In this document: positions 1 to 64,000 of the stretch, one piece after another
Numbering within the stretch: position 1 is the first letter of the stretch
Layout of the letters: each line of letters opens with the position of its first letter
NCBI GenBank assembly: GCA_041393775.1
Contig: JAWKJM010000005.1
Location: 2,529-66,528, forward strand
DNA from: Candidatus Nanopelagicales bacterium
GTDB lineage: Bacteria; Actinomycetota; Actinomycetes; S36-B12; UBA10799
DNA: 64,000 nt
Direction of reading: 5' to 3'
Notes under the pieces: model-generated
Seen by the model: only the letters and a program-made list of their open reading frames with translations
Database searches by the model: none
Told to the model about the DNA's origin: nothing
Position numbers and translations under genes: made by a program

Positions 1-1702
1 CCTCGGTCCAGTCCTGCGGGAGGATCTTGAACTTGCGGATCGACTCGGCCTTGGACACCGCCTTGTTGGCGTCGTCGACCGCGCTCTGGATCTCCGCGAC
101 GAGTTGTGGATCGGTCACGAGGTCGGCGACGGAAGTGCTGCCCGGCCGGCCCTTCTGTGCGAGCCAGCCGGGCAGCGACTCCTCGTCCAGGGTCACGAGA
201 CAGGCGATGAAGGGCTTGGCATCGCCGACGACCATGCACTGACTGACCAGGGAATGCGCCCGCAGTCGGTCCTCCAGGACCGCCGGCGCCACGTTCTTGC
301 CCCCAGCGGTGACGATCAACTCCTTCTTGCGGCCCGTGATCCGAAGGAATCCCTCGTCGTCGAGTTGTCCGATGTCGCCGGTGTGGAACCAGCCGTCGGG
401 CTCGAGGGCTTCAGCGGTGGCCTGCGGGTTGTTCCAGTAACCGCGGAACACATGCGGTCCCTTGAGCAGGACCTCCCCGTCGTCAGCGATCCGTACGGCG
501 GTGCCTGGGAAGGGCTTGCCCACTGTGCCGATCTTGAGGGTGTCCGGGCGGTTCATGGTCGTGCCCGCCATGTTCTCGGTCAGTCCGTAGCCTTCGAGGA
601 TGGTGATCCCGATGCCGCGGAAGTAGTGCCCCAGCCTCTCCCCGAGCGGGGCACCGCCGGAAACGGCGTATTCGACGTTGCCGCCCATGGCTGCCCGCAA
701 CTTGGCATACACGAGTTTGTCGAAGAGGAAGTGCTTGGCGCGCAAGAATAGCCCTGGACCTGCGCTGTCCAGAGCACGGCTGTAGTCGATCGCCACCTGG
801 CTGGCGGCGTCGAAGATCCGCCCCCTGCCCTCGGCCGTCGCTTTGGCCTGGGCGCCGTTGTACACCTTCTCGAACACGCGCGGCACGGCCAGCACGAACG
901 TGGGGGCGAAGGTGCCCAGATCGTGCAACAGGTCGCCCGCGTCGGGGGTGTGACCCAACTGGATCCGTCCCCGAATGCACGCGATTCCGATCTGCCTCCC
1001 GAAGGAGTGTGCCAGCGGCAGGAAGAGCAGGGAGCTCTGTCCGGGGACGAACAACTCCGGTGCACTCGCCATCACGATGTCCCCGGCGAAGATGAGGTTC
1101 CGGTGGGTGAGCACGCAACCCTTCGGCCTGCCCGTGGTGCCGGAGGTATAGATGATCGTGGCGACGTCGTCCGGGCTTGCCTGGCAGCGGCGTTCCTCAA
1201 GTTGCTCGTCGGTGATCGCTGCACCGGACGCCGCAAGGTCGTCGAGCGATCCCGCCTCGAAGACCCAGGTGCGGGTCACATCCGGGAGGTCCGCACGGAC
1301 CTGATCGAAGAGGGCCTCGTGCCTGTCCAGTTCGAGGAAGACCCCCACGGCACCGGAGTCGCTGAGGATCCACGCCACCTGTTCGGCCGACGAGGTCTCG
1401 TAGATGGGCACCGACACCGCTCCCGCATACGCGAGTGCGAAGTCGACGAGAGTCCACTCGTAACGGGTGCGGGACATGATCCCCACGCGGTCACCGAACT
1501 GCACGCCGCTGGCCATGAGTCCCCTGGCCACGGCGCGAACCTCAGCGGCGAACTCGGCGCAACTCAGGTTGCGCCAGCCGTCACCGTCGGGCAGGGACAC
1601 GGCGGGTGTGTCAGCGGCCGTCTTCTCGCTCTCGAGCAGCCGGTCGGTCAGGTTGCCGTTGGTGATGTCGGGCAACACAGGTGGTTCTGCGTACTCCTGC
1701 AT
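1..1702 (-). CDS. Long-chain acyl-CoA synthetase / AMP-dependent ligase (FadD-like); 3' end runs off the window
   Basis: Own translation of the minus strand from ATG at 1702-1700 gives MQEYAEPPVLPDITNGN... It contains the AMP-binding signature IIYTSGTTGRPKG and a GYGLTE motif. It is not in the ORF track because there is no stop inside the window. Confidence 0.9.
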   Translation of the reverse strand, partial: MQEYAEPPVLPDITNGNLTDRLLESEKTAADTPAVSLPDGDGWRNLSCAEFAAEVRAVARGLMASGVQFGDRVGIMSRTRYEWTLVDFALAYAGAVSVPIYETSSAEQVAWILSDSGAVGVFLELDRHEALFDQVRADLPDVTRTWVFEAGSLDDLAASGAAITDEQLEERRCQASPDDVATIIYTSGTTGRPKGCVLTHRNLIFAGDIVMASAPELFVPGQSSLLFLPLAHSFGRQIGIACIRGRIQLGHTPDAGDLLHDLGTFAPTFVLAVPRVFEKVYNGAQAKATAEGRGRIFDAASQVAIDYSRALDSAGPGLFLRAKHFLFDKLVYAKLRAAMGGNVEYAVSGGAPLGERLGHYFRGIGITILEGYGLTENMAGTTMNRPDTLKIGTVGKPFPGTAVRIADDGEVLLKGPHVFRGYWNNPQATAEALEPDGWFHTGDIGQLDDEGFLRITGRKKELIVTAGGKNVAPAVLEDRLRAHSLVSQCMVVGDAKPFIACLVTLDEESLPGWLAQKGRPGSTSVADLVTDPQLVAEIQSAVDDANKAVSKAESIRKFKILPQDWTE

Positions 1703-1850
1703 GGCATCCTTCCGCCGAGCTTTGGGCCCTTGCCCTCAGCCTAACCAGCGCCCCGACGGTCGCTGCTCGTCCTGACCGCCGTGAAGGTCAGGCGCCAATG
1801 AGGCGCTGAGCCCATCTGCGGTGGGGCAGTAGGGTGCCGCGATGGACGGC

Positions 1851-2114
1851 CTACTGGTCGCTGTCCATGGCGTCGTCGCTCATCATCGCGTCGGGTGACT
1901 CGCTCATGGCGTCGTCGCTCATCATCGCGTCGGGTGACTCGCTCATGGCGTCGTCGCTCATCATCGCGTCGGGTGACTCGCTCATGGCGTCGTCGCTCAT
2001 CATCGACGAGGGCGAGTCACTGGGCTCGGGCGACGGGTTGTTGCAGCCGGTCAGCCCGATCGTCGCCACCGCCAGACCTGCAACACCCACGTACAGTCGG
2101 TTCCTGGTTCTCAT
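1851..2114 (-). CDS. Small Met/Asp/Ser-rich repeat lipoprotein (87 aa)
   Basis: Internal start of ORF 1851..2156, preceded by a strong SD (AAGGAGACAGCA-ATG). The signal peptide has a lipobox, MRTRNRLYVGVAGLAVATIGLTG-C. The mature part is 3.6 copies of MSESPDAMMSDDA. Confidence 0.75.
   Translation of the reverse strand: MRTRNRLYVGVAGLAVATIGLTGCNNPSPEPSDSPSSMMSDDAMSESPDAMMSDDAMSESPDAMMSDDAMSESPDAMMSDDAMDSDQ
1866..2005. repeat. Perfect 39-bp tandem repeat (3.6 units) inside the lipoprotein gene
   Basis: The unit catggcgtcgtcgctcatcatcgcgtcgggtgactcgct was read at 1866-1904, 1905-1943 and 1944-1982. A partial fourth unit runs to 2005. The full units are identical. Confidence 0.95.
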
Positions 2115-2174
2115 TGCTGTCTCCTTCCGGTGCCTCTTGTTCGCAGCAGCCTGCACGAATGGATTGGTGGTCGG

Positions 2175-3842
2175 TCACCCGAAAGTGAACGAATATGCCT
2201 GCACGCCCGCCGGGACGCTCAGTGTCAATCGACTGCGACCGGCCGCGCCGTCCCTGACCGGGTAGAGCGTGGGGGCGCCGGAAACGTCGACGGCGCGAGT
2301 ACCTGCGCTGTCCCGCACGGTGACCGTGCCCTGCCCGCCGAGCACGGCGAAGACCTTGGCGGCGGAGTAGTTCAGACGCAGTTTCGAGTCGGATCCGACC
2401 GCTTCGATGTACTCGGGACGCTGCAGCCACCTGCCGGAAAGCGCTACCGAGTCGTTCGGCATCGAGGCGGGGAAGGCGTAGTCGGCAGCGTCCGGACCGG
2501 GCGTCTGATCGGCGTAACTGTTGCCCCGCTTCGCCCCCAAGTACGTCTCCGGAGTACCGGCCTGGTTGGGAGTCTCGCGGTCATCACCGGCTGCTGGAAG
2601 AGTGTCCTTGTTCTTCAACAACGTCCGGATGAGTTGCTCGGTCTGTTCGTACGCCCCCTCGCCGTAGTGAACCTGGCGCACCGTCCCGTTCTGATCGATG
2701 AGGTAGTGGGCCGGCCAGAAGCGCTGGTCATACGCGCGCCAGGTCTTGAACTCGTTGTCGATCGCGATCGGGTACTCGACGCCGAGGTCGGAGGCGGCCT
2801 GTGCCACGTTGGACACGTCGTGCTCGAACTCGAACTCGGGGGAATGCACCCCGATGATGGTCAGGCCGGCGTCCCGGTACTTCTCGTCCCACTTCTCGAG
2901 GTATGGCAGCGTGCGCTGGCAGTTGATGCACGAGTAGGTCCAGAAGTCCACCAGGACCACGCGTCCCCGCAGATCGGCAAGGGACAGCGGTTCGGAGTTC
3001 AGCCAGTCCGAGATGCCTCGCAACTCCGGTGCTGGGCCGCAGTTCTGCAACTGCGTCGGATCCGTCTCGCAGTCGTCGAACGAGACCCGGGGGGCGTCGA
3101 CGTCGGTTTGGAGCGAGGACAGGGCGCGCTGTGCCGAGTCGCCGGACTCGACCGCCGCCTGGACGCGCTGGGTGTAGCCGGGCACGATGCGTTGCAGCCC
3201 GTCCACAGCGCCCAGTGCTAGCACCACCGAGGTGGCGACCAGGATGCCACCGGTGATCCGGCGCAGCAAGGGAAGTCGTGTCCGCAAGGCCTTCGTGCGA
3301 GAGGTGAGCTGCTGTCCGGCCATCGCCAGCCCGAACAGTGGCACACAGACCCCGACCGTGAATGCGATGGTGAGCAGCAGCAGGCGCGCGCTCACCCCCT
3401 GCGTGGCCGAGAGCACCGTGATCGCGGCCAGGACGGGTCCGGCGCAGGGCACGAACGCCAGGCCGAACAGCGCGCCGAAGGCGAAGGCGGGTGTTCTGGG
3501 ATTGAGGGACCGCTGCGGGATCCGGGCGAACGGACGCTCCACGATGTGCCCGACGGCGGGGAAGACGAGCGCCAGCCCGACAACTGCCATCAGGACCAGG
3601 CTCGCGTTGCGCAGGAAGTCCGAAGGCAGTCCCAGCGCAGCGATCACGGCCGAGGCGAACAGGGTGAAGAAGGCGAACGACGTGCCCAGTCCGGCCACAA
3701 TGAGCAGCGGCCTGCGCCACGGGCGATCCTCGCGCTCCCCGATCGCCGAAGCCGAGAAGACCACCGGCAGGACGGGCAGGATGCACGGTGAGAGACCAGT
3801 CACCAGCCCTGCGAGGAACCCGATTCCGACAAGTAATAACAC
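2175..3842 (-). CDS. dipZ: DipZ-like thiol:disulfide interchange protein: CcdA/DsbD membrane domain fused to a thioredoxin-like domain and a C-terminal beta-rich domain
   Basis: 555-aa ORF. The N-terminus has the CcdA motif GLSPCILPVLPVVF and multiple TM segments. A redoxin domain carries CxxC (FWTYSCINCQRTLPY). GTG start at 3842. Confidence 0.85.
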   Translation of the reverse strand: MLLLVGIGFLAGLVTGLSPCILPVLPVVFSASAIGEREDRPWRRPLLIVAGLGTSFAFFTLFASAVIAALGLPSDFLRNASLVLMAVVGLALVFPAVGHIVERPFARIPQRSLNPRTPAFAFGALFGLAFVPCAGPVLAAITVLSATQGVSARLLLLTIAFTVGVCVPLFGLAMAGQQLTSRTKALRTRLPLLRRITGGILVATSVVLALGAVDGLQRIVPGYTQRVQAAVESGDSAQRALSSLQTDVDAPRVSFDDCETDPTQLQNCGPAPELRGISDWLNSEPLSLADLRGRVVLVDFWTYSCINCQRTLPYLEKWDEKYRDAGLTIIGVHSPEFEFEHDVSNVAQAASDLGVEYPIAIDNEFKTWRAYDQRFWPAHYLIDQNGTVRQVHYGEGAYEQTEQLIRTLLKNKDTLPAAGDDRETPNQAGTPETYLGAKRGNSYADQTPGPDAADYAFPASMPNDSVALSGRWLQRPEYIEAVGSDSKLRLNYSAAKVFAVLGGQGTVTVRDSAGTRAVDVSGAPTLYPVRDGAAGRSRLTLSVPAGVQAYSFTFG

Positions 3843-4318
3843 GCCCTTGATTCGTGCGAGGAGCGCGAACGGATTGGTCGATCACGCGCGCATGCGTACG
3901 GCCACCACTCGGTCGGCCGTCGCAGCCCTGTCGCTGCAGGAATGCGCGCCGCAGTGCGCATCGTCATTCCGAGGCTGAGCACGAGCACCACCGATCGCCC
4001 TAAGTAGGCTGCGGGCGGTCCCGATGCGAGCACGGCCCCGATCAGCGGCCCGGCCGAGCTGAGGAAGCCGAAGACACCCAGCCCTGCGAACACCACGTCG
4101 TCCACCCAGTTCTGCAGGCGTCGGCCGTCCGGTCCGCTGTATCGATCCACGCCGACCACGAGGTTGCCGGAACGGGTCTGCAGCGCGATGTCCTCCGCCA
4201 GCTGGGGCAGGTTACGGATCGAGGGCATCGACCGGGTGAACTCCCGCTTCAGCGCCGCACGATCCGGGCAAGCTGGCCACTCGGCCTGCCGGTGCGCTTT
4301 CGGGTTGCGGCGTCGCAT
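3800..4318 (-). CDS. Hypothetical protein with a hydrophobic central segment; C-terminal third looks non-native and overlaps the dipZ start
   Basis: Only plausible ORF in the 3843-4340 gap. It has a TM-like stretch VVFAGLGVFGFLSSAGPLIGAVLA. No recognisable family. Confidence 0.35.
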   Translation of the reverse strand: MRRRNPKAHRQAEWPACPDRAALKREFTRSMPSIRNLPQLAEDIALQTRSGNLVVGVDRYSGPDGRRLQNWVDDVVFAGLGVFGFLSSAGPLIGAVLASGPPAAYLGRSVVLVLSLGMTMRTAARIPAATGLRRPTEWWPYACARDRPIRSRSSHESRACYYLSESGSSQGW

Positions 4319-4341
4319 TCGGCCCGCTGGTAGCCAGCAGG

Positions 4342-4544
4342 TCTGGTCCGAAAACGGCTCGTGTACTCGGTCGCCGGCGCTGGTCGCGAGGTTAGAGAAT
4401 GGTCGCGAGGTTAGAGATCGTGCACGAGGTTAGTGAACGCACGTGTGGCTTCTCTAACCTCGTGCACGATCTCTAACGCGAGCGGTATCCGCCCGGCATT
4501 TGCCCGCCTGAACGGGCGGCCGACCACGGCCGCGGATGACTAAC
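4342..4544 (+). repeat. Family-1 modular hairpin repeat, locus R1 (modules A, B, C)
   Basis: Reads GTCCGAAAACGGCTCGTGTACTCGG..CGCGAGGTTAGAGAA (x2). A hairpin follows: 28-nt arms at 4410-4437 and 4450-4477 with 27/28 complementarity, and a loop CGCACGTGTGGC. Module C follows, ending GATGACTAAC. Confidence 0.9.
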
Positions 4545-4645
4545 GGGAACGGGGTCAAGTCCTGCAGTGAGTCGGCCCGGTGAGAGTCGGATCCGGAGGT
4601 CCTAGGACCAAAGTCCAATTGTGCGGGAATCCTCCTGCGACCAGC

Positions 4646-5071
4646 ATGGGTGTTGTGGGAGGCAGAAGGACGACACTGGGTGCTGCGGCGATGGTTGCGG
4701 TGCTCTCGGCGTCGTTGGCCGCACCGGCGGCCGGACAGCCTCGGCCGAAGCCGCGACCCACCGGCGGTTCGGACACCATCGTCAGTTCCGGCGTGTGCGA
4801 CGCCGGGAGTACCTGGACGCTCACCGGGCGATCCCGATTCCTGCGAATCGTCGTAGGCGCTCGGGTCGACACCGACAGGGGCCGTCAGCGCTGGGTCCTG
4901 CGCATCAAGCGCGACCGGACAACCGTGGCCAGAGTCTCCCGCAAGTCCAACGGTCGAGGGGTGGTGCGAGTGAAGGGGAAGGTCCGCAACCGACCGGGCG
5001 CGGACACGTTCACGTTCATCGCACGCAACCGCACCTCTGCCGAGACCTGTCGGGGAACCCTGACGTTCTGA
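4646..5071 (+). CDS. Secreted hypothetical protein (beta-rich, two Cys)
   Basis: In-frame ATG at 4646 within ORF 4580..5071 gives a signal-peptide-like N-terminus MGVVGGRRTTLGAAAMVAVLSASLAAPAAG. No family recognised. Confidence 0.6.
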   Translation: MGVVGGRRTTLGAAAMVAVLSASLAAPAAGQPRPKPRPTGGSDTIVSSGVCDAGSTWTLTGRSRFLRIVVGARVDTDRGRQRWVLRIKRDRTTVARVSRKSNGRGVVRVKGKVRNRPGADTFTFIARNRTSAETCRGTLTF

Positions 5072-5099
5072 ATCAGCGAGACAGGAGAGGGAGAAGGAC

Positions 5100-5672
5100 A
5101 TGAAGTCATCACGAGTCATCGCCGCAGCGACCGGAGTCATGATCGGCGTGGGCGGCATCTTGCCTGCAGCCAACGCCCAGCCACCCGCTGCCGTGAGTAC
5201 ATTGGTGGCTGCTGGGCACGGGCAGGACTGGGGACTGAAGCAGGCCCGCCAGCAGTTCCGCATCGATGTGAAGCGAGCCAACAAGGAATACCGCACCGAC
5301 GTCCGCAAGGCGCGCAGGGAGTTCCGCAAGGACATCCGCGAGGCCCGGCATGTGTCACAGGCGAAGTACCAAGAGGCACGTAAGCAGTTGCGTGCGGCAC
5401 TGCGAACCGCCCGGGGGGCCTTTCACACCGCCATCAAAGAGGCCAACGAGATCTTCCAAACCAGCGTCGCCGACAGCCGCGCCGCGTTGTTGAAGGTTCT
5501 GAAGGATCCGGCCTCGACCATGGAGCAGCGCAAGGCGGCGATAGCGACCTACCGGGCTGACACCAAGACTGCACGGGAAGCCCGCCACACGGCGATCAAG
5601 AAGGCGATCGCCAAGTACAGGGACGACCGCAAACAAGCGCGCGCGGCGTTCCGGGTCGCGATCGGCAAGTAG
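5100..5672 (+). CDS. Secreted alpha-helical protein built of 11-residue repeats
   Basis: SD GGAGAGGGAGAAGGAC precedes the ATG. Signal peptide MKSSRVIAAATGVMIGVGGILPAANA. At least 8 consecutive 11-mers follow (LKQARQQFRID, VKRANKEYRTD, VRKARREFRKD, IREARHVSQAK ...). Confidence 0.75.
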   Translation: MKSSRVIAAATGVMIGVGGILPAANAQPPAAVSTLVAAGHGQDWGLKQARQQFRIDVKRANKEYRTDVRKARREFRKDIREARHVSQAKYQEARKQLRAALRTARGAFHTAIKEANEIFQTSVADSRAALLKVLKDPASTMEQRKAAIATYRADTKTAREARHTAIKKAIAKYRDDRKQARAAFRVAIGK

Positions 5673-5682
5673 TGCGCCCAGG

Positions 5683-5719
5683 CATCCCGTCCACTGGCAG
5701 AAGCCCAGCGGGCGGGATG
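5683..5719 (+). terminator. Putative stem-loop terminator after the 5100..5672 gene
   Basis: Arms CATCCCGTCCACTGG (5683-5697) and CCAGCGGGCGGGATG (5705-5719) form a 15-bp stem with one wobble and one mismatch. There is no U-tract. Confidence 0.45.
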
Positions 5720-5789
5720 TCGCATGTCTGGTGCCCCAAACACGCGGGCGGGTTAGGAATATCAGACCTGCGCGTGGGGACAATGACCT

Positions 5790-7082
5790 ATGGCTGAGCC
5801 ACCAGGCGGCAATCCGCGCGCGATCGTGCGGCGCGAGGTACTGCGGTTCGCGATCCCGGGCGCCATCGGGATGGTGTTGCTCGCCTTGGCCAGTCTTGCG
5901 ATCTCTGCTGCGGTAGCCCGTGAGCAGTCCGTCAGCGATACCCGCACCACCGCCGAGTGGTTGGCCCGGACCGTGGTGGAGCCCAGAATCGACAAAGGAC
6001 TCCAAGCGGGCAAGCCCGCGCGCATCGCGGAACTCGACGCAGCGTTCTCCGCGTCGGTCCGGGATTCCGACGTCAGGGCAGTGCGCTTGTGGAACGAGGA
6101 CGGGGTCATCATCTATGCCAATGACCCCCGGCTCATCGGTGAGCATTTCCCGGCGCCGGCCGCGACAACCGATGGCCCGGAGGAGACGATCACGGATCCG
6201 AGTCGACCGGAGAACCGCTACTTGGACCCGGATGTCGATTGGGTTCAGGTGAGTCTGCCTGTCGTCGGCGGCGACGGTTCCCACTACCTGTTCCAGGTCA
6301 GCAAATCTCAGGACACCCTGAGCCAGGACGCCCGCAGTGTCTGGACGGCGTTCGCGCCTCTTCTGGCGGGGTCCATGGTGCTTCTGGCCACGTTGCTGGG
6401 GCTCTTGGGCGTCCGTATGGCCAAGCGCATCAGCGATGAACTGCGTACCCGTGAGGAACTGCTGCAGAGCGCGATGGACGCCTCTGAACTGGAACGCCGC
6501 CGGATCGCCGCGGACCTGCATGACGGCACTGTGCAGAAGCTCGCCGGGTTGTCCTTCGGGCTCGCGGGGATGGCGGCTCGCGCGGATGCAGCCGGTGATC
6601 ACGACTCCGCAACCCTGTTGTCGGACGCAGCGCAGGCCTCACGGGCATCGGTGCGTGATCTCCGCACGCTGCTTGTGGACATCTACCCACCCAATCTCGA
6701 GACTTCGGGGCTGGCCCCCGCCATTGCCGCTCTGCTGGACGGTCTGGAGCCGGGCATCGTCGTAGATTCCGACCTCAGTGAACTCCCAGACCTGGACCCG
6801 GGAGCGCGCACGGTGCTGTACCGGGTTGCCCGGGAGGCGATCGCCAACGTGTCCAAACACGCTGGGGCGTCTCATGTGGTCGTCCGCCTCACCGAGGCGG
6901 TGGACACCGTGGTGCTGAGTGTCGAGGACGACGGGCACGGGTTCGACCCGGACGTCGAACGTCCCGGCCACCTCGGACTGCGGCTCGTCGACGATCTCGT
7001 CACCTCCATCGGCGGCAGGCTCACGGTTGACAGCGCGCCGGGGGCAGGAACGCGTGTGACTGTAAGCGTGGAGCCGCGATGA
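5790..7082 (+). CDS. Sensor histidine kinase (HisKA_3 / NarL-partner type) with an extracytoplasmic sensor domain
   Basis: 430-aa ORF. Two TM segments flank a roughly 150-aa loop. H-box ERRRIAADLHDGTVQKLAGL. The HATPase_c part includes DDGHGF and GLRLV. Confidence 0.9.
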   Translation: MAEPPGGNPRAIVRREVLRFAIPGAIGMVLLALASLAISAAVAREQSVSDTRTTAEWLARTVVEPRIDKGLQAGKPARIAELDAAFSASVRDSDVRAVRLWNEDGVIIYANDPRLIGEHFPAPAATTDGPEETITDPSRPENRYLDPDVDWVQVSLPVVGGDGSHYLFQVSKSQDTLSQDARSVWTAFAPLLAGSMVLLATLLGLLGVRMAKRISDELRTREELLQSAMDASELERRRIAADLHDGTVQKLAGLSFGLAGMAARADAAGDHDSATLLSDAAQASRASVRDLRTLLVDIYPPNLETSGLAPAIAALLDGLEPGIVVDSDLSELPDLDPGARTVLYRVAREAIANVSKHAGASHVVVRLTEAVDTVVLSVEDDGHGFDPDVERPGHLGLRLVDDLVTSIGGRLTVDSAPGAGTRVTVSVEPR

Positions 7083-7708
7083 TCAAAGTGGTACTGGTCG
7101 ACGACCACCGCGTCGTGGTCGAGGGACTGCGTCTGCTCATCGACGCGTTCGACGACGTCGAAGTGGTGGGTTCGGCCACCGATGGCCGTGCCGGAGCCGA
7201 TCTGGTGAACGCTCTGCGCCCGGATGTCGTCCTGATGGACCTGTCCATGCCGGTGATGGGCGGTGTCGAGGCCACTCGCGCTATCAATGAGGCAGCTCCT
7301 GGAACCGCAGTGGTGATGCTCACCACGTTCGCCGAGCCCGAGCAGGTGCTGCACAGCCTCGACGCCGGCGCAGTCGGTTACCTCATGAAGGATGCCGAAC
7401 CTCAGACCCTGGTCGATGGCATCCGGGCGGCCGCAGCAGGGGGGTCGCCGATCGACCCGCGGGTGGCGCGCACATTGGTCGAGGCGCGGCGTGCAAGCGC
7501 TGTGCTGGAGGATCCGGAGCTGACCGCAAAGCAGCGGGAGGTACTGGGGTTGGTCGCCGAGGGCCTGCCGAACCGACTGGTGGCCAAACGGCTCGGCGTG
7601 AGTGAGAAGACCGTCAAAGCCCATCTCACACAGATCTACGCCGCGATCGGGGTCACCGACCGGGTCCAGGCGGCGCTATGGGCGCGGGACCACCTGTCCG
7701 AATCCTGA
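7079..7708 (+). CDS. Response regulator, NarL/LuxR family
   Basis: The receiver domain starts VVLVDDHRVV and includes DVVLMDLSMP. C-terminal LuxR HTH reads LTAKQREVLGLVAEGLPNRLVAKRLGVSEKTVKAHL. There is a 4-nt overlap with the kinase gene. Confidence 0.93.
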   Translation: MIKVVLVDDHRVVVEGLRLLIDAFDDVEVVGSATDGRAGADLVNALRPDVVLMDLSMPVMGGVEATRAINEAAPGTAVVMLTTFAEPEQVLHSLDAGAVGYLMKDAEPQTLVDGIRAAAAGGSPIDPRVARTLVEARRASAVLEDPELTAKQREVLGLVAEGLPNRLVAKRLGVSEKTVKAHLTQIYAAIGVTDRVQAALWARDHLSES

Positions 7709-7860
7709 CCCCGTGCAGCGTCGGTCCACGTGCCGTTCTGACGGGGGCCTGTGCGACCGCCCGACCTCGCGAAGTGGACGCGGCGCCGAGCGGTGCGGGC
7801 CGGACGGGGCAAGGTCGTTCCCGACGCGGTGGTGACCGCGACTGTTTCTGCCGAATGATC

Positions 7861-8170
7861 CGCAGGAGCTGGCCGCGAGGTCAGAGAAAGTGCACGAGGT
7901 GTTCGTTCTCTAGTCCGAAAATGGCTGGTGTACTCGGTCGCCGCAGAAGTGGGCCGCGAGGTTAGAGAATGGTCGCGAGGTTAGAGATCGTGCACGAGGT
8001 TAGTGAACGCACGTGTGGTTTCTCTAACCTCGTGCACGTTCTCTAACCCGAGCGGTTTGCGCCCGGCATTTCCCCGCCTGAACGCGGCGGCCGGCCACGG
8101 CCATGCACCACCAACGCGAGCGATCTCCGCCCGTCTGAACGCCGCGGCTGACCACAGCCGCGGAGGCTAC
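7861..8170 (+). repeat. Family-1 repeat, locus R2 (a degenerate A-B unit lacking the hairpin tip, a full A-B unit, and two C modules)
   Basis: 7861-7912 reads GGCCGCGAGGTCAGAGAAAGTGCACGAGGTGTTCGTTCTCTA, that is, the arms without the loop. A full copy follows, with hairpin GTGCACGAGGTTAGTGAACGCACGTGTGGTTTCTCTAACCTCGTGCAC, then two C modules. Confidence 0.9.
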
Positions 8171-8269
8171 GCGAACCGGCCGGGCAAACGGCAACCGTCC
8201 GACCGCGGACGCCCGTTCGGACAGGTATCCGATGCTGGCGGCGATACGCTCGAACAGGAGGTGTTCGCA

Positions 8270-9091
8270 ATGAAGGTGTCCGGCAAGGTCTGGGTGATCA
8301 CCGGCGGTGGCAACGGCATGGGACGCGAGTTGGTGCTGAGTGTCTTGCGAGACGGTGGCCGGTTTGCTGCCGTCGATGTCCGCGCCGAGTCGCTGCAGGA
8401 GACCGCCGCGATGGCGTCCGCGGGCGATCGGTTGTCCACGCATGTCGTCGATATCACCGATCGCGTGGCGGTGGAAGCGCTCGTCGAGCCGGTCGTCGAT
8501 GCACACGGCGCGGTGGATGGGGTGATCAACAACGCAGGCGTCATCCAGCCGTTCATCCCGGTCAAGGATCTGGACTATGGAGCAATCCAGCGGGTACTGG
8601 ACGTGAACCTGATGGGCACCTTGTACATGGTGAAGGCTTTCCTGCCCGCCTTGCTCGAACGACCCGAGGCGCACATCGCGAACGTGTCCAGCATGGGCGG
8701 GTTCTTCCCGTTCCCCGGCCAGAGCATTTACGGCGCGAGCAAGGCCGCCGTCAAGTTGCTGACCGAAGGTCTCTACGCAGAACTGCTGGACACTACGGTC
8801 AACGTGTCGGTCATCATGCCTGGTGCCGTGAACACTGGCATCACGGAGAACTCGGGGGTGTCCACGCCCGCCGCGGATGATGCGGCCGGCATGCCCATGA
8901 CCTCGGCGCAGGATGCCGCCCGGATCATGATCGACGGCATCGAGAAGAACCGGCTGTACATCTTTGTCGGCAAGGACGCCCGGCTGATGAACCTCGCGAT
9001 CCGGATAGCCCCGCGGCAGGCGATCGGCTTCATACAGAAGAAGATGAAGGGCCTGCTGCAGAGCGGTTCCGATGTGAACCAGCGAAACTGA
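8270..9091 (+). CDS. SDR family oxidoreductase
   Basis: Internal ATG at 8270, preceded by SD AGGAGG. The N-terminus MKVSGKVWVITGGGNGMGRE carries the TGxxxGxG motif. YGASKAA is the catalytic YxxxK. The ORF-track extension back to 8003 runs through repeat R2. Confidence 0.9.
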   Translation: MKVSGKVWVITGGGNGMGRELVLSVLRDGGRFAAVDVRAESLQETAAMASAGDRLSTHVVDITDRVAVEALVEPVVDAHGAVDGVINNAGVIQPFIPVKDLDYGAIQRVLDVNLMGTLYMVKAFLPALLERPEAHIANVSSMGGFFPFPGQSIYGASKAAVKLLTEGLYAELLDTTVNVSVIMPGAVNTGITENSGVSTPAADDAAGMPMTSAQDAARIMIDGIEKNRLYIFVGKDARLMNLAIRIAPRQAIGFIQKKMKGLLQSGSDVNQRN

Positions 9092-9133
9092 CGATGGGGT
9101 GCGGGGTGGGAGACGGCCCCGCGAGCCGGTCGA

Positions 9134-11419
9134 TCAGGCGACCGTCTCAACCCTCGCCGGTACGTGCTTGTGCCAGGGGGTCCCCACCCACTCGTCTCGA
9201 TCCCCGGTACTCGTGAGGTCGTTGGGCGCCGTACCTGTCCGGAGCGGATCCCCGCTGGCAGCGGTCACGGCGAGCCCGAAGCCGTTTGGCAACGACACAT
9301 GGCCCCCGCGCATGGTGTCGGTGACGTCGACGGGCACCGTCACACTGCCGCGACGAGTCGTCAGTCGCACTTGGTCCCCAGTAGTAACGCCCAATCGCTC
9401 GGCGTCGGTCTCACTGATCCGAAGCCTCCCCTCCGGATCCCGCCGCCTCCACTGCGGATCACGGATGATCGTGTTCGCCGTGAAGGCCCGGCGCTCGCCG
9501 GCGGACAACACGAAGGGGTATTCCGGGTCTGGAGTTTCGATCCGCCGGTCCGCGAGGGTCGCCACCTCGGCGAGCAGTTCTGGCACTTCCAGTTGAATGC
9601 GCTCCTTGGGCAATCGTGCCCACGAGGCACCGTATTCGTCGTCGGTGATAACCACTGCGTGCCTGCTGCTCAGAATCGAGTCGAACAACCGCTCCCCGGC
9701 GCCCGGTCCGGACCCGAAACCTGCGCGTTCGACCCCGTTCGGATTCGCGGCCGCACATTGGTGTGCCGCCGCCCACAGGATCGAGGCGGCGGCTGCATCG
9801 CCAGGGAGGGTCGGCCCGAGTGTCCGGTAGAGCAGAACGGGTGCCAACTTGCGCAGGCCCGGATCAGCGACTGCGCGGAGGAAGGCCCCGGCGAACGCCT
9901 CGCGGCCCTGTGCGGCGGCTTCCCGCAGCGGGGCGTAGTCGGCGTCGGACAACGCCCCTGCTGCTTCGACGAGGCGCGCATGGATCTCGGGTTCCGGCAA
10001 CAACCCGGGTGGCGCCGGCAGCACAGGATGCCGCAGATGGAAGATGTTGCGGGGGAAGTCGAAGTTGAAGAACGTCGCCTCGTACTTCTCGTACTGTGTC
10101 GGCGCCGGCAGTACGTAGTCCGCCAGTCGGGCAGTCTCAGTCATGGACACGTCGATCACGACCAGCATGTCCAGCGTTTGCAGTGCCTCCCGCATGCGTG
10201 CCGAGTCCGCCAACGAGTGGGCGGGGTTGGAGCTCTCCACCAGCATGGCCCGGTAGCGGGCAGGGTGGTCTGCGAGGATCTCGTCGGCGATGACATTGCA
10301 GGGCACCAGCCCGCTGACGATCGGCGCGCCCACGACGGGACTGCGGGGCCCCTCTCCTGCTGGATAGCCACGATCGCGTCCGATCCCCACCATCGCGGAG
10401 GGGACGTACTGGGTCCCCCGCTTCCCGAAGTTCCCGGTGAGCAGCCACACCAGCTTCTCCACATAACTGACCAAGGTCGAATTGTGGTTCATCTGGACGC
10501 CGAGGTCCTCCAAAACCGCGACCGAGTCCGCCGCGGCTATCAGGGATGCGACCTCCCGCACGTCCGTTTCCGGAATATCGGCGGCTCGGCAGTACTGGTC
10601 GACCGGCACAGCGCGCAGGACATCAGCCACCGCCTCGAAGCCGTCGGCGTGCTCGGCGATCCAGTCACTGGCCACCAGGTCCTCCTGAACCAGCACCGCG
10701 GCTATGGCAGTCATCAACCACAGGTCGGCGCCGGGTCGTACCTGCAGGTGGTGGTCGGCGAGTTCAGCGGTTTGGGTCCGGACCGGGTCGATGACCACCA
10801 TGGACCGTTCCGGGTCCTTGGCGATCTCTTTGAGGACAGCACGCGCCCGTGGGAACCCATGCGACTGGTAGGGGTTCTTCCCGATGAACAGCGCTACCTC
10901 GCAGTGCTCGAAATCGGCCCTGGTGACGTGTCCGAGCATGCGGGCGCTGACCCAGAATTCGCCGGTCTTCTCCTGGGCCAGGGCGCTGGAACGAAACCGG
11001 GCGCCGTATGCATGCATGGTGGCTGGGGAGTACGCGCCGCCGAGATGGTTCCCCTGTCCGCCGCCGCCGTAGTAGAAGATGGTTTCGCCGCCGTGAGTGT
11101 CGCGGATCGAACTGAGCCGTCCGGCGATCTCGGTGATCGCTGTGTCCCAGTCGATCTCCTCGAAGGTGCCGTCGTCCATGCGGCGCAGCGGCGCGGTCAG
11201 GCGATCCGCCCGGCCGTTCTGATAGAGGTCCAGGCGCAATGCTTTGTTGCAGGTGTACCCGTGCGAGGCCGGGTGCTGCTTGTCGCCGCGGATCTTCGCG
11301 AAGTTCTCACCGTCGAGCAGGACCTCCAGACCGCAGTTGCACTCGCACAGGATGCAGGCGGTGGGGTACCAGGGGCCGCTTTCGTTCATGGGGGTCTCCG
11401 ATCCAGCAACATGTTTCAT
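9134..11419 (-). CDS. Molybdopterin-dependent oxidoreductase (MopB superfamily, formate dehydrogenase-like catalytic subunit)
   Basis: 761-aa ORF. The N-terminal Fe-S cysteine cluster is ACILCECNCG...YTCNKA. The size and overall sequence are typical of molybdopterin oxidoreductases. Confidence 0.85.
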   Translation of the reverse strand: MKHVAGSETPMNESGPWYPTACILCECNCGLEVLLDGENFAKIRGDKQHPASHGYTCNKALRLDLYQNGRADRLTAPLRRMDDGTFEEIDWDTAITEIAGRLSSIRDTHGGETIFYYGGGGQGNHLGGAYSPATMHAYGARFRSSALAQEKTGEFWVSARMLGHVTRADFEHCEVALFIGKNPYQSHGFPRARAVLKEIAKDPERSMVVIDPVRTQTAELADHHLQVRPGADLWLMTAIAAVLVQEDLVASDWIAEHADGFEAVADVLRAVPVDQYCRAADIPETDVREVASLIAAADSVAVLEDLGVQMNHNSTLVSYVEKLVWLLTGNFGKRGTQYVPSAMVGIGRDRGYPAGEGPRSPVVGAPIVSGLVPCNVIADEILADHPARYRAMLVESSNPAHSLADSARMREALQTLDMLVVIDVSMTETARLADYVLPAPTQYEKYEATFFNFDFPRNIFHLRHPVLPAPPGLLPEPEIHARLVEAAGALSDADYAPLREAAAQGREAFAGAFLRAVADPGLRKLAPVLLYRTLGPTLPGDAAAASILWAAAHQCAAANPNGVERAGFGSGPGAGERLFDSILSSRHAVVITDDEYGASWARLPKERIQLEVPELLAEVATLADRRIETPDPEYPFVLSAGERRAFTANTIIRDPQWRRRDPEGRLRISETDAERLGVTTGDQVRLTTRRGSVTVPVDVTDTMRGGHVSLPNGFGLAVTAASGDPLRTGTAPNDLTSTGDRDEWVGTPWHKHVPARVETVA

Positions 11420-11988
11420 CGTCGTTCCAGAAGCAGGTTGATCTCAGCAGCGACATCGTCGAGAGCCTCGACGTCGCCTCGCACACGGCACAGGATGATG
11501 GCTCCTTCGACGGCTGCGACGATCACCGTGGCAAGCCGCTCAACTCTCTGTGTCGGATACCCCTCGGCCACGAGCAGGTTGGACAAGTCGGCGTGCCACC
11601 GGTCGAGGATCGCTCGCACGGTCTGCGCAACCTCCGGCAGGTCCCGGCGGTCGTCGACAGCGACCGCGACCACCGGACAACCGGAGTGGAAGTCGGACTC
11701 CGTCATCATGCGCTTCCAGAAGCGGATGAACCTGTCGATCGCCTGTCGGCTGTCACCCTCGGAGACAGCGCGCTGCAGCATTGCTGAGATGAAGTCACCG
11801 GACTGACGCAGTGCGCTCAGCACGATCTCGTCGCGACCACCGGGAAAGTGGTGGTACACCGATCCACGGGGAGCGCCACTGCGTGCCAGCACCGCATCCA
11901 CGGTCACTGCGTTCGCGCCGCGTTCACGGAGCAACTCCGACGCGCTGTCCAACATTCTTGCTTTGGTGGATCCTCGCGTTCTTGGCAT
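11416..11988 (-). CDS. TetR family transcriptional regulator
   Basis: 190 aa. N-terminal HTH reads RMLDSASELLRERGANAVTVDAVLARSGAPRGSVYHHFPGG. The stop overlaps the oxidoreductase start by 4 nt. Confidence 0.9.
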   Translation of the reverse strand: MPRTRGSTKARMLDSASELLRERGANAVTVDAVLARSGAPRGSVYHHFPGGRDEIVLSALRQSGDFISAMLQRAVSEGDSRQAIDRFIRFWKRMMTESDFHSGCPVVAVAVDDRRDLPEVAQTVRAILDRWHADLSNLLVAEGYPTQRVERLATVIVAAVEGAIILCRVRGDVEALDDVAAEINLLLERR

Positions 11989-12006
11989 GTCAAGAGACTA
12001 TGACAT
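11987..12006. promoter_or_regulatory. Palindrome ATGTCA-N8-TGACAT overlapping the TetR start codon (candidate operator; possible leaderless promoter)
   Basis: Read directly as atgtcaagagactatgacat. On the minus strand, a -10-like TAGTCT lies 6 nt upstream of the ATG. Confidence 0.4.
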
Positions 12007-12206
12007 AGAGCATAATTGTGGAAGGGGGCCCGGGGATCGAGTCCCAACGCACACAGTGTGCTCCGGCCCACACGGCGCTGTTCGGCATCTGCAGGTGAAC
12101 CGCGTGCGACGAACGGCAAGCGGCGCTCTGGTGCGGGCCCTCTCAGGACATCAGAGGCGGTGGCGCGCCAGCCCGGACCCGCGGGCCGGACGCACGCAGG
12201 TGGCCG

Positions 12207-12737
12207 TCACCCGGATTTGCGGGCGCGGTAGGCAGCTTGAGCTTCACGGTTCCCGCACGTCGTACTGCAGAAGCGCCGTGAGCGGTTGCGGGAAAGGTCC
12301 AAGACAATGCCATTGCAGTCCTGGGCGCCACACACCTGCAGCCGGCCCATCTCGTCGGCGCGCACCACGTCGACCATTGCCATCGCGGTCTCCACGAGGA
12401 CGCGTTCGTGCATGGGTCGGTCGTCCGAAATGGCGTGGATGTGCCAGTCCAGGTGGTCGTGGCGCACCAGTTGCGGGACTGCTTTCTGCTGGGTAAGGAT
12501 CGCGTTGATCAGCGTGACTGCGGTATCCCGATCCGCTGTCAGCAACTCCCGCACACGGGGCCGGATGGCTTTCACGGCCCCGAACTCCTCGATGTCCGGC
12601 CGTGAGCCGGTGTATCCCCACTTGTCGTAGAAGTCGAGCAGGGCGTCCAGCGACGTGAGCGTGTCCGGAGGCTCCGCGGAGTTCGCCAGATCCACGGCAG
12701 CCCCGAGGGCTTCTCGAGTGTCAGGGGCGAAAACCAC
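12207..12737 (-). CDS. CGNR zinc-finger (ABATE-domain) putative regulator
   Basis: C-terminal motif CGAQDCNGIVLDLSRNRSRRFCSTTCGNREAQAAYRARK. Confidence 0.85.
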   Translation of the reverse strand: MVFAPDTREALGAAVDLANSAEPPDTLTSLDALLDFYDKWGYTGSRPDIEEFGAVKAIRPRVRELLTADRDTAVTLINAILTQQKAVPQLVRHDHLDWHIHAISDDRPMHERVLVETAMAMVDVVRADEMGRLQVCGAQDCNGIVLDLSRNRSRRFCSTTCGNREAQAAYRARKSG

Positions 12738-12764
12738 ATTGACACCTTATCCTAACGAGGCGTA

Positions 12765-13802
12765 GTGTCAGGGGCTATGAGCGCAAACGCCCCTTACGGA
12801 CGGGAGTTGCCGGTGTCCCCGAAGAACCCGGGCGTGGGACTCATGCTCGCGATCACGTCGGCTGTGTCCTTCGGGCTGTCCGGCTCACTGGCGCGTGCCC
12901 TGATGGACGCCGGGTGGTCACCGACGGCGGCCGTGGCCGTGAGGGTGACGATCGCCGCGGTGGTCTTGGCGGTGCCCGGCCTCTTGGCCGTGCGCGGCCG
13001 AACCGGCTTGCTTCGGGCCAACCTGGGGACGATCGCCATATATGGTCTGCTGGCCGTGGCCGGCGCACAGATGCTCTATTTCCTGGCGGTCTCACGCCTC
13101 GATGTCGGTGTTGCCCTGCTGATCGAGTACACCGCACCGCTGGCGGTGGTGCTCTGGATGTGGCTGGCTCGCAGCCAACGTCCCGGCCCGCTGACCTTCC
13201 TTGGGGCGGCGATCGCCGCAGTCGGACTGGTTCTGCTGCTCGACGTGCTGGGCGGCGCATCTGTGGATCTGCTGGGGGTGCTTTTCGCGCTCGGAGCGAT
13301 GATCGGAGCGGCGACGTACTTCGTGATCTCCGCCGACGACAGCAGCGGTCTGCCGCCCATCACGCTTGCGGCCGGCGGTCTGGTGTTCGCATCGGTGCTG
13401 TTCTGGGTAGCGGCGGCGGTCGGCGTCCTCCCGATCAGCACGTCGACGGCGCCGGTCGTGTTTACCACCGGCACCGTGCCGTGGTGGGTTCCGGTTCTGG
13501 CGCTCGGCCTGGTGACGGCTGCACTTGCGTACGTCACCGGGATCGGCGCGGCGCGGCACTTGGGCTCGCGGCTGGCTTCGTTCGTCGCGCTGTCCGAAGT
13601 CGCTGCCGGGCTCGGATTCGCCTGGGTGCTGCTCGCCCAGCAGCCGCGGCCGGTGCAGTTGCTCGGTGCGCTGCTGGTACTCGGCGGTGTCGTGGTCGTC
13701 AAACTGGGTGAGCGGGAGGTGCTGTCGGCTGCCACCGCAACCGGCGAGATGGACGACCTGCTGGTCGACGTGGTCCCTCGCGATCACCGGTCAATGGATT
13801 GA
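12765..13802 (+). CDS. EamA/DMT family transporter
   Basis: 345-aa polytopic membrane protein with a two-fold EamA-like organisation. It is divergent from the CGNR gene. The start could instead be the ATG at 12777. Confidence 0.8.
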   Translation: MSGAMSANAPYGRELPVSPKNPGVGLMLAITSAVSFGLSGSLARALMDAGWSPTAAVAVRVTIAAVVLAVPGLLAVRGRTGLLRANLGTIAIYGLLAVAGAQMLYFLAVSRLDVGVALLIEYTAPLAVVLWMWLARSQRPGPLTFLGAAIAAVGLVLLLDVLGGASVDLLGVLFALGAMIGAATYFVISADDSSGLPPITLAAGGLVFASVLFWVAAAVGVLPISTSTAPVVFTTGTVPWWVPVLALGLVTAALAYVTGIGAARHLGSRLASFVALSEVAAGLGFAWVLLAQQPRPVQLLGALLVLGGVVVVKLGEREVLSAATATGEMDDLLVDVVPRDHRSMD

Positions 13803-13888
13803 GGTGTTCGTCCGGCGCGCCCATGTCGGTGCCGGACCCGCTGGAGCGTCGTTTGTACACCAGGGCCTGGACCCCAACGCAGCGCACC

Positions 13889-14350
13889 CTAGGCAGCAGC
13901 CCCCGTGGTGTGAACGATTCGGGAACCGCCGGGCGTCACCAGATGAAAGCCGATCACGGGCAACTTCTCGCTGAATGACGCTTCGACGCACCGCCGCCAC
14001 GCCTGGTCACCGGCGGTCACGCTCAGCCCACCTCTGCGGGCCAGCGCGAACAGCGCGGTTGCCCCGGGAAAGGCGTCTGCGAGCGAGGCGGCCATCCGTG
14101 CCAGATGGTCAGCGGCATATGGCGGCGGCAAGCGTCCCACCCCGTCGATCTGCATGGGCTGGACGGGACGACGCTGATCGTCGCAGACGACGACTACCAG
14201 CGCGCCCTCATGGCGGGCCCGCATGCTGACGTACAGATCCAGGACGTCTGCGATGTGCGTGGGATCTTGCAGGGGTATCGCGGGCCATTCGTCAGGCAGA
14301 TCTTCGAAACTCATGTGAACAGCCTGGGCAAGTGACCCGGGGGTCGACAA
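13889..14350 (-). CDS. Hypothetical protein
   Basis: 153-aa ORF with normal amino-acid composition. The start is uncertain: an alternative codon at 14350, or ATG at 14314 (MSFEDLPDEW). No family recognised. Confidence 0.5.
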   Translation of the reverse strand: MSTPGSLAQAVHMSFEDLPDEWPAIPLQDPTHIADVLDLYVSMRARHEGALVVVVCDDQRRPVQPMQIDGVGRLPPPYAADHLARMAASLADAFPGATALFALARRGGLSVTAGDQAWRRCVEASFSEKLPVIGFHLVTPGGSRIVHTTGAAA

Positions 14351-14567
14351 CCCCCAGATGAATTCTGTGGACGACTGCGATCCTCACCTCGGCGTCTTGC
14401 GTCCCGGGCCTCAGCCAGGCGCGCATGCTCTCCAGCGACCTGAAGTCCAAGGCTGATCCCTGGCCGACGGTCGCGATCAGGTCCCGGTCCCACGCGTAGT
14501 AGTTTGCTAGATGTCGGGGGCGGTACTCAGACGTCAGGAGAGCAGTATGGACAAGCCCAGTCGCCAA
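14292..14567 (-). CDS. Hypothetical small protein (weak call)
   Basis: 91-aa ORF with a non-ATG start. It overlaps both neighbours. Only its composition supports it. Confidence 0.3.
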   Translation of the reverse strand: MATGLVHTALLTSEYRPRHLANYYAWDRDLIATVGQGSALDFRSLESMRAWLRPGTQDAEVRIAVVHRIHLGVVDPRVTCPGCSHEFRRSA

Positions 14568-14906
14568 GAGCCGGACCAGGAATTGATCACCAAGATAACG
14601 GCCGGCATTCAGGAATCAGGTGGTGACGCGGCAGTGGTGAAAGCCGCTGCAACGGCCGTCGCCCAAGCGGTTGCTGACATCGACCCGGTGTTCGTGGCAG
14701 AAGCCTCCGAGAGGGGCGACGGTTCGCTGCGTGTGGATATCTGGGAGACGGCCTCCGTCGCGTACGGGGATCTGCTGCCTGATGACTACCAGGAGAGCTG
14801 GGAGCAGGAGAGCGGGTCGTCCTGGCAGGGCGGAGCGAGCAGCGACGGCGAATTGCAGGATCTCTTGGCTGCCGCGGTCGACATCGCTGTGAAGCACTTG
14901 GGATAG
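14547..14906 (+). CDS. Acidic hypothetical protein
   Basis: ATG at 14547 follows SD CAGGAGAGCAGT (MDKPSRQEPDQE...). The protein is D/E-rich and no family is recognised. Confidence 0.5.
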   Translation: MDKPSRQEPDQELITKITAGIQESGGDAAVVKAAATAVAQAVADIDPVFVAEASERGDGSLRVDIWETASVAYGDLLPDDYQESWEQESGSSWQGGASSDGELQDLLAAAVDIAVKHLG

Positions 14907-15026
14907 CGCTTCAGCCTGATCGCGGCCACTACAGGTGCTGATTGCCTGCGATTGAGCGGAGCGGCGGGTTGGACCCAAGGGTTCGCGGTCTGCAGAAGGT
15001 AACCTCTGGTCGAACGGAGCCCAAGG

Positions 15027-15318
15027 TCTGGTCTGAGAACGGCTTGCGTACTCGGTAGCCGCGGGAGTCGGCCGCGAGGTTAGAGATCGTGCACGAGGTT
15101 AGTGAACGCACGTGTGGCTTCTCCAACGCCGTGCACGTTCTGTAGTCCGAAAATGACTGGTGTACTCGGTCGCCGCAGAAGTTGGCCGCGAGGTTAGAGG
15201 TCGTGCACGAGGTTAGTGAATGCACGTGTGGCTTCTCTAACCTCGTGCACGTTCTCTAACCCGAGCGGTTTCCGCCCGGCATTTCCCCGCCTCAACGCCA
15301 CGGCCGCGGATGACCAAC
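15027..15318 (+). repeat. Family-1 repeat, locus R3 (two tandem A-B units and one C module)
   Basis: There are two copies of ..GTACTCGGT..GGCCGCGAGGTTAGAG..GTGCACGAGGTTAGTGAA.GCACGTGTGGCTTCTC... The first right arm is mutated (CTCCAACGCCGTGCAC). The locus ends GATGACCAAC. Confidence 0.9.
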
Positions 15319-15402
15319 CGAAACGCGGGTGCCGAGCCGAAACCCGGGGGAACGGCCAACGGCGCCTGTTCGGCGGCCCGCCGTAGGGCTGTACCCAGCG
15401 AA

Positions 15403-16362
15403 TCAAGTATCCGAGTCAGGCGTTGCGGGTGCCATCAACGGCGCTACGGTCGGCGCGATCAGTCCACTGCTGCGGAGGAAGTGGATCAGATCCGTGCGGG
15501 TCGTTTCCAGGGAGTCGATGCTGAAGTGGTCGCCATCGGGAACGACCACCAAGGTGGCCCCCGACGAGTCGCGTTCGCGCAGCAGGTAGGCGTCGCTCAC
15601 CGGCACGGTGCTATCCCTACGACCGTGCAGGAGCAGCACCGGAGTCTTGATCCGTGCGATGGTGGAGACGGGGGCGAACTCGGTGAATCGATGCCTGATC
15701 GTGTGTTCCACGTACCGTAGGACGAGCTTCGTCATCGCGCGGGGCATGTAGCGGTCCAGGCGCTGCGCCATGAACGCGCTCGGGTCAGCCATGGAGGCGA
15801 GCGATATGACAGCGGCAATCTCAGTGTCCTCGGAGGCTACGAACAGGCAGGCGCCGGCACCGACCGAGTGGCCGACTAGCAGGATTCTCGACGAGTCCAC
15901 CTGTGGCGCCGAACGCATCCAGGCGAGCCCAGCTCGGACATCGTCGGCGAACGAGGGCATCGAGCAGACGGCACAATCATCGCTTCGGCCGTGTCCCCGG
16001 GCATCCAGGAGCAGCACGTGCATTCCAAGGCCGAGGAGCACCTCGGAGACCGGCAGCATGTCGTTGGCCGTGCCGCCCCAACCATGTATCACCAACGCCG
16101 CAGGGCCGGTTCGACCAGACTGTGCCTCGCGCAGCCAACCGCGCAACGCTGTGCCGTCGACCGCAGGGATCTCCGCGTCTGTGGCGTCGTCTGGGATGGC
16201 GTTGGGCCTCAATGCGGGGTCACGTCGCTGTGGTCGACCGTACTCCCGCTTCGCCGCAAGGTCGGCTACGACCAGCGCTGCGCACGACGCGACGACGGCC
16301 CCTATCGCCGTGACCCATCGCCGAGGCATCATCAGTCTTCCGATCGTCGTCTTCGCAAGCAT
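15403..16362 (-). CDS. Alpha/beta hydrolase
   Basis: Contains HGWGG and the nucleophile elbow GHSVG (LLVGHSVGAGA). The N-terminus has a TM or signal-like segment. Confidence 0.8.
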   Translation of the reverse strand: MLAKTTIGRLMMPRRWVTAIGAVVASCAALVVADLAAKREYGRPQRRDPALRPNAIPDDATDAEIPAVDGTALRGWLREAQSGRTGPAALVIHGWGGTANDMLPVSEVLLGLGMHVLLLDARGHGRSDDCAVCSMPSFADDVRAGLAWMRSAPQVDSSRILLVGHSVGAGACLFVASEDTEIAAVISLASMADPSAFMAQRLDRYMPRAMTKLVLRYVEHTIRHRFTEFAPVSTIARIKTPVLLLHGRRDSTVPVSDAYLLRERDSSGATLVVVPDGDHFSIDSLETTRTDLIHFLRSSGLIAPTVAPLMAPATPDSDT

Positions 16363-16548
16363 GTCACCGCCCCGCCCCTGTGACTTGAGCCGCCCGGCCC
16401 AACGATCTCATCGTGTGGCGGCCAGTCAGCCACCTCGAGCTGAGCACCCGTGTGCCGAGACCTTGCAGTTGCCGATCACCCGATCCGTCGGAAGCCTACC
16501 CGCCCCCTAGCCACGCCGCTCAAGAAGTCCGAGGGGGTGCCACCGAGC

Positions 16549-17640
16549 TCAGCGGGATCCGGAACCCAAAGCCACAACGAGCTTGAGCACTTCGGCCGGA
16601 TCGTTCAGCAACTCTCCGTAGGCCTCGCGCACCTGGCCCATGCGGTATCGCACGGTCTGAGGGTGGATGAACAACTGGGCCGCGACGGCATCGCGGCGAC
16701 CCACATTGAGCAGCCAGGCCCGCAGCGTCTCGATCAAGGTCGGGTGGCCGGCCAGGGGTTTCAAGACCTGTTCGCGGAGGTCTGCCAGCGCGTCGCCGGT
16801 CAGTACGAGGTCGACCAAGTGCGCCTCGGTGTCCAGGGGCCGCTCCGGGACCAGGTCGGCCAGGGCGCGTGCGCGCTGGAACGAGGCGTGCGCGCGGCTC
16901 CACTCCACGGTGGGGCCGACCACCACGTCGATGCCGGCCGTTGTGTTCAGCGCCGCGCTGCGAACGGCGTCGGGCACGAGGACTGCGACGACGTCCTCCA
17001 CGGGCGTCTGCAGACAATCCGGGTATGCACTGAGCAGGGTCGTGACCTGCCCGGGGTCGACCAGGACGCAGGTCAGGGTCGCCGGCGGGCTCCAGTTCGC
17101 GCGCGTCATCATCCCCTCGGTCGGGATGCCGACCAACAACTCCTGCGCCAAGTGCTCCCGGTAGCGTTCGCGGGTACGGGACTCGTTGGTGTAGCCCTCC
17201 ACGCTGGCAGCCGACAACTGTTGGTTGAACGCGAAGATCAGCCCGGCCAGTTCCGACATGGTTTCGGCATCCAGGTCGTGCTCCAATGCCAGTTCCGAAA
17301 CCTCCAGCCAATGGACTCCGGTGCCGATCTGGTAGGCGGTGAGCAACGCACCGATCCCGCGTCGCCTCCGCGACTCGGTGCGTCCCAGCGCCGCGGCACC
17401 GAGCCGGATGCGGTCCAATGCCCGGTCGTCACGGTCGACGAGCAGACCGGCGAACCCTTCGAATGCCATTCGCACCCCCTGCTCGAGTTCGGCGCGGAAC
17501 GGGTCCCGGGCGGCCGGGGCATAGGCGGGGACCTGGGCCGCGACCGTCGCGACTGTCTCCTCGGCTACGCGCGGGATGCGGGAGCGCACTTCTGTCACGA
17601 AATCGGCTGGCAGGTCCGGCACCTCGAGATTTGTTCTCAT
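16549..17640 (-). CDS. PucR family transcriptional regulator
   Basis: C-terminal PucR-type HTH reads LIETLRAWLLNVGRRDAVAAQLFIHPQTVRYRMGQVRE. Confidence 0.8.
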   Translation of the reverse strand: MRTNLEVPDLPADFVTEVRSRIPRVAEETVATVAAQVPAYAPAARDPFRAELEQGVRMAFEGFAGLLVDRDDRALDRIRLGAAALGRTESRRRRGIGALLTAYQIGTGVHWLEVSELALEHDLDAETMSELAGLIFAFNQQLSAASVEGYTNESRTRERYREHLAQELLVGIPTEGMMTRANWSPPATLTCVLVDPGQVTTLLSAYPDCLQTPVEDVVAVLVPDAVRSAALNTTAGIDVVVGPTVEWSRAHASFQRARALADLVPERPLDTEAHLVDLVLTGDALADLREQVLKPLAGHPTLIETLRAWLLNVGRRDAVAAQLFIHPQTVRYRMGQVREAYGELLNDPAEVLKLVVALGSGSR

Positions 17641-17712
17641 CGCACTATTCTGGCCCTCAGATCTGTGCCTGCGCCACTATTGCCTGTGCGGAAGTGAGTA
17701 CATCATGGACAT

Positions 17713-18222
17713 ATGAAGACAGCAGAGACAGAAGGGGTCCTGAGCCACGGCCTGCGGGTGGCCGTGCGGCCGATGCGCGCCGGTGACCGCGCCGACCTCG
17801 TCGCCGGGTTCCAGCGATTGTCCGAGGAGACGAGGTATCGCCGCTTCATGCGCAGCAAGCCACGCCTGACGTCGGCGGAGGTGCAGCACCTGTTCGAGAC
17901 CGACGAGCTCGCGATGGTGCTGGTGTGGCCACGGACCACGTCGGAGGACGTCGTGCTGGGCATCGCACATGCGCTCCGGCTACACGACCAATCGGACACA
18001 GCGGAGTTCTCCATCACGGTTGCCGATGAGATCCAGGGCTGCGGCGGGGGCCGTCTGCTCACTGAGGCACTCGGGCGTGAGGCGCGCCACGAGGGGATCG
18101 AGTACCTGACCGGGTACATGCTGGCATCGAACGAGGCTCCGGCCAGGTTGCTGGCCGGCGTGGGCGAGGTGGTCGAGGACCGCTGCGCATCCGGCGCGCG
18201 GGAGATGAAGGTGAGGCTGTGA
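17713..18222 (+). CDS. GNAT family N-acetyltransferase
   Basis: 169 aa. Contains RYRRF and an acetyl-CoA-binding-like segment VADEIQGCGGGRLL. Confidence 0.75.
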   Translation: MKTAETEGVLSHGLRVAVRPMRAGDRADLVAGFQRLSEETRYRRFMRSKPRLTSAEVQHLFETDELAMVLVWPRTTSEDVVLGIAHALRLHDQSDTAEFSITVADEIQGCGGGRLLTEALGREARHEGIEYLTGYMLASNEAPARLLAGVGEVVEDRCASGAREMKVRL

Positions 18223-19373
18223 TGAGCGAGGAATGGACTGCGGCGGGAGGGCTGGCCGGCCGGGCGCTCGGCGGCGTCGTGCGCATCGTCGGTGACACCC
18301 ACCAGGCGATCTCGAAGCGGGTGGACACCGCACTGCCGCCGGTGGCCAAACCGTACAACCGCGTTCAGGCGGCGTCCGCCGAGGCGGCCTACAGCCTGGT
18401 GGAGTCGGTGCATCGGCACACGCCCCGCGCCCTGGCAGGACTCGGTGGTCTGACATCTGTGGAGCCGAGCCAGACCCGGGTGGGGCGCGCACTGCAGCCA
18501 GTGGTGAACGGGTTCCACGGCGACCTGATCGCCGAGGAGCATCCTCAACTGTCCATCCCGATGTCGCTTCGCGTGGATGGCCGGGACGCCGATGTGGCAA
18601 CGGACTTTCCGAGCGCCACGGCACACATCGTGGTCTTCCTGCACGGCCTGGCAGAGGATGAGCGGGCGTGGCGACTGGGGGGTCGGGAATCGTACGGCGA
18701 GCGTCTGCGCGATAAGGGGCTGACGCCTGTTTTCGTCCGCTTCAACACCGGTCTGCACGTCAGTGACAACGGCCGGCAGTTGAGTGGCCTGCTCGACGAT
18801 CTCGTCGCACGCTGGCCCGTCCCGGTGGAGACGATCAGCCTCGTCGGGCACTCGATGGGTGGTTTGGTCGCGCGCAGCGCGTGCCACGTCGGCGGGACTT
18901 GGACCTCGCTCGTACGCTGCGTGGTGACGTTGGGCACGCCGCACCAGGGTGCACCCCTGGAGAAGGCCGTGCACGTCATGGATTGGGTCATGCGCAAGAT
19001 CCCCGAGATCGAACCGATCGGACGGATCCTCGCCAACCGCAGCGTTGGCATCAAGGACCTGCGGTTCGGTTCGCTGGTGGAGGAGGACTGGCGGGGGAGG
19101 GACATCGACGCATTCCTGGAGGACCGTTGCGCCGAAGTGCCGTTCCTGCCGCACGTGACGTACTTCTGGGTCGCAGCGACCCTGACCCGCGACACACAGC
19201 ATCCGTTCGGGCGTCTCATGGGCGACGGGATGGTGCGCTACCCCAGTGCCTCGGCAGTGACAGGTGAAGGCCTGTGTATCGGCGGGGTGAACCACCTCGA
19301 TCTCCTGAATGACGACGCGGTGGCAGAGGCCCTGTCCGAGTGGCTGACGTCCGGCGCATCCCAAGTCACCTGA
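18219..19373 (+). CDS. Lipase/esterase-like alpha/beta hydrolase (PGAP1/DUF676-like)
   Basis: Contains VVFLHGL and the nucleophile elbow GHSMGG (SLVGHSMGGLVAR). It overlaps the GNAT gene by 4 nt. Confidence 0.7.
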   Translation: MMSEEWTAAGGLAGRALGGVVRIVGDTHQAISKRVDTALPPVAKPYNRVQAASAEAAYSLVESVHRHTPRALAGLGGLTSVEPSQTRVGRALQPVVNGFHGDLIAEEHPQLSIPMSLRVDGRDADVATDFPSATAHIVVFLHGLAEDERAWRLGGRESYGERLRDKGLTPVFVRFNTGLHVSDNGRQLSGLLDDLVARWPVPVETISLVGHSMGGLVARSACHVGGTWTSLVRCVVTLGTPHQGAPLEKAVHVMDWVMRKIPEIEPIGRILANRSVGIKDLRFGSLVEEDWRGRDIDAFLEDRCAEVPFLPHVTYFWVAATLTRDTQHPFGRLMGDGMVRYPSASAVTGEGLCIGGVNHLDLLNDDAVAEALSEWLTSGASQVT

Positions 19374-19519
19374 TCAGGCGCAGCCGTCACCGTCGCCTCC
19401 GTGTGCTGTCGGCGGTCAGTGCCTCCTCGCCGGCGCGATGGGCCAGCACGGCAGAGTCGGTCTCCCAGCGAGAGTCCCTCGTGGTCTGCGCCGGCCCGCC
19501 CATTCCAGGTTCTCGGCAT

Positions 19520-19778
19520 GAGTCCATCCGCGGCCGTGGCGTTCAGGCGGGGAATACCGGGCGCCAGTTCGCTCGCGTTAGTGGTGCATGGTCGTGGCCG
19601 GCCGCGGCGTTCAGGTGGGGAAGTGCCGGGCGGAAACCGCTCGGGTTAGAGAATGTGCACGAGGTTAGAGAAGCCACACGTGCGTTCACTAACCTCGTGC
19701 ACAATCTCTAACCTCGCGACCATTCTCTAACCTCGCGACGCACTCCTGCGGCTGGTGAGTACACGGGCCGTCCTCGGC
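19520..19778 (-). repeat. Family-1 repeat, locus R4 (reverse orientation; two C modules, B, A)
   Basis: Reverse complement of the consensus. Reads GTGCACGAGGTTAGAGAAGCCACACGTGCGTTCACTAACCTCGTGCAC, then TCTCTAACCTCGCGACCATTCTCTAACCTCGCG. Confidence 0.9.
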
Positions 19779-19910
19779 ATCCGACCTGCTGGAGAGCCAA
19801 CCCGTAGGAGAGGGGCAGTGTGCGGCTGGGACCCAGTGGCCCGTCGGCGCGCGCGTCGAGGGCTTCGACACGGCCTTCCATATCGGCCCCCAACCGGATT
19901 GACTGGAGGC

Positions 19911-20960
19911 ATGCAAGCCACCTACATATACGGCGCTGGTGATGTCCGCGTCATCGAAGTCGCGTCTCCCAGCATCCAAGATTCGACGGATGCCCTTGTG
20001 CGTGTCACCCGCGCCTGCATCTGCGGTAGCGACCTGCACCCGTACCACAGCCTGCCCGCCAACGAAGCCGGTGTGGCGATGGGCCACGAGTTCATCGGAG
20101 TGGTGGAGGAGGTCGGGAAGGAGGTCGCGACGCTGGTGCCGGGTGATTTCGTGATAGGGCCGTTCGCGGTGTCCTGCGGTACCTGCGAGTTCTGCCGGGC
20201 GGGCTTGCACACGTCGTGTGTCAGAGGAGGTTTCTGGGGCGACCCCCGGTTCGGCACGGCCGGCTGCCAGGCCGAGGAGGTCCGGGTGCCGCTGGCCGAC
20301 GGCACGCTGGTGAAGGTGCCGGGAGTCGGCCCTGACACCGACGACGCGCTACTGGCCAGCATCCTGACGCTGTCGGACGTGTACGGGACCGGCTGGCACG
20401 CGGCTGTGCGAGCTGGGGTGAGCCAGGGGAGCGCCGCCGTCGTGATCGGTGACGGTGCGGTCGGGTTGCTCGCCGTGCTGTCGGCCAAGCAGCTCGGCGC
20501 CGAGCGGATCGTGCTGATGGGACGTCACCAGGACCGTACAGACCTCGGCCGTGAGTTCGGTGCGACCGACGTTGTCGCCGAGCGCGGCGAGGAAGGCATT
20601 GCCAAGGTCCGCGACCTGACCGGGGGCGGCAGCGCTGCGGTGCTCGAGGCCGTCGGCCACATGCCTGCTTATGAGCAGGCGATCGGTGTGGTCCGGCCCG
20701 GTGGGGTGATCAGCCGCGTCGGTGTCCCGCAGTACGAGAACGCCCCAGTCGGCTTCCGCAGCCTCTTCCGGCACAACATCACGCTGACCGGGGGCCCCGC
20801 TCCGGTGCGCGCCTACATTGAGCAACTCCTGCCGGGGGTGCTCGACGGGTCGGTCGAGCCGGGCAGGGTCTTCGACACCGTCATGAGCCTGGACCAGGCG
20901 CCGGCGGGGTACGCCGCGATGGACGACCGGAGCGCGCTCAAGGTAGTTCTGAAGTCGTGA
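19911..20960 (+). CDS. Zinc-dependent alcohol dehydrogenase family protein
   Basis: ATG at 19911 follows SD GGAGG. Contains CICGSDLH, GHEFIG, and the structural-zinc cysteines CGTCEFC. Confidence 0.88.
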   Translation: MQATYIYGAGDVRVIEVASPSIQDSTDALVRVTRACICGSDLHPYHSLPANEAGVAMGHEFIGVVEEVGKEVATLVPGDFVIGPFAVSCGTCEFCRAGLHTSCVRGGFWGDPRFGTAGCQAEEVRVPLADGTLVKVPGVGPDTDDALLASILTLSDVYGTGWHAAVRAGVSQGSAAVVIGDGAVGLLAVLSAKQLGAERIVLMGRHQDRTDLGREFGATDVVAERGEEGIAKVRDLTGGGSAAVLEAVGHMPAYEQAIGVVRPGGVISRVGVPQYENAPVGFRSLFRHNITLTGGPAPVRAYIEQLLPGVLDGSVEPGRVFDTVMSLDQAPAGYAAMDDRSALKVVLKS

Positions 20961-21023
20961 ACAACGGCCGATCTGCCGGTGTTCGGTTCGCGCATGGTCC
21001 GGGCAGCCGCCGGGCGAACTGCG

Positions 21024-21101
21024 TGTTCGCTGACGCTCGGGTAGTCCGTTGACGTTCCTCGCACGACGAGCGACAACGAACGGCACGAGCGTCAGCGAAC
21101 A
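21024..21101. repeat. 16-bp perfect inverted repeat with a 46-bp spacer, between convergent genes
   Basis: TGTTCGCTGACGCTCG at 21024-21039 and its exact reverse complement CGAGCGTCAGCGAACA at 21086-21101. Confidence 0.8.
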
Positions 21102-21162
21102 GCCGTAGTGTGGCCGCAGCAAGACCCACGGGCGGCACAAACCGCCTCGGTGTCTTCGGATC

Positions 21163-24100
21163 TCACGGGGAGCGAACGTCCGGACCGTCTGTGGCCCCAT
21201 CACCGCCGAAACCCCCGCCACCGGGTGTCTCGATGACCAGGCGGTCACCTGCTTCGACGAGTACCGACTCAGTCGCGGCCATCTCGTGCACGGCCCCGTC
21301 CAGGCGCTCAAGGGTGGTTCGCCCCGGGGCTCCGTCGCCACCGCCATGAAGCCCGAACGGCGCGACCCGTCGGCGCCCCGAGAGCAAGGACACCCGCATC
21401 GGTATCAGGAACTCCAGTTCCCGGACCGCGCCGTCGCCTCCGCGGCGCAAGCCGGAACCGCCGGTGCCCGCCCGGACGCCGAAGTGCCGCACTCGCACCG
21501 GATGGCGCAGTTCCAGCACCTCGGGGTCGGTGAGGCGGGAGTTCGTCATGTGGGTTTGGACCGCAGCCGTGCCGGTGAAGTCCGGACCGGCGCCGGATCC
21601 ACCGCAGATCGTCTCGTAGTACTGGAAGTCCTCAGTGCCGAACGTGAGGTTGTTCATGGTTCCCTGAGATGCAGCGCACGCACCGAGTGCGGCCAGCAGA
21701 GCATCGGTCACCACCTGGCTGATCTCCACGTTGCCGGCAACAACTGCCGCCGGGTACCCGGGGTCCAGCAGAGAGTCGGCCGGCACCCGGAGATCGACAG
21801 GGTCGAGGCAGCCGTCGTTGAGCGGGATGTCGTCGTCCACCAGGCACCGGAACGCGTACAGCACGGCCGCCCGGGTGACCGCTCGCGGGGCATTGAAGTT
21901 GTCGCTTCGGGCGGGGCCGGTTCCGGCGAAGTCGACGACCACCCGGCGGGCAGCACGATCCACGCTCACCCGCACCTCAATGGGGGCGCCGTCGTCGATG
22001 TGGGCGACGTGGTGTCCGTCGTCCAACGAGTCGATGACGCGCCGTACGCACTCGGCCGCGTTGTCCTGGACGTGTCCCATGTATGCGCGGACCACGGCTA
22101 GCCCGAACCGCTCCACGAGTCCCTGCAACTCGGTCACCCCGTTCGCGTTCGCCGCGATCTGCGCAACCAGGTCATTGACGTTGCGGTCCGGCGAGCGGGC
22201 GGGGTAGGCCGCCTCTTCAAGAATCCTGCGAACCAGCGGTTCGTCGAAGACGCCCTCTCGCACGATCCGGATGTTGCGCAGCAGGACCCCCTCCTCGTGG
22301 ATGGTCCGGCTCATCGGCGGCATCGATCCCGGCGTGATCCCGCCAACGTCAGCGTGATGCCCCCGGCTGGCGACGAAGAACAGCGGGTCTGGCTCCTCGC
22401 CGAATACCGGCGTCACCACTGTGATGTCGGGGAGGTGGGTGCCGCCGTTGAAGGGGTCGTTCGTTGCGAACACGTCGCCGGGCTGCCAGGATTGCCGGTG
22501 CTCGGCGATGATTGCATGCACACTCTCGCCCATCGAGCCCAGGTGTACGGGGATGTGGGGGGCGTTGGCGACCAGGCGTCCCGCTGGATCAAAGATCGCG
22601 CACGAGAAGTCGAGCCGCTCCTTGATGTTCACCGACCGCGAGGTCTGCTGCAGGGTCACGCCCATCCGCTCGGCCACGGACATGAACAGGTTGTTGAACA
22701 CTTCGAGCATGACTGGATCCACGCTTGTGCCGATCGACACCGTGCCGGGCCGTGCTTCGACGCGCTGCAGGTTCAGTTCGCCGCCCGGCAGCACCGAGGC
22801 CTGCCAGCCGGGTTCAACGACGGTGGTGGCCACAGATTCGGCGATGATCGCTGGGCCGCGGATTCGCTGACCGACGGGGAGGTCGTCGCGCCGGAAGACT
22901 GGCGCATCGTGGGTCTGCCCGGTCAGGTGCACAGGCACGTGTGCGGTGGGTACCGCCGCCGCCCCCGCCCCGATGGGCAGGTTCAACTGGGCGGATTCGC
23001 TGCGTTCGATGGCCTCCACCGCGATCGCGTCGATGACCACCGCCCTGTCCGGCATCGTGAAGCCGAATCGGCGGTGGTGGGCGGCGGCGAAATCCTGGAG
23101 CAGCGTCGGGCTGTCGGAGTGTGGGATAGGCAGGGCGGTGTCGCTGCCGACATACTTGAGATGGACGTGGCGCTCCACCTCGATGTGGCCGGTCGCTCCC
23201 TGCTGCCGCAGTCCGTTCGTGACATCCCCGGCGGCCTCGGTCAGCAGCCCGGCCAGTTCGGCATCGGTCATGTCCGACAACGGGACCTCGACGCTGCGTT
23301 CGTGCAGCAAGCGGGTGTCGGCCAGTGCCATGCCGACGGCCGACAGCACTCCTGCGAGCGGATGGATGACCACTGAGCTGATGCCCAGTTCGTCCGCCAC
23401 AGCGCAGGCGTGCTGGCCGCCGGCCCCGCCGAAGCAGGCGAGGGCGTAGGCGCTGACGTCGTGCCCGCGGGCAATGGAGACCTTCTTGATCGCGTTGGCC
23501 ATGTTGGCCACCGCGATGTTCCGGAACCCCTCGGCGAGCATGGCCGGCGAGCGGGTGTCCCCGGTTGACTCGGAGAGGCCGCGCCTAACCGCCTCCAGTC
23601 GATGCAGCGCAGCTGTCACGTCCAGCGGCGCGTCACGACCCGGACCGAAGGTGGTGGGAAAGAACTCGGGCCGGACCAGGCCCAGGACCGCGTTGCAGTC
23701 CGTGACCGTGAGGGGCCCGCCCTTGCCGTAACTCGCCGGCCCGGGTTCTGCCCCTGCGGAGGCCGGGCCCACCCGGAGTCGGCTGCCGTCGAACGAGCAG
23801 ATAGACCCGCCGCCGGCTGCGACCGTGTGGATGTCCAGCATGGGCGCCCGCAGTCGCACCCCCGCCACCTCTGACTCGAGTGAGCGCTCCAACTCCCCGC
23901 CGAAGTGGGCCACGTCGGTCGAGGTTCCACCCATGTCGAAAGTAACGACCCGGTCGAAACCCGCAGCCCGGCTGGTGCGCACCGACCCGATGAGGCCCCC
24001 GGCAGGTCCCGACAAGATCGCGTCCTTGCCGCGGAAGGCAGTCGCCTGCGCGAGTCCGCCGTTGGACTGCATGAACCGCAGGTCGACGCCCGGCAGTTCC

Positions 24101-24816
24101 TGTGCCACCCGCCTGGTGTACCGCAGGAGGATCGGTGACAGGTACGCGTCGACCACCGTGGTGTCGCCACGTGCGACGAACTTGATGAGTGCGCTGCAGT
24201 CATGGCTGGTGGACACCTGCCCGAAGCCCGCCTCCCGCGCCAGTTCGGCGACGAAGTCCTCGTGCTCGTTGAACCGGTAGCCATGCATGAGTACCACTGC
24301 GGCGCTCGTACAGCCGCTCACCCGCGCCGTTCGCAGGTCCGCCAACAGTGGCTCCGGGCGGGGCCGGAGCAGCACCGTACCGTCGACGGCGACTCGTTCG
24401 TCGACCTCCACGACATGGTCGTAGAGCGGTTCGGGCCGGTGGATGGCCAGATCGAACAGGCGCGGCCGGTTCTGGTACCCGATCCGCAGGGCGTCTGCAA
24501 AACCTCGCGTGATGACCAGCGCGGTCGCGTCGCCATGTCGTTCGAGCAGGGCGTTCGTGGCCACGGTGGTGCCCATGGTCACCGACGCGATCGTACCCAC
24601 GGGGATGGATCCGTCAGCCACCCCGAGCAACCTGCGGATCCCTTCGATCGCGGCGTCATCGTAGGCGTCAGGGGCCTCGGAGAGCAACTTGCACACGTGC
24701 GTGTCGCCGTCGGGATCTGCAGCCACGACGTCGGTGAACGTCCCGCCGCGGTCGATCCAGAATCGCCACCCGGTCACGGGCCCATTCTGCCGCAGCCGCA
24801 CCGGGACGCAGGGCAC
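21163..24816 (-). CDS. 5-oxoprolinase / hydantoinase A-B fusion (ATP-hydrolysing)
   Basis: 1217-aa ORF. The N-terminal HyuA-like part includes WIDRGGTFTDVV. The C-terminal HyuB-like part includes DPFNGGTHLPDITV. Confidence 0.9.
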   Translation of the reverse strand: MPCVPVRLRQNGPVTGWRFWIDRGGTFTDVVAADPDGDTHVCKLLSEAPDAYDDAAIEGIRRLLGVADGSIPVGTIASVTMGTTVATNALLERHGDATALVITRGFADALRIGYQNRPRLFDLAIHRPEPLYDHVVEVDERVAVDGTVLLRPRPEPLLADLRTARVSGCTSAAVVLMHGYRFNEHEDFVAELAREAGFGQVSTSHDCSALIKFVARGDTTVVDAYLSPILLRYTRRVAQELPGVDLRFMQSNGGLAQATAFRGKDAILSGPAGGLIGSVRTSRAAGFDRVVTFDMGGTSTDVAHFGGELERSLESEVAGVRLRAPMLDIHTVAAGGGSICSFDGSRLRVGPASAGAEPGPASYGKGGPLTVTDCNAVLGLVRPEFFPTTFGPGRDAPLDVTAALHRLEAVRRGLSESTGDTRSPAMLAEGFRNIAVANMANAIKKVSIARGHDVSAYALACFGGAGGQHACAVADELGISSVVIHPLAGVLSAVGMALADTRLLHERSVEVPLSDMTDAELAGLLTEAAGDVTNGLRQQGATGHIEVERHVHLKYVGSDTALPIPHSDSPTLLQDFAAAHHRRFGFTMPDRAVVIDAIAVEAIERSESAQLNLPIGAGAAAVPTAHVPVHLTGQTHDAPVFRRDDLPVGQRIRGPAIIAESVATTVVEPGWQASVLPGGELNLQRVEARPGTVSIGTSVDPVMLEVFNNLFMSVAERMGVTLQQTSRSVNIKERLDFSCAIFDPAGRLVANAPHIPVHLGSMGESVHAIIAEHRQSWQPGDVFATNDPFNGGTHLPDITVVTPVFGEEPDPLFFVASRGHHADVGGITPGSMPPMSRTIHEEGVLLRNIRIVREGVFDEPLVRRILEEAAYPARSPDRNVNDLVAQIAANANGVTELQGLVERFGLAVVRAYMGHVQDNAAECVRRVIDSLDDGHHVAHIDDGAPIEVRVSVDRAARRVVVDFAGTGPARSDNFNAPRAVTRAAVLYAFRCLVDDDIPLNDGCLDPVDLRVPADSLLDPGYPAAVVAGNVEISQVVTDALLAALGACAASQGTMNNLTFGTEDFQYYETICGGSGAGPDFTGTAAVQTHMTNSRLTDPEVLELRHPVRVRHFGVRAGTGGSGLRRGGDGAVRELEFLIPMRVSLLSGRRRVAPFGLHGGGDGAPGRTTLERLDGAVHEMAATESVLVEAGDRLVIETPGGGGFGGDGATDGPDVRSP

Positions 24817-25049
24817 GACAGGCTCCGGCGCTCGCCGCGTGGTCGCCCTTCAGCGTCCTCGGTGTCGTGCTGGACTTGATCAGTCAACGCCGGTGCAGCC
24901 GCGTTCGGGCTGGAGGTATGTCATTGCGCTGGTCGAGCGTACCGTTGTGCCGGCCGGCGCTGAACGTCCCTGAAATGCACGAGTCGCATCGAAGGTCGCA
25001 CCGCCAGCACAAGTGCACCGTCAGGCGAGGTTGCCCCAACGTGATTTGG

Positions 25050-25129
25050 CGGTGAGGTTAGAGGACGTTCACGAGGTTAGAGAAACCACGCGTGGAATCT
25101 CTAACCTCGTGAACGTCCTCTAACCTCGC
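25050..25129. repeat. Family-1 repeat, locus R5: hairpin-only variant, near-perfect 78-bp palindrome
   Basis: Reads GTGAGGTTAGAGGACGTTCACGAGGTTAGAGA-AACCACGCGTGGAA-TCTCTAACCTCGTGAACGTCCTCTAACCTCGC. The arms match 31/32. The centre is ACGCGT instead of CACGTG. Confidence 0.9.
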
Positions 25130-25192
25130 TTCGGGAAGCGCAGGGGTCGGCTGGCGGAGTGTGGGTGTGACTGGTCACCAAAGACCGCCTCC

Positions 25193-25489
25193 TTAGGTCT
25201 TGTCTATCGCCCGTGCGGGCTCGAGGATCAATGTGCGGGGACTACCTACCAGGGCAGGCGCGTCGGCCGGTGTTGCCCAGACCTTGTCCCGCAGGAAGGC
25301 CAGGAACGCTTCGGCCTGTTCTCGGCGCTCGAAGTCCAGATCGACCACGAGGTAATGCGGATCATCCACCGGCTGGGCGATCCGCACAGAGGTCACGCCC
25401 CCGGACCGGCGAGCCTGCTCGAAGCGGTCGAACGCTGCGCGCCACGTCGCGAAGTCGGTGATAGCGTGCTCGATGTGCAATGTGGTCAT
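25193..25489 (-). CDS. Small hypothetical protein (98 aa)
   Basis: Internal ATG at 25489 gives [28 protein letters not shown]... The composition is protein-like. The longer ORF-track extension is R/S-rich. Confidence 0.6.
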
Positions 25490-25791
25490 GCGCTCAAAGT
25501 AGCCCTGCCACGACGGAAGCCGCCATACCCGGTTCTTGGGTTCTTTCGGGCGTAGCCTGCGCCGTGTTGACGCACTGGACTCAGTCGAGCGGGTGGTGGA
25601 ACGCCCGCCAGAGCACGTCGACCGCGTTGGCGAACATCGACTGAGGCGGTTCTGGGCCGTGGGCTCGGACAAGAGCATGGGATCGGCCGATCTCGGGGGT
25701 GCCGTGCCCGACGATCACGTGTCCGAGCGCTCGGTCTCTCGCAGCACAATCAGCCGCCTGGGCCACTGGCACGCGGTAGGTCGCGCGAGTC

Positions 25792-26595
25792 CTACTGCGG
25801 GGCGGGCCGCCCGCGAGCCCCTGTCCGCTCCCACCATTGCGGCAGGTCGGCGATCGAGTCGAGCACCGCGTCAGGTGACACGTCGTCGAGGTCGGACGGC
25901 GAGAACTTGCCGGTGCGCACGAGAACCCCGGTCAGTCCGGCGTGCTGGGCAGCCTCGACATCAGTCCGGATGTCGTCGCCGACCATCACCACGTCTGTGA
26001 ACTGCGGGCCGAGGTCGTCCACCGCTGTCCGGAAGAAGGCGGGATCAGGTTTGCCCAGCACCACAGCGTCGCGACCGGATGCGTACTCCAGCGCCCGCAC
26101 GTAGGCGCCGGCATCGAGCCGGAGCCCGTCGCCCGCGCGCCAGAAGCGGGTCATGCCCAGTGCAATCAGCGGCACGTGGGAGTCGGACATCAGCAGTCGG
26201 AACGCGCGGTTGAGCGTCGCGAAGTCCCAGCCCGGACCGAGGTCGCCGACGACCACCGCACCGGCGCCCTGCTCAGCATCGTGGGGAAGCGGATCCATGT
26301 CCGCGAACTCGCCGTTTGTGGCTTCGGGGACGAAGATCGCCGGACGACGGATGTCGTGGCGTCGCAGCCAGGCTGTTGCGGCGACGGCAGGGGTGAGGAT
26401 CTGGTCGGGTGTGGCGTCGATGTCCATGCCCGTCAACTTGTCGGCGATCTCCTGGCGCGGACGCGAGGTCGTGTTGGTCAAGTACCTGAACGGCACGGAC
26501 TCACTCGTGAGCCACTCGATGCTCGCCGCGGCGCCGTGCACCGGGTTGTCGCCGACGTAGAGGACGCCGTCGAGATCGATCAGAACCGCGCGCAT
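25792..26595 (-). CDS. HAD-IIA family hydrolase (NagD-like phosphatase)
   Basis: Internal ATG at 26595 gives MRAVLIDLDGVLY, which carries the DxDG motif I. Also contains LTNTTS and a late GDD motif (VMVGDDIRTDV). Confidence 0.85.
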   Translation of the reverse strand: MRAVLIDLDGVLYVGDNPVHGAAASIEWLTSESVPFRYLTNTTSRPRQEIADKLTGMDIDATPDQILTPAVAATAWLRRHDIRRPAIFVPEATNGEFADMDPLPHDAEQGAGAVVVGDLGPGWDFATLNRAFRLLMSDSHVPLIALGMTRFWRAGDGLRLDAGAYVRALEYASGRDAVVLGKPDPAFFRTAVDDLGPQFTDVVMVGDDIRTDVEAAQHAGLTGVLVRTGKFSPSDLDDVSPDAVLDSIADLPQWWERTGARGRPAPQ

Positions 26596-26781
26596 GTCTC
26601 CATGATGCGCGGACGCGCAACGGGCGTGCCAGATGTGTCGTCCTGCGGTTCTCTCAAGTTTCGGGTCATGTCTTCTATCTCCCCGCCGCTCACGCACCTG
26701 TTCGGCCGTCACGCATTGCGGTGACGCGGCCCGTGTCCGGTGGCACAATCGAGAGGTGCCGAATGACCCACAGGAGGCATC

Positions 26782-27489
26782 ATGTTCAGTGACAGGGTGA
26801 CCGCCCGCGTGGTGGGAGTGCTCTTCATAATCGCGTCAGTGACCTCGATCATCGGGGGGTCGCTGATTCTGCCCCTCGAGGACTCAGACCCGCTCGGCGA
26901 ACTTTTCCAGTACCGCAACCAGGTCCGCACCGGGGTACTGTTCGAACTCATCCTGGTCGTCTCGGTCGTCGCCATCGCCGCACTACTTTTCCCAGTCCTG
27001 AAGCGGCGGAATGAGGGTCTCGCGATGGGTTACGTCGCGGCTAGAACCCTCGAGGCGGTCGTCGTGCTCGCAGGGGCAGCAACAGCGATGATCGCCGTCG
27101 GCCTGAGCGAACCAGGGACACCCACGTCCGCCCTCGGGGTCGACGCGCTGGTGGCGATCCGGCACGGCACCCTAACGATGGGTACGCTCATTCTCTTCGG
27201 CGTCGGTGCTCTGGTGCTCTACACCATCCTGTATCGCGGGCGGTTCGTGCCGCGGTGGTTGTCGCTGTGGGGGCTGATCGGCGCTGCGTTGATCCTGCTG
27301 CGCGGCGTGCTTGAGTTGTACGGCGTGGAGATGGCCGGTTGGGCACAGGCTGTTCTTGCCGCACCGATCGGCCTCAACGAGTTGGTGTTGGCCGTGTGGC
27401 TGATCGCCAAAGGCTTCACTGCCCCTCTCGACACCTTAAGTCCGCCGGAAGACCCGTCGACGGCGGCCCAGGAGGTCCCGCCAGGTTGA
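26782..27489 (+). CDS. DUF4386-like integral membrane protein
   Basis: 235 aa with six or so TM segments. The N-terminus TARVVGVLFIIASVTSIIGG is typical of this family as I recall it. Confidence 0.65.
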   Translation: MFSDRVTARVVGVLFIIASVTSIIGGSLILPLEDSDPLGELFQYRNQVRTGVLFELILVVSVVAIAALLFPVLKRRNEGLAMGYVAARTLEAVVVLAGAATAMIAVGLSEPGTPTSALGVDALVAIRHGTLTMGTLILFGVGALVLYTILYRGRFVPRWLSLWGLIGAALILLRGVLELYGVEMAGWAQAVLAAPIGLNELVLAVWLIAKGFTAPLDTLSPPEDPSTAAQEVPPG

Positions 27490-27703
27490 GCCTCGCCGTT
27501 CTGGTTGAACAGTCCCGTCCGCGTTTGCCTCAATCCGCCGGTGATCTTGTTGTGTAGGTCGGTGCAGGGGGAAACGGCCGCCGAAGAACGGGCGTCCCGG
27601 ACACTTTCAAAGCCGCAAGCAGAGGCATCCTGGTGACGCCCGGTGTGGGTTGCGTTCAGCGTCCGATAGGCCCCATCGAACGAGGCGATCTCGATTCGAA
27701 CCA

Positions 27704-28081
27704 ACCCGAAAACGGCTCGTGTACTGGCCACGGGAGTTGGCCGCGAGGTTAGAGAACGCGCACCAGGTTAGTGAATGCACATGTGGCTTCTCTAACCTCG
27801 TGCACGTTCTCTAGTCCGAAAATGGCTGGTGTACTCGGTAGCGGCAGGAGTGGGCCTCGAGGTTAGAGAATGGTCGCGAGGTTAGAGATCGTGCACGAGG
27901 TTAGAGAATGCACGTGTGGCTTCTCTAACTTGGTGCACGTTCTCTAACGCGAGCGGTTTCCGCCCGGCATTTCCCCGTCTGAACGGGCGGCCGGCCACGG
28001 CCATGGACGACTAACGCGAGCGGTTTCCGCTCGGCATCCTCCCGTCTGAACCGGCGGCAGGCCCGGCTATGGATGACCAAC
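27704..28081 (+). repeat. Family-1 repeat, locus R6 (largest copy: two A-B units and two C modules)
   Basis: Two hairpins were read (..CACCAGGTTAGTGAATGCACATGTGGCTTCTCTAACCTCGTGCAC.. and ..GTGCACGAGGTTAGAGAATGCACGTGTGGCTTCTCTAACTTGGTGCAC..). Two C modules follow, ending GATGACCAAC. Confidence 0.9.
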
Positions 28082-28279
28082 GCGAACGGCCGGGCCTGAC
28101 CCGGGCCGGGGAGGTCGAACGCGAACACGCGCAGTCTCATCCGAGGCGGACGCGTTCGTGTTCGATTACCTCAGCAGATGCGCGAGCCTCAGGCGGCCCG
28201 ATTCTCGCTGCGGCGGTTGCCGCATGGTCTCGACGCGGTGGGTCGAAACCCGCTCCGGCAGACCGCATACCCTGACCCC

Positions 28280-29005
28280 GTGATCTCCGTGCTGATGCTG
28301 ATGGCCTTTCCGGCGGCCATCCAGCAGGCCCGCCCCGACCCCACGCGGCAGGTGATCGTGGTCACGTCGAAGCGATGGCGCAGTCAGCGTGCGATCCTGC
28401 ACCGCTTCCGTCGCGTGGATGGCAGGTGGGTGCAGGTCGGCCACCGAGCCCGGGCATGGCTGGGTGTCAACGGTTTCGCCGCCAGTAAGAACCGCATGCA
28501 GAACAGCGGCCAGACACCCGCTGGCGTGTTCAGTCTGCCGCAGGCTTTCGGAGCATTTCGCAAAGGCGGGACGCGACTGCCCTATCACCGGATCACCGCG
28601 CACTCATTCTGGCCGTACGATCCGCGTGATCCGCGCACCTACAACGTCTTGCAGACGATCCGGCGGCCGCACGCGCGGTGGCGCAACGATGGCGAATGGT
28701 CGGAGCGGCTGATCGACTACGGCAGGCAATACCGCTTCGCAGTAGTTATCGGCTACAACCTGCCAAAGGCGGTGTATCGGGACAAGGAGACCGGGGAGCG
28801 ACGGACCTACACGCCGGTGCGCACGGACAAGGGCGGCGGCATCTTCTTGCATGTCGCCGACGGTCGGCCGACCGCTGGCTGCGTGGCTGTCGGAGCCGTC
28901 CAGATGCGAAAGACCATGTTGTGGCTTGATCCGGAGAAGAACCCGCGGATCGTGATGGGCCCTCGTAGCCAGACCCGGCACTGGCGCGCGCACGTCGAGC
29001 GTTGA
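28280..29005 (+). CDS. L,D-transpeptidase (YkuD-fold) family protein
   Basis: Catalytic region GGGIFLHVADGRPTAGCVAV (His ... Gly-Cys). The start is uncertain: GTG at 28280, ATG at 28295, or further upstream in ORF 28178..29005. Confidence 0.75.
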   Translation: MISVLMLMAFPAAIQQARPDPTRQVIVVTSKRWRSQRAILHRFRRVDGRWVQVGHRARAWLGVNGFAASKNRMQNSGQTPAGVFSLPQAFGAFRKGGTRLPYHRITAHSFWPYDPRDPRTYNVLQTIRRPHARWRNDGEWSERLIDYGRQYRFAVVIGYNLPKAVYRDKETGERRTYTPVRTDKGGGIFLHVADGRPTAGCVAVGAVQMRKTMLWLDPEKNPRIVMGPRSQTRHWRAHVER

Positions 29006-29179
29006 GCGCCGACTCGACTCTCCCGCCAACCGCTTGCGCCGAAGAACCGGCCGGAGCAAGGACACGCCCGGTGCGCCCTAAGCTAGCGCCTGCAGCCCGG
29101 TCCTGACAGCGGCGTCGCCCTCGGGTTTGGGGGATAATGGGGCGAGAATCGCTGTCCTGCCGGGTGGCGAAAGTCGTGG

Positions 29180-30511
29180 TTGAGCCTCTTTCGCCGGCTG
29201 CAAGGGTGCTCCGGAGGCTGTGTTCGCACTATGCCAGGACGTTCCCCCTTGGCCGATGAGGTGATGCACGGCCACTTCCGGCAGGGCCTGCACGTGTTGG
29301 CTGTGGCACAACGCGCATTGGCTGACGACCAGATGGCGCCGGCCTCTGACATGCAACTCCTGGGACTGCTGGCATTCGAGGACCCGCCCCGAGACGGTGT
29401 GGCCGCGGCGATTGCGGAGTGCCGACGGGCGGGCGTGCGCTTGGCGATGATCACAGGAGACCGTCCAAGGACGGCACGGGCGATCGCTTCCGAGATTGGG
29501 TTCACGCTGCCGGATTCACCCGTCGTGCTCGGTAGCGACCTGCCCGAAGACGACGCGGAGTTGGGCGAGGTTGTCGATCACGACGGAGTGGTGCTAGCAC
29601 GGATCACGCCCGAGGCCAGACTGCGAGTTGCCTGTGCTTTGCGCTCCCGGGGGAACGTCGTGGCGATGACCGGAGACGGGGTCAATGACGCACCGGCGCT
29701 GCGGGAGGCGGACATAGGCGTGGCTATGGGGACCTCCAGCACCGATGTGGCGCGCGAGGCCGCCGATCTGGTCCTGCTCGATGACCACTTCGGGACGATT
29801 GTCGCCGCAATCAAACAGGGGCGAGGGACGTTCTTGAACGCCCGCCGGTTCCTGACCTATCACCCGACCGACAATGTTGCCGAACTGGCGCCCTTCATCG
29901 CGTGGGCCGTATCGGCGGCCCACGTCCCGCTGGCCCTGGGAGTGCCGCAGATCCTTGCACTGGACCTCGGAACCGACACCCTGCCCGCTATTGCGCTGGG
30001 CGCTGAACGACCCGCACCGGAGGTGCTCGACCACCCGCCGGTCTCCGGTGGCTTGCTCGACAGGGCAGTGGCGGCCCGGGCCTTCGGGGTGCTGGGCCCC
30101 AGTGAGGCGGTGATGGAACTCGCGGTGTTCGTGGCGGCGCTCGCGTGGGCGGGCTGGCGCCCCGGCCTCGACTGGCCGAGCGGCCACGCACTGCTCGCCG
30201 CGTCGGGAGCCGCCGTCCTGACCGTGGTCGTCATGCAGTGCGCGAATGCGTTCGCGGGCCGCAGCCTGCACCGACCGGTTTGGCAATTGCGGTGGAACGC
30301 CAATTGTTTCCTCTTGGTGGCAGTTGCCACGACTGTGGTATTCGCGGCTGTCTGTTTGGGGGTGCCTCTAGTGGCCGGTCTGCTGAGCCAGGCCACCCCG
30401 CCGCCAGCAGTGCTCCCGCTGATCGTCGTGGCGATTCCGGTCTTGTGGCTGGCAGACGCCCTATGGAAGTCGTGGTCGCGTCGGGGTGGGATTGCGGTCG
30501 GAAACACGTGA
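29180..30511 (+). pseudogene. 5'-truncated P-type ATPase (C-terminal half only)
   Basis: Retains the hinge motif MTGDGVNDAPALREADIGVAMG and the C-terminal TM helices. It lacks the actuator domain, the DKTGT phosphorylation site and the N-terminal TMs. Similarity begins near 29240, and nothing ATPase-like lies between 29006 and 29240. Confidence 0.7.
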
Positions 30512-30559
30512 GACGTGCGAAGGCATTCGGCCGGGCGTTCAGGCTGGGGTGAGCTGGTT

Positions 30560-30770
30560 GGAGATCGCTCGCATTAGTCGTCGATGGCCGTGGCCGGCCG
30601 CCCGTTCAGGCCGGAAAATTCCGGGCGGAAACCGCTCGGGTTAGAGAACGTGCACGAGGTTAGAGAAGCCACACGTGTGTTCACTAACCTGGTGCACAAT
30701 CTCTAACCTCCCGACCATTCTCTAACCTCGCGGCCCACTTCTGCGGCGACCGAGTACACGAGCCGTTCGC
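30560..30770 (-). repeat. Family-1 repeat, locus R7 (reverse orientation; C, B, A)
   Basis: Reads GTGCACGAGGTTAGAGAAGCCACACGTGTGTTCACTAACCTGGTGCAC, then TCTCTAACCTCCCGACCATTCTCTAACCTCGCGGCCCACTTCTGCGGCGACCGAGTACACGAGCCGTT. Confidence 0.9.
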
Positions 30771-30942
30771 GTCAGTCATCCGGGTCCGCGCTAGGCCAGT
30801 GGGAGGCCTCAGAGCCGAACCGGGTCCTGAAGGCCGAACCGGAACCAGAAGGTCTACCCGGAGCCGGTCCCGAGGTCACCCCGTAGCAGGTGGTCCCGGC
30901 GCGCAGACCGCCGCAACTTCATCAGCGGGAGAAACCGCCAAG

Positions 30943-31656
30943 TCAGTCCTCGCGCTCCAGCGCTTCCTCACCCTCGTCGCCAAGGATGGCCTCGAGCGGC
31001 CGAGTGATCCGCCACACGATCACTGCCAGCGCTCCTCCCACGAACGGCGCGATCAGGAACAGCCACACCTGCTGCAGCGACTCACCGCCCCCGAACAGTG
31101 CCGGGCCCAGCGACCGTGCAGGGTTGACCGACGTGCCCGTCAGCGGAACGCCCACCAGGTGAACTGCTGCGAGCGCCGATCCGATGGCGATACCCGCGAA
31201 CCCGGGGGCGGCCGCATGGTCTGTGACCAGCAGGACCACGCTCACGAACGCTGCGGTGAGAAGTGCCTCGACCAAGAAGGCCCCAAGGGCGTTGGGTCCG
31301 TCTCCGCCGAAGGCGTTGGTCCCCAACCCGCCGGTCTCGTCGGTGACGCCACCTGCGTTGACCAGAACCCACAGCACGAAGCCGCCCAGGGCCGCGCCGA
31401 GGAACTGCGCGATCATGTAGAACCCGGCCTCCTTGCCCTCCTGTCGCTTCGACAGCCAGAAAGCCAGGGTGACTGCGGGATTGACGTGGCATCCAGATGT
31501 CGGGCCGAGGGAGTAGGCCAACGCGGCCAGGACGACGCCGAACGCGAGCGCGACGGCCAGGGTGCCACTCGTTGTGATACCGCTGACGGCCGCGCCGACC
31601 GCCAGGAAGACCAACAGGAATGTGCCGACGAACTCCGCCGTGAGTTTGCTGCGCAT
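30943..31656 (-). CDS. aqpZ: MIP-family channel (aquaporin Z-like)
   Basis: 237 aa with two NPA boxes (HVNPAVT and SVNPARS). Confidence 0.88.
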   Translation of the reverse strand: MRSKLTAEFVGTFLLVFLAVGAAVSGITTSGTLAVALAFGVVLAALAYSLGPTSGCHVNPAVTLAFWLSKRQEGKEAGFYMIAQFLGAALGGFVLWVLVNAGGVTDETGGLGTNAFGGDGPNALGAFLVEALLTAAFVSVVLLVTDHAAAPGFAGIAIGSALAAVHLVGVPLTGTSVNPARSLGPALFGGGESLQQVWLFLIAPFVGGALAVIVWRITRPLEAILGDEGEEALERED

Positions 31657-31683
31657 GAAGGTGCCTCTCTATCCCAAGACACC

Positions 31684-32100
31684 TTACCGATCCGCGAGCA
31701 CCTCGCCGGTGTCATGCGCGCACGTGTCGCACAGGCCCAGAATCTCCACCGTGTGTGTCACTTCCGTGAACCCGAAACGCTCGGCGGTCCGTGTGGCCCA
31801 GCGTTCGACCGGCGCCGCCTTGATCTCCACAGTGTGGCCGCACCGCCTGCACACGAGGTGGTGGTGGTGCTCAGAGCTGCACGACCGGTACAGGGCCTCT
31901 CCGTCCTCCGTCAGCAGGACATCCACCTCGCCCGATTCCGCCATCATCGCCAGGCTGCGGTAGACCGTGGTGAGCCCCACGTTGCTGCCCGATGCCCGCA
32001 GTTGCGCATGAATCTGCTGGGCGGTGCGGAAGTCCTTGACCTGGGCCATGAATTCCTCGATCGCCGCTCGCTGACGAGTGCGTCGCTTGGGTGCTGTCAT
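31684..32100 (-). CDS. zur: Fur-family zinc uptake regulator
   Basis: Internal ATG at 32100 gives MTAPKRRTRQRAAIEEF. Contains HHHHLVCRRCG and CDTC zinc-site cysteines. It is the last gene of the znu operon and overlaps znuB by 4 nt. Confidence 0.85.
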   Translation of the reverse strand: MTAPKRRTRQRAAIEEFMAQVKDFRTAQQIHAQLRASGSNVGLTTVYRSLAMMAESGEVDVLLTEDGEALYRSCSSEHHHHLVCRRCGHTVEIKAAPVERWATRTAERFGFTEVTHTVEILGLCDTCAHDTGEVLADR

Positions 32101-32909
32101 CGTGGCCGCCTCAGCAGGGTCCCCACCGGCAGTGCGACGACGAAGCACGCCAGCGTGATCAGCACGATGGTAGCCCCGGACGGGACGTCGGCATAGAAAC
32201 TGGCCACGACTCCTCCCACCGCGCTCACCAGCCCGATCACCATGCCCAGACCCGCGGTGCCGCGGAACGAGCCGGCGACCTGCTGGGCGGCCGCAATGGG
32301 CACGATCATGATGGCGCTGACGAGCAGCAGTCCCACTGTGCGCATACCGATCACGACGCTCACGGCCGCCAGGATCGTGATGAGCGCGCTGATCAGACCG
32401 GTGCGGATGCCTTGGGTCTGCGCCACCTCGGAGTCGAACGAGACAGCGAACATCTCGTGGCCGAACGCTGCGATGAGGAGCATGAGCGCGGACGCGGCGA
32501 TCGCCAGCCAGACGATGTCCTGCCCGGTAACGGTTGTGATCGCCCCGAAGAGGTACTGGTTCAGCGACGAGGCCGCGCGGTTGCCCGCCATGTACGTCAG
32601 CAGGACGCCGCCGGCGATGCCACCGTAGAACACCAAAGCAAGCACGACGTCACCGGCGGACCGGCTGCGAGCCCGCAGGATCTCGATGCCGATCGCGCCC
32701 AGCACAACAACCGCGAGGGCCATGGGGACGGGCGCCGAACCGGTGAGGAAGGCAAGGCCGACGCCGGTCAGCGCGACGTGGCCCATCCCGTCGCCGAGCA
32801 GTGCCAACCGGCGCTGCACCAGGAAGACCCCGATCGCGGGTGCCACCAGGCCGATGATGACCGCCGCCAACAGGGCTCGTCGCATGAAGTCGTAGTCGAG
32901 CAACGTCAT
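32097..32909 (-). CDS. znuB: Metal (zinc) ABC transporter permease
   Basis: Internal ATG at 32909 gives MTLLDYDFMRRALLAAVIIG, typical of ABC-3 permeases. It overlaps znuC by 4 nt. Confidence 0.88.
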   Translation of the reverse strand: MTLLDYDFMRRALLAAVIIGLVAPAIGVFLVQRRLALLGDGMGHVALTGVGLAFLTGSAPVPMALAVVVLGAIGIEILRARSRSAGDVVLALVFYGGIAGGVLLTYMAGNRAASSLNQYLFGAITTVTGQDIVWLAIAASALMLLIAAFGHEMFAVSFDSEVAQTQGIRTGLISALITILAAVSVVIGMRTVGLLLVSAIMIVPIAAAQQVAGSFRGTAGLGMVIGLVSAVGGVVASFYADVPSGATIVLITLACFVVALPVGTLLRRPR

Positions 32910-33661
32910 GGCCCCTCCATCAGTCCCGGGTCCGGGTCCTTGTCGTGGATGTGATGCCAGACATGTTCGGTCCAGCGTTCCGGCGGGGGAGTGGGGCCGT
33001 CGTAACGCACCGAGCCCTGAGTCGGCGGCCCCAGGACGATCGCCCTGGAGGCCAGACTCGCGACCGGCCCGAGGTCGTGAGTGATCAGCACGATGGTGGC
33101 TCCGAGGTCGCGCAGCTCGCGCATGTGTTTGGCCAGCCGGTTCTGTTCGCCCTGGTCCACGCCGGCGGTCGGTTCGTCCATGAGCAGCAAGTCGGCGCCC
33201 ATCACCAGAGCACGCGCGATCATCACCCGGCGCTGCTGGCCACCGGAGAGGTCCTCCAGGCGGTCGCGGATCCGGTCGCCAAGGCCGACCTTGTACAGGG
33301 CCTCCTGGATGCTGCGACGCTCCGCCCGCGACAGTGGCCGCCACCGCCGCCGGGGGCCAGCCAACGCGCTGCGCACCGCCTCCTCGACGCTCAAGGGCAC
33401 GGCGCTGGCCGTCAGGAGGCGTTGTGGGACGTACGCCACGCGGTGCCAGTCGTCGAACTTCGCCACGGGGGTGTCGAACAACCGCACTGTTCCGCGATCA
33501 GGCTTGATCAGGCCCAACATTGTGCGCACCAGAGTGGTCTTGCCAGTACCGTTCGCGCCCATCAGCGCCGTGAAGTCCCCTTCTTCGATGATGACCGAGA
33601 CGTCACGCAGGACCGGTTGTCCGAAGGCGACGGACACGTCGTCGGTGCGTATAGCGCTCAC
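32906..33661 (-). CDS. znuC: Metal (zinc) ABC transporter ATP-binding protein
   Basis: Walker A GANGTGKTT, signature LSGGQQRR, Walker B LLLMDEP. Confidence 0.92.
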   Translation of the reverse strand: MSAIRTDDVSVAFGQPVLRDVSVIIEEGDFTALMGANGTGKTTLVRTMLGLIKPDRGTVRLFDTPVAKFDDWHRVAYVPQRLLTASAVPLSVEEAVRSALAGPRRRWRPLSRAERRSIQEALYKVGLGDRIRDRLEDLSGGQQRRVMIARALVMGADLLLMDEPTAGVDQGEQNRLAKHMRELRDLGATIVLITHDLGPVASLASRAIVLGPPTQGSVRYDGPTPPPERWTEHVWHHIHDKDPDPGLMEGP

Positions 33662-34539
33662 GAGCAGGACTGACCTTGTTCGACGACGGCCAGGTTCTCC
33701 TGCATTGCGGAGATGTAGTCGCCAGCGGCAGGAGGACCTTCCAACGGGTCGAGGGTGGCGGTTTGCGCGCCGGCTTCAGCGGCCACGGTCTCGGCGACCG
33801 CAGGGCTCACCAGCGTTTCTGTGTAGACGGTCGTGACCCCGTTGTCCCGCACGAACTCTGCGAGGTCGGCCAACGCTTGCGCGCTCGGCTCAGTCTCGGG
33901 GGTCAGTCCAGAGATGCCCTTCTGGACGAAGCCGTACCGATCCGCCAAGTAGCCGAAGGCCTCGTGGCTGACGACCAGTGTTCGCACCGCACATTGTTTC
34001 GTCCCCTTCTGCCACTGTTCGTCGAGCGCAGCCAGGTCGGCCTGGAGCTGCTCGGCGTTGGCCTGGAACGTCTGCTGGTGCTGGGGGTCGGCGGCGGCGA
34101 GGGTGTCGGCGACGGTGGTAGCCATCTGTCCCATCAGTACCGGGTCCAGCCACACATGCGGGTCGTTGGTCGTCTCGCCGTTGGTGCTGGTCCTCAGCGG
34201 CAGTCCCTCAGTGAGATCCACGACTGTTCCTTGCGCCTGCCCGACCGCGTCGTCGAGCGCCGGCTGGAAGCCGCTCAGGTAGAACACCATGTCCGCGTCC
34301 TGGACGTCGCCGACCTGTTGCGGTGACAGTTCGAGGTCGTGAGGTTCCGCGCCGGGGGCCGTGAGGGTCTGCACGTCGACGAGGTCGCCTCCGATCCGGT
34401 CGACGAGGAACTCGACCGGGTAGTGCGACACGATTGCCGTGACCGCCTCAGAATCTGTGGCTTCGGGCCTGGTCGGCTCGGCGCTGCAGCCGGCCAGCAG
34501 GACCAAGCCGAACAGCGCGGTCAATACGGGTCGAATCAT
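33658..34539 (-). CDS. znuA: Metal (zinc) ABC transporter substrate-binding lipoprotein
   Basis: Internal ATG at 34539 gives MIRPVLTALFGLVLLAGC, which has a lipobox. The fold is ZnuA/TroA-like (HVWLDP motif). The start could instead be 34551. Confidence 0.85.
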   Translation of the reverse strand: MIRPVLTALFGLVLLAGCSAEPTRPEATDSEAVTAIVSHYPVEFLVDRIGGDLVDVQTLTAPGAEPHDLELSPQQVGDVQDADMVFYLSGFQPALDDAVGQAQGTVVDLTEGLPLRTSTNGETTNDPHVWLDPVLMGQMATTVADTLAAADPQHQQTFQANAEQLQADLAALDEQWQKGTKQCAVRTLVVSHEAFGYLADRYGFVQKGISGLTPETEPSAQALADLAEFVRDNGVTTVYTETLVSPAVAETVAAEAGAQTATLDPLEGPPAAGDYISAMQENLAVVEQGQSCS

Positions 34540-34556
34540 GTCCACCACCATAGCAC

Positions 34557-34578
34557 TTAATGAAAATGATTCCGCTAT
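34557..34578. promoter_or_regulatory. Candidate Zur box upstream of znuA
   Basis: An AT-rich island TTAATGAAAATGATTCCGCTAT sits in otherwise GC-rich DNA. The left half matches the actinobacterial Zur-box core TGAAAATGATT. The right half is degenerate. Confidence 0.5.
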
Positions 34579-34649
34579 GCAGAAAGGTCGGACCGCCGGT
34601 GTGAGGCTCGTGGCGATGCCACGGCGGTCGCTTGTGCACGCGAGGTTGG

Positions 34650-34913
34650 ATCTTGTGGTCTCCGTGGCCGCGGCGTTCAGGCGGGCAGATGCCGGGCGGA
34701 GATCGCTGGTGCTGGTCATCCGCGGCGGTGGTCGGCCGCCCGTTCAGGCCGGAGGTGCCGAGCGAAAATCGCTCGCGTTAGAGAACGTGCACGAGGTTAG
34801 AGAAGCCACACGTGTGTTCTCTAACCTCGTGGTCGTTCTCTAACCTCGCGGTCAACTCCTGCGGCTACCGAGTACACGACACGTTCTCTAACCTCGCGGT
34901 CAACTCCTGCGGC
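34650..34913 (-). repeat. Family-1 repeat, locus R8 (reverse orientation; two C modules, B, and a duplicated A-proximal segment)
   Basis: Reads GTGCACGAGGTTAGAGAAGCCACACGTGTGTTCTCTAACCTCGTGGTC. The segment GTTCTCTAACCTCGCGGTCAACTCCTGCGGC then occurs twice. Confidence 0.88.
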
Positions 34914-34965
34914 CAGTGGGCACAAATGGTCCAACGCGAGCCGGAAGGCTGAACGACTGCCCGCC

Positions 34966-36312
34966 CTAGCGGGGCGGACGGGCAGTCCCGCCGAGTTGCT
35001 CCGAGAACCAGTAGCCGCTGTCCTTCACGATGCGCTGCTGTGTCTCGTAGTCGACGTACACCAGGCCGAACCGGGGCACGAGTCCTTCCGACCACTCGAA
35101 GTTGTCAAGCAACGACCAGCAGAAGTAGCCGTCCACTGGCACTCCCCGATCTATCGCGGCGCGGACCTGTGCCAGGTGGGACTCGTAGTAGGCGATCCGC
35201 CGGTCGTCGTGAACCCTGCCGTCCACGACCTCGTCGGCGAACGATGCACCGCCTTCGGTGATGACGATGCGTGGGTATCGCTCATAGGCCTGCACCATGT
35301 CCAGAACCATGCCCAGGCCCTCGGGACGGATCTCCCATCCCATCGAGGTCTTCTCGAGGTCGGGGTCGTCGCCGAAGCCGGGGATCGTCCACAAACCCGG
35401 TATGGGCCGGAACGGAGCCCGCAGGCGCGTGTAGTACTGGACACCGAGGAAGTCCAGGTCGATCTCGCAGCGTTCCAGGTCCCCGTCCTGGATGTACCGT
35501 CTCATCATCCGCAGGATCGGGGCGTCGTCGACCGGATAGCCCATTCCCAGCCCGGGTTCGAGGAAGGTGCGGTTGAGCATCGCATTGGCCGCCCGCTCGG
35601 CACGCCGCGCCAGGTTGGGCCCCGGGCCGGATCCGAGGGCGGGCGTCAGGTACTGGGTGGTGCCGACGTTGCCATCGGGATCCACCGCACGCATCGCCCG
35701 TACCCCCTCGGCGGTCGCGAGGTTCACGTGGTGGACCGCAGGAAAGTAGTTGTTCAAGCCGCGCCTGCCCGGTGCGTGCTCACCCATCATGTAGCCGAGC
35801 AGCGTGAAACTCATGGGTTCGTTGAACACCATCCAGTTGTCCACGCGATCGCCGAGGGCCTCGCCGACGACGCTCACGTAGTCGGCGAAGATCTCGACGA
35901 TGTCGCGGTTGGTCCATCCGCCTTCGTCCTCGAGGGCTTGCGGCAGGTCCCAGTGGTACAAGGTCACCCAGGGCTGGATTCCGGCGCCGAGGCACGAGTC
36001 CACCATGCGCCTGTAATGGTCGAGTCCCTTCTGGTTGACGGTGCGCCCATCGGGCTGTATCCGGGGCCACGACAGTGAGAACCTGTACGCCCCGAAGCCA
36101 AGGGAGTAGACCTGTGCGACGTCCTCGGGGAAGCGGCGGTAGGAGTCAGTGGCCGTGTCTCCTGTTGTCGCGTCGGCGATCACTCCCGGCTTATGACTGA
36201 ACGTGTCCCAGATCGAGGGACCCTTCCCGTCAGCGTCGGGCGAGCCTTCGATCTGATACGCCGCAGTCGCCACGCCCCACAGGAAATCGTCGCCGAACTC
36301 ACCGAGACTCAT
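34966..36312 (-). CDS. GH1 beta-glucosidase
   Basis: 448 aa. N-terminus FLWGVATAAYQIEG. Acid/base motif FNEP. The nucleophile region is ITEGG. Confidence 0.9.
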   Translation of the reverse strand: MSLGEFGDDFLWGVATAAYQIEGSPDADGKGPSIWDTFSHKPGVIADATTGDTATDSYRRFPEDVAQVYSLGFGAYRFSLSWPRIQPDGRTVNQKGLDHYRRMVDSCLGAGIQPWVTLYHWDLPQALEDEGGWTNRDIVEIFADYVSVVGEALGDRVDNWMVFNEPMSFTLLGYMMGEHAPGRRGLNNYFPAVHHVNLATAEGVRAMRAVDPDGNVGTTQYLTPALGSGPGPNLARRAERAANAMLNRTFLEPGLGMGYPVDDAPILRMMRRYIQDGDLERCEIDLDFLGVQYYTRLRAPFRPIPGLWTIPGFGDDPDLEKTSMGWEIRPEGLGMVLDMVQAYERYPRIVITEGGASFADEVVDGRVHDDRRIAYYESHLAQVRAAIDRGVPVDGYFCWSLLDNFEWSEGLVPRFGLVYVDYETQQRIVKDSGYWFSEQLGGTARPPR

Positions 36313-36390
36313 GGGCCAAATCTGGCGGAAAGTGACCGGCGGTGTCGAGTTGTCGGGCTACCGCAGTGTGCGGTGGGTTAGGAATGTCCC

Positions 36391-37482
36391 ATGCGCCGCT
36401 TCCACGCGCCTGGTCGGGTGAACCTGATCGGTGATCACACCGACTACATGGGCGGCACCGTGCTGCCGATGGCCATCGACCGGGGGACGGATCTGTGGGT
36501 GCGACCGCGGCAGGACCGCAAGATCGTGGCCGTCTCCGACAACTTCCAGCAGATGGGACAGGTTGTCGCCGACGTGGACGCCGAATCCGTCGATGCCCGA
36601 TGGGACTGGGTCAACTACCTCGTTGCCGTGGCGTTCGCCCTGAGGAAGCGAGGCGTCGAGGTCCCTGGCGTCGACGTGCGGGTGCGGGGCACCATCCCGA
36701 CCGCAGCCGGGCTGTCCTCATCAGCCTCCCTCGAGTTGGCGATGGCGGTGGCCTTCAATGCGGTGACCGGCGCAGGCCTGCGCCCCGCCGAGCTCGCAGT
36801 CGCCGGCCAAGTCGCGGAGAACGATTTCATCGGCGTGGCGTGCGGGATCATGGACCAACTCGCGATAGCGACCGGCCTCGAGGGGCATGCGCTGGCCATC
36901 GAGTGCGACACCCTGGTGGTGACCCCCGTGCCCTTGCCCGACGATCTGGCGATCGTGGTGGCGAACACGAATCTGCGCCGCGAACTCTCGGGGAGCGCGT
37001 ACAACGAGCGCAGAGCCGCGTGCGAGCAGGCACAGGCGGCCCTCGGTGTGCGGCTCGTCGACATCGGGCCAGCTGATGCGGATGCAGCGATCGCGAGTCT
37101 GCCGTCAGAACTGCGACCGCGCGCCCGTCATGTGATCACTGAGCAGGCCCGCGTGCTGACTTTTGCCGAGGCGCTGGCCCAGGACGACCGCGCCGCGATG
37201 GGACAGTTGCTCCGGGCCTCCCACGAATCCCTGCGCGACGACTTCGCGGTCACCGGATTCGCCCTCGACGCCATGGTCGAGGTGGCGTGGGATGCTCCGG
37301 GGGTGATCGGGGCCCGCATGACCGGGGCTGGCTTCGGCGGGTGCACGGTCAACCTCGTGGACCCGGACCGGGTCGACGATTTCGTCGCGCACGTGGGTTC
37401 GAGGTACGAAAGAGCCACCGGTGTCCGGCCCGCCTTCTACCCGGTGAGTAGCGCGGACGGGGCTCGCGAGGTGCTGGCGTGA
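36391..37482 (+). CDS. galK: Galactokinase
   Basis: Galactokinase signature GRVNLIGDHTDY and GHMP kinase motif PTAAGLSSSASL. Confidence 0.93.
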   Translation: MRRFHAPGRVNLIGDHTDYMGGTVLPMAIDRGTDLWVRPRQDRKIVAVSDNFQQMGQVVADVDAESVDARWDWVNYLVAVAFALRKRGVEVPGVDVRVRGTIPTAAGLSSSASLELAMAVAFNAVTGAGLRPAELAVAGQVAENDFIGVACGIMDQLAIATGLEGHALAIECDTLVVTPVPLPDDLAIVVANTNLRRELSGSAYNERRAACEQAQAALGVRLVDIGPADADAAIASLPSELRPRARHVITEQARVLTFAEALAQDDRAAMGQLLRASHESLRDDFAVTGFALDAMVEVAWDAPGVIGARMTGAGFGGCTVNLVDPDRVDDFVAHVGSRYERATGVRPAFYPVSSADGAREVLA

Positions 37483-38966
37483 ATGAGCGATTGCTCGGCG
37501 TGCTGCTGGCCTACGGGGTACAGCACGGCCTGATCCCCGACGAGGACGTTCCGTTTGTGAGGAATCGGCTCATCGACGTGCTCCGGCTAGAGGCGTACGA
37601 CCTGGCCGCCGAGCCGGACCTCGGCGCTGTGATGCCGGACAGTTCCATCGACGAGTTGCTGCGGCCGCTGCTCGACGACGCCGCATCACGCGGACTCATC
37701 AGCCCCGACACCACCACTGAGCGGGATCTGTGGGACACGGCCATCATGGGCTGTTTCGTGGCCCGGCCCTCGACGGTGGTGCAGCAGTTCTGGAACGACT
37801 ACGCGCGCAGCCCGGTGGCCGCCACCGATGCATTCCACCGGCAGGCCGTGGCTTCGAACTACATCAGGGTCGGGCGCACGGACCGCAACATCACCTGGCG
37901 CCAGCCCACCGAATACGGCGTCATGGATATGACGATCAATGTGTCCAAGCCCGAGAAGGATCCGCGCGATATCGCGGCGGCGGCGCGCTCGACGTCGTCT
38001 GGCGGCTATCCGTTGTGCCTTCTCTGCCGGGAGAACGAGGGCTACGCCGGACGGGTGGATCACCCTGCTCGGCAGAACCTGCGTCTGATACCCATGGATC
38101 TGGCGAAGCAGCGCTGGTACCTGCAGTACTCGCCCTACCGGTACTACAACGAGCACTGCATCGTGCTCAGCGAAGAGCACAGACCGATGCGGATCGACCG
38201 GGAGACGTTCGCGCGCCTGGCCGAATTCACCGAAGTGCTGCCGCACTACATGGTCGGATCGAACGCCGACCTGCCGATCGTGGGCGGATCGATCCTCAGT
38301 CATGACCATTTCCAGGGCGGTCGTTTCGAGTTCGCCATGGACCGCGCCCGATCGCTGTGGGCCACATCGCTGTTCGGCGTCGAGGTCGCAGTGCTGCATT
38401 GGCCGTTGAGTGTGCTGCGGGTCACGGGCTCCGACGAGGCGGTGATCGACTTCTGCGATCGGGTCCTGGGCGCGTGGCGCACGTACACCGACGAGGAGAA
38501 CGCGGTGTTCGCGTTCACCAACGGAGTCGCCCACAACACGATCGCGCCGATCGCGCGCCGGATTGGTGGCCGCCTCCGCATGGATCTCGTTCTGCGCAAC
38601 AATCGCACGTCGCGAGACCACCCGGACGGCGTCTTCCATCCCCATGCCGAGATCCACTCCGTGAAGAAGGAGAACATCGGTCTGATCGAGGTCATGGGAC
38701 TGGCGGTGCTGCCCGGCAGGCTTGAACACGAGTTGGCGGCGGTGGCGCGGGCTCTCGTGGATCACACCGCGCTGCCAAGTCAATTGGCCGGTCATCAACC
38801 GATGCTCGACCGGCTGCGGGCGGAGGGCCCCGAGCGGGAGTTCGGTGATGCCTTGGAACGAGCCCGGCTGGCGGCGGGGGCGGTCTTCGTGCGAGGCCTC
38901 GAGCACTGCGGGGTGTTCGGCGCAGACCCGGTCGATGGATGCGGCCGCCTCCTCGAGTCCATCTAG
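37479..38966 (+). CDS. galT: Galactose-1-phosphate uridylyltransferase, type 2 (long form)
   Basis: 495 aa. Contains YPLCLLCRENEGY, QYSPYRYYNEHCIVL and GSNADLPIVGGSILSHDHFQGG, characteristic of class-2 GalT. It overlaps galK by 4 nt. Confidence 0.88.
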   Translation: MNERLLGVLLAYGVQHGLIPDEDVPFVRNRLIDVLRLEAYDLAAEPDLGAVMPDSSIDELLRPLLDDAASRGLISPDTTTERDLWDTAIMGCFVARPSTVVQQFWNDYARSPVAATDAFHRQAVASNYIRVGRTDRNITWRQPTEYGVMDMTINVSKPEKDPRDIAAAARSTSSGGYPLCLLCRENEGYAGRVDHPARQNLRLIPMDLAKQRWYLQYSPYRYYNEHCIVLSEEHRPMRIDRETFARLAEFTEVLPHYMVGSNADLPIVGGSILSHDHFQGGRFEFAMDRARSLWATSLFGVEVAVLHWPLSVLRVTGSDEAVIDFCDRVLGAWRTYTDEENAVFAFTNGVAHNTIAPIARRIGGRLRMDLVLRNNRTSRDHPDGVFHPHAEIHSVKKENIGLIEVMGLAVLPGRLEHELAAVARALVDHTALPSQLAGHQPMLDRLRAEGPEREFGDALERARLAAGAVFVRGLEHCGVFGADPVDGCGRLLESI

Positions 38967-38991
38967 GAGCCGCTCGCGGTTCTGCCTACCC

Positions 38992-39110
38992 GATTGTGGC
39001 GAAGGTGCTGGCTCGCAACCCGGTTTGTGACGAAGGTGCTGGATTGGGACGGGTCCGACCCAGCACCTTCGTAACGGAGCAGTTCGGAGGCCCGCAACTT
39101 CCTCACAAGG
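38992..39110. repeat. Family-2 repeat cluster A (nested inverted units of TTGTGACGAAGGTGC)
   Basis: Units: TTGTGGCGAAGGTGCTGG (38993-), TTGTGACGAAGGTGCTGG (39025-), CCAGCACCTTCGTAACGG (39060-), GCAACTTCCTCACAAGG (39094-). The inner pair forms a hairpin. Confidence 0.8.
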
Positions 39111-39162
39111 CGTAGGACGCCCGCCCGGGCATCGGCTCGGGCGGGCGCAGACGTATCCGCGA

Positions 39163-39366
39163 CTAGTTTCGAACCTCGCCTACCTTGTCCCGCGCGGTGT
39201 CCTTGACGTCCTCGGCGCGGTCCTCGATCCTCTCGCCGATCTCTTGGCTCTTGTCACCAACTGTGTCGCCGGCGTCGCGCGCGTTGTCCTCGATGCTCTC
39301 GGCGGCGTCCTTGGTCTTGTCGCTGACGTCCTTGACGGTGTCCTTGATCCGGTCGTTCAAACCCAT
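39163..39366 (-). CDS. CsbD-family stress-response protein (67 aa)
   Basis: Internal ATG at 39366 gives MGLNDRIKDTVKDVSDKTKDAAE..., the typical CsbD K/D-rich repeat pattern. Confidence 0.8.
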   Translation of the reverse strand: MGLNDRIKDTVKDVSDKTKDAAESIEDNARDAGDTVGDKSQEIGERIEDRAEDVKDTARDKVGEVRN

Positions 39367-39508
39367 ATCGGTTCCCTTCTTGTTGGTATCCGGGCAATAC
39401 CCCGGGTTCTGGTGGTCAGACCCGACATGGGGTGTGACCTGCGCAACATGTGCTCTCCGGTTAGAAGTGCGCTGGCGGGGAACAAGGCGGCAAAGGAAGG
39501 AGCAGACG

Positions 39509-39775
39509 ATGCCGAAGCGGGACACGTCCGGTGTGAAGGATTCCGAACTCTACGAGAGGTTGCGTGATGAGGGGGACTCGAAGCAGAAAGCTGCACGCAT
39601 CGCCAATGCGGCCGCCGCCCGCGGGCGATCCGCCGTGGGTCGTAAGGGCGGGGAAGCCGATTCGTACGAGGACCGGACGGTGAAGCAGTTGCGGCAACGG
39701 GCCAAGGAACTGGGCCTGAACGGGTACTCGCACAAGACGAAGCCGCAACTGGTCGCGATGCTGCGCAACCACTGA
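39509..39775 (+). CDS. Small protein with a Rho-N/SAP-like C-terminal domain (88 aa)
   Basis: ATG at 39509 follows SD AAGGAAGGAG. The C-terminus reads TVKQLRQRAKELGLNGYSHKTKPQLVAMLR. Confidence 0.7.
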   Translation: MPKRDTSGVKDSELYERLRDEGDSKQKAARIANAAAARGRSAVGRKGGEADSYEDRTVKQLRQRAKELGLNGYSHKTKPQLVAMLRNH

Positions 39776-39790
39776 GTGAAGGGAGTTTCG

Positions 39791-40069
39791 ATGTCGATGC
39801 AGAAGGATGCCGCAAGGTGGTCGTCGGAAGGTGGCGCCGACCCGTCGGGCCCGGCCACCGAGCTCCCCGCACAGCAGGCCGGCGATATCCCCGAACCGCC
39901 GGGGACTCCTGACCAGGTTGATGAACCGCCACTGGCACAAGCGCAGAGCCCGCTGCTCGGCGACAACTTGGCAGCGCACGAAACCGCACCCGAGGAAATC
40001 GGGGGGAACGGCTCGGCACGAATCCATATGAAGAACCGAACGCCCATCACACCACCGGAGGAACGATGA
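39791..40069 (+). CDS. Pro/Glu-rich hypothetical protein (92 aa)
   Basis: ATG at 39791 follows SD GAAGGGAG (MSMQKDAARWSSEGGADPSG...). The sequence is low complexity. Confidence 0.45.
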   Translation: MSMQKDAARWSSEGGADPSGPATELPAQQAGDIPEPPGTPDQVDEPPLAQAQSPLLGDNLAAHETAPEEIGGNGSARIHMKNRTPITPPEER

Positions 40070-40212
40070 AACTCTTAGGACTGCTGACCCTGCTCGGTAT
40101 CGGTGCTGCAGCAGGTGCGTATTTCAGCCGCCGGATGCAGCCCGGCCAGTCTCCTGCGGGCTCGCCCGCGGTTCCACTGGTTTCGGTGCCCACGGTTCGG
40201 GAGGCGCAGTGA
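40066..40212 (+). CDS. Small membrane protein (48 aa)
   Basis: Own translation gives MKLLGLLTLLGIGAAAGAYFSRRMQPGQ..., with SD GGAGGAA 3 nt upstream. It overlaps the previous gene by 4 nt. It is below the ORF-track size cut-off. Confidence 0.5.
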   Translation: MKLLGLLTLLGIGAAAGAYFSRRMQPGQSPAGSPAVPLVSVPTVREAQ

Positions 40213-40376
40213 GCCTTTGGGATGACCTCAGATACCGAGTGAAGAAGAGTCTGCTGTTCGTCTACGGACCCGCGGACCTTGACACGGAGCGCGATCCCAG
40301 CGCGAGGCTGGACCGCGAACACGACGAGGGCCGGAGGGCCGGCACCGAGTCCGGCAAGGACTGGGACAAGGGCTGA
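40209..40376 (+). CDS. Small charged hypothetical protein (55 aa)
   Basis: Own translation from GTG at 40209 gives VSLWDDLRYRVKKSLLFVYGPADLDTERD..., with SD GGGAGG upstream. There is a GTGA overlap with the previous ORF. Confidence 0.4.
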   Translation: MSLWDDLRYRVKKSLLFVYGPADLDTERDPSARLDREHDEGRRAGTESGKDWDKG

Positions 40377-40377
40377 G

Positions 40378-41019
40378 TCAAGCGGAGGCCGCCGCCCGGC
40401 GTCTCTCGTCCGCAGTGGGGCGCAATGCCGCGGCAGCGATGAGGAAGCCGACGGCGCCGAGCAGCGTGCCCAGGTTGTCCCACCGCAGGTTCTGGAACGT
40501 CCCGTCCGGGAGCATCTTTGCCCCCACGGCCGACAGTCCGAAGAAGACCGAGCCGAGCATGTTGGCCCAGCAGATCAGCCGTGATCGACCGTGTAGCAGA
40601 TGATGGCGATGCTGGCGGGCTATGGGATGCCAGGCGATCCAGCTGGAGATCAGGAACAGCAGGGATCCGATCACATCCGGGTGCCAGACGCGATCGTAGT
40701 CAGCGCTCGAAGCATCGATCGCCTGCCACAGCGCACGGATGGTCATGACGTTGAAGAACAGCGTTCCCACGAACTGGATGACGGCGCTCATCCAATCGGG
40801 GTCTCGTAGTCGGGATGGCATGGGCTTGTCCGCGGCGGCTCGCCACTGCACGGCCGCGGCGGTGGTGAACAGCACTGCGCCGAGCGCGAAAACGATGCCG
40901 ATCGCTACATCGTTCGCCTCCGCGACCGCCATGATCGCCCCCAAGCCGAACAGCACAGATCCGGTCCCGAACCCCAGAGCCATGGTCTGGAGCTGACGGG
41001 TCTCGCGGGTGTTCTGCAC
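40378..41019 (-). CDS. Integral membrane protein, unknown function
   Basis: 213 aa with about six hydrophobic helices. No family recognised. Confidence 0.6.
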   Translation of the reverse strand: MQNTRETRQLQTMALGFGTGSVLFGLGAIMAVAEANDVAIGIVFALGAVLFTTAAAVQWRAAADKPMPSRLRDPDWMSAVIQFVGTLFFNVMTIRALWQAIDASSADYDRVWHPDVIGSLLFLISSWIAWHPIARQHRHHLLHGRSRLICWANMLGSVFFGLSAVGAKMLPDGTFQNLRWDNLGTLLGAVGFLIAAAALRPTADERRRAAASA

Positions 41020-41116
41020 GATCCGAATCTAGGTGATCGCGGCCTCTGCCTCCTCATCGGACACCGGCTGTGAGCTCGATCGGCAAGCGCTGGCCCATCT
41101 CGCCTACCCTCAGCGC

Positions 41117-43198
41117 ATGCCACTCATCGAGGTGATCGAGTCCGAACAGTCACTCTTCGCGCTGCACACCGACCACACGTCATATGTGTTCGCCGTCGCC
41201 GAGACCGGCCTGCTGCGCCATCTGCATTGGGGGGCTCGCATTCCCGCGGCCGACGTGATCCGGGAGCCGCTCTGGGCGCTGTCGACCAATGATCTGATCA
41301 ACGATGTCACGCCCCAGGAGTACCCGCCCCATGGCAGGTTCCGGTACAACGAGCAGTGTCTACGGGCACGCTTCCCGGACGGGGGCCGGGAGGTCGAACT
41401 GGCATACACCGGGTACCGGCGCACCGACCACGAGCTGGTGGTCGATCTTCATGACCCCAAGGGCCTGGCGGTCGAACTGCACTACGAGGTGCTTGCGGAG
41501 ATCGATGTGATCCGGCGCTGGGCCAGCATCACCGCGTCGATTCAGGGGGTTGTTCTGGAATCAGTGGCGTCGGCGCAGTTGAACATCCCGTTCGGCGACC
41601 TCACCTTGCGCAACGTGCAGGGGCATTGGGGCGCAGAGCAGCAGGAGCTGATTCAAACCGTGGCAGGGAAGATGGTGCTCGAAGCCAGGCGCGGAATCTC
41701 GAACCACCATCACAGCCCCTACGCGGTCCTGAGCAAGGAGGCAACGCAGACCTGCGGACGCGTGTGGGCTGGAGCGCTGAGCTTCAGTGGCAACACCAAG
41801 ACCGTGGTCGAGCAGACCCAGTACGGCCAGACACTTGTCCAGTTGGGGATCAACGACTTCGACTGCGAGATTCCTCTGACTCCGGGGGAGCCCTTCGTGA
41901 CTCCTTCGGTGGTCGCGGTCTACACCGAAGCGGGACTCGACGGTGTCAGTCGATGCCTGCACGCCTACGGCGAGACACTGATGTCTCCGCAGGTGCGCCC
42001 AGTCCTCTACAACTCCTGGGAGGCCACGAACTTCGCCGTGAGCAGCGACGGCCAACTCGAACTCGCCGACCTTGCGGCTGCTGTCGGTGCCGAGTTGTTC
42101 GTCGTCGATGACGGCTGGTTCGGCCGGCGCAACCCCGACGAGACAGGAGGGATCCACGATGGGCTGGGCGATTGGTGGGTCGACCCGGTCAAATTCCCGC
42201 AGGGCCTCGGGCCGCTGATCGAGCGCGTCCAGGAACGCGGGATGAGTTTCGGGATCTGGGTGGAGCCGGAGATGGTCAACCCCGACTCGGACCTGTTCGC
42301 GGAGCACCCGGAGTGGATCTACACGGAGCCGGGCCGGGAGGTGGACACCGCCCGTGGGCAGTATGTCCTGGACCTCACCCGCGCAGAGGTGCAGGAGTTC
42401 ATCGTCGCCACGCTCGACGGACTGCTGACCGGCAACGACATCGCCTATGTGAAGTGGGACGCCAATCGCCCGATGTCTCAGATCGGTGCGCGCCGCGACG
42501 CGTGGTACGGACACATTCAGTCGCTCTATGACGTCGTGCGGGAGATCAAGCGGCGGCACCCGAATGTGCTGATCGAGGCCTGCGCTTCGGGTGGCGGCCG
42601 GATCGACTTCGGCGCTCTGGAGGTCTTCGACGATTTCTGGACCAGTGACAACACCGACGCGCTGGACCGGCTGGAGATCCACCGCGCGTACTCCCTGGTC
42701 TATCCGCCGCGCGCCATGCGCGCCTGGGTGACCGATGTCCCCAATTTCTTGTCGCAGCGCTCGATTCCGCTGAAATTCCGGTTCCACAGTGCGATGCTCG
42801 GCAGTCTCGGGATCGGCTGCGACCTCACCAAGATGACCGAGAAGGAACTGAAGCAGTCCGCGAAGTTCGTCGCGGAATACAAGGGGCTGCGACCGTTGAT
42901 GCGCCGCTTCCACCGTCTGGAGAACCCCTCCTCGAACGACTACCGGCTGTTCCAGTACTCCTCGTCGGAGGGGGCGGTGCTGTTCGCGTTCCTGCCGGCC
43001 AGCCGACTGGGCCACAAGCCGACCACGGTGCGCCTGCGCGGTCTCGAACCCACTGCGCGCTATCGGTTCACCCATGACTGGCAGAAGCATGAGACGACCG
43101 GCGAGTACCTCATGAACCGTGGTCTGCGGTTGTGGCTGCAGGGTGACTACGCAAGCACTGTGGTCCGTTTCGACAAAGTCACAGAAGCCACGGGATGA
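41117..43198 (+). CDS. GH36 alpha-galactosidase
   Basis: Internal ATG at 41117 gives MPLIEVIESEQSLFALHTDHTSY. Contains FVVDDGWFG and the catalytic region YVKWDANR, typical of GH36. Confidence 0.88.
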   Translation: MPLIEVIESEQSLFALHTDHTSYVFAVAETGLLRHLHWGARIPAADVIREPLWALSTNDLINDVTPQEYPPHGRFRYNEQCLRARFPDGGREVELAYTGYRRTDHELVVDLHDPKGLAVELHYEVLAEIDVIRRWASITASIQGVVLESVASAQLNIPFGDLTLRNVQGHWGAEQQELIQTVAGKMVLEARRGISNHHHSPYAVLSKEATQTCGRVWAGALSFSGNTKTVVEQTQYGQTLVQLGINDFDCEIPLTPGEPFVTPSVVAVYTEAGLDGVSRCLHAYGETLMSPQVRPVLYNSWEATNFAVSSDGQLELADLAAAVGAELFVVDDGWFGRRNPDETGGIHDGLGDWWVDPVKFPQGLGPLIERVQERGMSFGIWVEPEMVNPDSDLFAEHPEWIYTEPGREVDTARGQYVLDLTRAEVQEFIVATLDGLLTGNDIAYVKWDANRPMSQIGARRDAWYGHIQSLYDVVREIKRRHPNVLIEACASGGGRIDFGALEVFDDFWTSDNTDALDRLEIHRAYSLVYPPRAMRAWVTDVPNFLSQRSIPLKFRFHSAMLGSLGIGCDLTKMTEKELKQSAKFVAEYKGLRPLMRRFHRLENPSSNDYRLFQYSSSEGAVLFAFLPASRLGHKPTTVRLRGLEPTARYRFTHDWQKHETTGEYLMNRGLRLWLQGDYASTVVRFDKVTEATG

Positions 43199-43643
43199 TC
43201 CTGGCCCGGACCCGGTGGCAGTAGGCCTCGTAGCCCGGATAGTGTGCGCGCAGCCAGTGTTCCTCGACGTGCGCCTTGCCCAGCCACCACACCAGCAGCA
43301 CCGTCAGTGCGACCAGCCCCCACCACGAGCCGACCAGGCACAGGCCGAGCAGTGCGAGTAGCGCCGAGGAATAGATGGGATGGCGCACGATGCGATACGG
43401 ACCGTGCTCGACGAGTTCCGCCCTCGACCTGGGTTTCGGGAATGGACTCAGTGAGGCTCCGAGAGTCCGCAGCGACCACCAGCCCAACGCCGCCCCGAGA
43501 ATCAGCAAAGCGCCGCCGATCCAGGTGCTGCCGGGCCAGGCCCACCGCGGTCCCGCCGCCGCCGTGACGACCACTACGGCGGCCAGCAGGAACTGGCCCC
43601 ACACCCAGCCTTGTCCGCGCCAACCCAGCCTGGGGATCTCCAA
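43179..43643 (-). CDS. Isoprenylcysteine carboxyl methyltransferase (ICMT)-family membrane protein
   Basis: Contains LVEHGPYRIVRHPIYSSALL. The preferred start is TTG at 43643, preceded by a strong SD GAAGGAGGA. The ORF-track start at 43766 would overlap the marR gene. Confidence 0.75.
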   Translation of the reverse strand: MEIPRLGWRGQGWVWGQFLLAAVVVVTAAAGPRWAWPGSTWIGGALLILGAALGWWSLRTLGASLSPFPKPRSRAELVEHGPYRIVRHPIYSSALLALLGLCLVGSWWGLVALTVLLVWWLGKAHVEEHWLRAHYPGYEAYCHRVRARIIPWLL

Positions 43644-43707
43644 GCGTCCTCCTTCGTCGAAAGCATGGTCGCACTTCCATGCGGCCCGAATCGGTACAGT
43701 GCCTACC

Positions 43708-44157
43708 ATGACCCGTTGGCTGTCCGCATCCGAGCAGCAATACTGGCGCTCGTGGATCTCGGCCAACCTACTGCTCCGAGACCGGCTGGGACGGGATCTG
43801 CAGCGCGACGCTGGACTGACTCTTGCCGACTACGAGATCATGGTGCGTCTGTCGGAGTCCCCCCGACGGCGCATGCGGATGAGCGACCTGGCGGAGGTGA
43901 CACTGTCCAGTCGCAGTCGGCTGTCCCATCAGATCGACCGGATGCAGAAGGCGGGTTTTGTCGACCGCCAGGAGTGCGAGAACGATCGGCGCGGCTACTA
44001 CGCCGTCCTTACCGACGCCGGGTACGACGCACTGGTCGAAGCCGCCCCGAAGCATGTGGACAGTGTGCGCCGCCGGATCGTCGACGTGCTGACGCCCGAG
44101 GAGTTCGCCGAGTTCGGCCGGCTGAACCAGAAGCTTCTGGACGCGCTCGAGGACTAG
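43708..44157 (+). CDS. MarR family transcriptional regulator
   Basis: Internal ATG at 43708. The winged HTH reads LTLADYEIMVRLSESPRRRMRMSDLAEVTLSSRSRLSHQIDRMQKAGFV. A -10-like TACAGT ends 7 nt before the ATG, so the transcript may be leaderless. Confidence 0.88.
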   Translation: MTRWLSASEQQYWRSWISANLLLRDRLGRDLQRDAGLTLADYEIMVRLSESPRRRMRMSDLAEVTLSSRSRLSHQIDRMQKAGFVDRQECENDRRGYYAVLTDAGYDALVEAAPKHVDSVRRRIVDVLTPEEFAEFGRLNQKLLDALED

Positions 44158-44247
44158 GTTCCCGTTGCAGCTGGCGGCCGCGTCGCGCTGAGTACCTGCC
44201 CGCGCCGTTCGGGCCGCATCGGCAGTAACGAGAGCTGCTGGGCTTCA

Positions 44248-44450
44248 TCCGAAGCGGCTCGTGTACTCGGTCGCCGCACAAGTGGGCCGCGAGGTTAGGG
44301 AATGGTCGCGAGGTTAGAGATCGTGCACGAGGTTAGTGAACGCACGTGTGGCTTCTCTAACCTCGTGAACGTTCTCTGGTCCGAAAATGGCTGGTGTACT
44401 CGGTAGCGGCAGGAGTTGGCCGCGAGGTTAGAGAATGTGCACGAGGTTAG
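44248..44450 (+). repeat. Family-1 repeat, locus R9 (an A-B unit, then a second A-B unit cut in its left hairpin arm by the IS)
   Basis: Contains a full hairpin GTGCACGAGGTTAGTGAACGCACGTGTGGCTTCTCTAACCTCGTGAAC. The second unit ends abruptly at GTGCACGAGGTTAG (44450). Confidence 0.9.
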
Positions 44451-46096
44451 CCCAGATCTTTCATCTGCTGGCTGACGCGGCTGGTGTGGGGGGTGTTGGG
44501 ACTGGCGTTGTTCTGTGTCGTGACCGGGGCGTGGCTTGCTCCCAGCGCTGCGGTTCGCTGGTGCTTCCGGTGTGTGGTCGGGGTGTGGTGTGGGGTGGTC
44601 TGTCGGCGGTTCAGAGCGCGGCGAGTCGGTGGTGGGCTTGGCGTATCAGGTCGGCCCAGGGCCACTTGTCGCTGATCCGAAGGGTGTGTCTTCGACCGCT
44701 GCGGATGATCCGCCCGGCGACCGCCAGGATCCTGAACCGCAGGGTTTTCGGTGACCAGACCCTAGCGTGTTCGTGGTCGCGCCAGGCGAGTTGCTGGGTC
44801 CAGGTGAGCAGCTGGCAGGCCAGCAGACACAGTTCCAGCCATAGCGCGTTCTTGGCCATGGAGTGCAAGGGCAGGTTGTCCGCGCCGGTGGCTTTGAGGT
44901 CACGGATCCGGTCCTCGGCACGCGCGCGCTGCCGGTGGCGGTATTCCAGGTCGGCTGGGCGTCCGGGGCTGTTCGTGACGAACAGTGTGACCCGCCAGCC
45001 GTCGTCCTCCCCGATCCGCAGCTGTGCGCCCGGATGGGCCTTCTCCCGGCGGGCGATCACCCGCATCCCGGCCGGCCACGCCACACGGAACCGGGCCGGC
45101 AACCAGGTAGTCAGCTCGGCGACGTAGGCGTTCGGGCGCGGCGCGCCGTGGGCGTCGACGGCTTTGCGCCAGGCCTGCCGCGGGGTCGCCGCCAGCGCTT
45201 CTTGCAGCCCGGCGTGCACCGTGATCCCGGTGGAGTACTGCAGCCCCAGAGCAACAACGTGGGCCAGGAACTGCTTGGTCCCGCCGGCGCCATCGGCGCG
45301 CACCAGCACCTGGCTACGGCAGTGTGCTGGCAGTTGGGCCAGTGCCGCGTCGAGCACCGCGATGTGATCACCCTGCGTGGCCGACCCGGCGTTGCCGGGG
45401 CGCAGCAACCCGACCAGCGGCTCCCCGGTGCCACCCCCGCCGTGATCCACCAGCCCCAGCAGCGGGTGGAACCCGAACCCGCGTTTGTAGGTAGCCGCTG
45501 CGCCTTCCTTGTCCGAATGCGACCCGATCAGGGTGGCGTCGAGGTCGACCACCACCTGCCCGGCGCCGTCCAACGGGTCCACCCGCTCCCAGACCCCGAC
45601 CCGCGCCGAGGCCGCTGCCGCCCGGACCGCGCTCAGCGCCGCCGCCGTGGCCTGCTCGGTGGCGGTCAACGCGTCGAACAGCCGCGACACCGTCGGGTCC
45701 GAGGCCACCGCCCCGAACAGCTGCGGCTGGGCGCGCAGCACCCCCAGATCAGCCAGGCAATCCCCACCGACCGCGATCGTGATCGCCAGGTCCAGCAGCA
45801 CCTTGCCCGGGTCATGACGGGCCCTGTCAGAGCAGAACCCGGCCAGGCCCTCGGACAACGCCGCGGCCAGCCCGCTGACCTGCGCGGTCTGCACCAGCAG
45901 CCGCGCCCCGGCAGACGACACCAGCGCGTCCTGGCCGGCTTCAACACGAATCGTCGGATACGAGATACCGTTCACCTACGGAGTGCCTTTCCTTCGACAC
46001 GGATTTATGGCTTCAGCACCACAAATTCTCTCGAAAGAACAGGCACTTCCGTCTATTCACACGCCGCTCACACCAGCACCACATGCAAGATCTGGG
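44451..46096 (-). mobile_element. IS1380-family insertion sequence (1646 bp)
   Basis: The terminal inverted repeat CCCAGATCTT occurs at 44451-44460, and as its complement at 46087-46096. A 4-bp direct duplication TTAG lies at 44447-44450 and 46097-46100. Joining the flanks restores the family-1 hairpin. Confidence 0.88.
44611..45975 (-). CDS. IS1380-family DDE transposase
   Basis: 454 aa. The N-terminal region ...HDPGKVLLDLAITIAVGGDCLADLGVLRAQPQLFGAVASDPTVSRL is characteristic of IS1380 transposases as I recall them. Confidence 0.85.
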   Translation of the reverse strand: MNGISYPTIRVEAGQDALVSSAGARLLVQTAQVSGLAAALSEGLAGFCSDRARHDPGKVLLDLAITIAVGGDCLADLGVLRAQPQLFGAVASDPTVSRLFDALTATEQATAAALSAVRAAAASARVGVWERVDPLDGAGQVVVDLDATLIGSHSDKEGAAATYKRGFGFHPLLGLVDHGGGGTGEPLVGLLRPGNAGSATQGDHIAVLDAALAQLPAHCRSQVLVRADGAGGTKQFLAHVVALGLQYSTGITVHAGLQEALAATPRQAWRKAVDAHGAPRPNAYVAELTTWLPARFRVAWPAGMRVIARREKAHPGAQLRIGEDDGWRVTLFVTNSPGRPADLEYRHRQRARAEDRIRDLKATGADNLPLHSMAKNALWLELCLLACQLLTWTQQLAWRDHEHARVWSPKTLRFRILAVAGRIIRSGRRHTLRISDKWPWADLIRQAHHRLAAL

Positions 46097-46245
46097 TTAG
46101 TGAATGCACGTGTGCCTTCTCTAACCTCGTGCACGTTCTCTAACGCGAGCGGTTTCCGCCCGGCATTTCCCGCCCGAATGGGCGGCCGACCACCGTCATG
46201 GACCTCTAACGCGAGCGATCTCCGCCCGGCTTTCTCCCGCCTGGC
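46097..46245 (+). repeat. Family-1 repeat, locus R10 (remainder of the interrupted hairpin, plus two C modules)
   Basis: Reads TTAGTGAATGCACGTGTGCCTTCTCTAACCTCGTGCACGTTCTCTAAC, then GCGAGCGGTTTCCGCCCGGCATTTCCCGCCCGAATGGGCGGCC.. and a second, more degenerate C module. Confidence 0.9.
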
Positions 46246-46261
46246 CCAAAGGGAACGGCGG

Positions 46262-47038
46262 CTACTTCTCCAAGTCCCAGATCCGGATGCCGCCGAGGAT
46301 TCCCGCGGTGTTCGCCACGATCTTGGCCTTGGGCCCGAGGTCCACGCTCGACAGGTGCTTGGCGTTGCCGCCACCGACGTAGATCTTGTCGTAGAACAGG
46401 AAGTCATCGAAGATCTGCATCGCGTTCACCACTCGCTTGCGCCACTCCTTCTTCCCGATCTCCTTGCGCGCGGCGTTTCCGACATAGTCGTCGAAATCGC
46501 CGTCGAACCCGGTCGGGGCATGCGACAACTCCATGTGCGGCAGCAGCTTGCCCTCGTGGAACACCGCGGTGCCACATCCGGTCCCGAGGGTCATGACGAA
46601 CTCGAAGCCGGTGCCTTCCACCACGGCGCATCCCTGGACGTCTGCGTCGTTGGCGACCTTGACCGGGATGTCGAATTCATCGGCCAGCGCGGTGGCCAGG
46701 TCATAGTTGTGCCAAGCGGTGGCCATCGACTCGTCCCTCGGCCCGCCGTACTCCAGCCGCGACAACGAGGGGATGTTGAGCACCCGCCCGCTGCGGACCA
46801 GGCCCGGGAAGCCCACCGAGGCACGACTGGCGGTGGGCAACTCGTCCTTGATCTGGGTCAGCATCTTGACCAACAAGGTGGGCGGACACGGATACGGGGT
46901 CTCGATCCGGACCCGGTCGGCGATCATCTGGCCGTTGATGTCCAGGACCGAACCCTTCAGCCCCGAACCGCCCACATCGATCGACAATGTCAGCACGTCC
47001 GGGGGCCAGATGGTGGTTGCGTGCGGGCTCTCGGTCAT
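46262..47038 (-). CDS. ppgK: Polyphosphate/ATP glucokinase (ROK family)
   Basis: 258 aa. ROK N-terminus LSIDVGGSGLKGSVLD. The size and sequence are typical of actinobacterial PpgK. Confidence 0.8.
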   Translation of the reverse strand: MTESPHATTIWPPDVLTLSIDVGGSGLKGSVLDINGQMIADRVRIETPYPCPPTLLVKMLTQIKDELPTASRASVGFPGLVRSGRVLNIPSLSRLEYGGPRDESMATAWHNYDLATALADEFDIPVKVANDADVQGCAVVEGTGFEFVMTLGTGCGTAVFHEGKLLPHMELSHAPTGFDGDFDDYVGNAARKEIGKKEWRKRVVNAMQIFDDFLFYDKIYVGGGNAKHLSSVDLGPKAKIVANTAGILGGIRIWDLEK

Positions 47039-47039
47039 G

Positions 47040-47891
47040 TCAACCCTCCGTAGTTGTCAGGATCTCGGACCCGGTTTCGGTGACCAGGACGGTGTGCTCG
47101 AACTGCGCCGTTCGCTTCCGGTCCTTCGTCACCACCGTCCAGCCGTCGTCCCAGATCTCGTAGTTGATGGTTCCGAGCGTGAGCATAGGCTCAATGGTGA
47201 ACGTCATGCCTGTTTCCAGGACCAGGTCGGCTGCCGGGTCGTCGTAGTGGGGGACGATCAGCCCGGAGTGGAAGGCCGTGCCGATCCCATGCCCCGTGAA
47301 GTCACGGACGACTCCGTAGTGGAATCGCTTCGCGTACGACTCGATCACTCTGCCGACGACGTTGAGCGTGCGCCCCGGGGCCACGGCTTTGATGGCCCGT
47401 AGGGTCGCAGTCCTGGTTCGCTCGACGAGCAACCGCGACTCCTCGTCGACGTCACCGGCCAGGAACGTCGCGTTCGTGTCCCCGTGGACACCGCCGATGA
47501 AAGCCGTGATGTCGATGTTCACGATGTCACCGTCCCGCACGACTGTGGAATCGGGGATCCCGTGGCAGATGACCTCGTTGAGCGACGTACACAGCGACTT
47601 GGGGAAACCGCGGTAGCCCAGCGTCGATGGGTACGCGCCGTGGTCGCACAGGAACTCGTGACCGATCTGGTCGAGTCGGTCGGTGGTCACTCCGGGCACG
47701 ATGTTGCGCCCGACCTCCTGCAGGGCCTCCGCCGCCAGTCGGCCCGCGATCCGCATCGCGGCGATGGTTTCGGCGTCCTTGACCTCGGGGCCCAGGTATG
47801 GAGTCGGCTGCGGCCGGCCGACGTACTCAGGACGTTCGATGGACGCGGGCACCGTACGCAGGGGGGAGATGCGACCAGGGGCGAGAGTCAT
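47040..47891 (-). CDS. map: Type I methionyl aminopeptidase (type Ic, with an N-terminal extension)
   Basis: Metal ligand regions [25 protein letters not shown] and EHT. Confidence 0.93.
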
Positions 47892-47943
47892 AAGAATGAG
47901 TCTAGGTGCCAGTATCTAACCGGACCCAACTTCGGAGGATGTC

Positions 47944-48144
47944 ATGAAGTGGTACTACTGCCTCGTCCACAACCGCGTCGAGCCCGAGAAGGGCTGTGCG
48001 AACTCCGAGCGACTCGGACCCTACGACTCCGAGGAGCAGGCATCCCACGCCTTCGAGATTGCTGCCAAGCGCAACGAGGAGTGGGACGCTGGCGAGAACG
48101 AGTGGGGTCAGGGCAAGCCGGGGGTCGCGGAGGACCTCGAGTGA
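47944..48144 (+). CDS. Small conserved-looking hypothetical protein (66 aa)
   Basis: MKWYYCLVHNRVEPEKGCANSERLGPYDSEEQA... The composition is clean, with good GC3 in the codons I read. Confidence 0.55.
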   Translation: MKWYYCLVHNRVEPEKGCANSERLGPYDSEEQASHAFEIAAKRNEEWDAGENEWGQGKPGVAEDLE

Positions 48145-48225
48145 AGGTCGTTGTCTTCTGGTGACGATGGATCACGGCGCCGCGCCCGCGCGTGTGCTGC
48201 GAGGTGCACTGGCAGACTGGCCCGT

Positions 48226-48873
48226 ATGACAGGGAATGCGACCGTAGCTGTACTTGGTGGTACGGGCCCGCAGGGCCGTGGGCTCGCGGTGCGATGGGCA
48301 GGGGTGGGCGTCGACGTGGTCCTCGGCTCGCGGGACCCCCAACGCGCGCGGGCGGCTGCTGCGGAGATCGGGCCGGGCGTGCGAGGCGTCGGCAACGCCG
48401 AGGCGGCCCAGGAGGCGGACATCGTGGTCGTGGCCGTGCCGTACGACGGGCATGCCGACACGATCGCGGATGTGGAACAGGCGGTCCGCGGGAAGATCCT
48501 CATCGACTGTGTGAACCCGCTCGGGTTCGACAAGCAGGGGGCGTTCGCGCTAGAGGTGCCGGAGGGCTCCGCAGCGCAGCAAGCCGCCGCGCTGGCGCCC
48601 GGTGCCCGGGTAGTGGCCGCCTTCCATCACGTGAGTTCCGTGCTGCTGCTGGACCCCGAGCGTGAACTCGACATCGACGTCCTCGTCCTCGGGGATGATC
48701 GGGAGGCCGCCGACGAGGTGATTTCGCTGGCCGATCTTGTCCCGGGCATGCGCGGCGTCTTCGCCGGGAGGTTGCGCAACGCAGGCCAGGTCGAGGCGCT
48801 GACCGCCAATCTCATCTCCATCAACCGCCGGTACAAGGTCCACGCCGGGATACGAGTGACCGACCTGCCCTAG
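48226..48873 (+). CDS. npdG: NADPH-dependent F420 reductase
   Basis: Internal ATG at 48226. The Rossmann N-terminus is VAVLGGTGPQGRGLAVRWA. The length (about 215 aa) and sequence are typical of NpdG. Confidence 0.8.
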   Translation: MTGNATVAVLGGTGPQGRGLAVRWAGVGVDVVLGSRDPQRARAAAAEIGPGVRGVGNAEAAQEADIVVVAVPYDGHADTIADVEQAVRGKILIDCVNPLGFDKQGAFALEVPEGSAAQQAAALAPGARVVAAFHHVSSVLLLDPERELDIDVLVLGDDREAADEVISLADLVPGMRGVFAGRLRNAGQVEALTANLISINRRYKVHAGIRVTDLP

Positions 48874-48883
48874 TCTGTCGCCC

Positions 48884-49186
48884 ATGTTCCGCGCCTTGCC
48901 CGAGGACGACCTCCACGCTCGTGTGGAGCGCGCCTTCACGGCCGAGCGGCTTCTCACCAAACTCGGATGGCTCATGCTCGCGCTCGGCGTCATCGGCATC
49001 GTCGTCGTGGTCGCCCAGTTGGCACTGGGCAACACCTCCTGGCAGCGCGCAGCGGCAGGCGTCCTCGGCATCGTGGCTGCGACTGTTCTGTCGGGCGCCA
49101 CAGCCTACGGCGCCGGGACCAACGTCGGGCTTTCCGCGGTCAATTTGAAGCTCCGTCTGCAGGAGCGGCAGCCCCCGTTGTCGTGA
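48884..49186 (+). CDS. Small membrane protein (two TM helices)
   Basis: 100-aa ORF with hydrophobic helices LGWLMLALGVIGIVVVVAQLAL and VLGIVAATVLSGATAY. The 3' end overlaps the convergent ATPase gene. Confidence 0.5.
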   Translation: MFRALPEDDLHARVERAFTAERLLTKLGWLMLALGVIGIVVVVAQLALGNTSWQRAAAGVLGIVAATVLSGATAYGAGTNVGLSAVNLKLRLQERQPPLS

Positions 49187-51863
49187 CCGGCCTCCGGGCG
49201 CGGCGGAACGCCTTGGACGCCTCCATCACCGCCGGGACCAGGAGGGACAGACAGGCGACGGCGAGCCAGTTCGACCCGGTGAGAGAGGTGGTGTCGAGCA
49301 CCCTCTGGAAGAAGTCCGTCTCCACCGCCACCACGGTCAGCACTGCGGGTACGGCCATCCACGCGAAGTAGGGGAGGTAGGGCCCGGCGGTAGCGGGTAG
49401 CAGGTCCCGGCGCGCGGAAACCGCGAGTAGAACCGTGCTGATCGCCAGGATCGCGAACGTCATCGTCTGGGTACGCTGGGGGCCGAGTTCCTGCTGCCAC
49501 AGGAACGGAAGCAGGCAGGCGCTGGCCTGAACGAGGCCGAAGACGATCCATCGGGGGGTGGTCGTGGCGTTCAGGATGGTCAGGCGGGGGTCCCGTGGTG
49601 GTGCGGTCATGATCCCTGGTTCGGTGCTGTCCGTTGAGATCGCCAACGCGGGGAAGAGGCCGATGAGGAACGAGACGAACAGCAATTGCAGGGGCGTGAG
49701 CACCGAGCCAGAGTTGAGGTCGAGGATGCTGCCGGCGAGCATGACCGCCACGAAGCCGAACAGCCCGATCAGGACGTACCGAATCTGTGCGGTGATCTTG
49801 CCGTAGATGTCGCGGCCAAGTTCGATGGCATGGACCAGGGTCGCGAAGTTGTCGTCGGTGAGGATCATCTTCGCCGACTCCTTGGACACCTCGCTTCCAC
49901 TCCCCATTGCAACCCCGACGTCGGCCTTCTTCAGGGCCGCGGCGTCGTTCACCGCGTCACCGGTCATCGCCACGATCTCACTGCGCTCCTGCATGACCGA
50001 GACCAGGCGCAGTTTGTCCTCTGGCGCTACCCGTCCGAAGATGTGTAACGCGGGAAGGCGTTCGTAGACCTGGGCGTCGGAGAGTGCCTGGAACTCCGGA
50101 CCGGTGATGACCCCCGGTCCGAGGCCGAGGTCCGAACCGATGGCACGGGCGGTCACTGCGTGGTCGCCCGTGATCATCCGCACGTCGATGCCCGCCGCCA
50201 GCGCGGTGCGTACGGCGTCCTTGGCTGACGGTCTGAGCGGGTCGATGATCCCGACCAGAGCGACGAACGTCAACTCGGTCACGGCCGCCAAGGGGTCGTC
50301 CTGCACCCGCGGCAGGTCGTCGACCGCCATTCGTCTGATCGCGAAAGACATCACCCGCAATCCTCGTTGCGCCAATTCCTCGTTGGCCTGCAGGATCTGG
50401 TCGCGGACCACCTCCACCGGCACCACCCGGTCATCGACGTACCCGGTCGTACAGCGCTCCAGCACCACGTCCGGGGCGCCCTTGATCAGCCCTATGAGTT
50501 CGGTCTGCTGGTCCATAGGGGCCAGATGGTAGGTCGCCATGAACTTGTACACCGAGTCGAACGGAACCTCCGCCTCGCGTCGGTACTCCCTGCGGGAGGT
50601 CTGCGCGTCGACGCCCATCTTGGCCGCCAGGACGACGAGCGCGGCCTCAGTAGGATCGCCGATCACATCTCCCGTGTCGTCCACGGTGGCGTCCCCGCAC
50701 AGGGCCAGACCGTAGCCGAGGGCGTCGAAATCGGGCTCGGTGCGACCTGCCGCGTGCAGAATCGCTCCGGATTTCTGGTACCCAGTGCCCTCGATGGTGA
50801 ACCATTGACCGAACGCGAACATGCGTGTCGCGGTCATCATGTCCATGGTCAGGGTGCCGGTCTTGTCGCTGTTGATGGCGCTGGTGACACCCAGCGTCTC
50901 CACGTCGTTGAGGTTCTTGACGACGGCCTTCGCCTTGGCCAGGCGCTGCGCGCCGTAGGACAGCATCGCGGTAAGGAACGTGGGCAGGCCCGACGGGATG
51001 GCTGCGATCGCCGTGGTGATACCGAGCAGGACGATGGCGTTCAGGTCCCCGCCACGCCACACTCCAAGTCCCACGATGATGGCCACGGCTCCCCAGGCCA
51101 CCCACATCAGCCGGATCGAGAGACTGCGCATCTCCTTCTGCAGTGGGGATGCCACAGGCTCCACCGCGTTGAGCATGTCGGCGATCCTGCCCATCTCGGT
51201 GTTGGCGCCGGTCCCGGTCACGACGAACGTCGCCGTGCCCCGGGTCACCGAGGTGTTCTGGAAGAGCATGTTGCCGCGGTCACCGAGCGCGGCGTCAGGG
51301 TTGTGCAAGACCTCTGCGTCCTTGCCCACCGGCGCGCTCTCGCCAGTCAACGCGCTCTCCGCGACCTCCAATGCGGCCGAGGTGATGATCCGCCCATCGG
51401 CCGGGATCAGGTCGCCGGCCTCCACCACCACCACGTCGCCCGGCACCAGGTGCTCAGCGGGGATCTCGACGGTCGTCCCGGACCGGACCGCGCGGGCGCT
51501 CGGGACCTGCAGCGACGCCAGGGCTGCGACGCTGGCCTGCGCCTTGAGTTCCTGTCGCGACCCGAGGACGACGTTTAGGAGTACCAGGAACCCGACCAGC
51601 AGCGCGGTCTCCTCCTGGGCGATCACCACAGACACCAGGGCCACGACAGTGAGCATCACGTTCATCGGTTCGGCCCATTGCCGCAGCGCGATCCGCCACG
51701 CGGTCGGGGTGGGGGATCGGGGCAGGACGTTCGGACCGTACCGATCCAGGCGCTGCTCCGCCTCAGTGGCACTGAGTCCCTCGTCGGGGCTGGTGCCGAG
51801 TGCGGTCACCACGCTGTCCGCGCTCTGGGTGTACACGAGTCGCTCCGAGACCGACTGGGTCAT
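49140..51863 (-). CDS. Cation-transporting P2-type ATPase (CtpF/Ca2+-ATPase-like)
   Basis: 907 aa. Phosphorylation site SDKTGTLT, TGES, hinge MTGDAVNDAAALKKADVGVAMG, and 10 predicted TM helices. Confidence 0.92.
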   Translation of the reverse strand: MTQSVSERLVYTQSADSVVTALGTSPDEGLSATEAEQRLDRYGPNVLPRSPTPTAWRIALRQWAEPMNVMLTVVALVSVVIAQEETALLVGFLVLLNVVLGSRQELKAQASVAALASLQVPSARAVRSGTTVEIPAEHLVPGDVVVVEAGDLIPADGRIITSAALEVAESALTGESAPVGKDAEVLHNPDAALGDRGNMLFQNTSVTRGTATFVVTGTGANTEMGRIADMLNAVEPVASPLQKEMRSLSIRLMWVAWGAVAIIVGLGVWRGGDLNAIVLLGITTAIAAIPSGLPTFLTAMLSYGAQRLAKAKAVVKNLNDVETLGVTSAINSDKTGTLTMDMMTATRMFAFGQWFTIEGTGYQKSGAILHAAGRTEPDFDALGYGLALCGDATVDDTGDVIGDPTEAALVVLAAKMGVDAQTSRREYRREAEVPFDSVYKFMATYHLAPMDQQTELIGLIKGAPDVVLERCTTGYVDDRVVPVEVVRDQILQANEELAQRGLRVMSFAIRRMAVDDLPRVQDDPLAAVTELTFVALVGIIDPLRPSAKDAVRTALAAGIDVRMITGDHAVTARAIGSDLGLGPGVITGPEFQALSDAQVYERLPALHIFGRVAPEDKLRLVSVMQERSEIVAMTGDAVNDAAALKKADVGVAMGSGSEVSKESAKMILTDDNFATLVHAIELGRDIYGKITAQIRYVLIGLFGFVAVMLAGSILDLNSGSVLTPLQLLFVSFLIGLFPALAISTDSTEPGIMTAPPRDPRLTILNATTTPRWIVFGLVQASACLLPFLWQQELGPQRTQTMTFAILAISTVLLAVSARRDLLPATAGPYLPYFAWMAVPAVLTVVAVETDFFQRVLDTTSLTGSNWLAVACLSLLVPAVMEASKAFRRARRPVTTTGAAAPADGASN

Positions 51864-51947
51864 CGAATCACCTTCGCAGTATCGATTACTCCCACCGTAG
51901 GACGCTCGGGCTCCCGGTTGCCGATCAGTAACCGGTCTTGCGGCTGC

Positions 51948-52775
51948 TTAGCGGTACTGGTGCTCCGGGCCCGGGTACTGCCCGGCGACGACTTCTTCGG
52001 CCCATTGCTGGACCGCGCCGGTCAGCACGGAGCGCAGGTCGGCGTACTGCTTGACGAACTTCGGCGGCGTGCCCGGTGTCAATCCCGCCATGTCCTGCCA
52101 GACGAGAACCTGTGCGTCGGTGCCGGCGCCCGCGCCGATCCCGATCGTGGGTATCGACACGGCGGTCGTGACGGCGGCAGCCAGATCGGCCGGGACGACC
52201 TCGAGCACTGTGGCGAAAGCGCCGGCCTTCTCCATGTGCTTCGCGTCCAGGATGAGTCGCTGGCCGGCCTCGCCGCGGCCCTGCACCTTGTAGCCGCCGA
52301 ACTGGTGGACCGACTGCGGGGTCAGCCCGAGATGGGCCATCACTGGGATCCCGGAACTGGTAAGCAGTTCGACGTGGGGGAGCACCCGCTCGCCGCCCTC
52401 CAGTTTCACCGCGTGAGCGCCGGCCTCCTTCATGAACCGGGTGGCCGTCGCCAATGCCTGCTGTGGCGACTCCTGGTAGGAGCCGAAGGGAAGGTCGGCG
52501 ACCACCATCGCGCGCTGGGATCCTCGAACGACGGCTGCGACCAGGGGGATCAACTCGTCCACGGTGACCGGAATCGTGGAATCGTGGCCGTAGACGACCA
52601 TGGCCGCGGAGTCCCCGACCAGCATCACGGGGATGCCGGCCGCATCGAACAGGCCGGCGGTGAGGGCGTCGTAGGCGGTGATCATCGGCCATTTCTCGCC
52701 GCGTTCCTTGGCGGCAAAGAGGTCCTTGGTCGTCACGCGACGACCGCTGGCAGGGCCATAAAGGGAATCGGACAT
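51948..52775 (-). CDS. panB: 3-methyl-2-oxobutanoate hydroxymethyltransferase
   Basis: Start at 52775, with SD GGAGG 9 nt upstream (MSDSLYGP...). Contains MITAYD, VGDS, KLEGG, GHLGLTPQ and IGIGAG motifs. Confidence 0.93.
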
Positions 52776-52959
52776 GGGAGCAACCTCCAAAGCCTCGAGG
52801 CTCACGGTGAGTCCCCGGACGCCTCTATGGTGACACAGAACGGCCGATTCCGGCCAGAGCGACGTGCGGGCCAGGGTCGGGGCCAGGGCGCGGTTGTGAG
52901 CCTGCGAAGGCCGCCGTTAGACTTTCGGAACGACATCGTTTCGAAATCGGAGCCGCGAC

Positions 52960-54663
52960 ATGGATGAACGCACGGACCATCCCGACACTCACACCGGGCA
53001 TGCCCGGCGGTGGCAGATCCTGGCTGTTCTGCTGGTCAGCCTGCTGGTGGTCGTGCTGGACAACACGGTGCTCAACGTGGCATTGAAGACCATCCAGGAG
53101 GACCTGGAGGCCAGCCAGAACCAGATCGTCTGGGCGATCAACTCGTACACGCTGGTGTTCGCAGCCCTCCTGTTCACCTGGGGTGTCCTGGGCGATAGGT
53201 ACGGCCGCAAGCGGATTCTGGTGATCGGCATGCTGCTCTTCGGATTCGCATCGGGGCTCAGTGCCTTCGCCACGGATCCGATGCAGCTGATCCTCGCGCG
53301 TGGGTTCATGGGGGTAGGCGGGGCGTCGGTGCTGCCCGTCACGCTGGCCATCATCACGGTGGTCTTCCCGCCGCACGAACGGGGCAGGGCGATCGGCCTG
53401 TGGGCGGCCTCGGTCGGCGGTGCGGTGGCCATCGGCCCGCTGCTCGGAGGGTTCCTGCTCGAGCACTTCTGGTGGGGCTCGGTGTTCCTGATCAACGTCC
53501 CGATCGTGATCGTCGGTGTCATCGGGATCCTGATCCTGGTACCCGAGTCGCGCAACCCCAACCCCGGGCGACTCGATCCGCTGGGCCTGCTGATGAGCAT
53601 CACAGGCTTGTTGCTGCTGGTATACGGCATCCAGCACGGCGGTGACACTCAGGAGTGGCTGAGCATCGGAGCCGCCGGTGCCATCGTCACCGGTGCCGCC
53701 ATCCTGTTCGCGTTCCTGTGGTTGGAGATCCGCAGCGATCACCCTTCCCTGGACATCTCGCTGTTTGCCATCAAGTCGTTCTCGGCGTCGTTGACGACCG
53801 TTTCGTTGACGTTCGCGGCCATGACCGGGTCGCTGCTGTTCCTGGCGTTCTACATGCAACTGGTCCGCGGTTACAGCCCCTTGCAGGCTGGGGCCTTCAC
53901 CTTGCCGGTGGCCGTCGGACAGTTGTTGGCTGCACCGCGCAGCGCCAAGATGGTCGAGCGGTTCGGCGCCCGCAAAGTCATCAGTTTCGGGCTGATTCTG
54001 GCGGGAGTGGTCTTCGCCTCGTTCACGCTGCTGCAGCCGGAGACCCCCGCGTGGGTGTTGCTCGTCACGTGGTTCCTGCTCGGCTTCGGCCTAGGGAACG
54101 TGATCGCACCGGCAACCACCCGGATGACTCTGGCCGTCCCGCCGGAGAAGTCCGGGGCGGGGTCGGCGGTGCAGAACACCGTGCGGCAGGTGGCAGCGGC
54201 ACTCGGTATCGCCGTGTTGTCATCGGTCGTCGCCGTTGTCTACAGCAACTCCATCAAGGGGCAGTCGCAGATCATGGATCTTCCGCAGCAGTTGCAGGCG
54301 CCTGTCACAGATTCCATCGGAGGAGCCTTCGAGGCTACCGATCGGGCGGTTGCGGCTGGGGCGCTCGACGTGCAGCAGGCTGCCGGCATCGAAGCCGCCG
54401 CGATCGACTCGTTCATGCAGGCGTTTCATCTCGCGGCTCTGGGCGCGGCCCTGCTGATTTTGATCGCGCTTGCTGCCCTGCTGTTGCGGCTGCCTGCCCA
54501 AGCCGAGCACGCAGCCTGGGGAGGCCATGCGGGTCACGCCGACGTGGACACACATCTGGCTCCGGACGCCTTCGAAGGCGAGGCGGAGGACGACCAGACC
54601 CCGGCCGCCGCTGATCCCATGGAACGTACCGGGCGCCCGGATGCGGGGCCGGGTTCGCAATGA
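52960..54663 (+). CDS. MFS transporter, DHA2 (EmrB/QacA, 14-TMS) drug:H+ antiporter family
   Basis: 567 aa. Contains VVLDNTVLNVALKTIQEDL and GDRYGRKR motifs. About 14 hydrophobic segments. Confidence 0.88.
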   Translation: MDERTDHPDTHTGHARRWQILAVLLVSLLVVVLDNTVLNVALKTIQEDLEASQNQIVWAINSYTLVFAALLFTWGVLGDRYGRKRILVIGMLLFGFASGLSAFATDPMQLILARGFMGVGGASVLPVTLAIITVVFPPHERGRAIGLWAASVGGAVAIGPLLGGFLLEHFWWGSVFLINVPIVIVGVIGILILVPESRNPNPGRLDPLGLLMSITGLLLLVYGIQHGGDTQEWLSIGAAGAIVTGAAILFAFLWLEIRSDHPSLDISLFAIKSFSASLTTVSLTFAAMTGSLLFLAFYMQLVRGYSPLQAGAFTLPVAVGQLLAAPRSAKMVERFGARKVISFGLILAGVVFASFTLLQPETPAWVLLVTWFLLGFGLGNVIAPATTRMTLAVPPEKSGAGSAVQNTVRQVAAALGIAVLSSVVAVVYSNSIKGQSQIMDLPQQLQAPVTDSIGGAFEATDRAVAAGALDVQQAAGIEAAAIDSFMQAFHLAALGAALLILIALAALLLRLPAQAEHAAWGGHAGHADVDTHLAPDAFEGEAEDDQTPAAADPMERTGRPDAGPGSQ

Positions 54664-55253
54664 CGAGCCCCCCGGCCACAGGTCGACCCCGGGACCCGCG
54701 TGTGGATCGAGCGGTGATCGAGCACTTGGTCGATCTGCTGGCGGAGCGGGGACCGGATGGATTCTCGGTCGACGAACTCGCAGCATGTTCTGGTGTCGGG
54801 AAGGCTGCGATCTACCGGCGGTACCGGTCGCGTGATGAGTTGATCGAGGCAGGCTTCGCGTCGATCAACGAGAGCATGCCCGACGTGTCCCGAATGCCGG
54901 TGCGCGAGGCCTTGGTGACGTTGCTGCAGTGGGTGTCGGGTGCGCATGCGGGGGGAATGACCCCCACCTGGCTGCTGGGCATGCAGCACAATCCGCAGAT
55001 CAAGGACTTGTACATGAGCCGGGTCGTCCAACCCCGTAGGGAGGCCATCAGATCGGTGTTGCGCCGCGGGTGTGCCGAGGGGTTGCTGGACCCGGACCTG
55101 GACCTGGAGGTGGCGCTGACCTGCCTGAGTGCGCCTGCGGTCGTGCTGGGGATGCATCGCGCGCGCGGCTACCGATCCGGCGCCACGATCGCGGGAGTGG
55201 TGGACATGGCCCTGGCGGGGATGCTCAAGGGTGCTCCCGCCAGCGATTCGTGA
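54660..55253 (+). CDS. TetR family transcriptional regulator
   Basis: HTH reads FSVDELAACSGVGKAAIYRRYRSRDELI. There is a 4-nt overlap with the MFS gene. Confidence 0.88.
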   Translation: MTSPPATGRPRDPRVDRAVIEHLVDLLAERGPDGFSVDELAACSGVGKAAIYRRYRSRDELIEAGFASINESMPDVSRMPVREALVTLLQWVSGAHAGGMTPTWLLGMQHNPQIKDLYMSRVVQPRREAIRSVLRRGCAEGLLDPDLDLEVALTCLSAPAVVLGMHRARGYRSGATIAGVVDMALAGMLKGAPASDS

Positions 55254-56919
55254 TCGGCAGCCGCCGGTCCCGGCCGAAGGCCCTGAACGTGATCTTGGTG
55301 CCGGGCGGGTACTGACGGCGCTTCCATTCCGCGGCGTCCGTCAGTTGCACGATCCGGGCGACGAGGTCGGGGGCGTGCCCGCGCGCGACCATCTCAGTCG
55401 GCCCCAGGTCGCTGCCGACGTAGTCCTCCAGCAGGCGGTCGAGTGGTATGTAGTCGGGCAGTGAATCGGTGTCCAGCTGGTCGGGCCGCAGTTCCGCCGA
55501 CGGGGGCTTCTCGATGCTGTTCGGCGGGATAGGACCTGCCTGCCCGGCGCGCGCCGCGGACTCGTTGCGCCACCTCGCCATCTCCCAGACGAGCGTCTTG
55601 GGCACATCCTTGATGGGGGCGAATCCGCCCACCGCATCACCGTAGATCGTGGAATAGCCCACGGCCAGTTCGCTCTTGTTGCCCGTGGCCAGGACCAACT
55701 GACCCTCGGAGTTGCTGATCCCCATCAGGACGGCCCCGCGCACCCTGGCCTGGAGATTCTCCGCTGCGAGGCCGCTGAGATCAAGGTTGCGCCGATAGGC
55801 CTGGACCATGTCGTTGATCGGGATCGTGCGCAGGTTCATACCGGTCAGCACTGCGGATTCCGCCGCGTCGGCCAGGGAGTGTTCTGAGGAGTACTCGCTC
55901 GGCATGCGTACGCCGTGGACGTTCTGAGGTCCTATTGCGTCGCACGCGATAGCGGCGACCAGGGCCGAGTCGATCCCCCCGGACATTCCGAGGACCACCG
56001 AGGTGAACCCGTTCTTCCGGATGTAGTCGCGCAACCCTGTGACCAGGGCCATGTAGACCTCCCGGGCGTCACTGAGCGGCCGCGCGATCGAGGCCTGCAC
56101 CGACTCGCCGCCGGGACTGCCGGGTATTTCGAGGTCCACCGGACCGTTGCTCGCCGGGGCATCGATATCGCTGATCAGGAGATGGTCCACGAATTGCGGG
56201 GAGCGGGCGAGCAGTTCGCCGCCGGCATCGACGATCATCGAGTCGCCGTCGAACACCAACTCGTCCTGCCCACCCCACATGTTGACGTAGGCGACCGCAC
56301 TGCCGAGTTCGCGTGCCCGCTGTGCGCACAGCCCCAGCCGGACGTCATCCTTGTTGCGCTCGTACGGACTGCCATTGATCACAAGCAGGACGCCCGGCGG
56401 GTTCGCGCCGAGTGCGACCAGGGGCCCGGCGCTGACCCAGATGTCCTCACAGATGGCCAGCGCGACATCGACCTCACCGACACGGATCCGGCAGCCACTT
56501 TCCCCGGAGCGGAAGTAGCGTTGCTCGTCGAAGACGCCGTAGTTCGGCAGGTGGTGTTTCGCGTAGTCGGCGACCACAGACCCCCCATGCAGGACTGCGG
56601 CGGCGTTGTACCCCCGGCGGTCGGACGCATCCGGTGGCGGGGGTGCCAGATGGCCGACCACCACCACGGTCGCTCCCAGTCCTGCAGCGTCAAGGTCGCG
56701 GGCGAGTGTCTGCAGCGACTGGTCGCAGGCGCGCTGGAAACTCGGGCGAAGCGCGAGGTCCTCGACGGGGTACCCGGTCAGCATCATCTCCGGGAAGGCG
56801 ACGAGTTCGGCGCCGGAGGCGGCAGCCGCGGCAGTGGTCTCCACCACCAGAGCCCGGTTGCCCAGCAGGTCACCGACCGTGGGATTGACCTGCGCCAACG
56901 CTATCCGCAAACGTGCCAT
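55225..56919 (-). CDS. nadE: Glutamine-dependent NAD+ synthetase
   Basis: Internal ATG at 56919 gives MARLRIALAQVNPTVGDL. The N-terminal CN-hydrolase domain includes ICEDIW. The C-terminal NAD synthase domain has the P-loop GMSGGIDS. Confidence 0.92.
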   Translation of the reverse strand: MARLRIALAQVNPTVGDLLGNRALVVETTAAAAASGAELVAFPEMMLTGYPVEDLALRPSFQRACDQSLQTLARDLDAAGLGATVVVVGHLAPPPPDASDRRGYNAAAVLHGGSVVADYAKHHLPNYGVFDEQRYFRSGESGCRIRVGEVDVALAICEDIWVSAGPLVALGANPPGVLLVINGSPYERNKDDVRLGLCAQRARELGSAVAYVNMWGGQDELVFDGDSMIVDAGGELLARSPQFVDHLLISDIDAPASNGPVDLEIPGSPGGESVQASIARPLSDAREVYMALVTGLRDYIRKNGFTSVVLGMSGGIDSALVAAIACDAIGPQNVHGVRMPSEYSSEHSLADAAESAVLTGMNLRTIPINDMVQAYRRNLDLSGLAAENLQARVRGAVLMGISNSEGQLVLATGNKSELAVGYSTIYGDAVGGFAPIKDVPKTLVWEMARWRNESAARAGQAGPIPPNSIEKPPSAELRPDQLDTDSLPDYIPLDRLLEDYVGSDLGPTEMVARGHAPDLVARIVQLTDAAEWKRRQYPPGTKITFRAFGRDRRLPITNRWREHP

Positions 56920-56994
56920 ACGCCCAGTCTGGCAAACCCTGATCGGCGACGAACTCCCACTGGGTCCATCAACTCCGCGAGCCTCGGCTGAACC

Positions 56995-57112
56995 GTTGTG
57001 ACGAAGTTGCGAGGCCAGGAGCGCCAATGTCACGTTGTTGGGCGGTCCCGGCGGACGCGACCCCGCACCTTCGTCACATAGCAGGTGACCGGGACGGCAC
57101 CTTCGTCACAAT
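56995..57112. repeat. Family-2 repeat cluster B (one forward unit and two reverse units)
   Basis: TTGTGACGAAGTTGCG (56996-), CGCACCTTCGTCACAT (57064-) and GGCACCTTCGTCACAAT (57096-), in the nadE/glnA2 divergent intergenic region. Confidence 0.8.
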
Positions 57113-57187
57113 CGTGCGCTGCCCGGGAATGCAAGGCTGCGTGGCCGCAGACCGACAGCCCCATAGTCGATACGGCAGGATGGGGCC

Positions 57188-58522
57188 ATGGACAAGCAGA
57201 CAGAGTACGTTCTGCGCACCATCGAGGAACGTGACATCCGCTTCGTACGGCTGTGGTTCACCGATGTGCTGGGCATCCTGAAGTCGGTCTCGATCGCACC
57301 GGCCGAACTCGAAGGGGCGTTCGCCGAGGGCATCGGGTTCGATGGGTCGGCGATCGAAGGCTTCTCGAGAGTCACCGAGTCGGACATGCTCGCCAAACCC
57401 GATCCAGCCAGTTTCCAGGTACTCCCGTGGCGCGGTGACGACATGCCGGTCGCCCGCATCTTCTGCGACATCCTGCTCCCCGACGGCTCACCGTCGTACG
57501 CGGACCCGCGCTGGGTCCTCAAGCGACAGTTGGCCCGGGCCGCCCAGCAGGGGTTCACCTTCTACACCCATCCCGAGATCGAGTTCTTCTTGTTCAAGGA
57601 CCTGCCTGAGGAGGGCACGGCCCCGGTCCCGGTTGACAGTGTCGGGTACTTCGACCACAGCCCGCATCCAGCCGGCCAGGACTTCCGGCGGCAGGCGATC
57701 TCCACGCTGGAGCACATGGGAATCTCTGTGGAGTTCTCCCACCACGAGGGCGGCCCCGGCCAGCAGGAGATCGACCTGCGCTACGCCGATGCCCTGACGA
57801 CGGCGGACAACATCATGACGTTCCGGCTGGTGGTGAAAGAGGTGGCGCTGGAACACGGCGTCGTGGCCTCCTTCATGCCCAAGCCGTTCACCGATCACCC
57901 GGGCTCCGGTATGCACACGCATGTCAGCCTCTTCGAAGGTGACTCGAACGCCTTCTTCGAGCCCGGAGCCGATCTGCAACTGTCAGTACTCGCACGGCAG
58001 TTCATCGCGGGCCTGTTGCGCCATGCGCCCGAGATCACCGCCGTCACCAACCAGTGGATCAACTCGTACAAGCGCCTTGCCGGTGGGGGAGAGGCGCCCA
58101 GTTACATCTGCTGGGGGCACAACAACCGGTCGGCGCTCGTGCGGGTGCCCATGTACAAACCGGCGAAGGGGCAGTCGACCCGAGTCGAGTTCAGGTCGCT
58201 GGACAGTGCCACGAACCCCTACCTGGCCTATGCGTTGATCCTGGCCGCCGGGCTCAAAGGCATCGAGGAGAAGTACGAACTGCCCCCGGCGACCGAGGAC
58301 GATGTCTGGGCGCTGACCGACGGGGAGCGCCGGGCGCTGGGCCTGCAACCCCTGCCCGGCACCCTCGAGCAGGCCATCACCGCCATGGAGAACTCCGAAC
58401 TCGTGGCGGAGACCCTCGGCGAACACGTCTTCGACTTCTTCTTGCGCAACAAGAAGCGCGAGTGGCAGGAGTACCGCTCGCATGTGACCCGCTTCGAGTT
58501 GGAGCGGTACCTGTCGCTATGA
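57188..58522 (+). CDS. glnA: Type I glutamine synthetase (GlnA2-like, 444 aa)
   Basis: N-terminus IRFVRLWFTDVLGILKSVSI. Contains GSGMHTH and NPYLA motifs. It lies immediately upstream of glnE, as in mycobacterial glnA2-glnE. Confidence 0.92.
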   Translation: MDKQTEYVLRTIEERDIRFVRLWFTDVLGILKSVSIAPAELEGAFAEGIGFDGSAIEGFSRVTESDMLAKPDPASFQVLPWRGDDMPVARIFCDILLPDGSPSYADPRWVLKRQLARAAQQGFTFYTHPEIEFFLFKDLPEEGTAPVPVDSVGYFDHSPHPAGQDFRRQAISTLEHMGISVEFSHHEGGPGQQEIDLRYADALTTADNIMTFRLVVKEVALEHGVVASFMPKPFTDHPGSGMHTHVSLFEGDSNAFFEPGADLQLSVLARQFIAGLLRHAPEITAVTNQWINSYKRLAGGGEAPSYICWGHNNRSALVRVPMYKPAKGQSTRVEFRSLDSATNPYLAYALILAAGLKGIEEKYELPPATEDDVWALTDGERRALGLQPLPGTLEQAITAMENSELVAETLGEHVFDFFLRNKKREWQEYRSHVTRFELERYLSL

Positions 58523-61446
58523 GTCCCCGCCGGGCCAGCCTGCAGTCCGAGTTCGTACGGATCGGCTTCACCGACGCCGAGGCGGCTGCTGATCGCATGC
58601 TGGTGCTCTCCGAGGCCGGCTACGACGACGTGCTGGATCCTGCCGACTTCGTGATGGCGGCAGACCCAGACCGCGCACTTACGGTGCTGGTCGACATCGC
58701 TGCCGACAATCCGGCGTGCCGGGCGGTGCTCGCGGATCCGGTCCACAAGACCCGCCTGCTGTCCCTGATCGGACTCTCGGAGAGCCTCGGCGGTTTCCTG
58801 CAGCGCTACCCGAAACTGGTCGAAGCCGTTGTGCCCGACAACGCGCAGGGCGCCACGCAGAGGATCCTCGCCTCGATCTGCGGAGACAATCCCATGCTCG
58901 ATCTACGGGTGGCGTACCGGCGCGAACTACTGGGCGTAGCGGCTCGGGATCTCTCCGGCGAGGCGCTGTTGCCGACCACGATGGCCGAACTCACCGGGCT
59001 TGCGGATGCGGCCCTGCAGGCCTGCTACGAGCTGGCGGCCACCCAGGTCGGGGATGCGGCTTCCACGGTGCGACTCGCCGTCGTCGCGATGGGCAAGTGC
59101 GGTGCCGAGGAACTCAACTACATCTCCGACGTCGACGTGGTGTTCGTCGCGGAGCCCAATGGTGATGCCTCCAAAGACGAAGCCATGCGCGCTGGTCAGC
59201 AGATCGCCAGCAAACTGATGCAGATCGCCAACGCTGCGACGTCGGAGGGCTCCATCTGGGAGGTGGATGCCGCGCTGCGACCGGAGGGCAAGGCGGGTGC
59301 CCTTGTGCGGACAGTGGACTCCTACGTCGCGTACTACGCGAAGTGGGCCAAGACCTGGGAGTACCAGGCGCTGCTGAAAGCCCGGCCGGCGGCCGGGGAC
59401 CTGGAACTGGGGGCCGGGTACGTCGACGCGGTCATCGATTTCGTGTGGTCGGCGGCAGACCGGGAGAACTTCGTCGACGACGTGCAGGCCATGCGCAGGC
59501 GCGTCGAGGCGCATATTCCCGAGAAGCAGGCGGCCCGGGAGATCAAACTGGGTCGAGGTGGGCTGCGCGACGTCGAGTTCGCCGTCCAACTGCTGCAATT
59601 GGTGCACGGCCGCAGCGACGTCACGCTGCGATCCCGGGCGACGCTCAACGCGCTCGAGGCGCTGGCGATCTGGGGATACGTCGGTCGTGAGGATGCGGCC
59701 GGCCTGTCTGCGGCCTATCGCTTCTTGAGGATCCTGGAGCACCGCGTGCAGCTGCGGCAGATGAGGCGCACGCATCTGTTCCCCGACCGGGAATCCGAGT
59801 TGCGGATCGTCGCCCGGTCGATGGGCATGCGTACGGACCCGGCTGCCGAGATCGAGGCGGCTTTCGCCAAGCAGGTCAGACAAGTGCGACGCCTGCACGA
59901 GAAGTTGTTCTACCGGCCGTTGCTCAATGCGGTGGCCCGGCTTGATTCCGGCGAGGCCAGATTGACCCCGGAAGCTGCCGAAGAGCGTCTGCGCGCGCTG
60001 GGCTACCAGGACCCAAAGGGGGCCCTGCGCCATCTTGAGTCCTTGACCAACGGCGTCAGCCGGCGTGCTGCCATCCAGCGAACCCTGCTGCCGGTGATGC
60101 TCGGCTGGTTCGCGGACTGCCCGGATCCGGATGCCGGGCTGCTGGGATTCCGCCGGGTCTCCGACGAACTGGGATCGACGCCGTGGTACCTGCGGCTGTT
60201 GCGCGACGAATCGCAGACGGCGGAGAACATGGCGTACATTCTGGCGTCGTCGCGTTTCACCACGGACCTTCTGCTGCGGGCACCGGAAGCGGTCCAGATC
60301 CTGGCCGACAACGAGAACCTGCGCGCCCGCCCTGCGGCCGACATCTCGGTGGAGGCGGTGACGGCAGGGTTGCGGCAGAGCGACCCGGAGGCGGCGATCG
60401 CCGCGATCCGGGCGACTCGTCGCCGTGAGCTGTTCCGGATATCGGCCGCAGACTGCCTCGACCAGTTGTCCGTCGACGAAGTCGGTCTGGCCTTGTCGGC
60501 CATCGCGGATGCGACGATTCAGGCCGCACTGGCAGTCGCCACGCAGGCGATTGAATTTGACGGGCGGTGCGCCGAGGACCTCATCGAATTCGTCGTGATC
60601 GGGATGGGCCGATATGGGGGCGAGGAGTTGGGCTACGGCTCGGACGCAGATGCGATGTTCGTGTACCGAACCCGCCCGGACGTCGATGAGACGATGGCCT
60701 CGGACGCCGCGCTGGCGGTGGCCAACGAATTGCGCCGGCTGTTGTCCCTGCCGAGCGCCGATCCGCCGATCGACATGGACACCGACCTGCGACCGGAGGG
60801 CCGCAACGGCCCGCTCGTGCGGTCGCTGGCGTCGTATGAGGCGTACTACCGGCGATGGTCGGCCGCATGGGAGGCCCAGGCCCTGCTGCGGGCCCGGCCG
60901 GTCGCGGGGTCCCCGGCTCTGCAGGACGCGTTCGTCGCGGTGATTGATCCCATCCGGTACCCGAGCGGCGGTGTGAGCCCAGCGGACCTGACCGAGATGC
61001 GCCGGCTCAAGGCGCGGATGGAGGCCGAACGGCTTCCGCGCGGGGCGGACCCGGCCATGCACGTCAAACTCGGGCGCGGCGGTCTCACCGACGTCGAGTG
61101 GGTCGCGCAGTTGCAGCAGCTGCAGCACGGGCACGAGGTCGAAGAGTTGCGCACCCCCCGCACGGTGGCCGTCCTCGAACACTGTGCGGCGACGGGTCTG
61201 ATCGAAGAGCAGGACTGTGACCGGCTCGTGGATGCATGGCGGCTGGCCTCCTCGATCCGTGATGCGATCATGCTCAGTTCCGGGCGGGCCAGTGATTCCG
61301 TGCCCACCGACTACCGCACTCTGGCCCGGGTCGCGCACTTGCTGCACTACCCACCGCAAGACCGCGGAGCAGTGCCGGAGGACTACCGCCGGCTCACCCG
61401 GCGGGCCCGCCAGGTCATGGAACGCATCTTCTACGGACTGCCGTGA
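58519..61446 (+). CDS. glnE: Bifunctional glutamine synthetase adenylyltransferase / adenylyl-removing enzyme
   Basis: Internal ATG at 58519 overlaps the glnA stop. There are two nucleotidyltransferase halves (GKCGAEELNYISDVDVVF and GRYGGEELGYGSDADAMF), each followed by LRPEG. Confidence 0.93.
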   Translation: MSPRRASLQSEFVRIGFTDAEAAADRMLVLSEAGYDDVLDPADFVMAADPDRALTVLVDIAADNPACRAVLADPVHKTRLLSLIGLSESLGGFLQRYPKLVEAVVPDNAQGATQRILASICGDNPMLDLRVAYRRELLGVAARDLSGEALLPTTMAELTGLADAALQACYELAATQVGDAASTVRLAVVAMGKCGAEELNYISDVDVVFVAEPNGDASKDEAMRAGQQIASKLMQIANAATSEGSIWEVDAALRPEGKAGALVRTVDSYVAYYAKWAKTWEYQALLKARPAAGDLELGAGYVDAVIDFVWSAADRENFVDDVQAMRRRVEAHIPEKQAAREIKLGRGGLRDVEFAVQLLQLVHGRSDVTLRSRATLNALEALAIWGYVGREDAAGLSAAYRFLRILEHRVQLRQMRRTHLFPDRESELRIVARSMGMRTDPAAEIEAAFAKQVRQVRRLHEKLFYRPLLNAVARLDSGEARLTPEAAEERLRALGYQDPKGALRHLESLTNGVSRRAAIQRTLLPVMLGWFADCPDPDAGLLGFRRVSDELGSTPWYLRLLRDESQTAENMAYILASSRFTTDLLLRAPEAVQILADNENLRARPAADISVEAVTAGLRQSDPEAAIAAIRATRRRELFRISAADCLDQLSVDEVGLALSAIADATIQAALAVATQAIEFDGRCAEDLIEFVVIGMGRYGGEELGYGSDADAMFVYRTRPDVDETMASDAALAVANELRRLLSLPSADPPIDMDTDLRPEGRNGPLVRSLASYEAYYRRWSAAWEAQALLRARPVAGSPALQDAFVAVIDPIRYPSGGVSPADLTEMRRLKARMEAERLPRGADPAMHVKLGRGGLTDVEWVAQLQQLQHGHEVEELRTPRTVAVLEHCAATGLIEEQDCDRLVDAWRLASSIRDAIMLSSGRASDSVPTDYRTLARVAHLLHYPPQDRGAVPEDYRRLTRRARQVMERIFYGLP

Positions 61447-61475
61447 CCGTCGGCGCACGGGTACATTGATCAACC

Positions 61476-62975
61476 ATGCAGAAGGCAGTCGACTTCCCGG
61501 CGGCCAGCAGCGGAGCACGGAGCACGACGGCCACCGGCCGCGCGGTCATCGCGGACGCTTTGCGAGGGGTTGATCCGGCGGCCGCCCGGCGGGTGGAGGC
61601 GATCAAGGACTGGCGCAGCGGATACTTGGAGGCCATTCGCGAACTCGTGGTTGTCGCGGCGGCCAACCCGCAGGCCGCGGTTGAGGTGTCCCAGAGTGGT
61701 CTGGACTCGCTGCACGACAGGTTCGTGTGGAGCGACGCGGAGAGCGATCGGCCCTTGTTGGCCGCGCTGTCCGTCAGCGATCACGAGGGGATGGACACTT
61801 TCGAGGTCATCGGACGCAACGAGCGGATCACGGACTTCTCGGTTCCCTACCGGGGCCGGCGGCTCTCCGGCGGGGACCTGCACCGACAACTCGACGACTG
61901 GGTTGCCCGCGGCGTGACCGAACCATCGTTCGCCGATGCTGTGCGCGCGGTGATGGCCAACCCGGAATGGCTGGATCTCACCGGCGTCCAAGTGGCTGTT
62001 GTGGGGGCTGCTGCGGAGATGGGACCGCTGCGGCAGCTGCTCGACTGGGGTGCCACCGTCTATGCAGTGGATCTGCCCAACCAGGCCGCGTGGGACCGGA
62101 TCATGGCGACGGGGAAGTCCTCGGCCGGCCGGCTGGCGGTGCCGGTTCCGCGGGGGTCGGTGAACGTCGACACAGTGTCCGACTCGCGGGTGGCAGGCCT
62201 CGCCGGCGTCGATGTGATCTCGGGGGCCGACGCCGTGCTGGCCTGGTTGCGTGAGATCGAGGGTGCCTTCACGCTCGGCAACTACGCATACGCAGACGGT
62301 GGCCTGCATGTGCGCGTCTCCATGGCGATCGATGCGCTGACGGTCCTGCTCTCGCGGTCGAACCCCGAGGTCTCGCTGGCGTTCCTGGCCACTCCGACCG
62401 ATGTGTTCGCGGTCCCGGAGGCTGCGGTGGCGATGGCCCGCGAGAGATGGCAGGCACGACGTACCCGGCGGCTGCTGCAGGCGCCCCTGCACCTGGCGAA
62501 CCTCTTCGCGCCGGCCTACCGGGAGACCGTCATCGATGACACCGGCCACGAGGTCGGAATCGCAGACTGCCTGGTTCCACAGCAGGGCCCGAACTACGCG
62601 TTGGCCAAACGGCTGCAGAGATGGCGCGCGATAGTTGCCAGGCAGGCGGGACAGACCGTGTCGCTCAACGTCGCGCCGGCCACGCGCACCCGGTCGGTGC
62701 TGAAGAACCGTGCGCTCTCGGCCGCATACGCCGGTGCCGGTCGGTTCGGGATCGAAGTCTTCGCGCCCTCGACGGCGAACATGCTCATGGCGGCGTTGCT
62801 CGTGCGGGACCTGCGCGATCCGCAATCCGCGTCCAATCCGGCGCGGGACCTGCACAACCCGATGAACCTGTTCGCCGATGCCGCCAATCACGGCGGATTG
62901 TGGCGAGCCGCCTACGAACCTCGCTCGGTCCTGTCGCTGGCGGCGGTGTTAGGACTGTTCGTCCGCAACGCGTAG
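61476..62975 (+). CDS. Hypothetical protein (499 aa) with a possible dinucleotide-binding fold
   Basis: The amino-acid composition is native-looking, whereas the antisense ORF is R-rich. A beta-alpha-beta-like segment VQVAVVGAAAEMGPLRQLLDWGATVYAVDLP is present. I recognise no family. Confidence 0.65.
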   Translation: MQKAVDFPAASSGARSTTATGRAVIADALRGVDPAAARRVEAIKDWRSGYLEAIRELVVVAAANPQAAVEVSQSGLDSLHDRFVWSDAESDRPLLAALSVSDHEGMDTFEVIGRNERITDFSVPYRGRRLSGGDLHRQLDDWVARGVTEPSFADAVRAVMANPEWLDLTGVQVAVVGAAAEMGPLRQLLDWGATVYAVDLPNQAAWDRIMATGKSSAGRLAVPVPRGSVNVDTVSDSRVAGLAGVDVISGADAVLAWLREIEGAFTLGNYAYADGGLHVRVSMAIDALTVLLSRSNPEVSLAFLATPTDVFAVPEAAVAMARERWQARRTRRLLQAPLHLANLFAPAYRETVIDDTGHEVGIADCLVPQQGPNYALAKRLQRWRAIVARQAGQTVSLNVAPATRTRSVLKNRALSAAYAGAGRFGIEVFAPSTANMLMAALLVRDLRDPQSASNPARDLHNPMNLFADAANHGGLWRAAYEPRSVLSLAAVLGLFVRNA

Positions 62976-63024
62976 GAGAAGGTGGCCTCCCGGCGTGATC
63001 TGGCTCATCCGGCTCAGCCGGCCG

Positions 63025-63285
63025 CCGGCGGGTCTTTGTGAGGAAGTTGGGGCCGGTGAGTGTGCTGTGTGTCGAAGGTGGGGGCTAGGCGCCCGCTGGA
63101 CCCCGCACCTTCGTCACAACGCCGCCGGATGCCCTGCACCTTCGTCACAACGCTTCGGTCCGAGGCCACCGGCGGGTCTTTGTGAGGAAGTTGGGGCCGG
63201 TGAGTGTGCTGTGTGTCGAAGGTGGGGGCTAGGCGCCCGCTGGATGCCCCGCACCTTCGTCACAACGCTTCGGTCCGAGGCCAAC
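63025..63285. repeat. Family-2 repeat cluster C: tandem duplication (144-bp period; the second copy is about 32 bp shorter) of a hairpin-containing unit
   Basis: CCGGCGGGTCTTTGTGAGGAAGTTGGGGCCGGTGAGTGTGCTGTGTGTCGAAGGTGGGGGCTAGGCGCCCGCTGGA begins at 63025 and again at 63169. Each copy is followed by one or two CGCACCTTCGTCACAAC units. Confidence 0.9.
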
Positions 63286-63347
63286 GGCCGCCCGCTCGGG
63301 TGCATGGCCGGGGGAATACCGACCCGGCCCAACGTTGTTAGCCTGCC

Positions 63348-64000
63348 GTGAGCAACAGCGTTGATCTCGAACTGGAGGGGATGACCTGCGCTTCGTGCGC
63401 AGCCCGGATCGAGAAGAAACTGAACGCTCTGCCCGGTGTCGAGGCGACCGTCAACTTCGCGACCCACACGGCGCACGTCCAGTTGCCCGCGCGAGTCAGC
63501 GTCGACGACTGTGTCGCGGCGGTGGAGAAAGCCGGCTACGGCGCCTCGGAGCATGAGGCCGACCACGACCACGACGTCTACGCCGACCCGACCCTGCTCA
63601 GACGGCTGATCGTTGCTGCCGTGCTGGCGGTACCGGTGATCGTCATGTCGATGACCATGCCGGAATCGACCGCGGTCAAGTGGGTCGTCGCACTGCTGGC
63701 CACCCCGGTGGTGGTGTGGAGCGCGTGGCCGTTCCACCGGGCGGCCTTCAACGCTGCCAGGCACGGCGGCACCACGATGGACACTCTCGTGAGTCTGGGC
63801 GTGCTCGCGGCGTACACATGGTCCTTGGTGTCGCTGTTCACGGGCGGCCACATCTACTTCGAAGTGGCGGTCACGGTTACGACATTCCTGTTGGCCGGTC
63901 GATACGCCGAAGCCCGCGCCAAGAGGCGTGCGGGGGAGGCGGTGACCTCGCTGCTGAAGATGGGGGCCAAGGAGGCGACTGTCCTGCGCAACGGCGTCGA
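63348..64000 (+). CDS. copA: Copper-translocating P1B-type ATPase, N-terminal part (runs off the window)
   Basis: Own translation from GTG at 63348 gives VSNSVDLELEGMTCASCAARIEKKLNALPGVEATVNF... This is an HMA domain with GMTCASC, followed by the first TM helices. It is not in the ORF track because there is no stop in the window. Confidence 0.9.
   Translation, partial: MSNSVDLELEGMTCASCAARIEKKLNALPGVEATVNFATHTAHVQLPARVSVDDCVAAVEKAGYGASEHEADHDHDVYADPTLLRRLIVAAVLAVPVIVMSMTMPESTAVKWVVALLATPVVVWSAWPFHRAAFNAARHGGTTMDTLVSLGVLAAYTWSLVSLFTGGHIYFEVAVTVTTFLLAGRYAEARAKRRAGEAVTSLLKMGAKEATVLRNGV

What the first reader, a model, noticed from the sequence alone, without database searches (positions are those of the whole stretch)
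1851..3842. Met-rich, repeat-expanded lipoprotein immediately downstream of dipZ
60 bp downstream of the DipZ-like reductant-transfer protein lies an 87-aa lipoprotein gene with a strong SD and a lipobox (LTG-C).

The mature part is essentially (MSESPDAMMSDDA)n. Roughly one residue in five is Met. It is rich in Asp and Ser, has no aromatic or basic residues after the signal peptide, and is therefore probably disordered. Met-rich and Met/Asp-rich motifs are classic Cu(I)-binding features in periplasmic copper proteins such as PcoE/SilE and CopA-type multicopper oxidase inserts.

The coding repeat is a perfect 39-bp (13-codon) tandem array of 3.6 units. That implies recent expansion and likely copy-number variation between strains.

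The pairing with a thiol-disulfide module suggests an envelope metal or oxidative-stress function that, as far as I know, is not described for DipZ loci.
Basis: partly seen in the sequence, partly recalled or inferred. Interest (0 to 1): 0.6.

Follow-up and report, generated by a model that had tools for sequence, protein, structure and literature searches.

The report
Methionine-rich lipoprotein partnered with DipZ
The small methionine-rich lipoprotein next to dipZ is a real gene from an unnamed family that almost always sits beside DipZ and has its own SigK-type promoter, so it probably acts as a copper-binding or oxidant-quenching shield and gives a first testable clue to what the SigK stress regulon senses.

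Summary
On the minus strand there is an 87-aa lipoprotein gene (1851-2114) 60 nt after dipZ (2175-3842). Its mature part is 19% Met and built on a perfect 39-bp x 3.6 repeat.

New here:
- It belongs to an unnamed family of at least 80 small actinobacterial lipoproteins with the core motif S-D-A-M-M-S/E-E/D. No Pfam or NCBIfam model covers it.
- In 10 of 11 unbiased look-ups a family member lies beside a CcdA-thioredoxin (DipZ-type) gene, usually with an ECF sigma/RskA anti-sigma pair. Carriers include Corynebacterium and Actinomyces.
- dipZ and the lipoprotein gene each carry their own CCAATCC-N16-17-CGAA promoter. The same motif precedes sigK itself and MPT70-like genes elsewhere. The gene is therefore a SigK-regulon member.
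- This genome's DipZ groups with other lipoprotein-linked DipZs, not with those of its congeners.

The function is inferred. Cu(I) buffering is most likely. Supporting it, 15 of 83 relatives carry MM(E/D)H repeats and this genome's own PCuAC copper chaperone has a similar Met-acidic tail. An MrpX-like oxidant sink is the main rival. No expression or binding data could be obtained.

The scan's first-stage readers noted the same module in another genome (e1-4683421).

The parts
3850..3877 (-). SigK-type promoter of dipZ. The -35 element CCAATCC is at 3871-3877, followed by a 16-nt spacer and the -10 element CGAAT at 3850-3854. The GTG start at 3842 lies 7 nt after the -10, so the mRNA is probably leaderless.
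   Evidence: The pattern search finds 2 hits in the 64-kb window against 0.14 expected. The same motif sits at the same distance before the dipZ start in 15 of 17 other loci; in L009 and L040 it is not evident in the 250 nt shown.
2175..3842 (-). dipZ: a fusion of a CcdA-type membrane electron transporter, a TlpA/ResA-like thioredoxin domain (active site C-I-N-C) and the DipZ C-terminal domain.
   Evidence: Pfam hits: DsbD_TM 6.4e-10, AhpC-TSA 4.9e-15, Redoxin 2.9e-14, Thioredoxin_10 6.5e-27. Translation.
2139..2167 (-). Second, separate SigK-type promoter inside the 60-nt spacer. The -35 element CCAATCC is at 2161-2167, followed by a 17-nt spacer and the -10 element CGAAC at 2139-2143. It drives the lipoprotein gene and excludes the upstream GTG at 2156 as the start.
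   Evidence: The same motif precedes the lipoprotein gene in all 9 other loci listed and in L121; L119 has a CGTAG -10 variant and L122 has no motif.
2120..2128 (-). Shine-Dalgarno sequence GGAAGGAGA, with its AGGAG core 6 nt before the ATG.
   Evidence: Read directly from the sequence.
1851..2114 (-). Lipoprotein gene, 87 aa plus stop. The signal peptide is residues 1-23 (2046-2114). The lipid-anchor Cys24 codon is at 2043-2045. The mature 63-aa Met/Asp/Ser peptide is encoded at 1854-2042.
   Evidence: Family of 83 relatives.
1866..2005 (-). Perfect 39-bp (13-codon) tandem repeat, 3.6 copies, encoding (SESPDAMMSDDAM)n.
   Evidence: TRF score 280, 100% matches. Exact unit positions.
1771..1792 (-). 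GC-rich hairpin (CCTGACC-N8-GGTCAGG) about 60 nt after the stop codon. It may be a terminator without a U-tract, lying before the next gene, an AMP-binding ligase that starts at 1702.
   Evidence: fold and coordinates. The consensus terminator scan found nothing, so this is weak.

Best explanation
The 87-aa ORF is a genuine, lipid-anchored and intrinsically disordered peptide. It belongs to an unnamed actinobacterial family whose mature part is little more than repeats of S-D-A-M-M-S/E-E/D.

It is made as part of the SigK/RskA envelope regulon. SigK-RNA polymerase starts transcription at one promoter in front of dipZ (a leaderless mRNA) and at a second promoter in the dipZ-lipoprotein spacer. 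After export and lipidation at Cys24, the peptide stays tethered on the outer face of the membrane beside DipZ, which carries reducing power out to envelope thiols.

Most likely mechanism (inferred, not shown): the array of thioethers, flanked by carboxylates (and by His in a subfamily), binds Cu(I), and possibly Ag(I), transiently. In this way it buffers soft metal ions at the membrane surface. That would keep them off the reduced CxxC thiols maintained by DipZ and the co-regulated thioredoxin lipoprotein, or it would hand the metal on to copper-handling proteins.

Repeat number changes easily by slippage. This tunes capacity and explains the perfect 39-bp array.
For: Shown:
- Gene anatomy and composition.
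- A family of 83 small proteins. 73 of the first 74 have a lipobox. The mature parts have no Cys and almost no aromatic or basic residues.
- Conserved motif around 197 Met-Met doublets: D/E at -2 in 80%, A at -1 in 80%, E/D/H at +3 in 87%.
- 10 of 11 unbiased context look-ups lie next to a CcdA-thioredoxin gene, and 7 of those also have an ECF sigma plus RskA pair.
- Each gene has its own CCAATCC-N16-17-CGAA promoter.
- The same motif lies before this genome's sigK-rskA and before MPT70-like fasciclin genes downstream of dipZ in other genomes. The mpt70 promoter is the published SigK-dependent promoter (PMC7509140).
- The genome's sigma factor reaches the NCBIfam SigK cut-off, 226.1 against 226 bits. 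Its neighbour has an RskA_C domain.
- This genome's DipZ sits in a clade (SH-aLRT 98) with DipZs that carry a Met-rich downstream gene.

For Cu(I) specifically:
- 15 of 83 relatives have MM(E/D)H repeats, and 7 contain M-D-H.
- The same genome's PCuAC copper chaperone, in a CopD/CtaG-Sco-PCuAC-DyP cluster, ends in a Met/Asp/Ser tail of the same make-up.
- PCuAC tails and the CueO Met-rich domain are described as transient Cu(I)-recruiting elements (PMC12860648, PMC11494321).
- One relative is fused to a partial CopC domain, 26.1 bits against a cut-off of 23.3.
- DsbD-type pathways are needed under copper stress (PMC10907172).
- In disordered regions, Met oxidation sensitivity tracks positive local charge (PMC12860648). 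Here the context is purely acidic.
Against: - There are no expression, metal-binding or phenotype data.
- The canonical Cu(I) Met spacings are missing. Among 541 Met-Met intervals, MxM occurs once and MxxM never. The intervals are 1, then mostly 4-7.
- This member and most relatives have no His.
- None of the neighbourhoods I looked at contains a copper exporter, a multicopper oxidase or a CsoR/CopRS regulator.
- A profile of the mature region found only small stand-alone proteins in 1.84 billion representatives, so there is no strong fusion to a copper domain.
- The SigK signal is unknown, and the authors of PMC7509140 found no in vitro inducer of mpt70p.
- The promoter motif was derived here. 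The paper with the published SigK consensus (Veyrier 2008) is not held.
Confidence: 0.45

Rival explanations
1. Sacrificial oxidant sink, a Gram-positive analogue of MrpX/BcrX. The exposed methionines quench hypochlorite, chloramines or peroxide at the membrane surface and become Met sulfoxide. This spares the thiols that DipZ keeps reduced. The peptide is then either discarded or re-reduced by an exported Mo-type Met sulfoxide reductase.
For: - The architecture is strikingly parallel. In Azospira and Brucella a reductase system, an exported peptide of about 20% Met plus charged residues, an ECF sigma and an anti-sigma are clustered, with ECF promoters in front of each unit (PMC4436054, PMC8315932).
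- Here the order is dipZ, Met-rich lipoprotein, sigK, rskA in 7 loci.
- The mature peptide is 19% Met and 29% charged.
- After the Met-Met doublet, the commonest Met-Met interval is 5, as in the MxKDx pentapeptide.
- 4 of 70 members give weak hits to TIGR02953.
- SigK is itself redox-sensitive (PMC7509140).
- The genome encodes an exported MsrP-like Mo enzyme with a cytochrome-b partner.
- Both roles could coexist, as proposed for the PcuC tail (PMC12860648).
Against: - No family member reaches the TIGR02953 cut-off, and P0001 gives no hit.
- No Msr gene is adjacent in any locus.
- MsrA and MsrB in this genome lack export signals, so DipZ has no thiol-dependent Msr to feed.
- The MsrP-like gene has no SigK motif.
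- Position +3 exchanges E, D and H, which are all metal ligands, and the context is purely acidic. Both fit cation binding better.
Confidence: 0.27
2. Accessory sensor or modulator of the SigK-RskA switch. The tethered peptide interacts with the extracytoplasmic RskA_C domain (or with DipZ). Its metal-bound or oxidised state then sets how much SigK is released, giving the system its input or a negative feedback.
For: - In Corynebacterium the gene is the first cistron of a lipoprotein-sigK-rskA operon, with only 3 nt between its stop and the sigK start.
- It sits between dipZ and sigK in 5 further loci (L031, L032, L034, L125, L126).
- The activating signal of SigK is still unknown (PMC7509140).
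Against: - In this genome sigK-rskA lies on another contig (C4) and works without an adjacent lipoprotein.
- Five congeners have dipZ-sigK-rskA with no such gene.
- Mycobacterial SigK systems lack it.
- A low-complexity peptide with variable repeat number is an unlikely specific ligand.
Confidence: 0.1
3. No function of its own. It would be a leftover N-terminal tether of a larger SigK-regulon lipoprotein (thioredoxin- or fasciclin-type) whose domain was lost, or simply an acidic spacer or cell-surface filler.
For: - The same slot downstream of dipZ holds a lipoprotein with a Met-repeat tether plus a thioredoxin domain in L037 and L099, and a fasciclin lipoprotein in L008 and L009.
- This genome's SigK-driven thioredoxin lipoprotein has an EPAMTEES tether.
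- An earlier scan note reports a Met-rich repeat on a fasciclin lipoprotein (e1-4169764, unchecked).
Against: - At least 80 stand-alone members of 52-114 aa occur across several orders. They keep the signal peptide, the lipobox, their own promoter and the D-A-M-M-x-E/D motif while the repeat DNA differs.
- Met is invariant where its neighbours vary.
- That pattern is purifying selection on the Met array, not decay.
Confidence: 0.08

Closest known systems
MrpX / BcrX (pentapeptide MXKDX repeat protein, TIGR02953) with MsrPQ and an ECF sigma/anti-sigma pair (PMC4436054, PMC8315932)
   Same: Both are small exported peptides with about 20% Met, the rest mostly charged. Both are encoded between a reductase system and an ECF sigma/anti-sigma pair, with ECF-type promoters in front. 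A Met-Met interval of 5 is frequent in both.
   Different: - Lipid-anchored rather than soluble.
- Acidic only, with no Lys.
- Met-Met doublets in a D-A-M-M-S-E motif.
- The partner is DipZ (a thiol reductant exporter), not MsrPQ.
- The sigma factor is SigK-type, not ECF16 SigF/BcrS.
- Below the HMM cut-off.
- Found in Actinomycetota, not Proteobacteria.
Met-rich copper-recruiting segments: the PCuAC/PcuC C-terminal extension, the CueO Met-rich domain, SilE/PcoE (PMC12860648, PMC11494321)
   Same: Both are disordered, Met-dense, extracytoplasmic segments thought to bind Cu(I) transiently through thioethers. This genome's own PCuAC tail has nearly the same Met/Asp/Ser make-up. A subfamily carries MM(E/D)H and M-D-H.
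   Different: - A stand-alone lipoprotein, not a tail of a folded copper protein.
- Lacks MxM, MxxM, HxxM and MxxH spacings.
- Most members have no His.
- Not in a copper operon.
- No Pfam match.
SigK regulon of Mycobacterium tuberculosis (mpt83-dipZ-mpt70, sigK-rskA; PMC7509140, PMC3078919)
   Same: The same regulator pair and the same core gene, dipZ. The same promoter type lies in front of dipZ and in front of the gene downstream of it. A lipoprotein sits beside dipZ.
   Different: The slot next to dipZ holds a Met-repeat peptide instead of fasciclin-domain proteins (MPT70/MPT83). In this genome sigK-rskA is unlinked from dipZ.
Scs (suppressor of copper sensitivity) system: ScsA plus the DsbD-like ScsB, ScsC and ScsD (PMC10907172)
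   Same: Both are envelope stress-induced modules that pair a DsbD-family reductant exporter with a small accessory protein having a lipobox-like signal. Both link copper and oxidant stress.
   Different: - ScsA is not Met-rich and has a CxxC and a peroxidase-like signature.
- Regulation is by CpxRA, not an ECF sigma.
- Found in Proteobacteria.
- No sequence relationship.

Membership tests
Bacterial lipoprotein (Lgt/LspA substrate) | Positively charged n-region, hydrophobic h-region, and a lipobox [LVI][ASTVI][GAS]C within about 35 residues | tested here: met
   Arg at residues 3 and 5, a hydrophobic core, and L-T-G-C at 21-24. 73 of the first 74 relatives have a lipobox.
Bacterial lipoprotein (Lgt/LspA substrate) | Actual cleavage and lipidation at Cys24 | not testable with these tools
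   Needs mass spectrometry, globomycin treatment or Triton X-114 fractionation.
DipZ (neighbouring gene) | A single polypeptide with CcdA/DsbD_TM, a thioredoxin-like CxxC domain and Thioredoxin_10 | tested here: met
   All three Pfam domains score above their cut-offs. The translation shows the membrane Cys residues (SPC, VPC) and C-I-N-C.
SigK/RskA (ECF18-19) regulon | The genome encodes SigK and an RskA-type anti-sigma factor | tested here: met
   At C4:329678-331089, NF007228 SigK scores 226.1 bits against a cut-off of 226. RskA_C 1.9e-21 and zf-HC2 are also found.
SigK/RskA (ECF18-19) regulon | A promoter of the type found before sigK itself and before mpt70-like genes | tested here: met
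   CCAATCC-N17-CGAAC at 2139-2167. The same motif lies before sigK and before fasciclin genes downstream of dipZ in L067 and L068. The published consensus could not be read because the paper is not held.
SigK/RskA (ECF18-19) regulon | SigK-dependent transcription | not testable with these tools
Needs reporter or RNA-seq work in sigK/rskA mutants.
MrpX/BcrX (TIGR02953, MXKDX repeat) | A score above the family HMM cut-off (41 bits) | tested here: not met
   P0001 gives no hit. 4 of 70 relatives give weak hits; the one whose score was shown (P0043) reached 18.5 bits against the 41-bit cut-off.
MrpX/BcrX (TIGR02953, MXKDX repeat) | Adjacent MsrPQ (YedYZ) Met sulfoxide reductase | tested here: not met
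   The only MsrP-like gene is on contig C7 and has no SigK motif. None of the context loci has an Msr gene next to the lipoprotein.
MrpX/BcrX (TIGR02953, MXKDX repeat) | A small exported peptide of about 20% Met with the rest mostly charged, under ECF sigma control | tested here: met
   19% Met and 29% Asp+Glu, plus an ECF-type promoter. The resemblance is functional only.
Copper-binding Met motifs (Mets motifs MxM/MxxM; SilE/PcoE HxxM/MxxH) | Canonical Met or His spacing | tested here: not met
   Of 541 Met-Met intervals in the family, an interval of 2 occurs once and an interval of 3 never. P0001 has no His. No Pfam hit.
Copper-binding Met motifs (Mets motifs MxM/MxxM; SilE/PcoE HxxM/MxxH) | Met combined with His or carboxylate ligands in repeats | tested here: inconclusive
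   MM(E/D)H occurs in 15 of 83 relatives and M-D-H in 7. E, D or H fills position +3 in 87% of repeats.
Copper-binding Met motifs (Mets motifs MxM/MxxM; SilE/PcoE HxxM/MxxH) | Measured Cu(I)/Ag(I) binding | not testable with these tools
   Needs the recombinant or synthetic mature peptide.

The most novel reading that the evidence does not exclude
The Met-rich lipoprotein is the missing extracytoplasmic input, or feedback buffer, of the SigK-RskA switch. It would act as a membrane-tethered thioether antenna. Its Cu(I)-loaded or oxidised state would be read by the RskA C-terminal domain or by DipZ, which would explain what this widespread but signal-less ECF system senses.
Probability: 0.1. Interest if true: 0.8.

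Novelty: new variant of a known kind. Interest (0 to 1): 0.6.

Why it matters
The SigK/RskA regulon controls dipZ and the MPT70/MPT83 antigens in mycobacteria. It has been studied for about twenty years, yet its inducing signal and purpose are still unknown (PMC7509140).

In other actinobacteria, the slot next to dipZ is filled by a peptide that is essentially a string of methionines. That narrows the likely stress to things thioethers deal with: Cu(I)/Ag(I), or hypochlorite-type oxidants. It also turns the question into simple experiments in cultivable, non-mycobacterial carriers.

The work also defines a new, unannotated lipoprotein family (no Pfam or NCBIfam model). It gives a compact promoter signature that predicts SigK regulons from sequence. 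And it offers a natural example of repeat-number tuning in a functional disordered peptide.

Tried and rejected
Steps that gave nothing or could not be done:
There is therefore no check of transcription or of repeat copy number in reads.
- Veyrier et al. 2008, which holds the published SigK consensus, is not held. I calibrated the motif by its position before sigK and before MPT70-like genes instead.
- The single-protein scan of genome contigs returned only 15 loci.
- An even, class-wide sample of 57 full-length DipZ loci contained no small Met-rich lipoprotein on either strand. The family is therefore patchy, not a general DipZ companion.
- A family profile run against 41 relatives was swamped by signal-peptide matches. 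Only this genome's gene scored high (66 bits). The next hits were the Met-tether thioredoxin lipoproteins.
- A profile of the mature region against 1.84 billion representatives found only 14 small proteins and no informative domain fusion.
- NCBIfam and Pfam have no model for the family.
- AlphaFold gave no fold, so no fold search was run.

Ideas rejected:
- That DipZ feeds an exported MsrA or MsrB. Both lack export signals.
- That the plus-strand ORF 1834-2265 is the gene. It is not conserved.
- That the start is the GTG at 2156. It lies upstream of the promoter's -10 element.
- That the cassette is a recent foreign insertion by composition. Its GC is 66.2% against 66.8% for the genome.
Full report
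**1. The observation**

All features lie on the minus strand. The gene at 2175-3842 encodes a 555-aa protein with DsbD_TM, AhpC-TSA/Redoxin and Thioredoxin_10 domains, which is the DipZ architecture.

Sixty nucleotides downstream, after a GGAAGGAGA ribosome-binding site, an ATG at 2114 opens an 87-codon frame that ends at 1851. Its N-terminus is a textbook lipoprotein signal, with Arg3, Arg5, a hydrophobic core and L-T-G-C at 21-24.

The 63 mature residues use only eight amino acids: S16, D14, M12, P7, A7, E4, N2, Q1. Tandem Repeats Finder reports a 39-bp unit x 3.6 at 1866-2005 with 100% identity.

This frame is the most Met-dense in the whole 3.2-Mb assembly. It is a far outlier among 131 predicted lipoproteins. 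AlphaFold2 with a 70-sequence alignment predicts no structure, with pLDDT 55 and pTM 0.12.

**2. It is a member of a real, unnamed family**

A word-seeded search found five relatives. A profile of ten members found 74. A full HMMER pass over 1.84 billion representatives with the mature region alone added nine more, all of 61-114 aa.

- 73 of the first 74 have a lipobox.
- The pooled mature composition is S 21.5, M 16.5, D 12.6, A 11.9, E 10.2, P 9.6 and T 7.0%.
- There is no Cys, 0.7% His, and almost no aromatic, aliphatic or basic residues.

Around 197 Met-Met doublets the consensus is P-S-S-D-A-M-M-S-E-S. Ala fills -1 in 80%, Asp/Glu fills -2 in 80%, and Glu/Asp/His fills +3 in 87%. The Met columns are the only near-invariant ones besides the lipobox.

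Repeat length and DNA differ between lineages, and close relatives differ by whole units: 85 against 69 aa, 91 against 80, and 92 against 80. The Met array is therefore under selection while copy number drifts.

No Pfam or NCBIfam model matches. Named sources include Corynebacterium pseudogenitalium, C. amycolatum, C. aquatimens and Actinomyces sp. ZJ751.

**3. The linkage with DipZ is conserved**

I looked up eleven relatives that had been found by sequence alone.

- Ten lie directly beside a CcdA-thioredoxin fusion gene.
- Eight of those fusions have the DipZ C-terminal domain, and two are shorter.
- Seven loci also carry an ECF sigma and an RskA_C anti-sigma gene.
- The single exception is an atypical 140-aa protein in which the repeat precedes a partial CopC domain.

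The usual order is dipZ, lipoprotein, sigma, anti-sigma. In Corynebacterium the lipoprotein gene is divergent from dipZ and heads a lipoprotein-sigma-anti-sigma operon. In Actinomyces it is also divergent from dipZ, but there sigma and anti-sigma lie downstream of dipZ on the other strand.

DipZ-anchored searches gave further cases (L036, L038, L039, L007). They also showed what else occupies the slot:

- nothing, in five congeners;
- a fasciclin lipoprotein, in L008 and L009;
- a lipoprotein with a Met-repeat tether fused to a thioredoxin domain and followed by CcdA, in L037 and L099.

The family is patchy. None was found in 57 DipZ loci sampled evenly across the class, nor in 12 other genomes of the same genus.

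**4. Both genes have their own SigK-type promoter**

I aligned the 250 nt around the dipZ start codon in 18 loci. This exposed CC(A/C)ATC(C/T)-N16-17-CGAA(T/C/G) ending 7-10 nt before the start codon.

- In the window the dipZ copy is at 3850-3877, 7 nt before the GTG at 3842. This implies a leaderless dipZ mRNA.
- A second copy lies at 2139-2167, inside the 60-nt spacer and just after the dipZ stop.
- These are the only two matches in 64 kb, against 0.14 expected.
- The motif precedes the lipoprotein gene in all 9 other loci listed and in L121. Corynebacterium uses a CGTAG variant of the -10 in two back-to-back promoters, and L122 has no motif.

Across the whole genome there are 24 matches, of which five sit in promoter position:

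- dipZ;
- the lipoprotein gene;
- the genome's own ECF sigma gene at C4:329678;
- a lipoprotein with an EPAMTEES-repeat tether and a thioredoxin domain, followed by CcdA, at C3:437536-438848;
- an 85-aa secreted Cys-containing protein at C3:149827.

The sigma factor reaches the NCBIfam SigK cut-off, and its neighbour has RskA_C and zf-HC2 domains.

As an external calibration, two large actinobacterial genomes carry the same motif between dipZ and an MPT70-like fasciclin gene. They are probably mycobacteria, judged from the MPT70-like sequence, not from a name. That is where the published SigK-dependent mpt70 promoter lies. [quoted passage not shown] I could not read the published consensus itself.

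**5. History of the cassette**

In this genome an L,D-transpeptidase gene is followed directly by sigK-rskA. In five congeners, dipZ sits between the homologous upstream gene and sigK. That upstream gene was matched only by its C-terminal protein sequence.

On a DipZ tree, this genome's protein does not fall inside the congeners' clade. It falls in the sister clade (SH-aLRT 98), which is made of four lipoprotein-linked and two Met-tether-thioredoxin-linked DipZs. The lipoprotein label is clustered on the tree: 7 changes against 11.7 when shuffled.

DipZ and its Met-rich partner therefore tend to travel together. This genome carries a different DipZ lineage from its congeners, at a different place. 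Base composition gives no sign of recent import.

**6. What it does**

The following is shown: a tethered, disordered poly-Met and acidic peptide is co-regulated with two reductant-export modules.

The rest is inferred. Two known chemistries fit a Cys-free thioether array.

*Cu(I) buffering or recruitment*
- A subfamily (15 of 83) has MM(E/D)H repeats, and seven members contain M-D-H.
- Position +3 exchanges only metal-ligand residues.
- In this same genome the PCuAC chaperone of a CopD/CtaG-Sco-PCuAC-DyP cluster ends in a Met/Asp/Ser tail of the same make-up. The multicopper oxidase has M-D-H-G-M-G-M.
- Such tails and the CueO Met-rich domain are described as transient Cu(I) recruiters (PMC12860648, PMC11494321).
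- DsbD-type pathways are needed under copper stress (PMC10907172).
- A lead only: in M. tuberculosis SigK activates sigC (PMC4821874), and SigC counters copper starvation (PMC7924339).

*Sacrificial oxidant sink*
- MrpX and BcrX are exported peptides of about 20% Met. They are encoded next to a Met sulfoxide reductase and an ECF sigma/anti-sigma pair, and HOCl induces them (PMC4436054, PMC8315932).
- The gene order here is a close formal parallel, and the commonest non-adjacent Met spacing is 5.
- Against this reading: there is no adjacent or SigK-driven Msr, MsrA and MsrB are cytoplasmic, HMM scores are below threshold, and the context is purely acidic.

I rank Cu(I) binding first (0.45) and the oxidant sink second (0.27). 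Both could operate. A sensor or modulator role for RskA gets 0.10 and a functionless tether remnant 0.08.

**7. Comparison with what is known, and novelty**

This is not a member of the MrpX family, because the HMM and partner tests failed. It is not a member of SilE/PcoE or of the Mets-motif class, because the spacing test failed. It works like one or both of them.

It is a new family, and a new member type of the SigK regulon. The regulon's literature, as far as it could be searched, names fasciclin proteins, DipZ and Mpt53, but no Met-rich peptide (PMC7509140, PMC3078919).

First-stage notes of this scan recorded the same module in another genome (e1-4683421) and a Met-rich repeat on a fasciclin lipoprotein (e1-4169764). 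These are unchecked notes, not independent evidence.

**8. Verdict**

- Observation confirmed.
- Interpretation partly supported and considerably extended.
- Novelty: new variant of a known kind.
- Interest 0.6. The finding gives the long-standing question of what the SigK regulon responds to a concrete, cheap test.

Noticed in passing
window 3840-3877 (minus): dipZ appears to be leaderless. The -10 element of the SigK-type promoter ends 7 nt before the GTG at 3842, and the same geometry holds in relatives.
   Followed up: partly
G000 C4:328590-331089 (L116): This genome has an L,D-transpeptidase gene followed directly by sigK-rskA, with a SigK-type motif before sigK. Five congeners have dipZ between the homologous upstream gene and sigK. 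dipZ has therefore been lost from, or moved out of, its usual place here.
   Followed up: partly
G000 C3:437536-438848 (L114): A second SigK-motif operon. It encodes a 175-aa lipoprotein whose tether carries EPAMTEES repeats ahead of a thioredoxin domain (WCPDC), followed by a 242-aa CcdA. Orthologues are present in the congeners, and the same architecture sits downstream of dipZ in L037 and L099.
   Followed up: partly
G000 C3:149827-150130 (L117): An 85-aa secreted, Lys-rich protein with four Cys and no Pfam match has a perfect SigK-type motif (CCAATCC-N16-CGAAT) upstream. It is a candidate further regulon member.
   Followed up: no
G000 C3:754159-758737 (L115:2160-6738): A CopD/CtaG fusion, Sco, PCuAC and DyP peroxidase cluster. 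The PCuAC ends in a 27-residue Met/Asp/Ser tail resembling the lipoprotein repeat. A multicopper oxidase near C3:285179 has an M-D-H-G-M-G-M segment.
   Followed up: partly
L119:5843-6003 (Corynebacterium pseudogenitalium): Two back-to-back divergent promoters share a palindromic GGATTGGTCCAATCC core and use CGTAG instead of CGAA as the -10 element. This may be a lineage-specific SigK -10 variant.
   Followed up: no
window 4381-4437 and 7957-8000: 19-bp tandem units containing GGTTAGAGA (TRF) flank the block of secreted-protein and two-component-system genes just upstream of the dipZ cassette.
   Followed up: no
window 1834-2265 (plus): A 143-aa shadow ORF with high GC3 lies antisense to the lipoprotein gene. 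It would be easy to miscall, and it is not conserved in relatives.
   Followed up: yes
L122:6001-7489, L124:5001-6643: In a His-bearing subfamily (AMM-D/E-H-S repeats), and in L122, the partner is a shorter CcdA-thioredoxin fusion without the DipZ C-terminal domain. No sigK-rskA is nearby; in L122 a TetR gene lies immediately upstream, and in L124 one lies about 1 kb downstream.
   Followed up: no

Follow-up and report, generated by a model that had tools for sequence, protein, structure and literature searches.

The recurrence of a composite hairpin sequence in gaps between unrelated genes of an uncultured high-GC actinobacterium raises the question of what kind of element it represents and how it was dispersed. 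Our analysis of a 64-kb stretch of this genome, referred to as the window, has identified a non-coding, modular and dispersed family of hairpin repeats that was previously undescribed.

Composition of the repeat family

The motif GGTTAGAGA occurs 33 times in the 64-kb window, whereas 100 shuffled sequences contained it 0.13 times on average and never more than twice, and 12 hairpins match the pattern AGGTTAGWGAANNCACRYGTGNNWTCTCTAAC with at most two mismatches, where none would be expected by chance. These 12 copies are distributed over nine intergenic loci (Table 1), all within 42 kb, whereas the final 18 kb of the window do not contain any copy. With sizes between 84 and 390 bp, the elements add up to about 2.35–2.5 kb or 3.7–3.9% of the window, close to the 4% estimated in the original prediction. 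All ten coordinate ranges listed in that prediction contain the composite sequence in the orientations assigned, although the number of loci decreases from ten to nine since R9 and R10 are halves of one element that is split by an IS1380-family insertion. This insertion sequence, whose ends (CCCAGATCTT) are unrelated to the repeat, is not a member of the family.

Table 1. Repeat elements and the interrupting insertion sequence in the 64-kb window (U, direct 19-bp unit; U', inverted unit)
Feature	Position	Strand	Organisation	Hairpin core	Further parts
R1	4335-4552	+	singlet: A1, U1-U2-U3, loop, U3'-U2', one C	4410-4477	tail is a short repeat of the A start (GGGAACGG)
R2	7845-8185	+	doublet, first A-B unit partly deleted (7851-7929)	7980-8047	A2 from 7913; C1 8048-8115; C2 of GCGATCTCC subtype 8116-8170; tail GCGAACCGGCCGGGC
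R3	15016-15325	+	doublet: A1-B1, A2-B2, one shortened C	B1 15079-15146 (20/28 paired); B2 15193-15260 (25/28 paired)	
R4	19516-19790	-	singlet: A1-U1-U2-U3-loop-U3'-U2'-C1-C2	19645-19712	one compensatory C-G to T-A stem change
R5	25048-25131	.	lone hairpin of two units and two inverted units, no A or C	25057-25124 (27/28 paired)	three stem pairs altered on both arms relative to other copies
R6	27699-28090	+	most complete copy: A1-B1, A2-U1-B2, C1, C2	B1 27748-27815; B2 27881-27948	C1 27949-28015; C2 28016-28082; tail GCGAACGGCCGGGC
R7	30534-30785	-	singlet: A1-U1-U2-U3-loop-U3'-U2'-C1, degenerate C2	30640-30707	A side preceded by C-end fragment (GGATGACTGAC)
R8	34650-34914	-	48-bp internal duplication (3' part of A and one unit); C1, C2	34777-34844	C2 is CCAGCGATCTCC variant of GCGATCTCC subtype
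R9	44244-44450	+	left part of doublet: A1-U1-B1, A2, two units of B2 left arm	44313-44380	cut after GAGGTTAG
IS1380-family insertion	44451-46096	-	1,646 bp; splits R9/R10 inside hairpin unit		transposase gene 44611-45975 (minus strand); TTAG target duplication 44447-44450 and 46097-46100
R10	46097-46262	+	right part of R9 doublet: rest of B2 (TTAGTGAA, loop, U3'-U2'), C1, C2		abuts stop codon of convergent ROK-family gene

The elements are assembled from three modules. Module B forms a nearly perfect palindrome, whose 28-bp stem encloses a central 12 nt containing CACGTG and in which two to three direct 19-bp units are followed by two inverted units (consensus approximately CGYGCACGAGGTTAGAGAA), with an almost invariant core (GAGGTTAGAGA) and a spacing of exactly 19 bp. 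Modules A (about 40 bp) and C (about 67 bp) both occur in position-specific subtypes and the fullest copies, of about 390 bp, read A1-B1-A2-B2-C1-C2. Tandem Repeats Finder detected the arrays of 19-bp units, a 114-bp A-B doubling in R3 and a 67-bp C doubling in R6, which independently confirms these three periodicities. The internal A2 subtype (AAAATGGCTGGTG) shows 87–94% identity among R2, R3, R6 and R9/R10, with the leftmost A copies being more diverged, and the GCGATCTCC signature is found in the second C of R2, R7, R8 and R9/R10. The presence of A2 and C2 subtypes at the same position in several loci thus indicates that the composite has spread as one unit, and the shorter copies look like products of internal deletions. 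The A-B doubling described for R3, R6 and R9 is present in all three, but the list was incomplete, as R2 is also a doublet; similarly, the left edge of R7 had been drawn too short and reaches to about 30,534, where its degenerate second C is located.

Folding and genomic context

The arms of the R1 hairpin are paired at 27 of 28 positions, as initially described, and those of other copies at 20–27 of 28. Overall, 91.7% of stem cells are paired, compared to 30–46% when the register is slid, and some of the stem changes are compensatory or lead to G-U wobbles. Changes on both sides affect four stem pairs, of which three are located in R5 and one in R4, and this number was reached by 11 of 500 shuffles. 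Folding energies are far below those of shuffled sequences (R5 folded as DNA, z = -11.7; R1 folded as RNA, z = -5 to -6.5). In R1 this holds for both strands, whose equal folding is expected of a DNA palindrome. In contrast, the CCGCCCG/CGGGCGG stem originally ascribed to module C is not conserved, being visible by reading in about 5 of 14 C copies, and the consensus fold of 12 C copies is weak (-2.8 kcal/mol) and devoid of covariation support.

These properties bear on the possibility that the elements are small RNA genes or cis-acting RNA elements, whose function would reside in a transcribed A-B-C structure. Such a role would be in line with the stability of the R1 fold, the compensatory and wobble changes in the stem, and the transcription of BOX elements in pneumococcus (PMC3184786). 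However, Rfam did not contain any matching family even at E up to 10, barring generic hairpin look-alikes, the elements lack a promoter-like site, and both strands fold equally well. Since the fold of module C is also not conserved and the A-C pairing in the R1 fold is not accompanied by significant complementarity, we regard an RNA family as very unlikely.

Codon-position GC and the positions of Pfam domains place every copy outside genes, as had been proposed. The occupied gaps are convergent (three loci), co-directional or divergent (one locus), with elements in both orientations, and at least seven of the nine loci, probably eight, adjoin the 3' end of a gene, with the gene to the right of R5 being uncertain. 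We did not detect any sigma-70-like promoter match or terminator-like match within the elements, nor a T-tract following the hairpin, which agrees with the earlier argument against a plain promoter or terminator role. A broader proposal would hold that the elements are selected by the host as cis-acting sites and are kept for their function instead of spreading selfishly, either with the 19-bp units as a binding array for a regulator or nucleoid protein, or with the hairpin as a transcript-end or insulator signal. The near-invariance of the unit core and its strict spacing would be explained by this proposal, which is also consistent with the proximity to gene 3' ends, the fixation in all strains sampled, and the 19-nt period of three direct units, which, as read from the sequence, places a TAG stop in all three frames of that strand. 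Conversely, three convergent gaps and a divergent one, occupied in both orientations, leave no consistent position relative to promoters, the missing T-tract and terminator-like matches argue against a transcript-end signal, and a binding-site model leaves modules A and C unexplained. Moreover, two relatives with about 69% protein identity do not contain anything similar in 42 kb, whereas an essential host function should be of older origin. We thus find host selection an improbable explanation.

Copies beyond the window and mode of dispersal

Logan contigs from at least 11 short-read sequencing runs match the window at 98.9–100% identity. These contigs break inside R1, R2, R5, R6 and R7, and independently reproduce the junctions between unique sequence and repeat. 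Among strains at this identity there is no presence/absence difference, with elements found at all five loci that could be checked. Three IS-flank contigs (L001, L002 and L008) contain hairpin units next to flanks that are not found in the window, and copies of the repeat thus exist outside its 64 kb. Mis-assembly of repeats can occur in metagenome-assembled genomes, one of which is the source of the window, and the confinement of the window's copies to 42 kb might also hint at an assembly artefact or a segmental duplication limited to the contig. Both are effectively refuted by the reproduced junctions and the copies with other flanks, and the duplication of flanking genes that the original prediction had considered is at odds with the unrelated Pfam families of the genes surrounding the copies. 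No match to the repeat was found in plasmids, phages and viral contigs or in pattern scans of GTDB and JGI, and a literature search for its sequence has returned unrelated papers only. The repeat thus corresponds to no known family in Rfam or in the plasmids, phages and literature searched, nor had the original prediction recognised it as a named one.

The composite does not carry terminal inverted repeats, as module A aligned to the reverse complement of C no better than shuffled sequences. Direct repeats at the ends are marginal (10 of 11 positions in both R4 and R6, with an uncorrected p of about 0.04–0.06) and, since they include element consensus, do not constitute clean target duplications; none was seen around the lone hairpin R5. 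A cognate enzyme, which the original prediction had recommended to search for elsewhere in the genome, was not found in the window, where 30 open reading frames scanned against Pfam encode neither a RAYT nor another candidate, the sole transposase being that of the IS1380-family insertion. From the original proposal of a mobile or recombination-spread element, the dispersal of the composite as a unit is therefore borne out by the subtypes, whereas terminal inverted repeats and convincing target duplications are lacking.

These features also bear on a classical MITE, where module B or the whole composite would be an internally deleted DDE-type insertion sequence with the unit arrays as inverted ends, mobilised with target duplication by a full-length relative located in another part of the genome. 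Some transposon ends carry multiple transposase-binding sites, which the short sites arrayed at each end may resemble, and module B consists of two long inverted repeats, folds into a long stem-loop and stands alone in R5. The definition of a MITE comprises terminal inverted repeats and target duplications, a small size and the absence of coding capacity (PMC3184786), of which the latter two apply to the elements described here. Against this origin stand the lack of direct repeats flanking R5, the missing terminal inverted repeats of the composite, and the fixed order in which A and C travel outside the inverted repeats, which would be unexpected if B defined the boundary. As the window also does not contain any insertion sequence with matching ends, we consider a MITE in the classical sense unlikely.

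Instead, we think it probable that the elements are lineage-specific, non-coding and non-autonomous interspersed mosaic repeats, akin to BOX and BIME, that have spread via a function supplied in trans. At about 390 bp or more, the composite A1-B1-A2-B2-C1-C2 represents the ancestral dispersed unit, and intact copies of it would have been placed in gaps whose flanking genes are unrelated. Its internal repeats may then have recombined or slipped against each other, giving rise to singlets, the lone hairpin, and the gain or loss of single 19-bp units. Recognition of the hairpin or its unit array by a protein supplied in trans was presumably required for copying, and the 64 kb of the window do not encode such a function. 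By analogy to known families, any transcript reading across B is expected to fold into a long perfect duplex, which may act as a barrier to exonucleases or as a target of RNase III, and the AT-rich TTAG/CTAA motifs may have offered insertion hot spots for the resident IS1380-type element.

Relationship to known bacterial repeats

The modular logic of the family justifies its initial comparison to BOX and BIME. Similar to BOX elements in Streptococcus pneumoniae (boxA, boxB n times, boxC), the repeats are non-coding, intergenic and non-autonomous without an enzyme of their own, contain three module types in fixed order with the middle or later ones variably repeated, have a predicted stable secondary structure, and are of similar size (84–390 bp compared to 67–637 bp; PMC3184786). 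There is no evident sequence relationship between both families, and none would be expected between an actinobacterium with 66% GC and a low-GC firmicute. Further differences concern the central module, here a long palindrome of 19-bp units, the separate doubling of A-B and of C, and the lack of complementarity between A and C. REP and BIME sequences of proteobacteria are extragenic palindromes in mosaics with other short motifs that are frequent beside gene 3' ends and in convergent gaps and that are targeted by insertion sequences, and in REPINs an inverted pair of units forms one hairpin (PMC3184786; PMC3116915), all of which is reminiscent of the repeats found here. However, a REP is G+C-rich and comprises about 35 bp, whereas the described hairpin extends over 68–106 bp, is less GC-rich than its genome (54% in R5 compared to 66%), lacks the conserved GTAG/CTAC tetranucleotide and a RAYT gene within 64 kb, and contains in each arm an array of 19-bp units instead of a single REP. 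With Correia, RUP and other bacterial MITEs, the family shares its small size, the lack of coding capacity, the intergenic location in multiple copies and the long stem-loops, but not the terminal inverted repeats or clear target duplications. Among actinobacteria, the MIRUs of mycobacteria are intergenic units of 40–100 bp in variable-number tandem, comparable to the 67-bp C and 114-bp A-B repeats. MIRUs are located within operons in the orientation of the genes and contain small overlapping reading frames, whereas the elements of this study are found in both orientations, also between convergent genes, and contain numerous stop codons. Collectively, the sequence family is new, while its kind, a bacterial repeat resembling BOX, BIME and MITEs, is a familiar one and not a new type of system.

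Detection and anatomy of the repeat family

The window has a GC content of 66% throughout, and the modular hairpin repeats, whose copies are labelled R1 to R10, stand out by the frequency of their motifs. The sequence GGTTAGAGA occurs 33 times compared to 0.13 expected occurrences, and a 32-nt hairpin pattern identifies 12 hairpins where none would be expected. Together with the reading of all ten ranges, which confirmed the modules A (left), B (hairpin) and C (right), this excess over chance upholds the original prediction of a repeat family, to which most of the large gaps between genes in the region are due. The 19-bp arrays of about three copies, a 114-bp doubling of A-B in R3 and a 67-bp doubling of C in R6 were reported independently by Tandem Repeats Finder. 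A covariance model of module B, which had been proposed as a check, recovers all known copies, comprising 11 full hairpins and the lone hairpin R5 with scores of 101-129 bits, and it also picks up the damaged first unit of R2 and both halves of R9/R10. No further match to this model was found in the window, its last 18 kb included. The window also contains no tRNA genes.

Module B consists of two to three direct 19-bp units, namely CGCGAGGTTAGAGAATGGT, CGCGAGGTTAGAGATCGTG and CACGAGGTTAGTGAACG, followed by a centre with CACGTG and two inverted units. Its palindromic core extends over 68 nt, of which each arm takes up 28 nt and the centre 12 nt. Copies either contain or lack the first unit (…AATGGT) as a clean 19-bp block, and the recurrent tetranucleotides TTAG and CTAA are located within the hairpin arms. 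In individual copies, between 20 and 27 of the 28 stem positions are paired, and in all 12 copies taken together 91.7% of the stem cells are paired, compared to 30-46% with a slid register. Changes on both sides of a stem pair were found in four cases (three in R5 and one C-G to T-A in R4), a number reached by 11 of 500 shuffles. Most copies share T·T mismatches at two positions, and since both recur at fixed places in the stem, they point to a derivation of the hairpins from a single master sequence. For module C, to which a stem of its own had been ascribed, no conserved fold was found.

The arrangement A1-B1-A2-B2-C1-C2, where the numbers refer to the first and second copy of a module within an element, is found in the most complete copies, namely R6, R9/10 and R2, the last of which has damage in its first unit. 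Among R2, R3, R6 and R9/10, the internal A2 copies, which carry the signature AAAATGGCTGGTG, are 87-94% identical, divergence is greater in the leftmost A copies (…ACGGCTCGTG), and GCGATCTCC is found in the second C of R2, R7, R8 and R9/10. Since such position-specific subtypes of modules are common to several loci, the composite spread as one unit rather than being doubled locus by locus. The elements R1, R4 and R7, which contain a single A-B unit, R8 with a 48-bp internal duplication and the lone hairpin R5 would in turn be products of deletion or recombination between internal repeats. A number of copies slightly exceed one unit in length, as they end in a repetition of approximately the first 10 nt of module A (about SCGARAACGG), and R6 and R7 also start with 6-12 nt from the end of module C.

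Genomic context and an IS1380-family insertion

Gene positions were derived from codon-position GC and Pfam domains and, around R1, also from gene calls on a contig from Logan, a set of independent short-read assemblies. The copies are intergenic, as had been proposed, and they are found in gaps of different type (see table). Long open reading frames of an SDR, an ADH and a ZnuA protein seem to overlap with elements; since their Pfam domains begin 78-97 residues into the frame, the true starts are located downstream of the element. Among the elements in co-directional gaps, R2, R6 and R8 share the orientation of the genes and R4 has the opposite one, and there is thus no significant bias in orientation. 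The flanking genes are unrelated to each other and encode DsbD/thioredoxin, a two-component system, SDR, hydrolases, ADH, oxoprolinase, DUF4386, YkuD, a P-type ATPase, MIP, ZnuA, GH1, MarR and ROK proteins. A segmental duplication that also copied flanking genes, which had been named, together with a confinement of the copies to this region, as a refuting finding, is thus excluded.

Gap types occupied by the repeat copies and the insertion sequence located within one of them
Feature	Window coordinates	Copies or properties	Location
Convergent gaps		R3, R7, R9/10	
Co-directional gaps		R2, R4, R6, R8, probably R5	
Divergent gap		R1	
IS1380-family insertion sequence	44451-46096	1,646 bp, CCCAGATCTT ends, TTAG duplication	inside hairpin unit

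The P-type ATPase gene adjoining R6 and R7 (29180-30511) encodes the HAD and C-terminal domains only, without the N-terminal half of the protein, and the database entry is 426 aa long. Homologues in two relatives are likewise short, with 359 aa (L011 10001-11080) and 396 aa (L012 10001-11191), the latter contig carrying a separate N-terminal fragment upstream, and this could mean either that a short form is conserved or that the long-read assemblies contain frameshifts.

The window also contains repeats of other kinds. A perfect 39-bp tandem repeat (1866-2005, 3.6 copies, 100% matches, unit CATGGCGTCGTCGCTCATCATCGCGTCGGGTGACTCGCT) is located between an AMP-binding gene and the DsbD/thioredoxin gene within overlapping open reading frames on the plus (1834-2265) and minus strand (1851-2156), the former without a Pfam match, and its perfect identity suggests either a very recent expansion or an effect of the assembly. 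A second intergenic repeat at 63020-63290, upstream of a gene starting near 63342, is unrelated to the family and shows no Rfam match at gathering score. In this repeat, an 81-nt block recurs after 144 bp with 99% identity and a 52-nt block after 115 bp with 94% identity, with a CGAAGGTG…CACCTTCG inverted repeat in each block. Just past the A side of R7, a tandem repeat with a period of 19 bp (30814-30852, 2.1 copies, GCCGAACCGGAACCAGAAG) is unrelated in sequence to the 19-bp unit of the family.

Although sequences of the family are present at all ten predicted loci, R9 and R10 are not separate copies but one element that was split by an IS1380-family insertion, whose in-silico removal restores a normal B2. 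The transposase matches PF13701 (DDE_Tnp_1_4, E = 1.6e-70), an identical protein is named IS1380 family transposase by NCBI, and the assignment to this family is equally reflected in the length (about 1.6-1.7 kb in IS1380 elements), the terminal inverted repeats and the 4-bp target duplication. The insertion sequence is multi-copy in the source population. Ten Logan contigs (L001-L010) carry the identical transposase, and their junctions, of which at least five differ from each other, are without exception located at CTAA, CTAG or TTAG, where the 4-bp duplication coincides with the motif YTAR. Three sets of junctions are located in units of the repeat family, the one in the window and two whose flanks are absent from it, and copies of the family therefore exist beyond the window. 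These junctions might be taken as a sign of specific targeting of the hairpin, but they are more simply explained by insertion at YTAR, a motif that is concentrated in the elements (59 of the 103 sites in the window). That the elements are hot spots for insertion of the IS follows simply from their many YTAR sites, which are rare in this genome.

Independent assemblies and the search for relatives

Logan contigs were retrieved via three window proteins, several of them from the same sequencing runs. Ten contigs of the same organism (L013-L022; runs SRR28338158-172 and SRR32022410/564), from samples in which several strains co-occur, map to 4493-33048 of the window with 98.9-100% identity, and each of them breaks off within an element (at 4493, 7933, 25068, 27754/27795 or 30739). 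Since independent contigs match the window and stop inside the elements, the repeats are real and break short-read assemblies, and the family ranks among the main causes of fragmented assemblies in this lineage. Five loci could be checked for the presence of an element, which is found there in every strain sampled. The presence/absence polymorphism for which a comparison of strains had been proposed was not seen in these contigs, because each of them ends in a repeat. The family could serve as a marker for strain typing.

Exact-pattern scans yielded no matches among the listed GTDB representative genomes, nor did the exact 19-mer and a periodic two-unit pattern in JGI metagenomes, searches that diverged relatives would escape. 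The exact pattern was equally absent from viral contigs, and blastn against plasmids and phages gave no match. In the closest relatives with long contigs, at about 69% protein identity, two 21-kb loci (42 kb) contain neither a copy nor a comparable family, and the closest database match of one window protein beyond an identical entry, which is encoded on a 259-kb contig of a metagenome-assembled Candidatus Nanopelagicales bacterium, shows 72% identity. The literature searched contains the motif strings only in unrelated papers, and neither a paper on such an element nor a description of such repeats for the Candidatus Nanopelagicales (NCBI label) lineage surfaced. In accordance with the predicted novelty, the scan of the whole window against Rfam at gathering threshold gave no matches, and at E values up to 10 the composite R6 returned only sub-threshold look-alikes, mostly microRNA-precursor hairpins, with scores of 12-22 bits compared to thresholds of 50-88.

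Spread of the element and comparison with known classes

The elements may be copied by a trans-acting function that recognizes the hairpin or the array of units, with deletion derivatives arising by internal recombination, and they might exert side effects at the level of RNA. A more far-reaching view, which we regard as improbable, treats the composite of about 390 bp as a non-coding mobile element whose mode of movement would be new among small bacterial repeats. In such a mechanism, a circular or tandem intermediate would integrate at a short core site, which would fit the observation that several copies end with the start of A and that R6 and R7 begin with the end of C, and the 19-bp units on both arms would constitute a binding platform for a putative dedicated recombinase or domesticated transposase. 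The fixed order of modules and the unit arrays would provide a handle for finding the recognizing protein in a complete genome. If this were a new kind of hairpin-dependent recombinase, the significance of the family would rise; otherwise it would be modest and consist in the addition of a well-defined repeat family to the catalogue of an uncultured, high-GC actinobacterial lineage.

The anatomy of the elements distinguishes them from regulatory and array-like sequences. The original prediction that they are not simple promoters or terminators is supported by the mixed types of gaps and by scans of the 4-20 kb region, in which no promoter-like match and no terminator-like site was found in R1-R4, the only terminator-like match (7825-7840) being located outside the hairpin matches and outside R2 as first delimited. 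An intrinsic (Rho-independent) terminator is rejected since no hairpin in any copy is followed by a T-run. Readings as promoter, operator or integron attC site were likewise rejected on anatomy and context, and a CRISPR array was rejected since the 19-bp units abut without spacers and are followed by inverted copies.

A relationship to transposable elements was weighed on similar grounds. In the RNA fold of R1, A is paired with C, which suggested the terminal inverted repeats that characterize MITEs, but A aligned with the reverse complement of C does not score above shuffles at any of the nine loci, and the sole inverted repeat of the element is the internal module B. R4 and R6 carry terminal direct repeats (10/11, p about 0.04-0.06 uncorrected) that are marginal as target duplications and contain the element consensus, and flanking direct repeats were found neither at the other loci nor at the lone hairpin R5. 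No insertion sequence with matching ends is present in the window, where the only IS has unrelated ends, and Pfam scans of 30 window ORFs detected no RAYT, which would be a Y1 transposase like that of IS200/IS605, and neither a recombinase nor a second transposase.

The unit of REP, BIME and REPIN sequences is a short (about 20-40 nt), G+C-rich imperfect palindrome, in contrast to the 68-nt core described here, and the lone hairpin R5 has a GC content of 54% compared to 66% in the genome. The GTAG/CTAC tetranucleotide of REP sequences is, by inspection of the aligned copies, not conserved at the hairpin borders. The family can thus be assigned neither to MITEs nor to REPs nor to any family in Rfam, scans of which revealed no relative of the repeats, and the likeness to the pneumococcal BOX elements is one of modular logic only. 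Collectively, the repeats constitute a new, lineage-restricted family of interspersed mosaic repeats, which resembles BOX and BIME elements in its logic.

Follow-up and report, generated by a model that had tools for sequence, protein, structure and literature searches.

R5, a 78-nt palindromic repeat in the genome of an uncultured actinobacterium, is an ordinary member of the symmetric, hairpin-only class of its repeat family, and only one of its mirrored changes, at pair 27, is its own. We tentatively attribute this mirrored pair to quasipalindrome template switching, a rare templated copying of one arm from the other, in an element that resembles REPs and REPINs. In the copies examined, the tendency of the two arms to be identical is real but weak; it occurs in short contiguous tracts and appears all-or-none. 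Positions given without a contig name refer to the window, which is the whole stretch of 64,000 nt that was analysed. The source genome, G000, has 3.2 Mb in 17 contigs. R5 and its parts are listed below.

25052..25129, no strand: R5, hairpin-only palindromic repeat copy, 78 nt (from reading of the palindrome, folding, and flanks with no A or C module)
25054..25090, plus strand: R5 left arm, 37 nt (from arm pairing)
25091..25127, plus strand: R5 right arm, 37 nt, complementary to the left arm at 35 of 37 positions (from arm pairing; outer 22 nt also in a Logan contig)
25064..25072, plus strand: R5 left spacer GACGTTCAC; G 25064 is the private change (pair 27) and T 25069 the shared variant (pair 22)
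25109..25117, plus strand: R5 right spacer GTGAACGTC, fully complementary to the left spacer; C 25117 pairs with G 25064 (pair 27) and A 25112 with T 25069 (pair 22)
25084..25097, no strand: R5 centre ACGCGT (25088-25093) and the two flanking A.A mismatches

The two arms of R5 abut with a gap of 0 nt, and two outer pairs, T.G at 25053/25128 and G:C at 25052/25129, complete the 78-nt palindrome. Pairs 8-39 match at 31 of 32, and the only two internal mismatches, both A.A (25085/25096 and 25084/25097), lie beside the centre. Each arm consists of two 19-nt units, and each unit is made of GAGGTTAGAG and a 9-nt spacer. The sequence GAGGACGTTCACGAGG occupies 25061-25076 and is matched without error by its complement at 25105-25120. 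The 9-nt spacer GACGTTCAC was found on both arms of R5 and nowhere else in the 3.2-Mb genome. Neither module A nor module C is present in the flanks, and no consistent target-site duplication, as expected of a MITE, was noticed when flanks of the copies were inspected by eye. An earlier reading made from the letters alone (the sequence-only reading) had already described the palindrome, its position, the 31/32 arm match and the lack of A and C, and all of these held when the letters were re-read. The folding that it had proposed gave -40.6 kcal/mol for the single-stranded DNA (z = -11.7) and -66.4 kcal/mol for the RNA of the minus strand (z = -12.7), both far beyond chance.

The core motif GAGGTTAGAG occurs 625 times in the source genome, and the inner-hairpin pattern has 232 copies, 229 of which are in a common register. 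The arms of the whole family are built of 19-nt units, each a motif and a 9-nt spacer. Modules A and/or C accompany 203 of the 229 copies, while 26 have neither; this hairpin-only class, which includes R5, was defined by our own patterns for A and C, and a few of the 26 bear a variant C that the pattern missed. The left arms of A-B-C copies mostly carry ATCGTGCAC, while their right arms and the hairpin-only copies mostly carry AACGTGCAC. A full copy in the window is as follows.

4388..4480, plus strand: R1, full A-B-C copy, with ATCGTGCAC on both arms and CACGTG as its centre

Pneumococcal BOX elements (boxA-boxB-boxC) and enterobacterial BIMEs are modular intergenic repeats. The present family resembles them in its A-B-C mosaic with optional and repeated modules, including composite A-B-A-B-C arrays in the window (15040-15300, 27700-27990, and 44250-44450), but the sequences are unrelated and have no Rfam match, and R5 is module B only. 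In these arrays, the end of the first hairpin's right arm is fused directly to the second module A (the CTCTAGTCCGAAAA junction). One hairpin copy has been split into two halves, R9 and R10 (44427-46144), by an insertion sequence about 1.65 kb long. This element is bounded by terminal inverted repeats (about 44451-44470 and 46077-46099), shows an apparent TTA duplication, and encodes, on the minus strand, a transposase of 454 aa that matches DDE_Tnp_1_4 (E = 1.6e-70). Two 16-mers at C4:412411 and C8:4807 were rejected as repeat copies; they are chance matches outside any copy, in what looked by eye to be ordinary, probably coding, DNA.

Related species of the same genus have the hairpin-only form with the ACGCGT centre, in 39 copies in G004, 199 in G010, and 182 in G007, and there are a few hairpin-only copies each in G005, G006, and G009. 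At the few loci read in these species, neither module A nor module C was present. In the source genome, the ACGCGT centre is present in 20 of the 26 hairpin-only copies, and a C opposite G at pair 1 was found in only 12 of the 203 A/C-module copies. Judging from these comparisons, R5 is most likely the form shared across the genus and not a stripped-down copy, in which case its centre would be ancestral and not a private change. The sequence-only reading had held that the centre of R5 had changed from CACGTG; the letters ACGCGT were confirmed, but they are typical of the hairpin-only class and of the related species.

The repeat family is known only from one genus of uncultured Actinomycetota. 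When 185,579 species genomes were scanned with a pattern for the GGTTAGAG-type arm, no match was found outside the source genome, and a relaxed arm pattern in the same scan matched only three MFD MAGs of uncultured Actinomycetota. One letter of the motif is species-specific and differs in each of the four motifs of an element, whether direct or inverted: the form is GGTTAGAG in G000, GGTTGGAG in G004, and, for the inner motif, GGTTAGCG in G010 and G007. This species-level shift in the letters suggests that a protein recognises the motif, or that the copies have turned over from an altered master; it does not speak for base pairing.

Two other features of the arms are shared by the species. About 97% of the 229 copies, and the majority of those in the related species, have mismatches at the pairs beside the centre (pairs 5-6), even in otherwise perfect palindromes of G000, G004, and G010 (for example, at 25084-25097 in the window), and these pairs are a conserved internal loop or asymmetry. 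The trinucleotide at pairs 25-27 (25064-25066 and 25115-25117 in R5) is dimorphic, AAC or GTT, which are reverse complements of each other. In G004 (L029-L067), the two arms read AAC/AAC in 8 copies, GTT/GTT in 6, AAC/GTT in 9, and GTT/AAC in 6, almost independently of each other, as if the 3-bp segment flips; the source genome has the same dimorphism.

The sequence-only reading had counted three mirrored substitutions in R5. This count is correct only if R5 is set against the consensus of left arms in A-B-C copies. For right arms, the consensus reads GAGAACGTGCACGAGG already, and compared with it R5 has two departures on both arms, one of them private. The T to A "substitution" is the consensus of the right arms and of the hairpin-only copies. 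The change at pair 22 from G:C to T:A (AACGTTCAC) is already mirrored in C3:651435 and C4:318110 and is present as T:A in 8 of the 39 G004 copies. It is also found on one arm in C3:1237515, whose left arm differs from that of R5 by one letter. The sole change that is private to R5 as a mirrored pair is A:T to G:C at pair 27 (25064/25117). Even here, G is common among family members (on 33 left and 21 right arms), and the same change is present on one arm only in C7:203949 and G004 L051. The effect in R5 therefore amounts to one private pair, and its size had been overstated.

R5 is intergenic, and both neighbouring genes are on the minus strand.

25193..25678, minus strand: 161-aa ORF without a family match, upstream neighbour; its stop codon is 63 nt from R5
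21163..24816, minus strand: hydantoinase/oxoprolinase gene, downstream neighbour; the likely true start is GTG at 24777

R5 is about 240 nt upstream of the hydantoinase/oxoprolinase gene. The Logan short-read contig SRR28338160 (L171, 1747 nt) encodes a protein identical to the 161-aa protein, and it is identical to R5 over the outer 22 nt of the right arm, both variant letters included, before it stops within the palindrome. Exact look-ups of the hydantoinase protein from either start (24816 and 24777) returned 0 matches, and the independent confirmation covers the right arm of R5 only. Short-read assemblies seem to break at these palindromes, as this contig does 22 nt into the right arm, and palindromic repeats are probably under-represented in them. 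Homologues of the 161-aa ORF were found in three members of the genus (about 50-58% identity) and homologues of the hydantoinase in two (83% identity at the N-terminus). In those members, the two homologues are not adjacent and no palindrome is nearby. Since there is no orthologous R5 site among the genus members, R5 could not be polarised. When metagenomes were scanned with the 161-aa protein, none of the relatives found exceeded 60% identity.

To ask how often arms match each other, we used about 320 copies from three genomes, with expectations obtained by shuffling the right arms among copies; relatedness between copies remains in these tests, and the G004 and G010 sets were ascertained via conserved motif letters. 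In the family as a whole, the mutual information at mirrored positions was low, and the consensus itself has mismatches, including T.T at pairs 10 and 26, as well as those at pairs 5-6. There was no excess of mirrored non-reference cells in the 203 A/C-module copies (49 versus 50.3 expected, p = 0.65). Perfectly matching arms were found in 18 of these copies versus 8.6 after shuffling; this excess may come from subfamily descent, and thus the shuffle test is not free of relatedness effects.

The 26 hairpin-only copies of the source genome behaved differently from expectation. Mirrored non-reference cells numbered 24 versus 11.8 expected (p = 0.0007), 9 copies had identical arms over pairs 7-34 versus 2.1 expected, and 15 had identical spacers versus 4.6 expected. 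None of the 20,000 shuffles (0/20,000) reached the value for identical arms or that for identical spacers, and both excesses were unchanged without R5. The 39 copies of G004, an independent genome from a sister species, also had more identical spacers (13 versus 4.8, p = 0.00015) and perfect arms (7 versus 2.0, p = 0.002) than expected, but the total of mismatched cells was not reduced (142 versus 149). Therefore, the effect is all-or-none and not site by site. No concordance was found in 52 of the 199 copies of G010, in which there were 83 mismatched cells versus 79.7 expected and 22 copies with identical arms versus 23.5. At the level of single sites, rare variants were mirrored barely more often than by chance (1/55 in G000, 1/18 in G004, and 0/29 in the 52 G010 copies).

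When the 65 hairpin-only copies of G000 and G004 were taken together, 85.6% of the cells were paired, and 139 cells were changed on both sides versus 103.9 +/- 8 after shuffling. The covariation score was 0.140, versus 0.109 in shuffles and 0.04-0.07 in slid controls, and much of this score is due to the species-level letter change in two motif pairs. Pair 22 is unpaired in 26 of the 65 copies.

Spacers that are unique within a genome mostly occur on a single arm. There were 32 such spacers in G000 versus 3 that are on both arms of one element (R5, GTTGTTCAC, and AACGGGCTC), and 14 in G004 versus 1 on both arms (AACGTCAAC), so that about 90% of the unique spacer variants in these genomes are on one arm only. 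Two of the mirrored unique spacers, AACGGGCTC and AACGTCAAC, have multi-base changes. The copy with AACGGGCTC on both arms, C9:96924 of the source genome, is an A/C-module copy with two private mirrored changes and with arms that are mismatched elsewhere, and, as a single copy, it illustrates mirroring confined to a tract more clearly than R5 does. Concordance was linked between adjacent modules, with an odds ratio for pairs 19-24 with pairs 25-27 of 13 in G004 (p = 0.002) and 9.4 in G000 (p = 0.03), versus about 1.1-1.7 for non-adjacent modules in G004. The mirrored states are mostly transversions without a wobble intermediate (G:C, T:A, and C:G at pair 22; A:T and T:A at pair 26).

From the mirrored changes in R5, the sequence-only reading had concluded that the paired structure is maintained, by selection on the hairpin or by templated conversion, unless the arms change independently across the genome and R5 is a lone accident. 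The alignment of the family gave a divided answer. The arms are largely independent in the 203 A/C copies and in the 52 copies of G010, but R5 is not alone, as there is an excess in the hairpin-only copies of two genomes and there are three other unique mirrored spacers. Of the two processes, conversion fits better than selection on the structure, given the all-or-none tracts, the transversions, and the lack of a general drop in mismatches.

With arm-to-arm templated copying, R5 would have arisen in a few steps. Its arms would descend from an existing haplotype with AACGTTCAC on both arms, and one arm would then have changed from A to G at pair 27. The other arm would have been re-copied from the changed arm over a short tract; we infer both this event and its direction. 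The copying might take place by intramolecular template switching of a folded-back nascent DNA strand, or by an equivalent repair within an extruded hairpin. It would be a mutational process that acts occasionally on any imperfect inverted repeat, and it would require no function of the paired structure. The changes are limited to tracts, all-or-none, and rich in transversions, the centre is untouched, and about nine in ten private variants are unmirrored; this pattern fits occasional re-copying of an arm at the DNA level. Moreover, mismatches that survive on the centre side of otherwise perfect copies are expected if copying begins only after the loop has been replicated.

Quasipalindrome-associated template-switch mutation is reportedly described by the Ripley model. 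The repeats studied here have the features of such a system, in that an imperfect inverted repeat is able to fold back within one strand, a whole tract of one arm comes to match the other at once, the mirrored changes include multi-base changes and transversions, and the centre is untouched. The difference is that here there is only a statistical footprint in a repeat family, and the rate appears to be low. Template switching at quasipalindromes has been established in E. coli assays (PMC7202029), and it has been shown both to generate perfect stems and to preserve them (PMC8794818). A counterpoint is that the process would be rare, with single-arm to both-arm unique spacers at 32 to 3 and 14 to 1. 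In addition, since G at pair 27 is common, the R5 haplotype could have been pieced together from existing alleles, with no new mutation, and the excess of identical arms could also result from better spread of symmetric masters.

The palindromes also flank a gene.

G000 C3:219511-220631 (L006:1012-2132): palindrome-bracketed gene locus of the source genome
G004 C2:1943317-1944470 (L018): palindrome-bracketed gene locus of G004

The gene in the source genome (C3:219670-220530) encodes 287 aa and is beside topA, between two hairpin-only palindromes. Its orthologue in G004 (77% protein identity) is located exactly between two G004-type palindromes, and the orthologues in G010 and G007, each with about 190 dispersed palindromes in the genome, are flanked by their own genome's palindrome type. 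Other inverted repeats, based on GTTAG/GTTGG and read at the gene itself, flank the more distant homologues in G008 and G001. The source genome also has three more distant paralogues. Searches of Pfam and NCBIfam with the single 287-aa sequence gave nothing informative, and there was no match to PDB sequences; family matches came only from a scan of the orthologues. Five of eight matched PF18741 (REase_MTES_1575, a restriction-endonuclease fold; best E = 9.9e-5) and one of eight matched DUF559, while the G000 protein alone had E = 0.18 against PF18741. Neither the 287-aa protein nor its orthologues matched Y1_Tnp, and thus the gene is not of the RAYT kind (HUH Y1 transposase, IS200/IS605 type).

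Since the hairpin-only form brackets a single-copy restriction-endonuclease-like gene, the family looks REP/REPIN-like. REP/REPIN elements and their RAYT gene were reportedly described by Nunvar in 2010. The present repeats are likewise short extragenic palindromes in tens to hundreds of copies (229-232 hairpins, 26 of them hairpin-only), with two inverted halves that form a long hairpin, and the single-copy gene is bracketed by the genome's own repeat type, so that the species-specific repeat sequence tracks the gene. They differ in that the bracketed gene is a 287-aa candidate with an endonuclease fold and not a HUH/IS200-like tyrosine transposase, the arms are made of 19-nt iteron-like units bearing GGTTAGAG, most G000 copies have the extra modules A and C, and the mobility of the family is putative. 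A further likeness is the mirrored changes, as compensatory changes have been reported to be common in the hairpins of REPINs (Bertels and Rainey 2011, PMC3116915).

It is possible, though on the unlikely side, that copies are selected for a foldable single-stranded DNA hairpin, as has been proposed for REPINs, with the family's enzyme recognising and spreading only those whose arms pair well, and that the mirrored changes are true compensatory pairs. The excess of concordant arms in two genomes would be consistent with this, as would several mirrored haplotypes that are shared by two or more copies and by the two species, and the compensatory changes known from REPIN hairpins. The arms also diverge between species and yet stay mirrored, and the flanked gene bears each genome's palindrome type. 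However, the most prolific lineages of the source genome are asymmetric (ATC/AAC in 48 copies and ATT/AAC in 25, with T.T at pair 26), and concordance did not go beyond chance in the 52 copies sampled from G010, which has 199. Concordance is limited to tracts and is not arm-wide, the mirrored changes are mostly transversions, and the R5 haplotype is a singleton and therefore has not spread.

We consider it unlikely that R5 results from descent and coincidence, in which the arms are unlinked, AACGTTCAC/AACGTTCAC was inherited, and each arm separately gained the common G at pair 27 by point mutation or patchy exchange. Such an origin is made easier by the facts that there is one private pair only, that G at pair 27 is frequent in the family, and that the same change is single-armed in C7:203949 and G004 L051; the mirroring of rare variants, barely above chance in all three genomes, also agrees with it. 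Nevertheless, two complementary hits on one pair with none at the other approximately 60 arm positions would be expected about 1 time in 200 by our own estimate, and coincidence leaves unexplained both the class-wide excess of identical spacers and the multi-base mirrored singletons.

REP elements are known to stabilise upstream mRNA. A transcript hairpin might have been selected in place at R5, for instance to stabilise an mRNA 3' end or to separate the 161-aa ORF from the hydantoinase gene as a barrier, with its pairing kept by compensatory mutation. R5 is located between two same-strand genes and has a very stable RNA fold on that strand (-66.4 kcal/mol). This explanation is nonetheless improbable, because the same class of sequence is present at many unrelated sites with freely mismatched arms, and a perfect 31-bp stem far exceeds the need of such a role. 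A search of Rfam with R5 matched 0 families. Covariation in excess of relatedness, which would be expected of a structured non-coding RNA, was not seen in the 65 copies of G000 and G004, and G010 gave no covariation at all. A promoter scan found no promoter-like site at R5, and there was no terminator-like site on either strand within 24700-25300; no T run follows the stem, as it follows the GC-rich stem of an intrinsic terminator. Lastly, an assembly or consensus artefact that made the arms alike is conceivable for a MAG with MFD long-read MAGs as relatives, since graph assemblers may be misled by palindromes and the Logan contig stops within R5. It is nonetheless very improbable, because that independent short-read contig has the same right arm, including its two variant letters, hundreds of copies retain single-letter differences between arms, and other copies with the same local context have A at the position equivalent to 25064.

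Quasipalindrome copying as a type of event is already known, while the sources that we searched contain no description of the repeat family or of its partner gene with an endonuclease fold. Mirrored changes in hairpin arms are routinely taken as proof of a selected RNA structure, and here the same signature is present in a selfish-looking DNA repeat. The counts across the family, in which mirroring is rare, tract-like, and absent from the largest populations examined, call for caution in covariation-based RNA discovery in repeat-rich genomes. The three genomes with their roughly 320 copies provide a natural data set for arm-to-arm copying. They also present a REP-like system of uncultured Actinomycetota whose associated gene encodes an endonuclease-fold protein and not a RAYT. 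A more specific proposal, which we regard as distinctly unlikely, is that the mirrored arms are the footprint of this restriction-endonuclease-like protein, which would cut or process the hairpin or cruciform at the ACGCGT centre, after which repair would re-template one arm. If this were true, arm symmetry would be regenerated by an undescribed, non-RAYT mechanism of mobilisation or maintenance in this actinobacterial repeat system.
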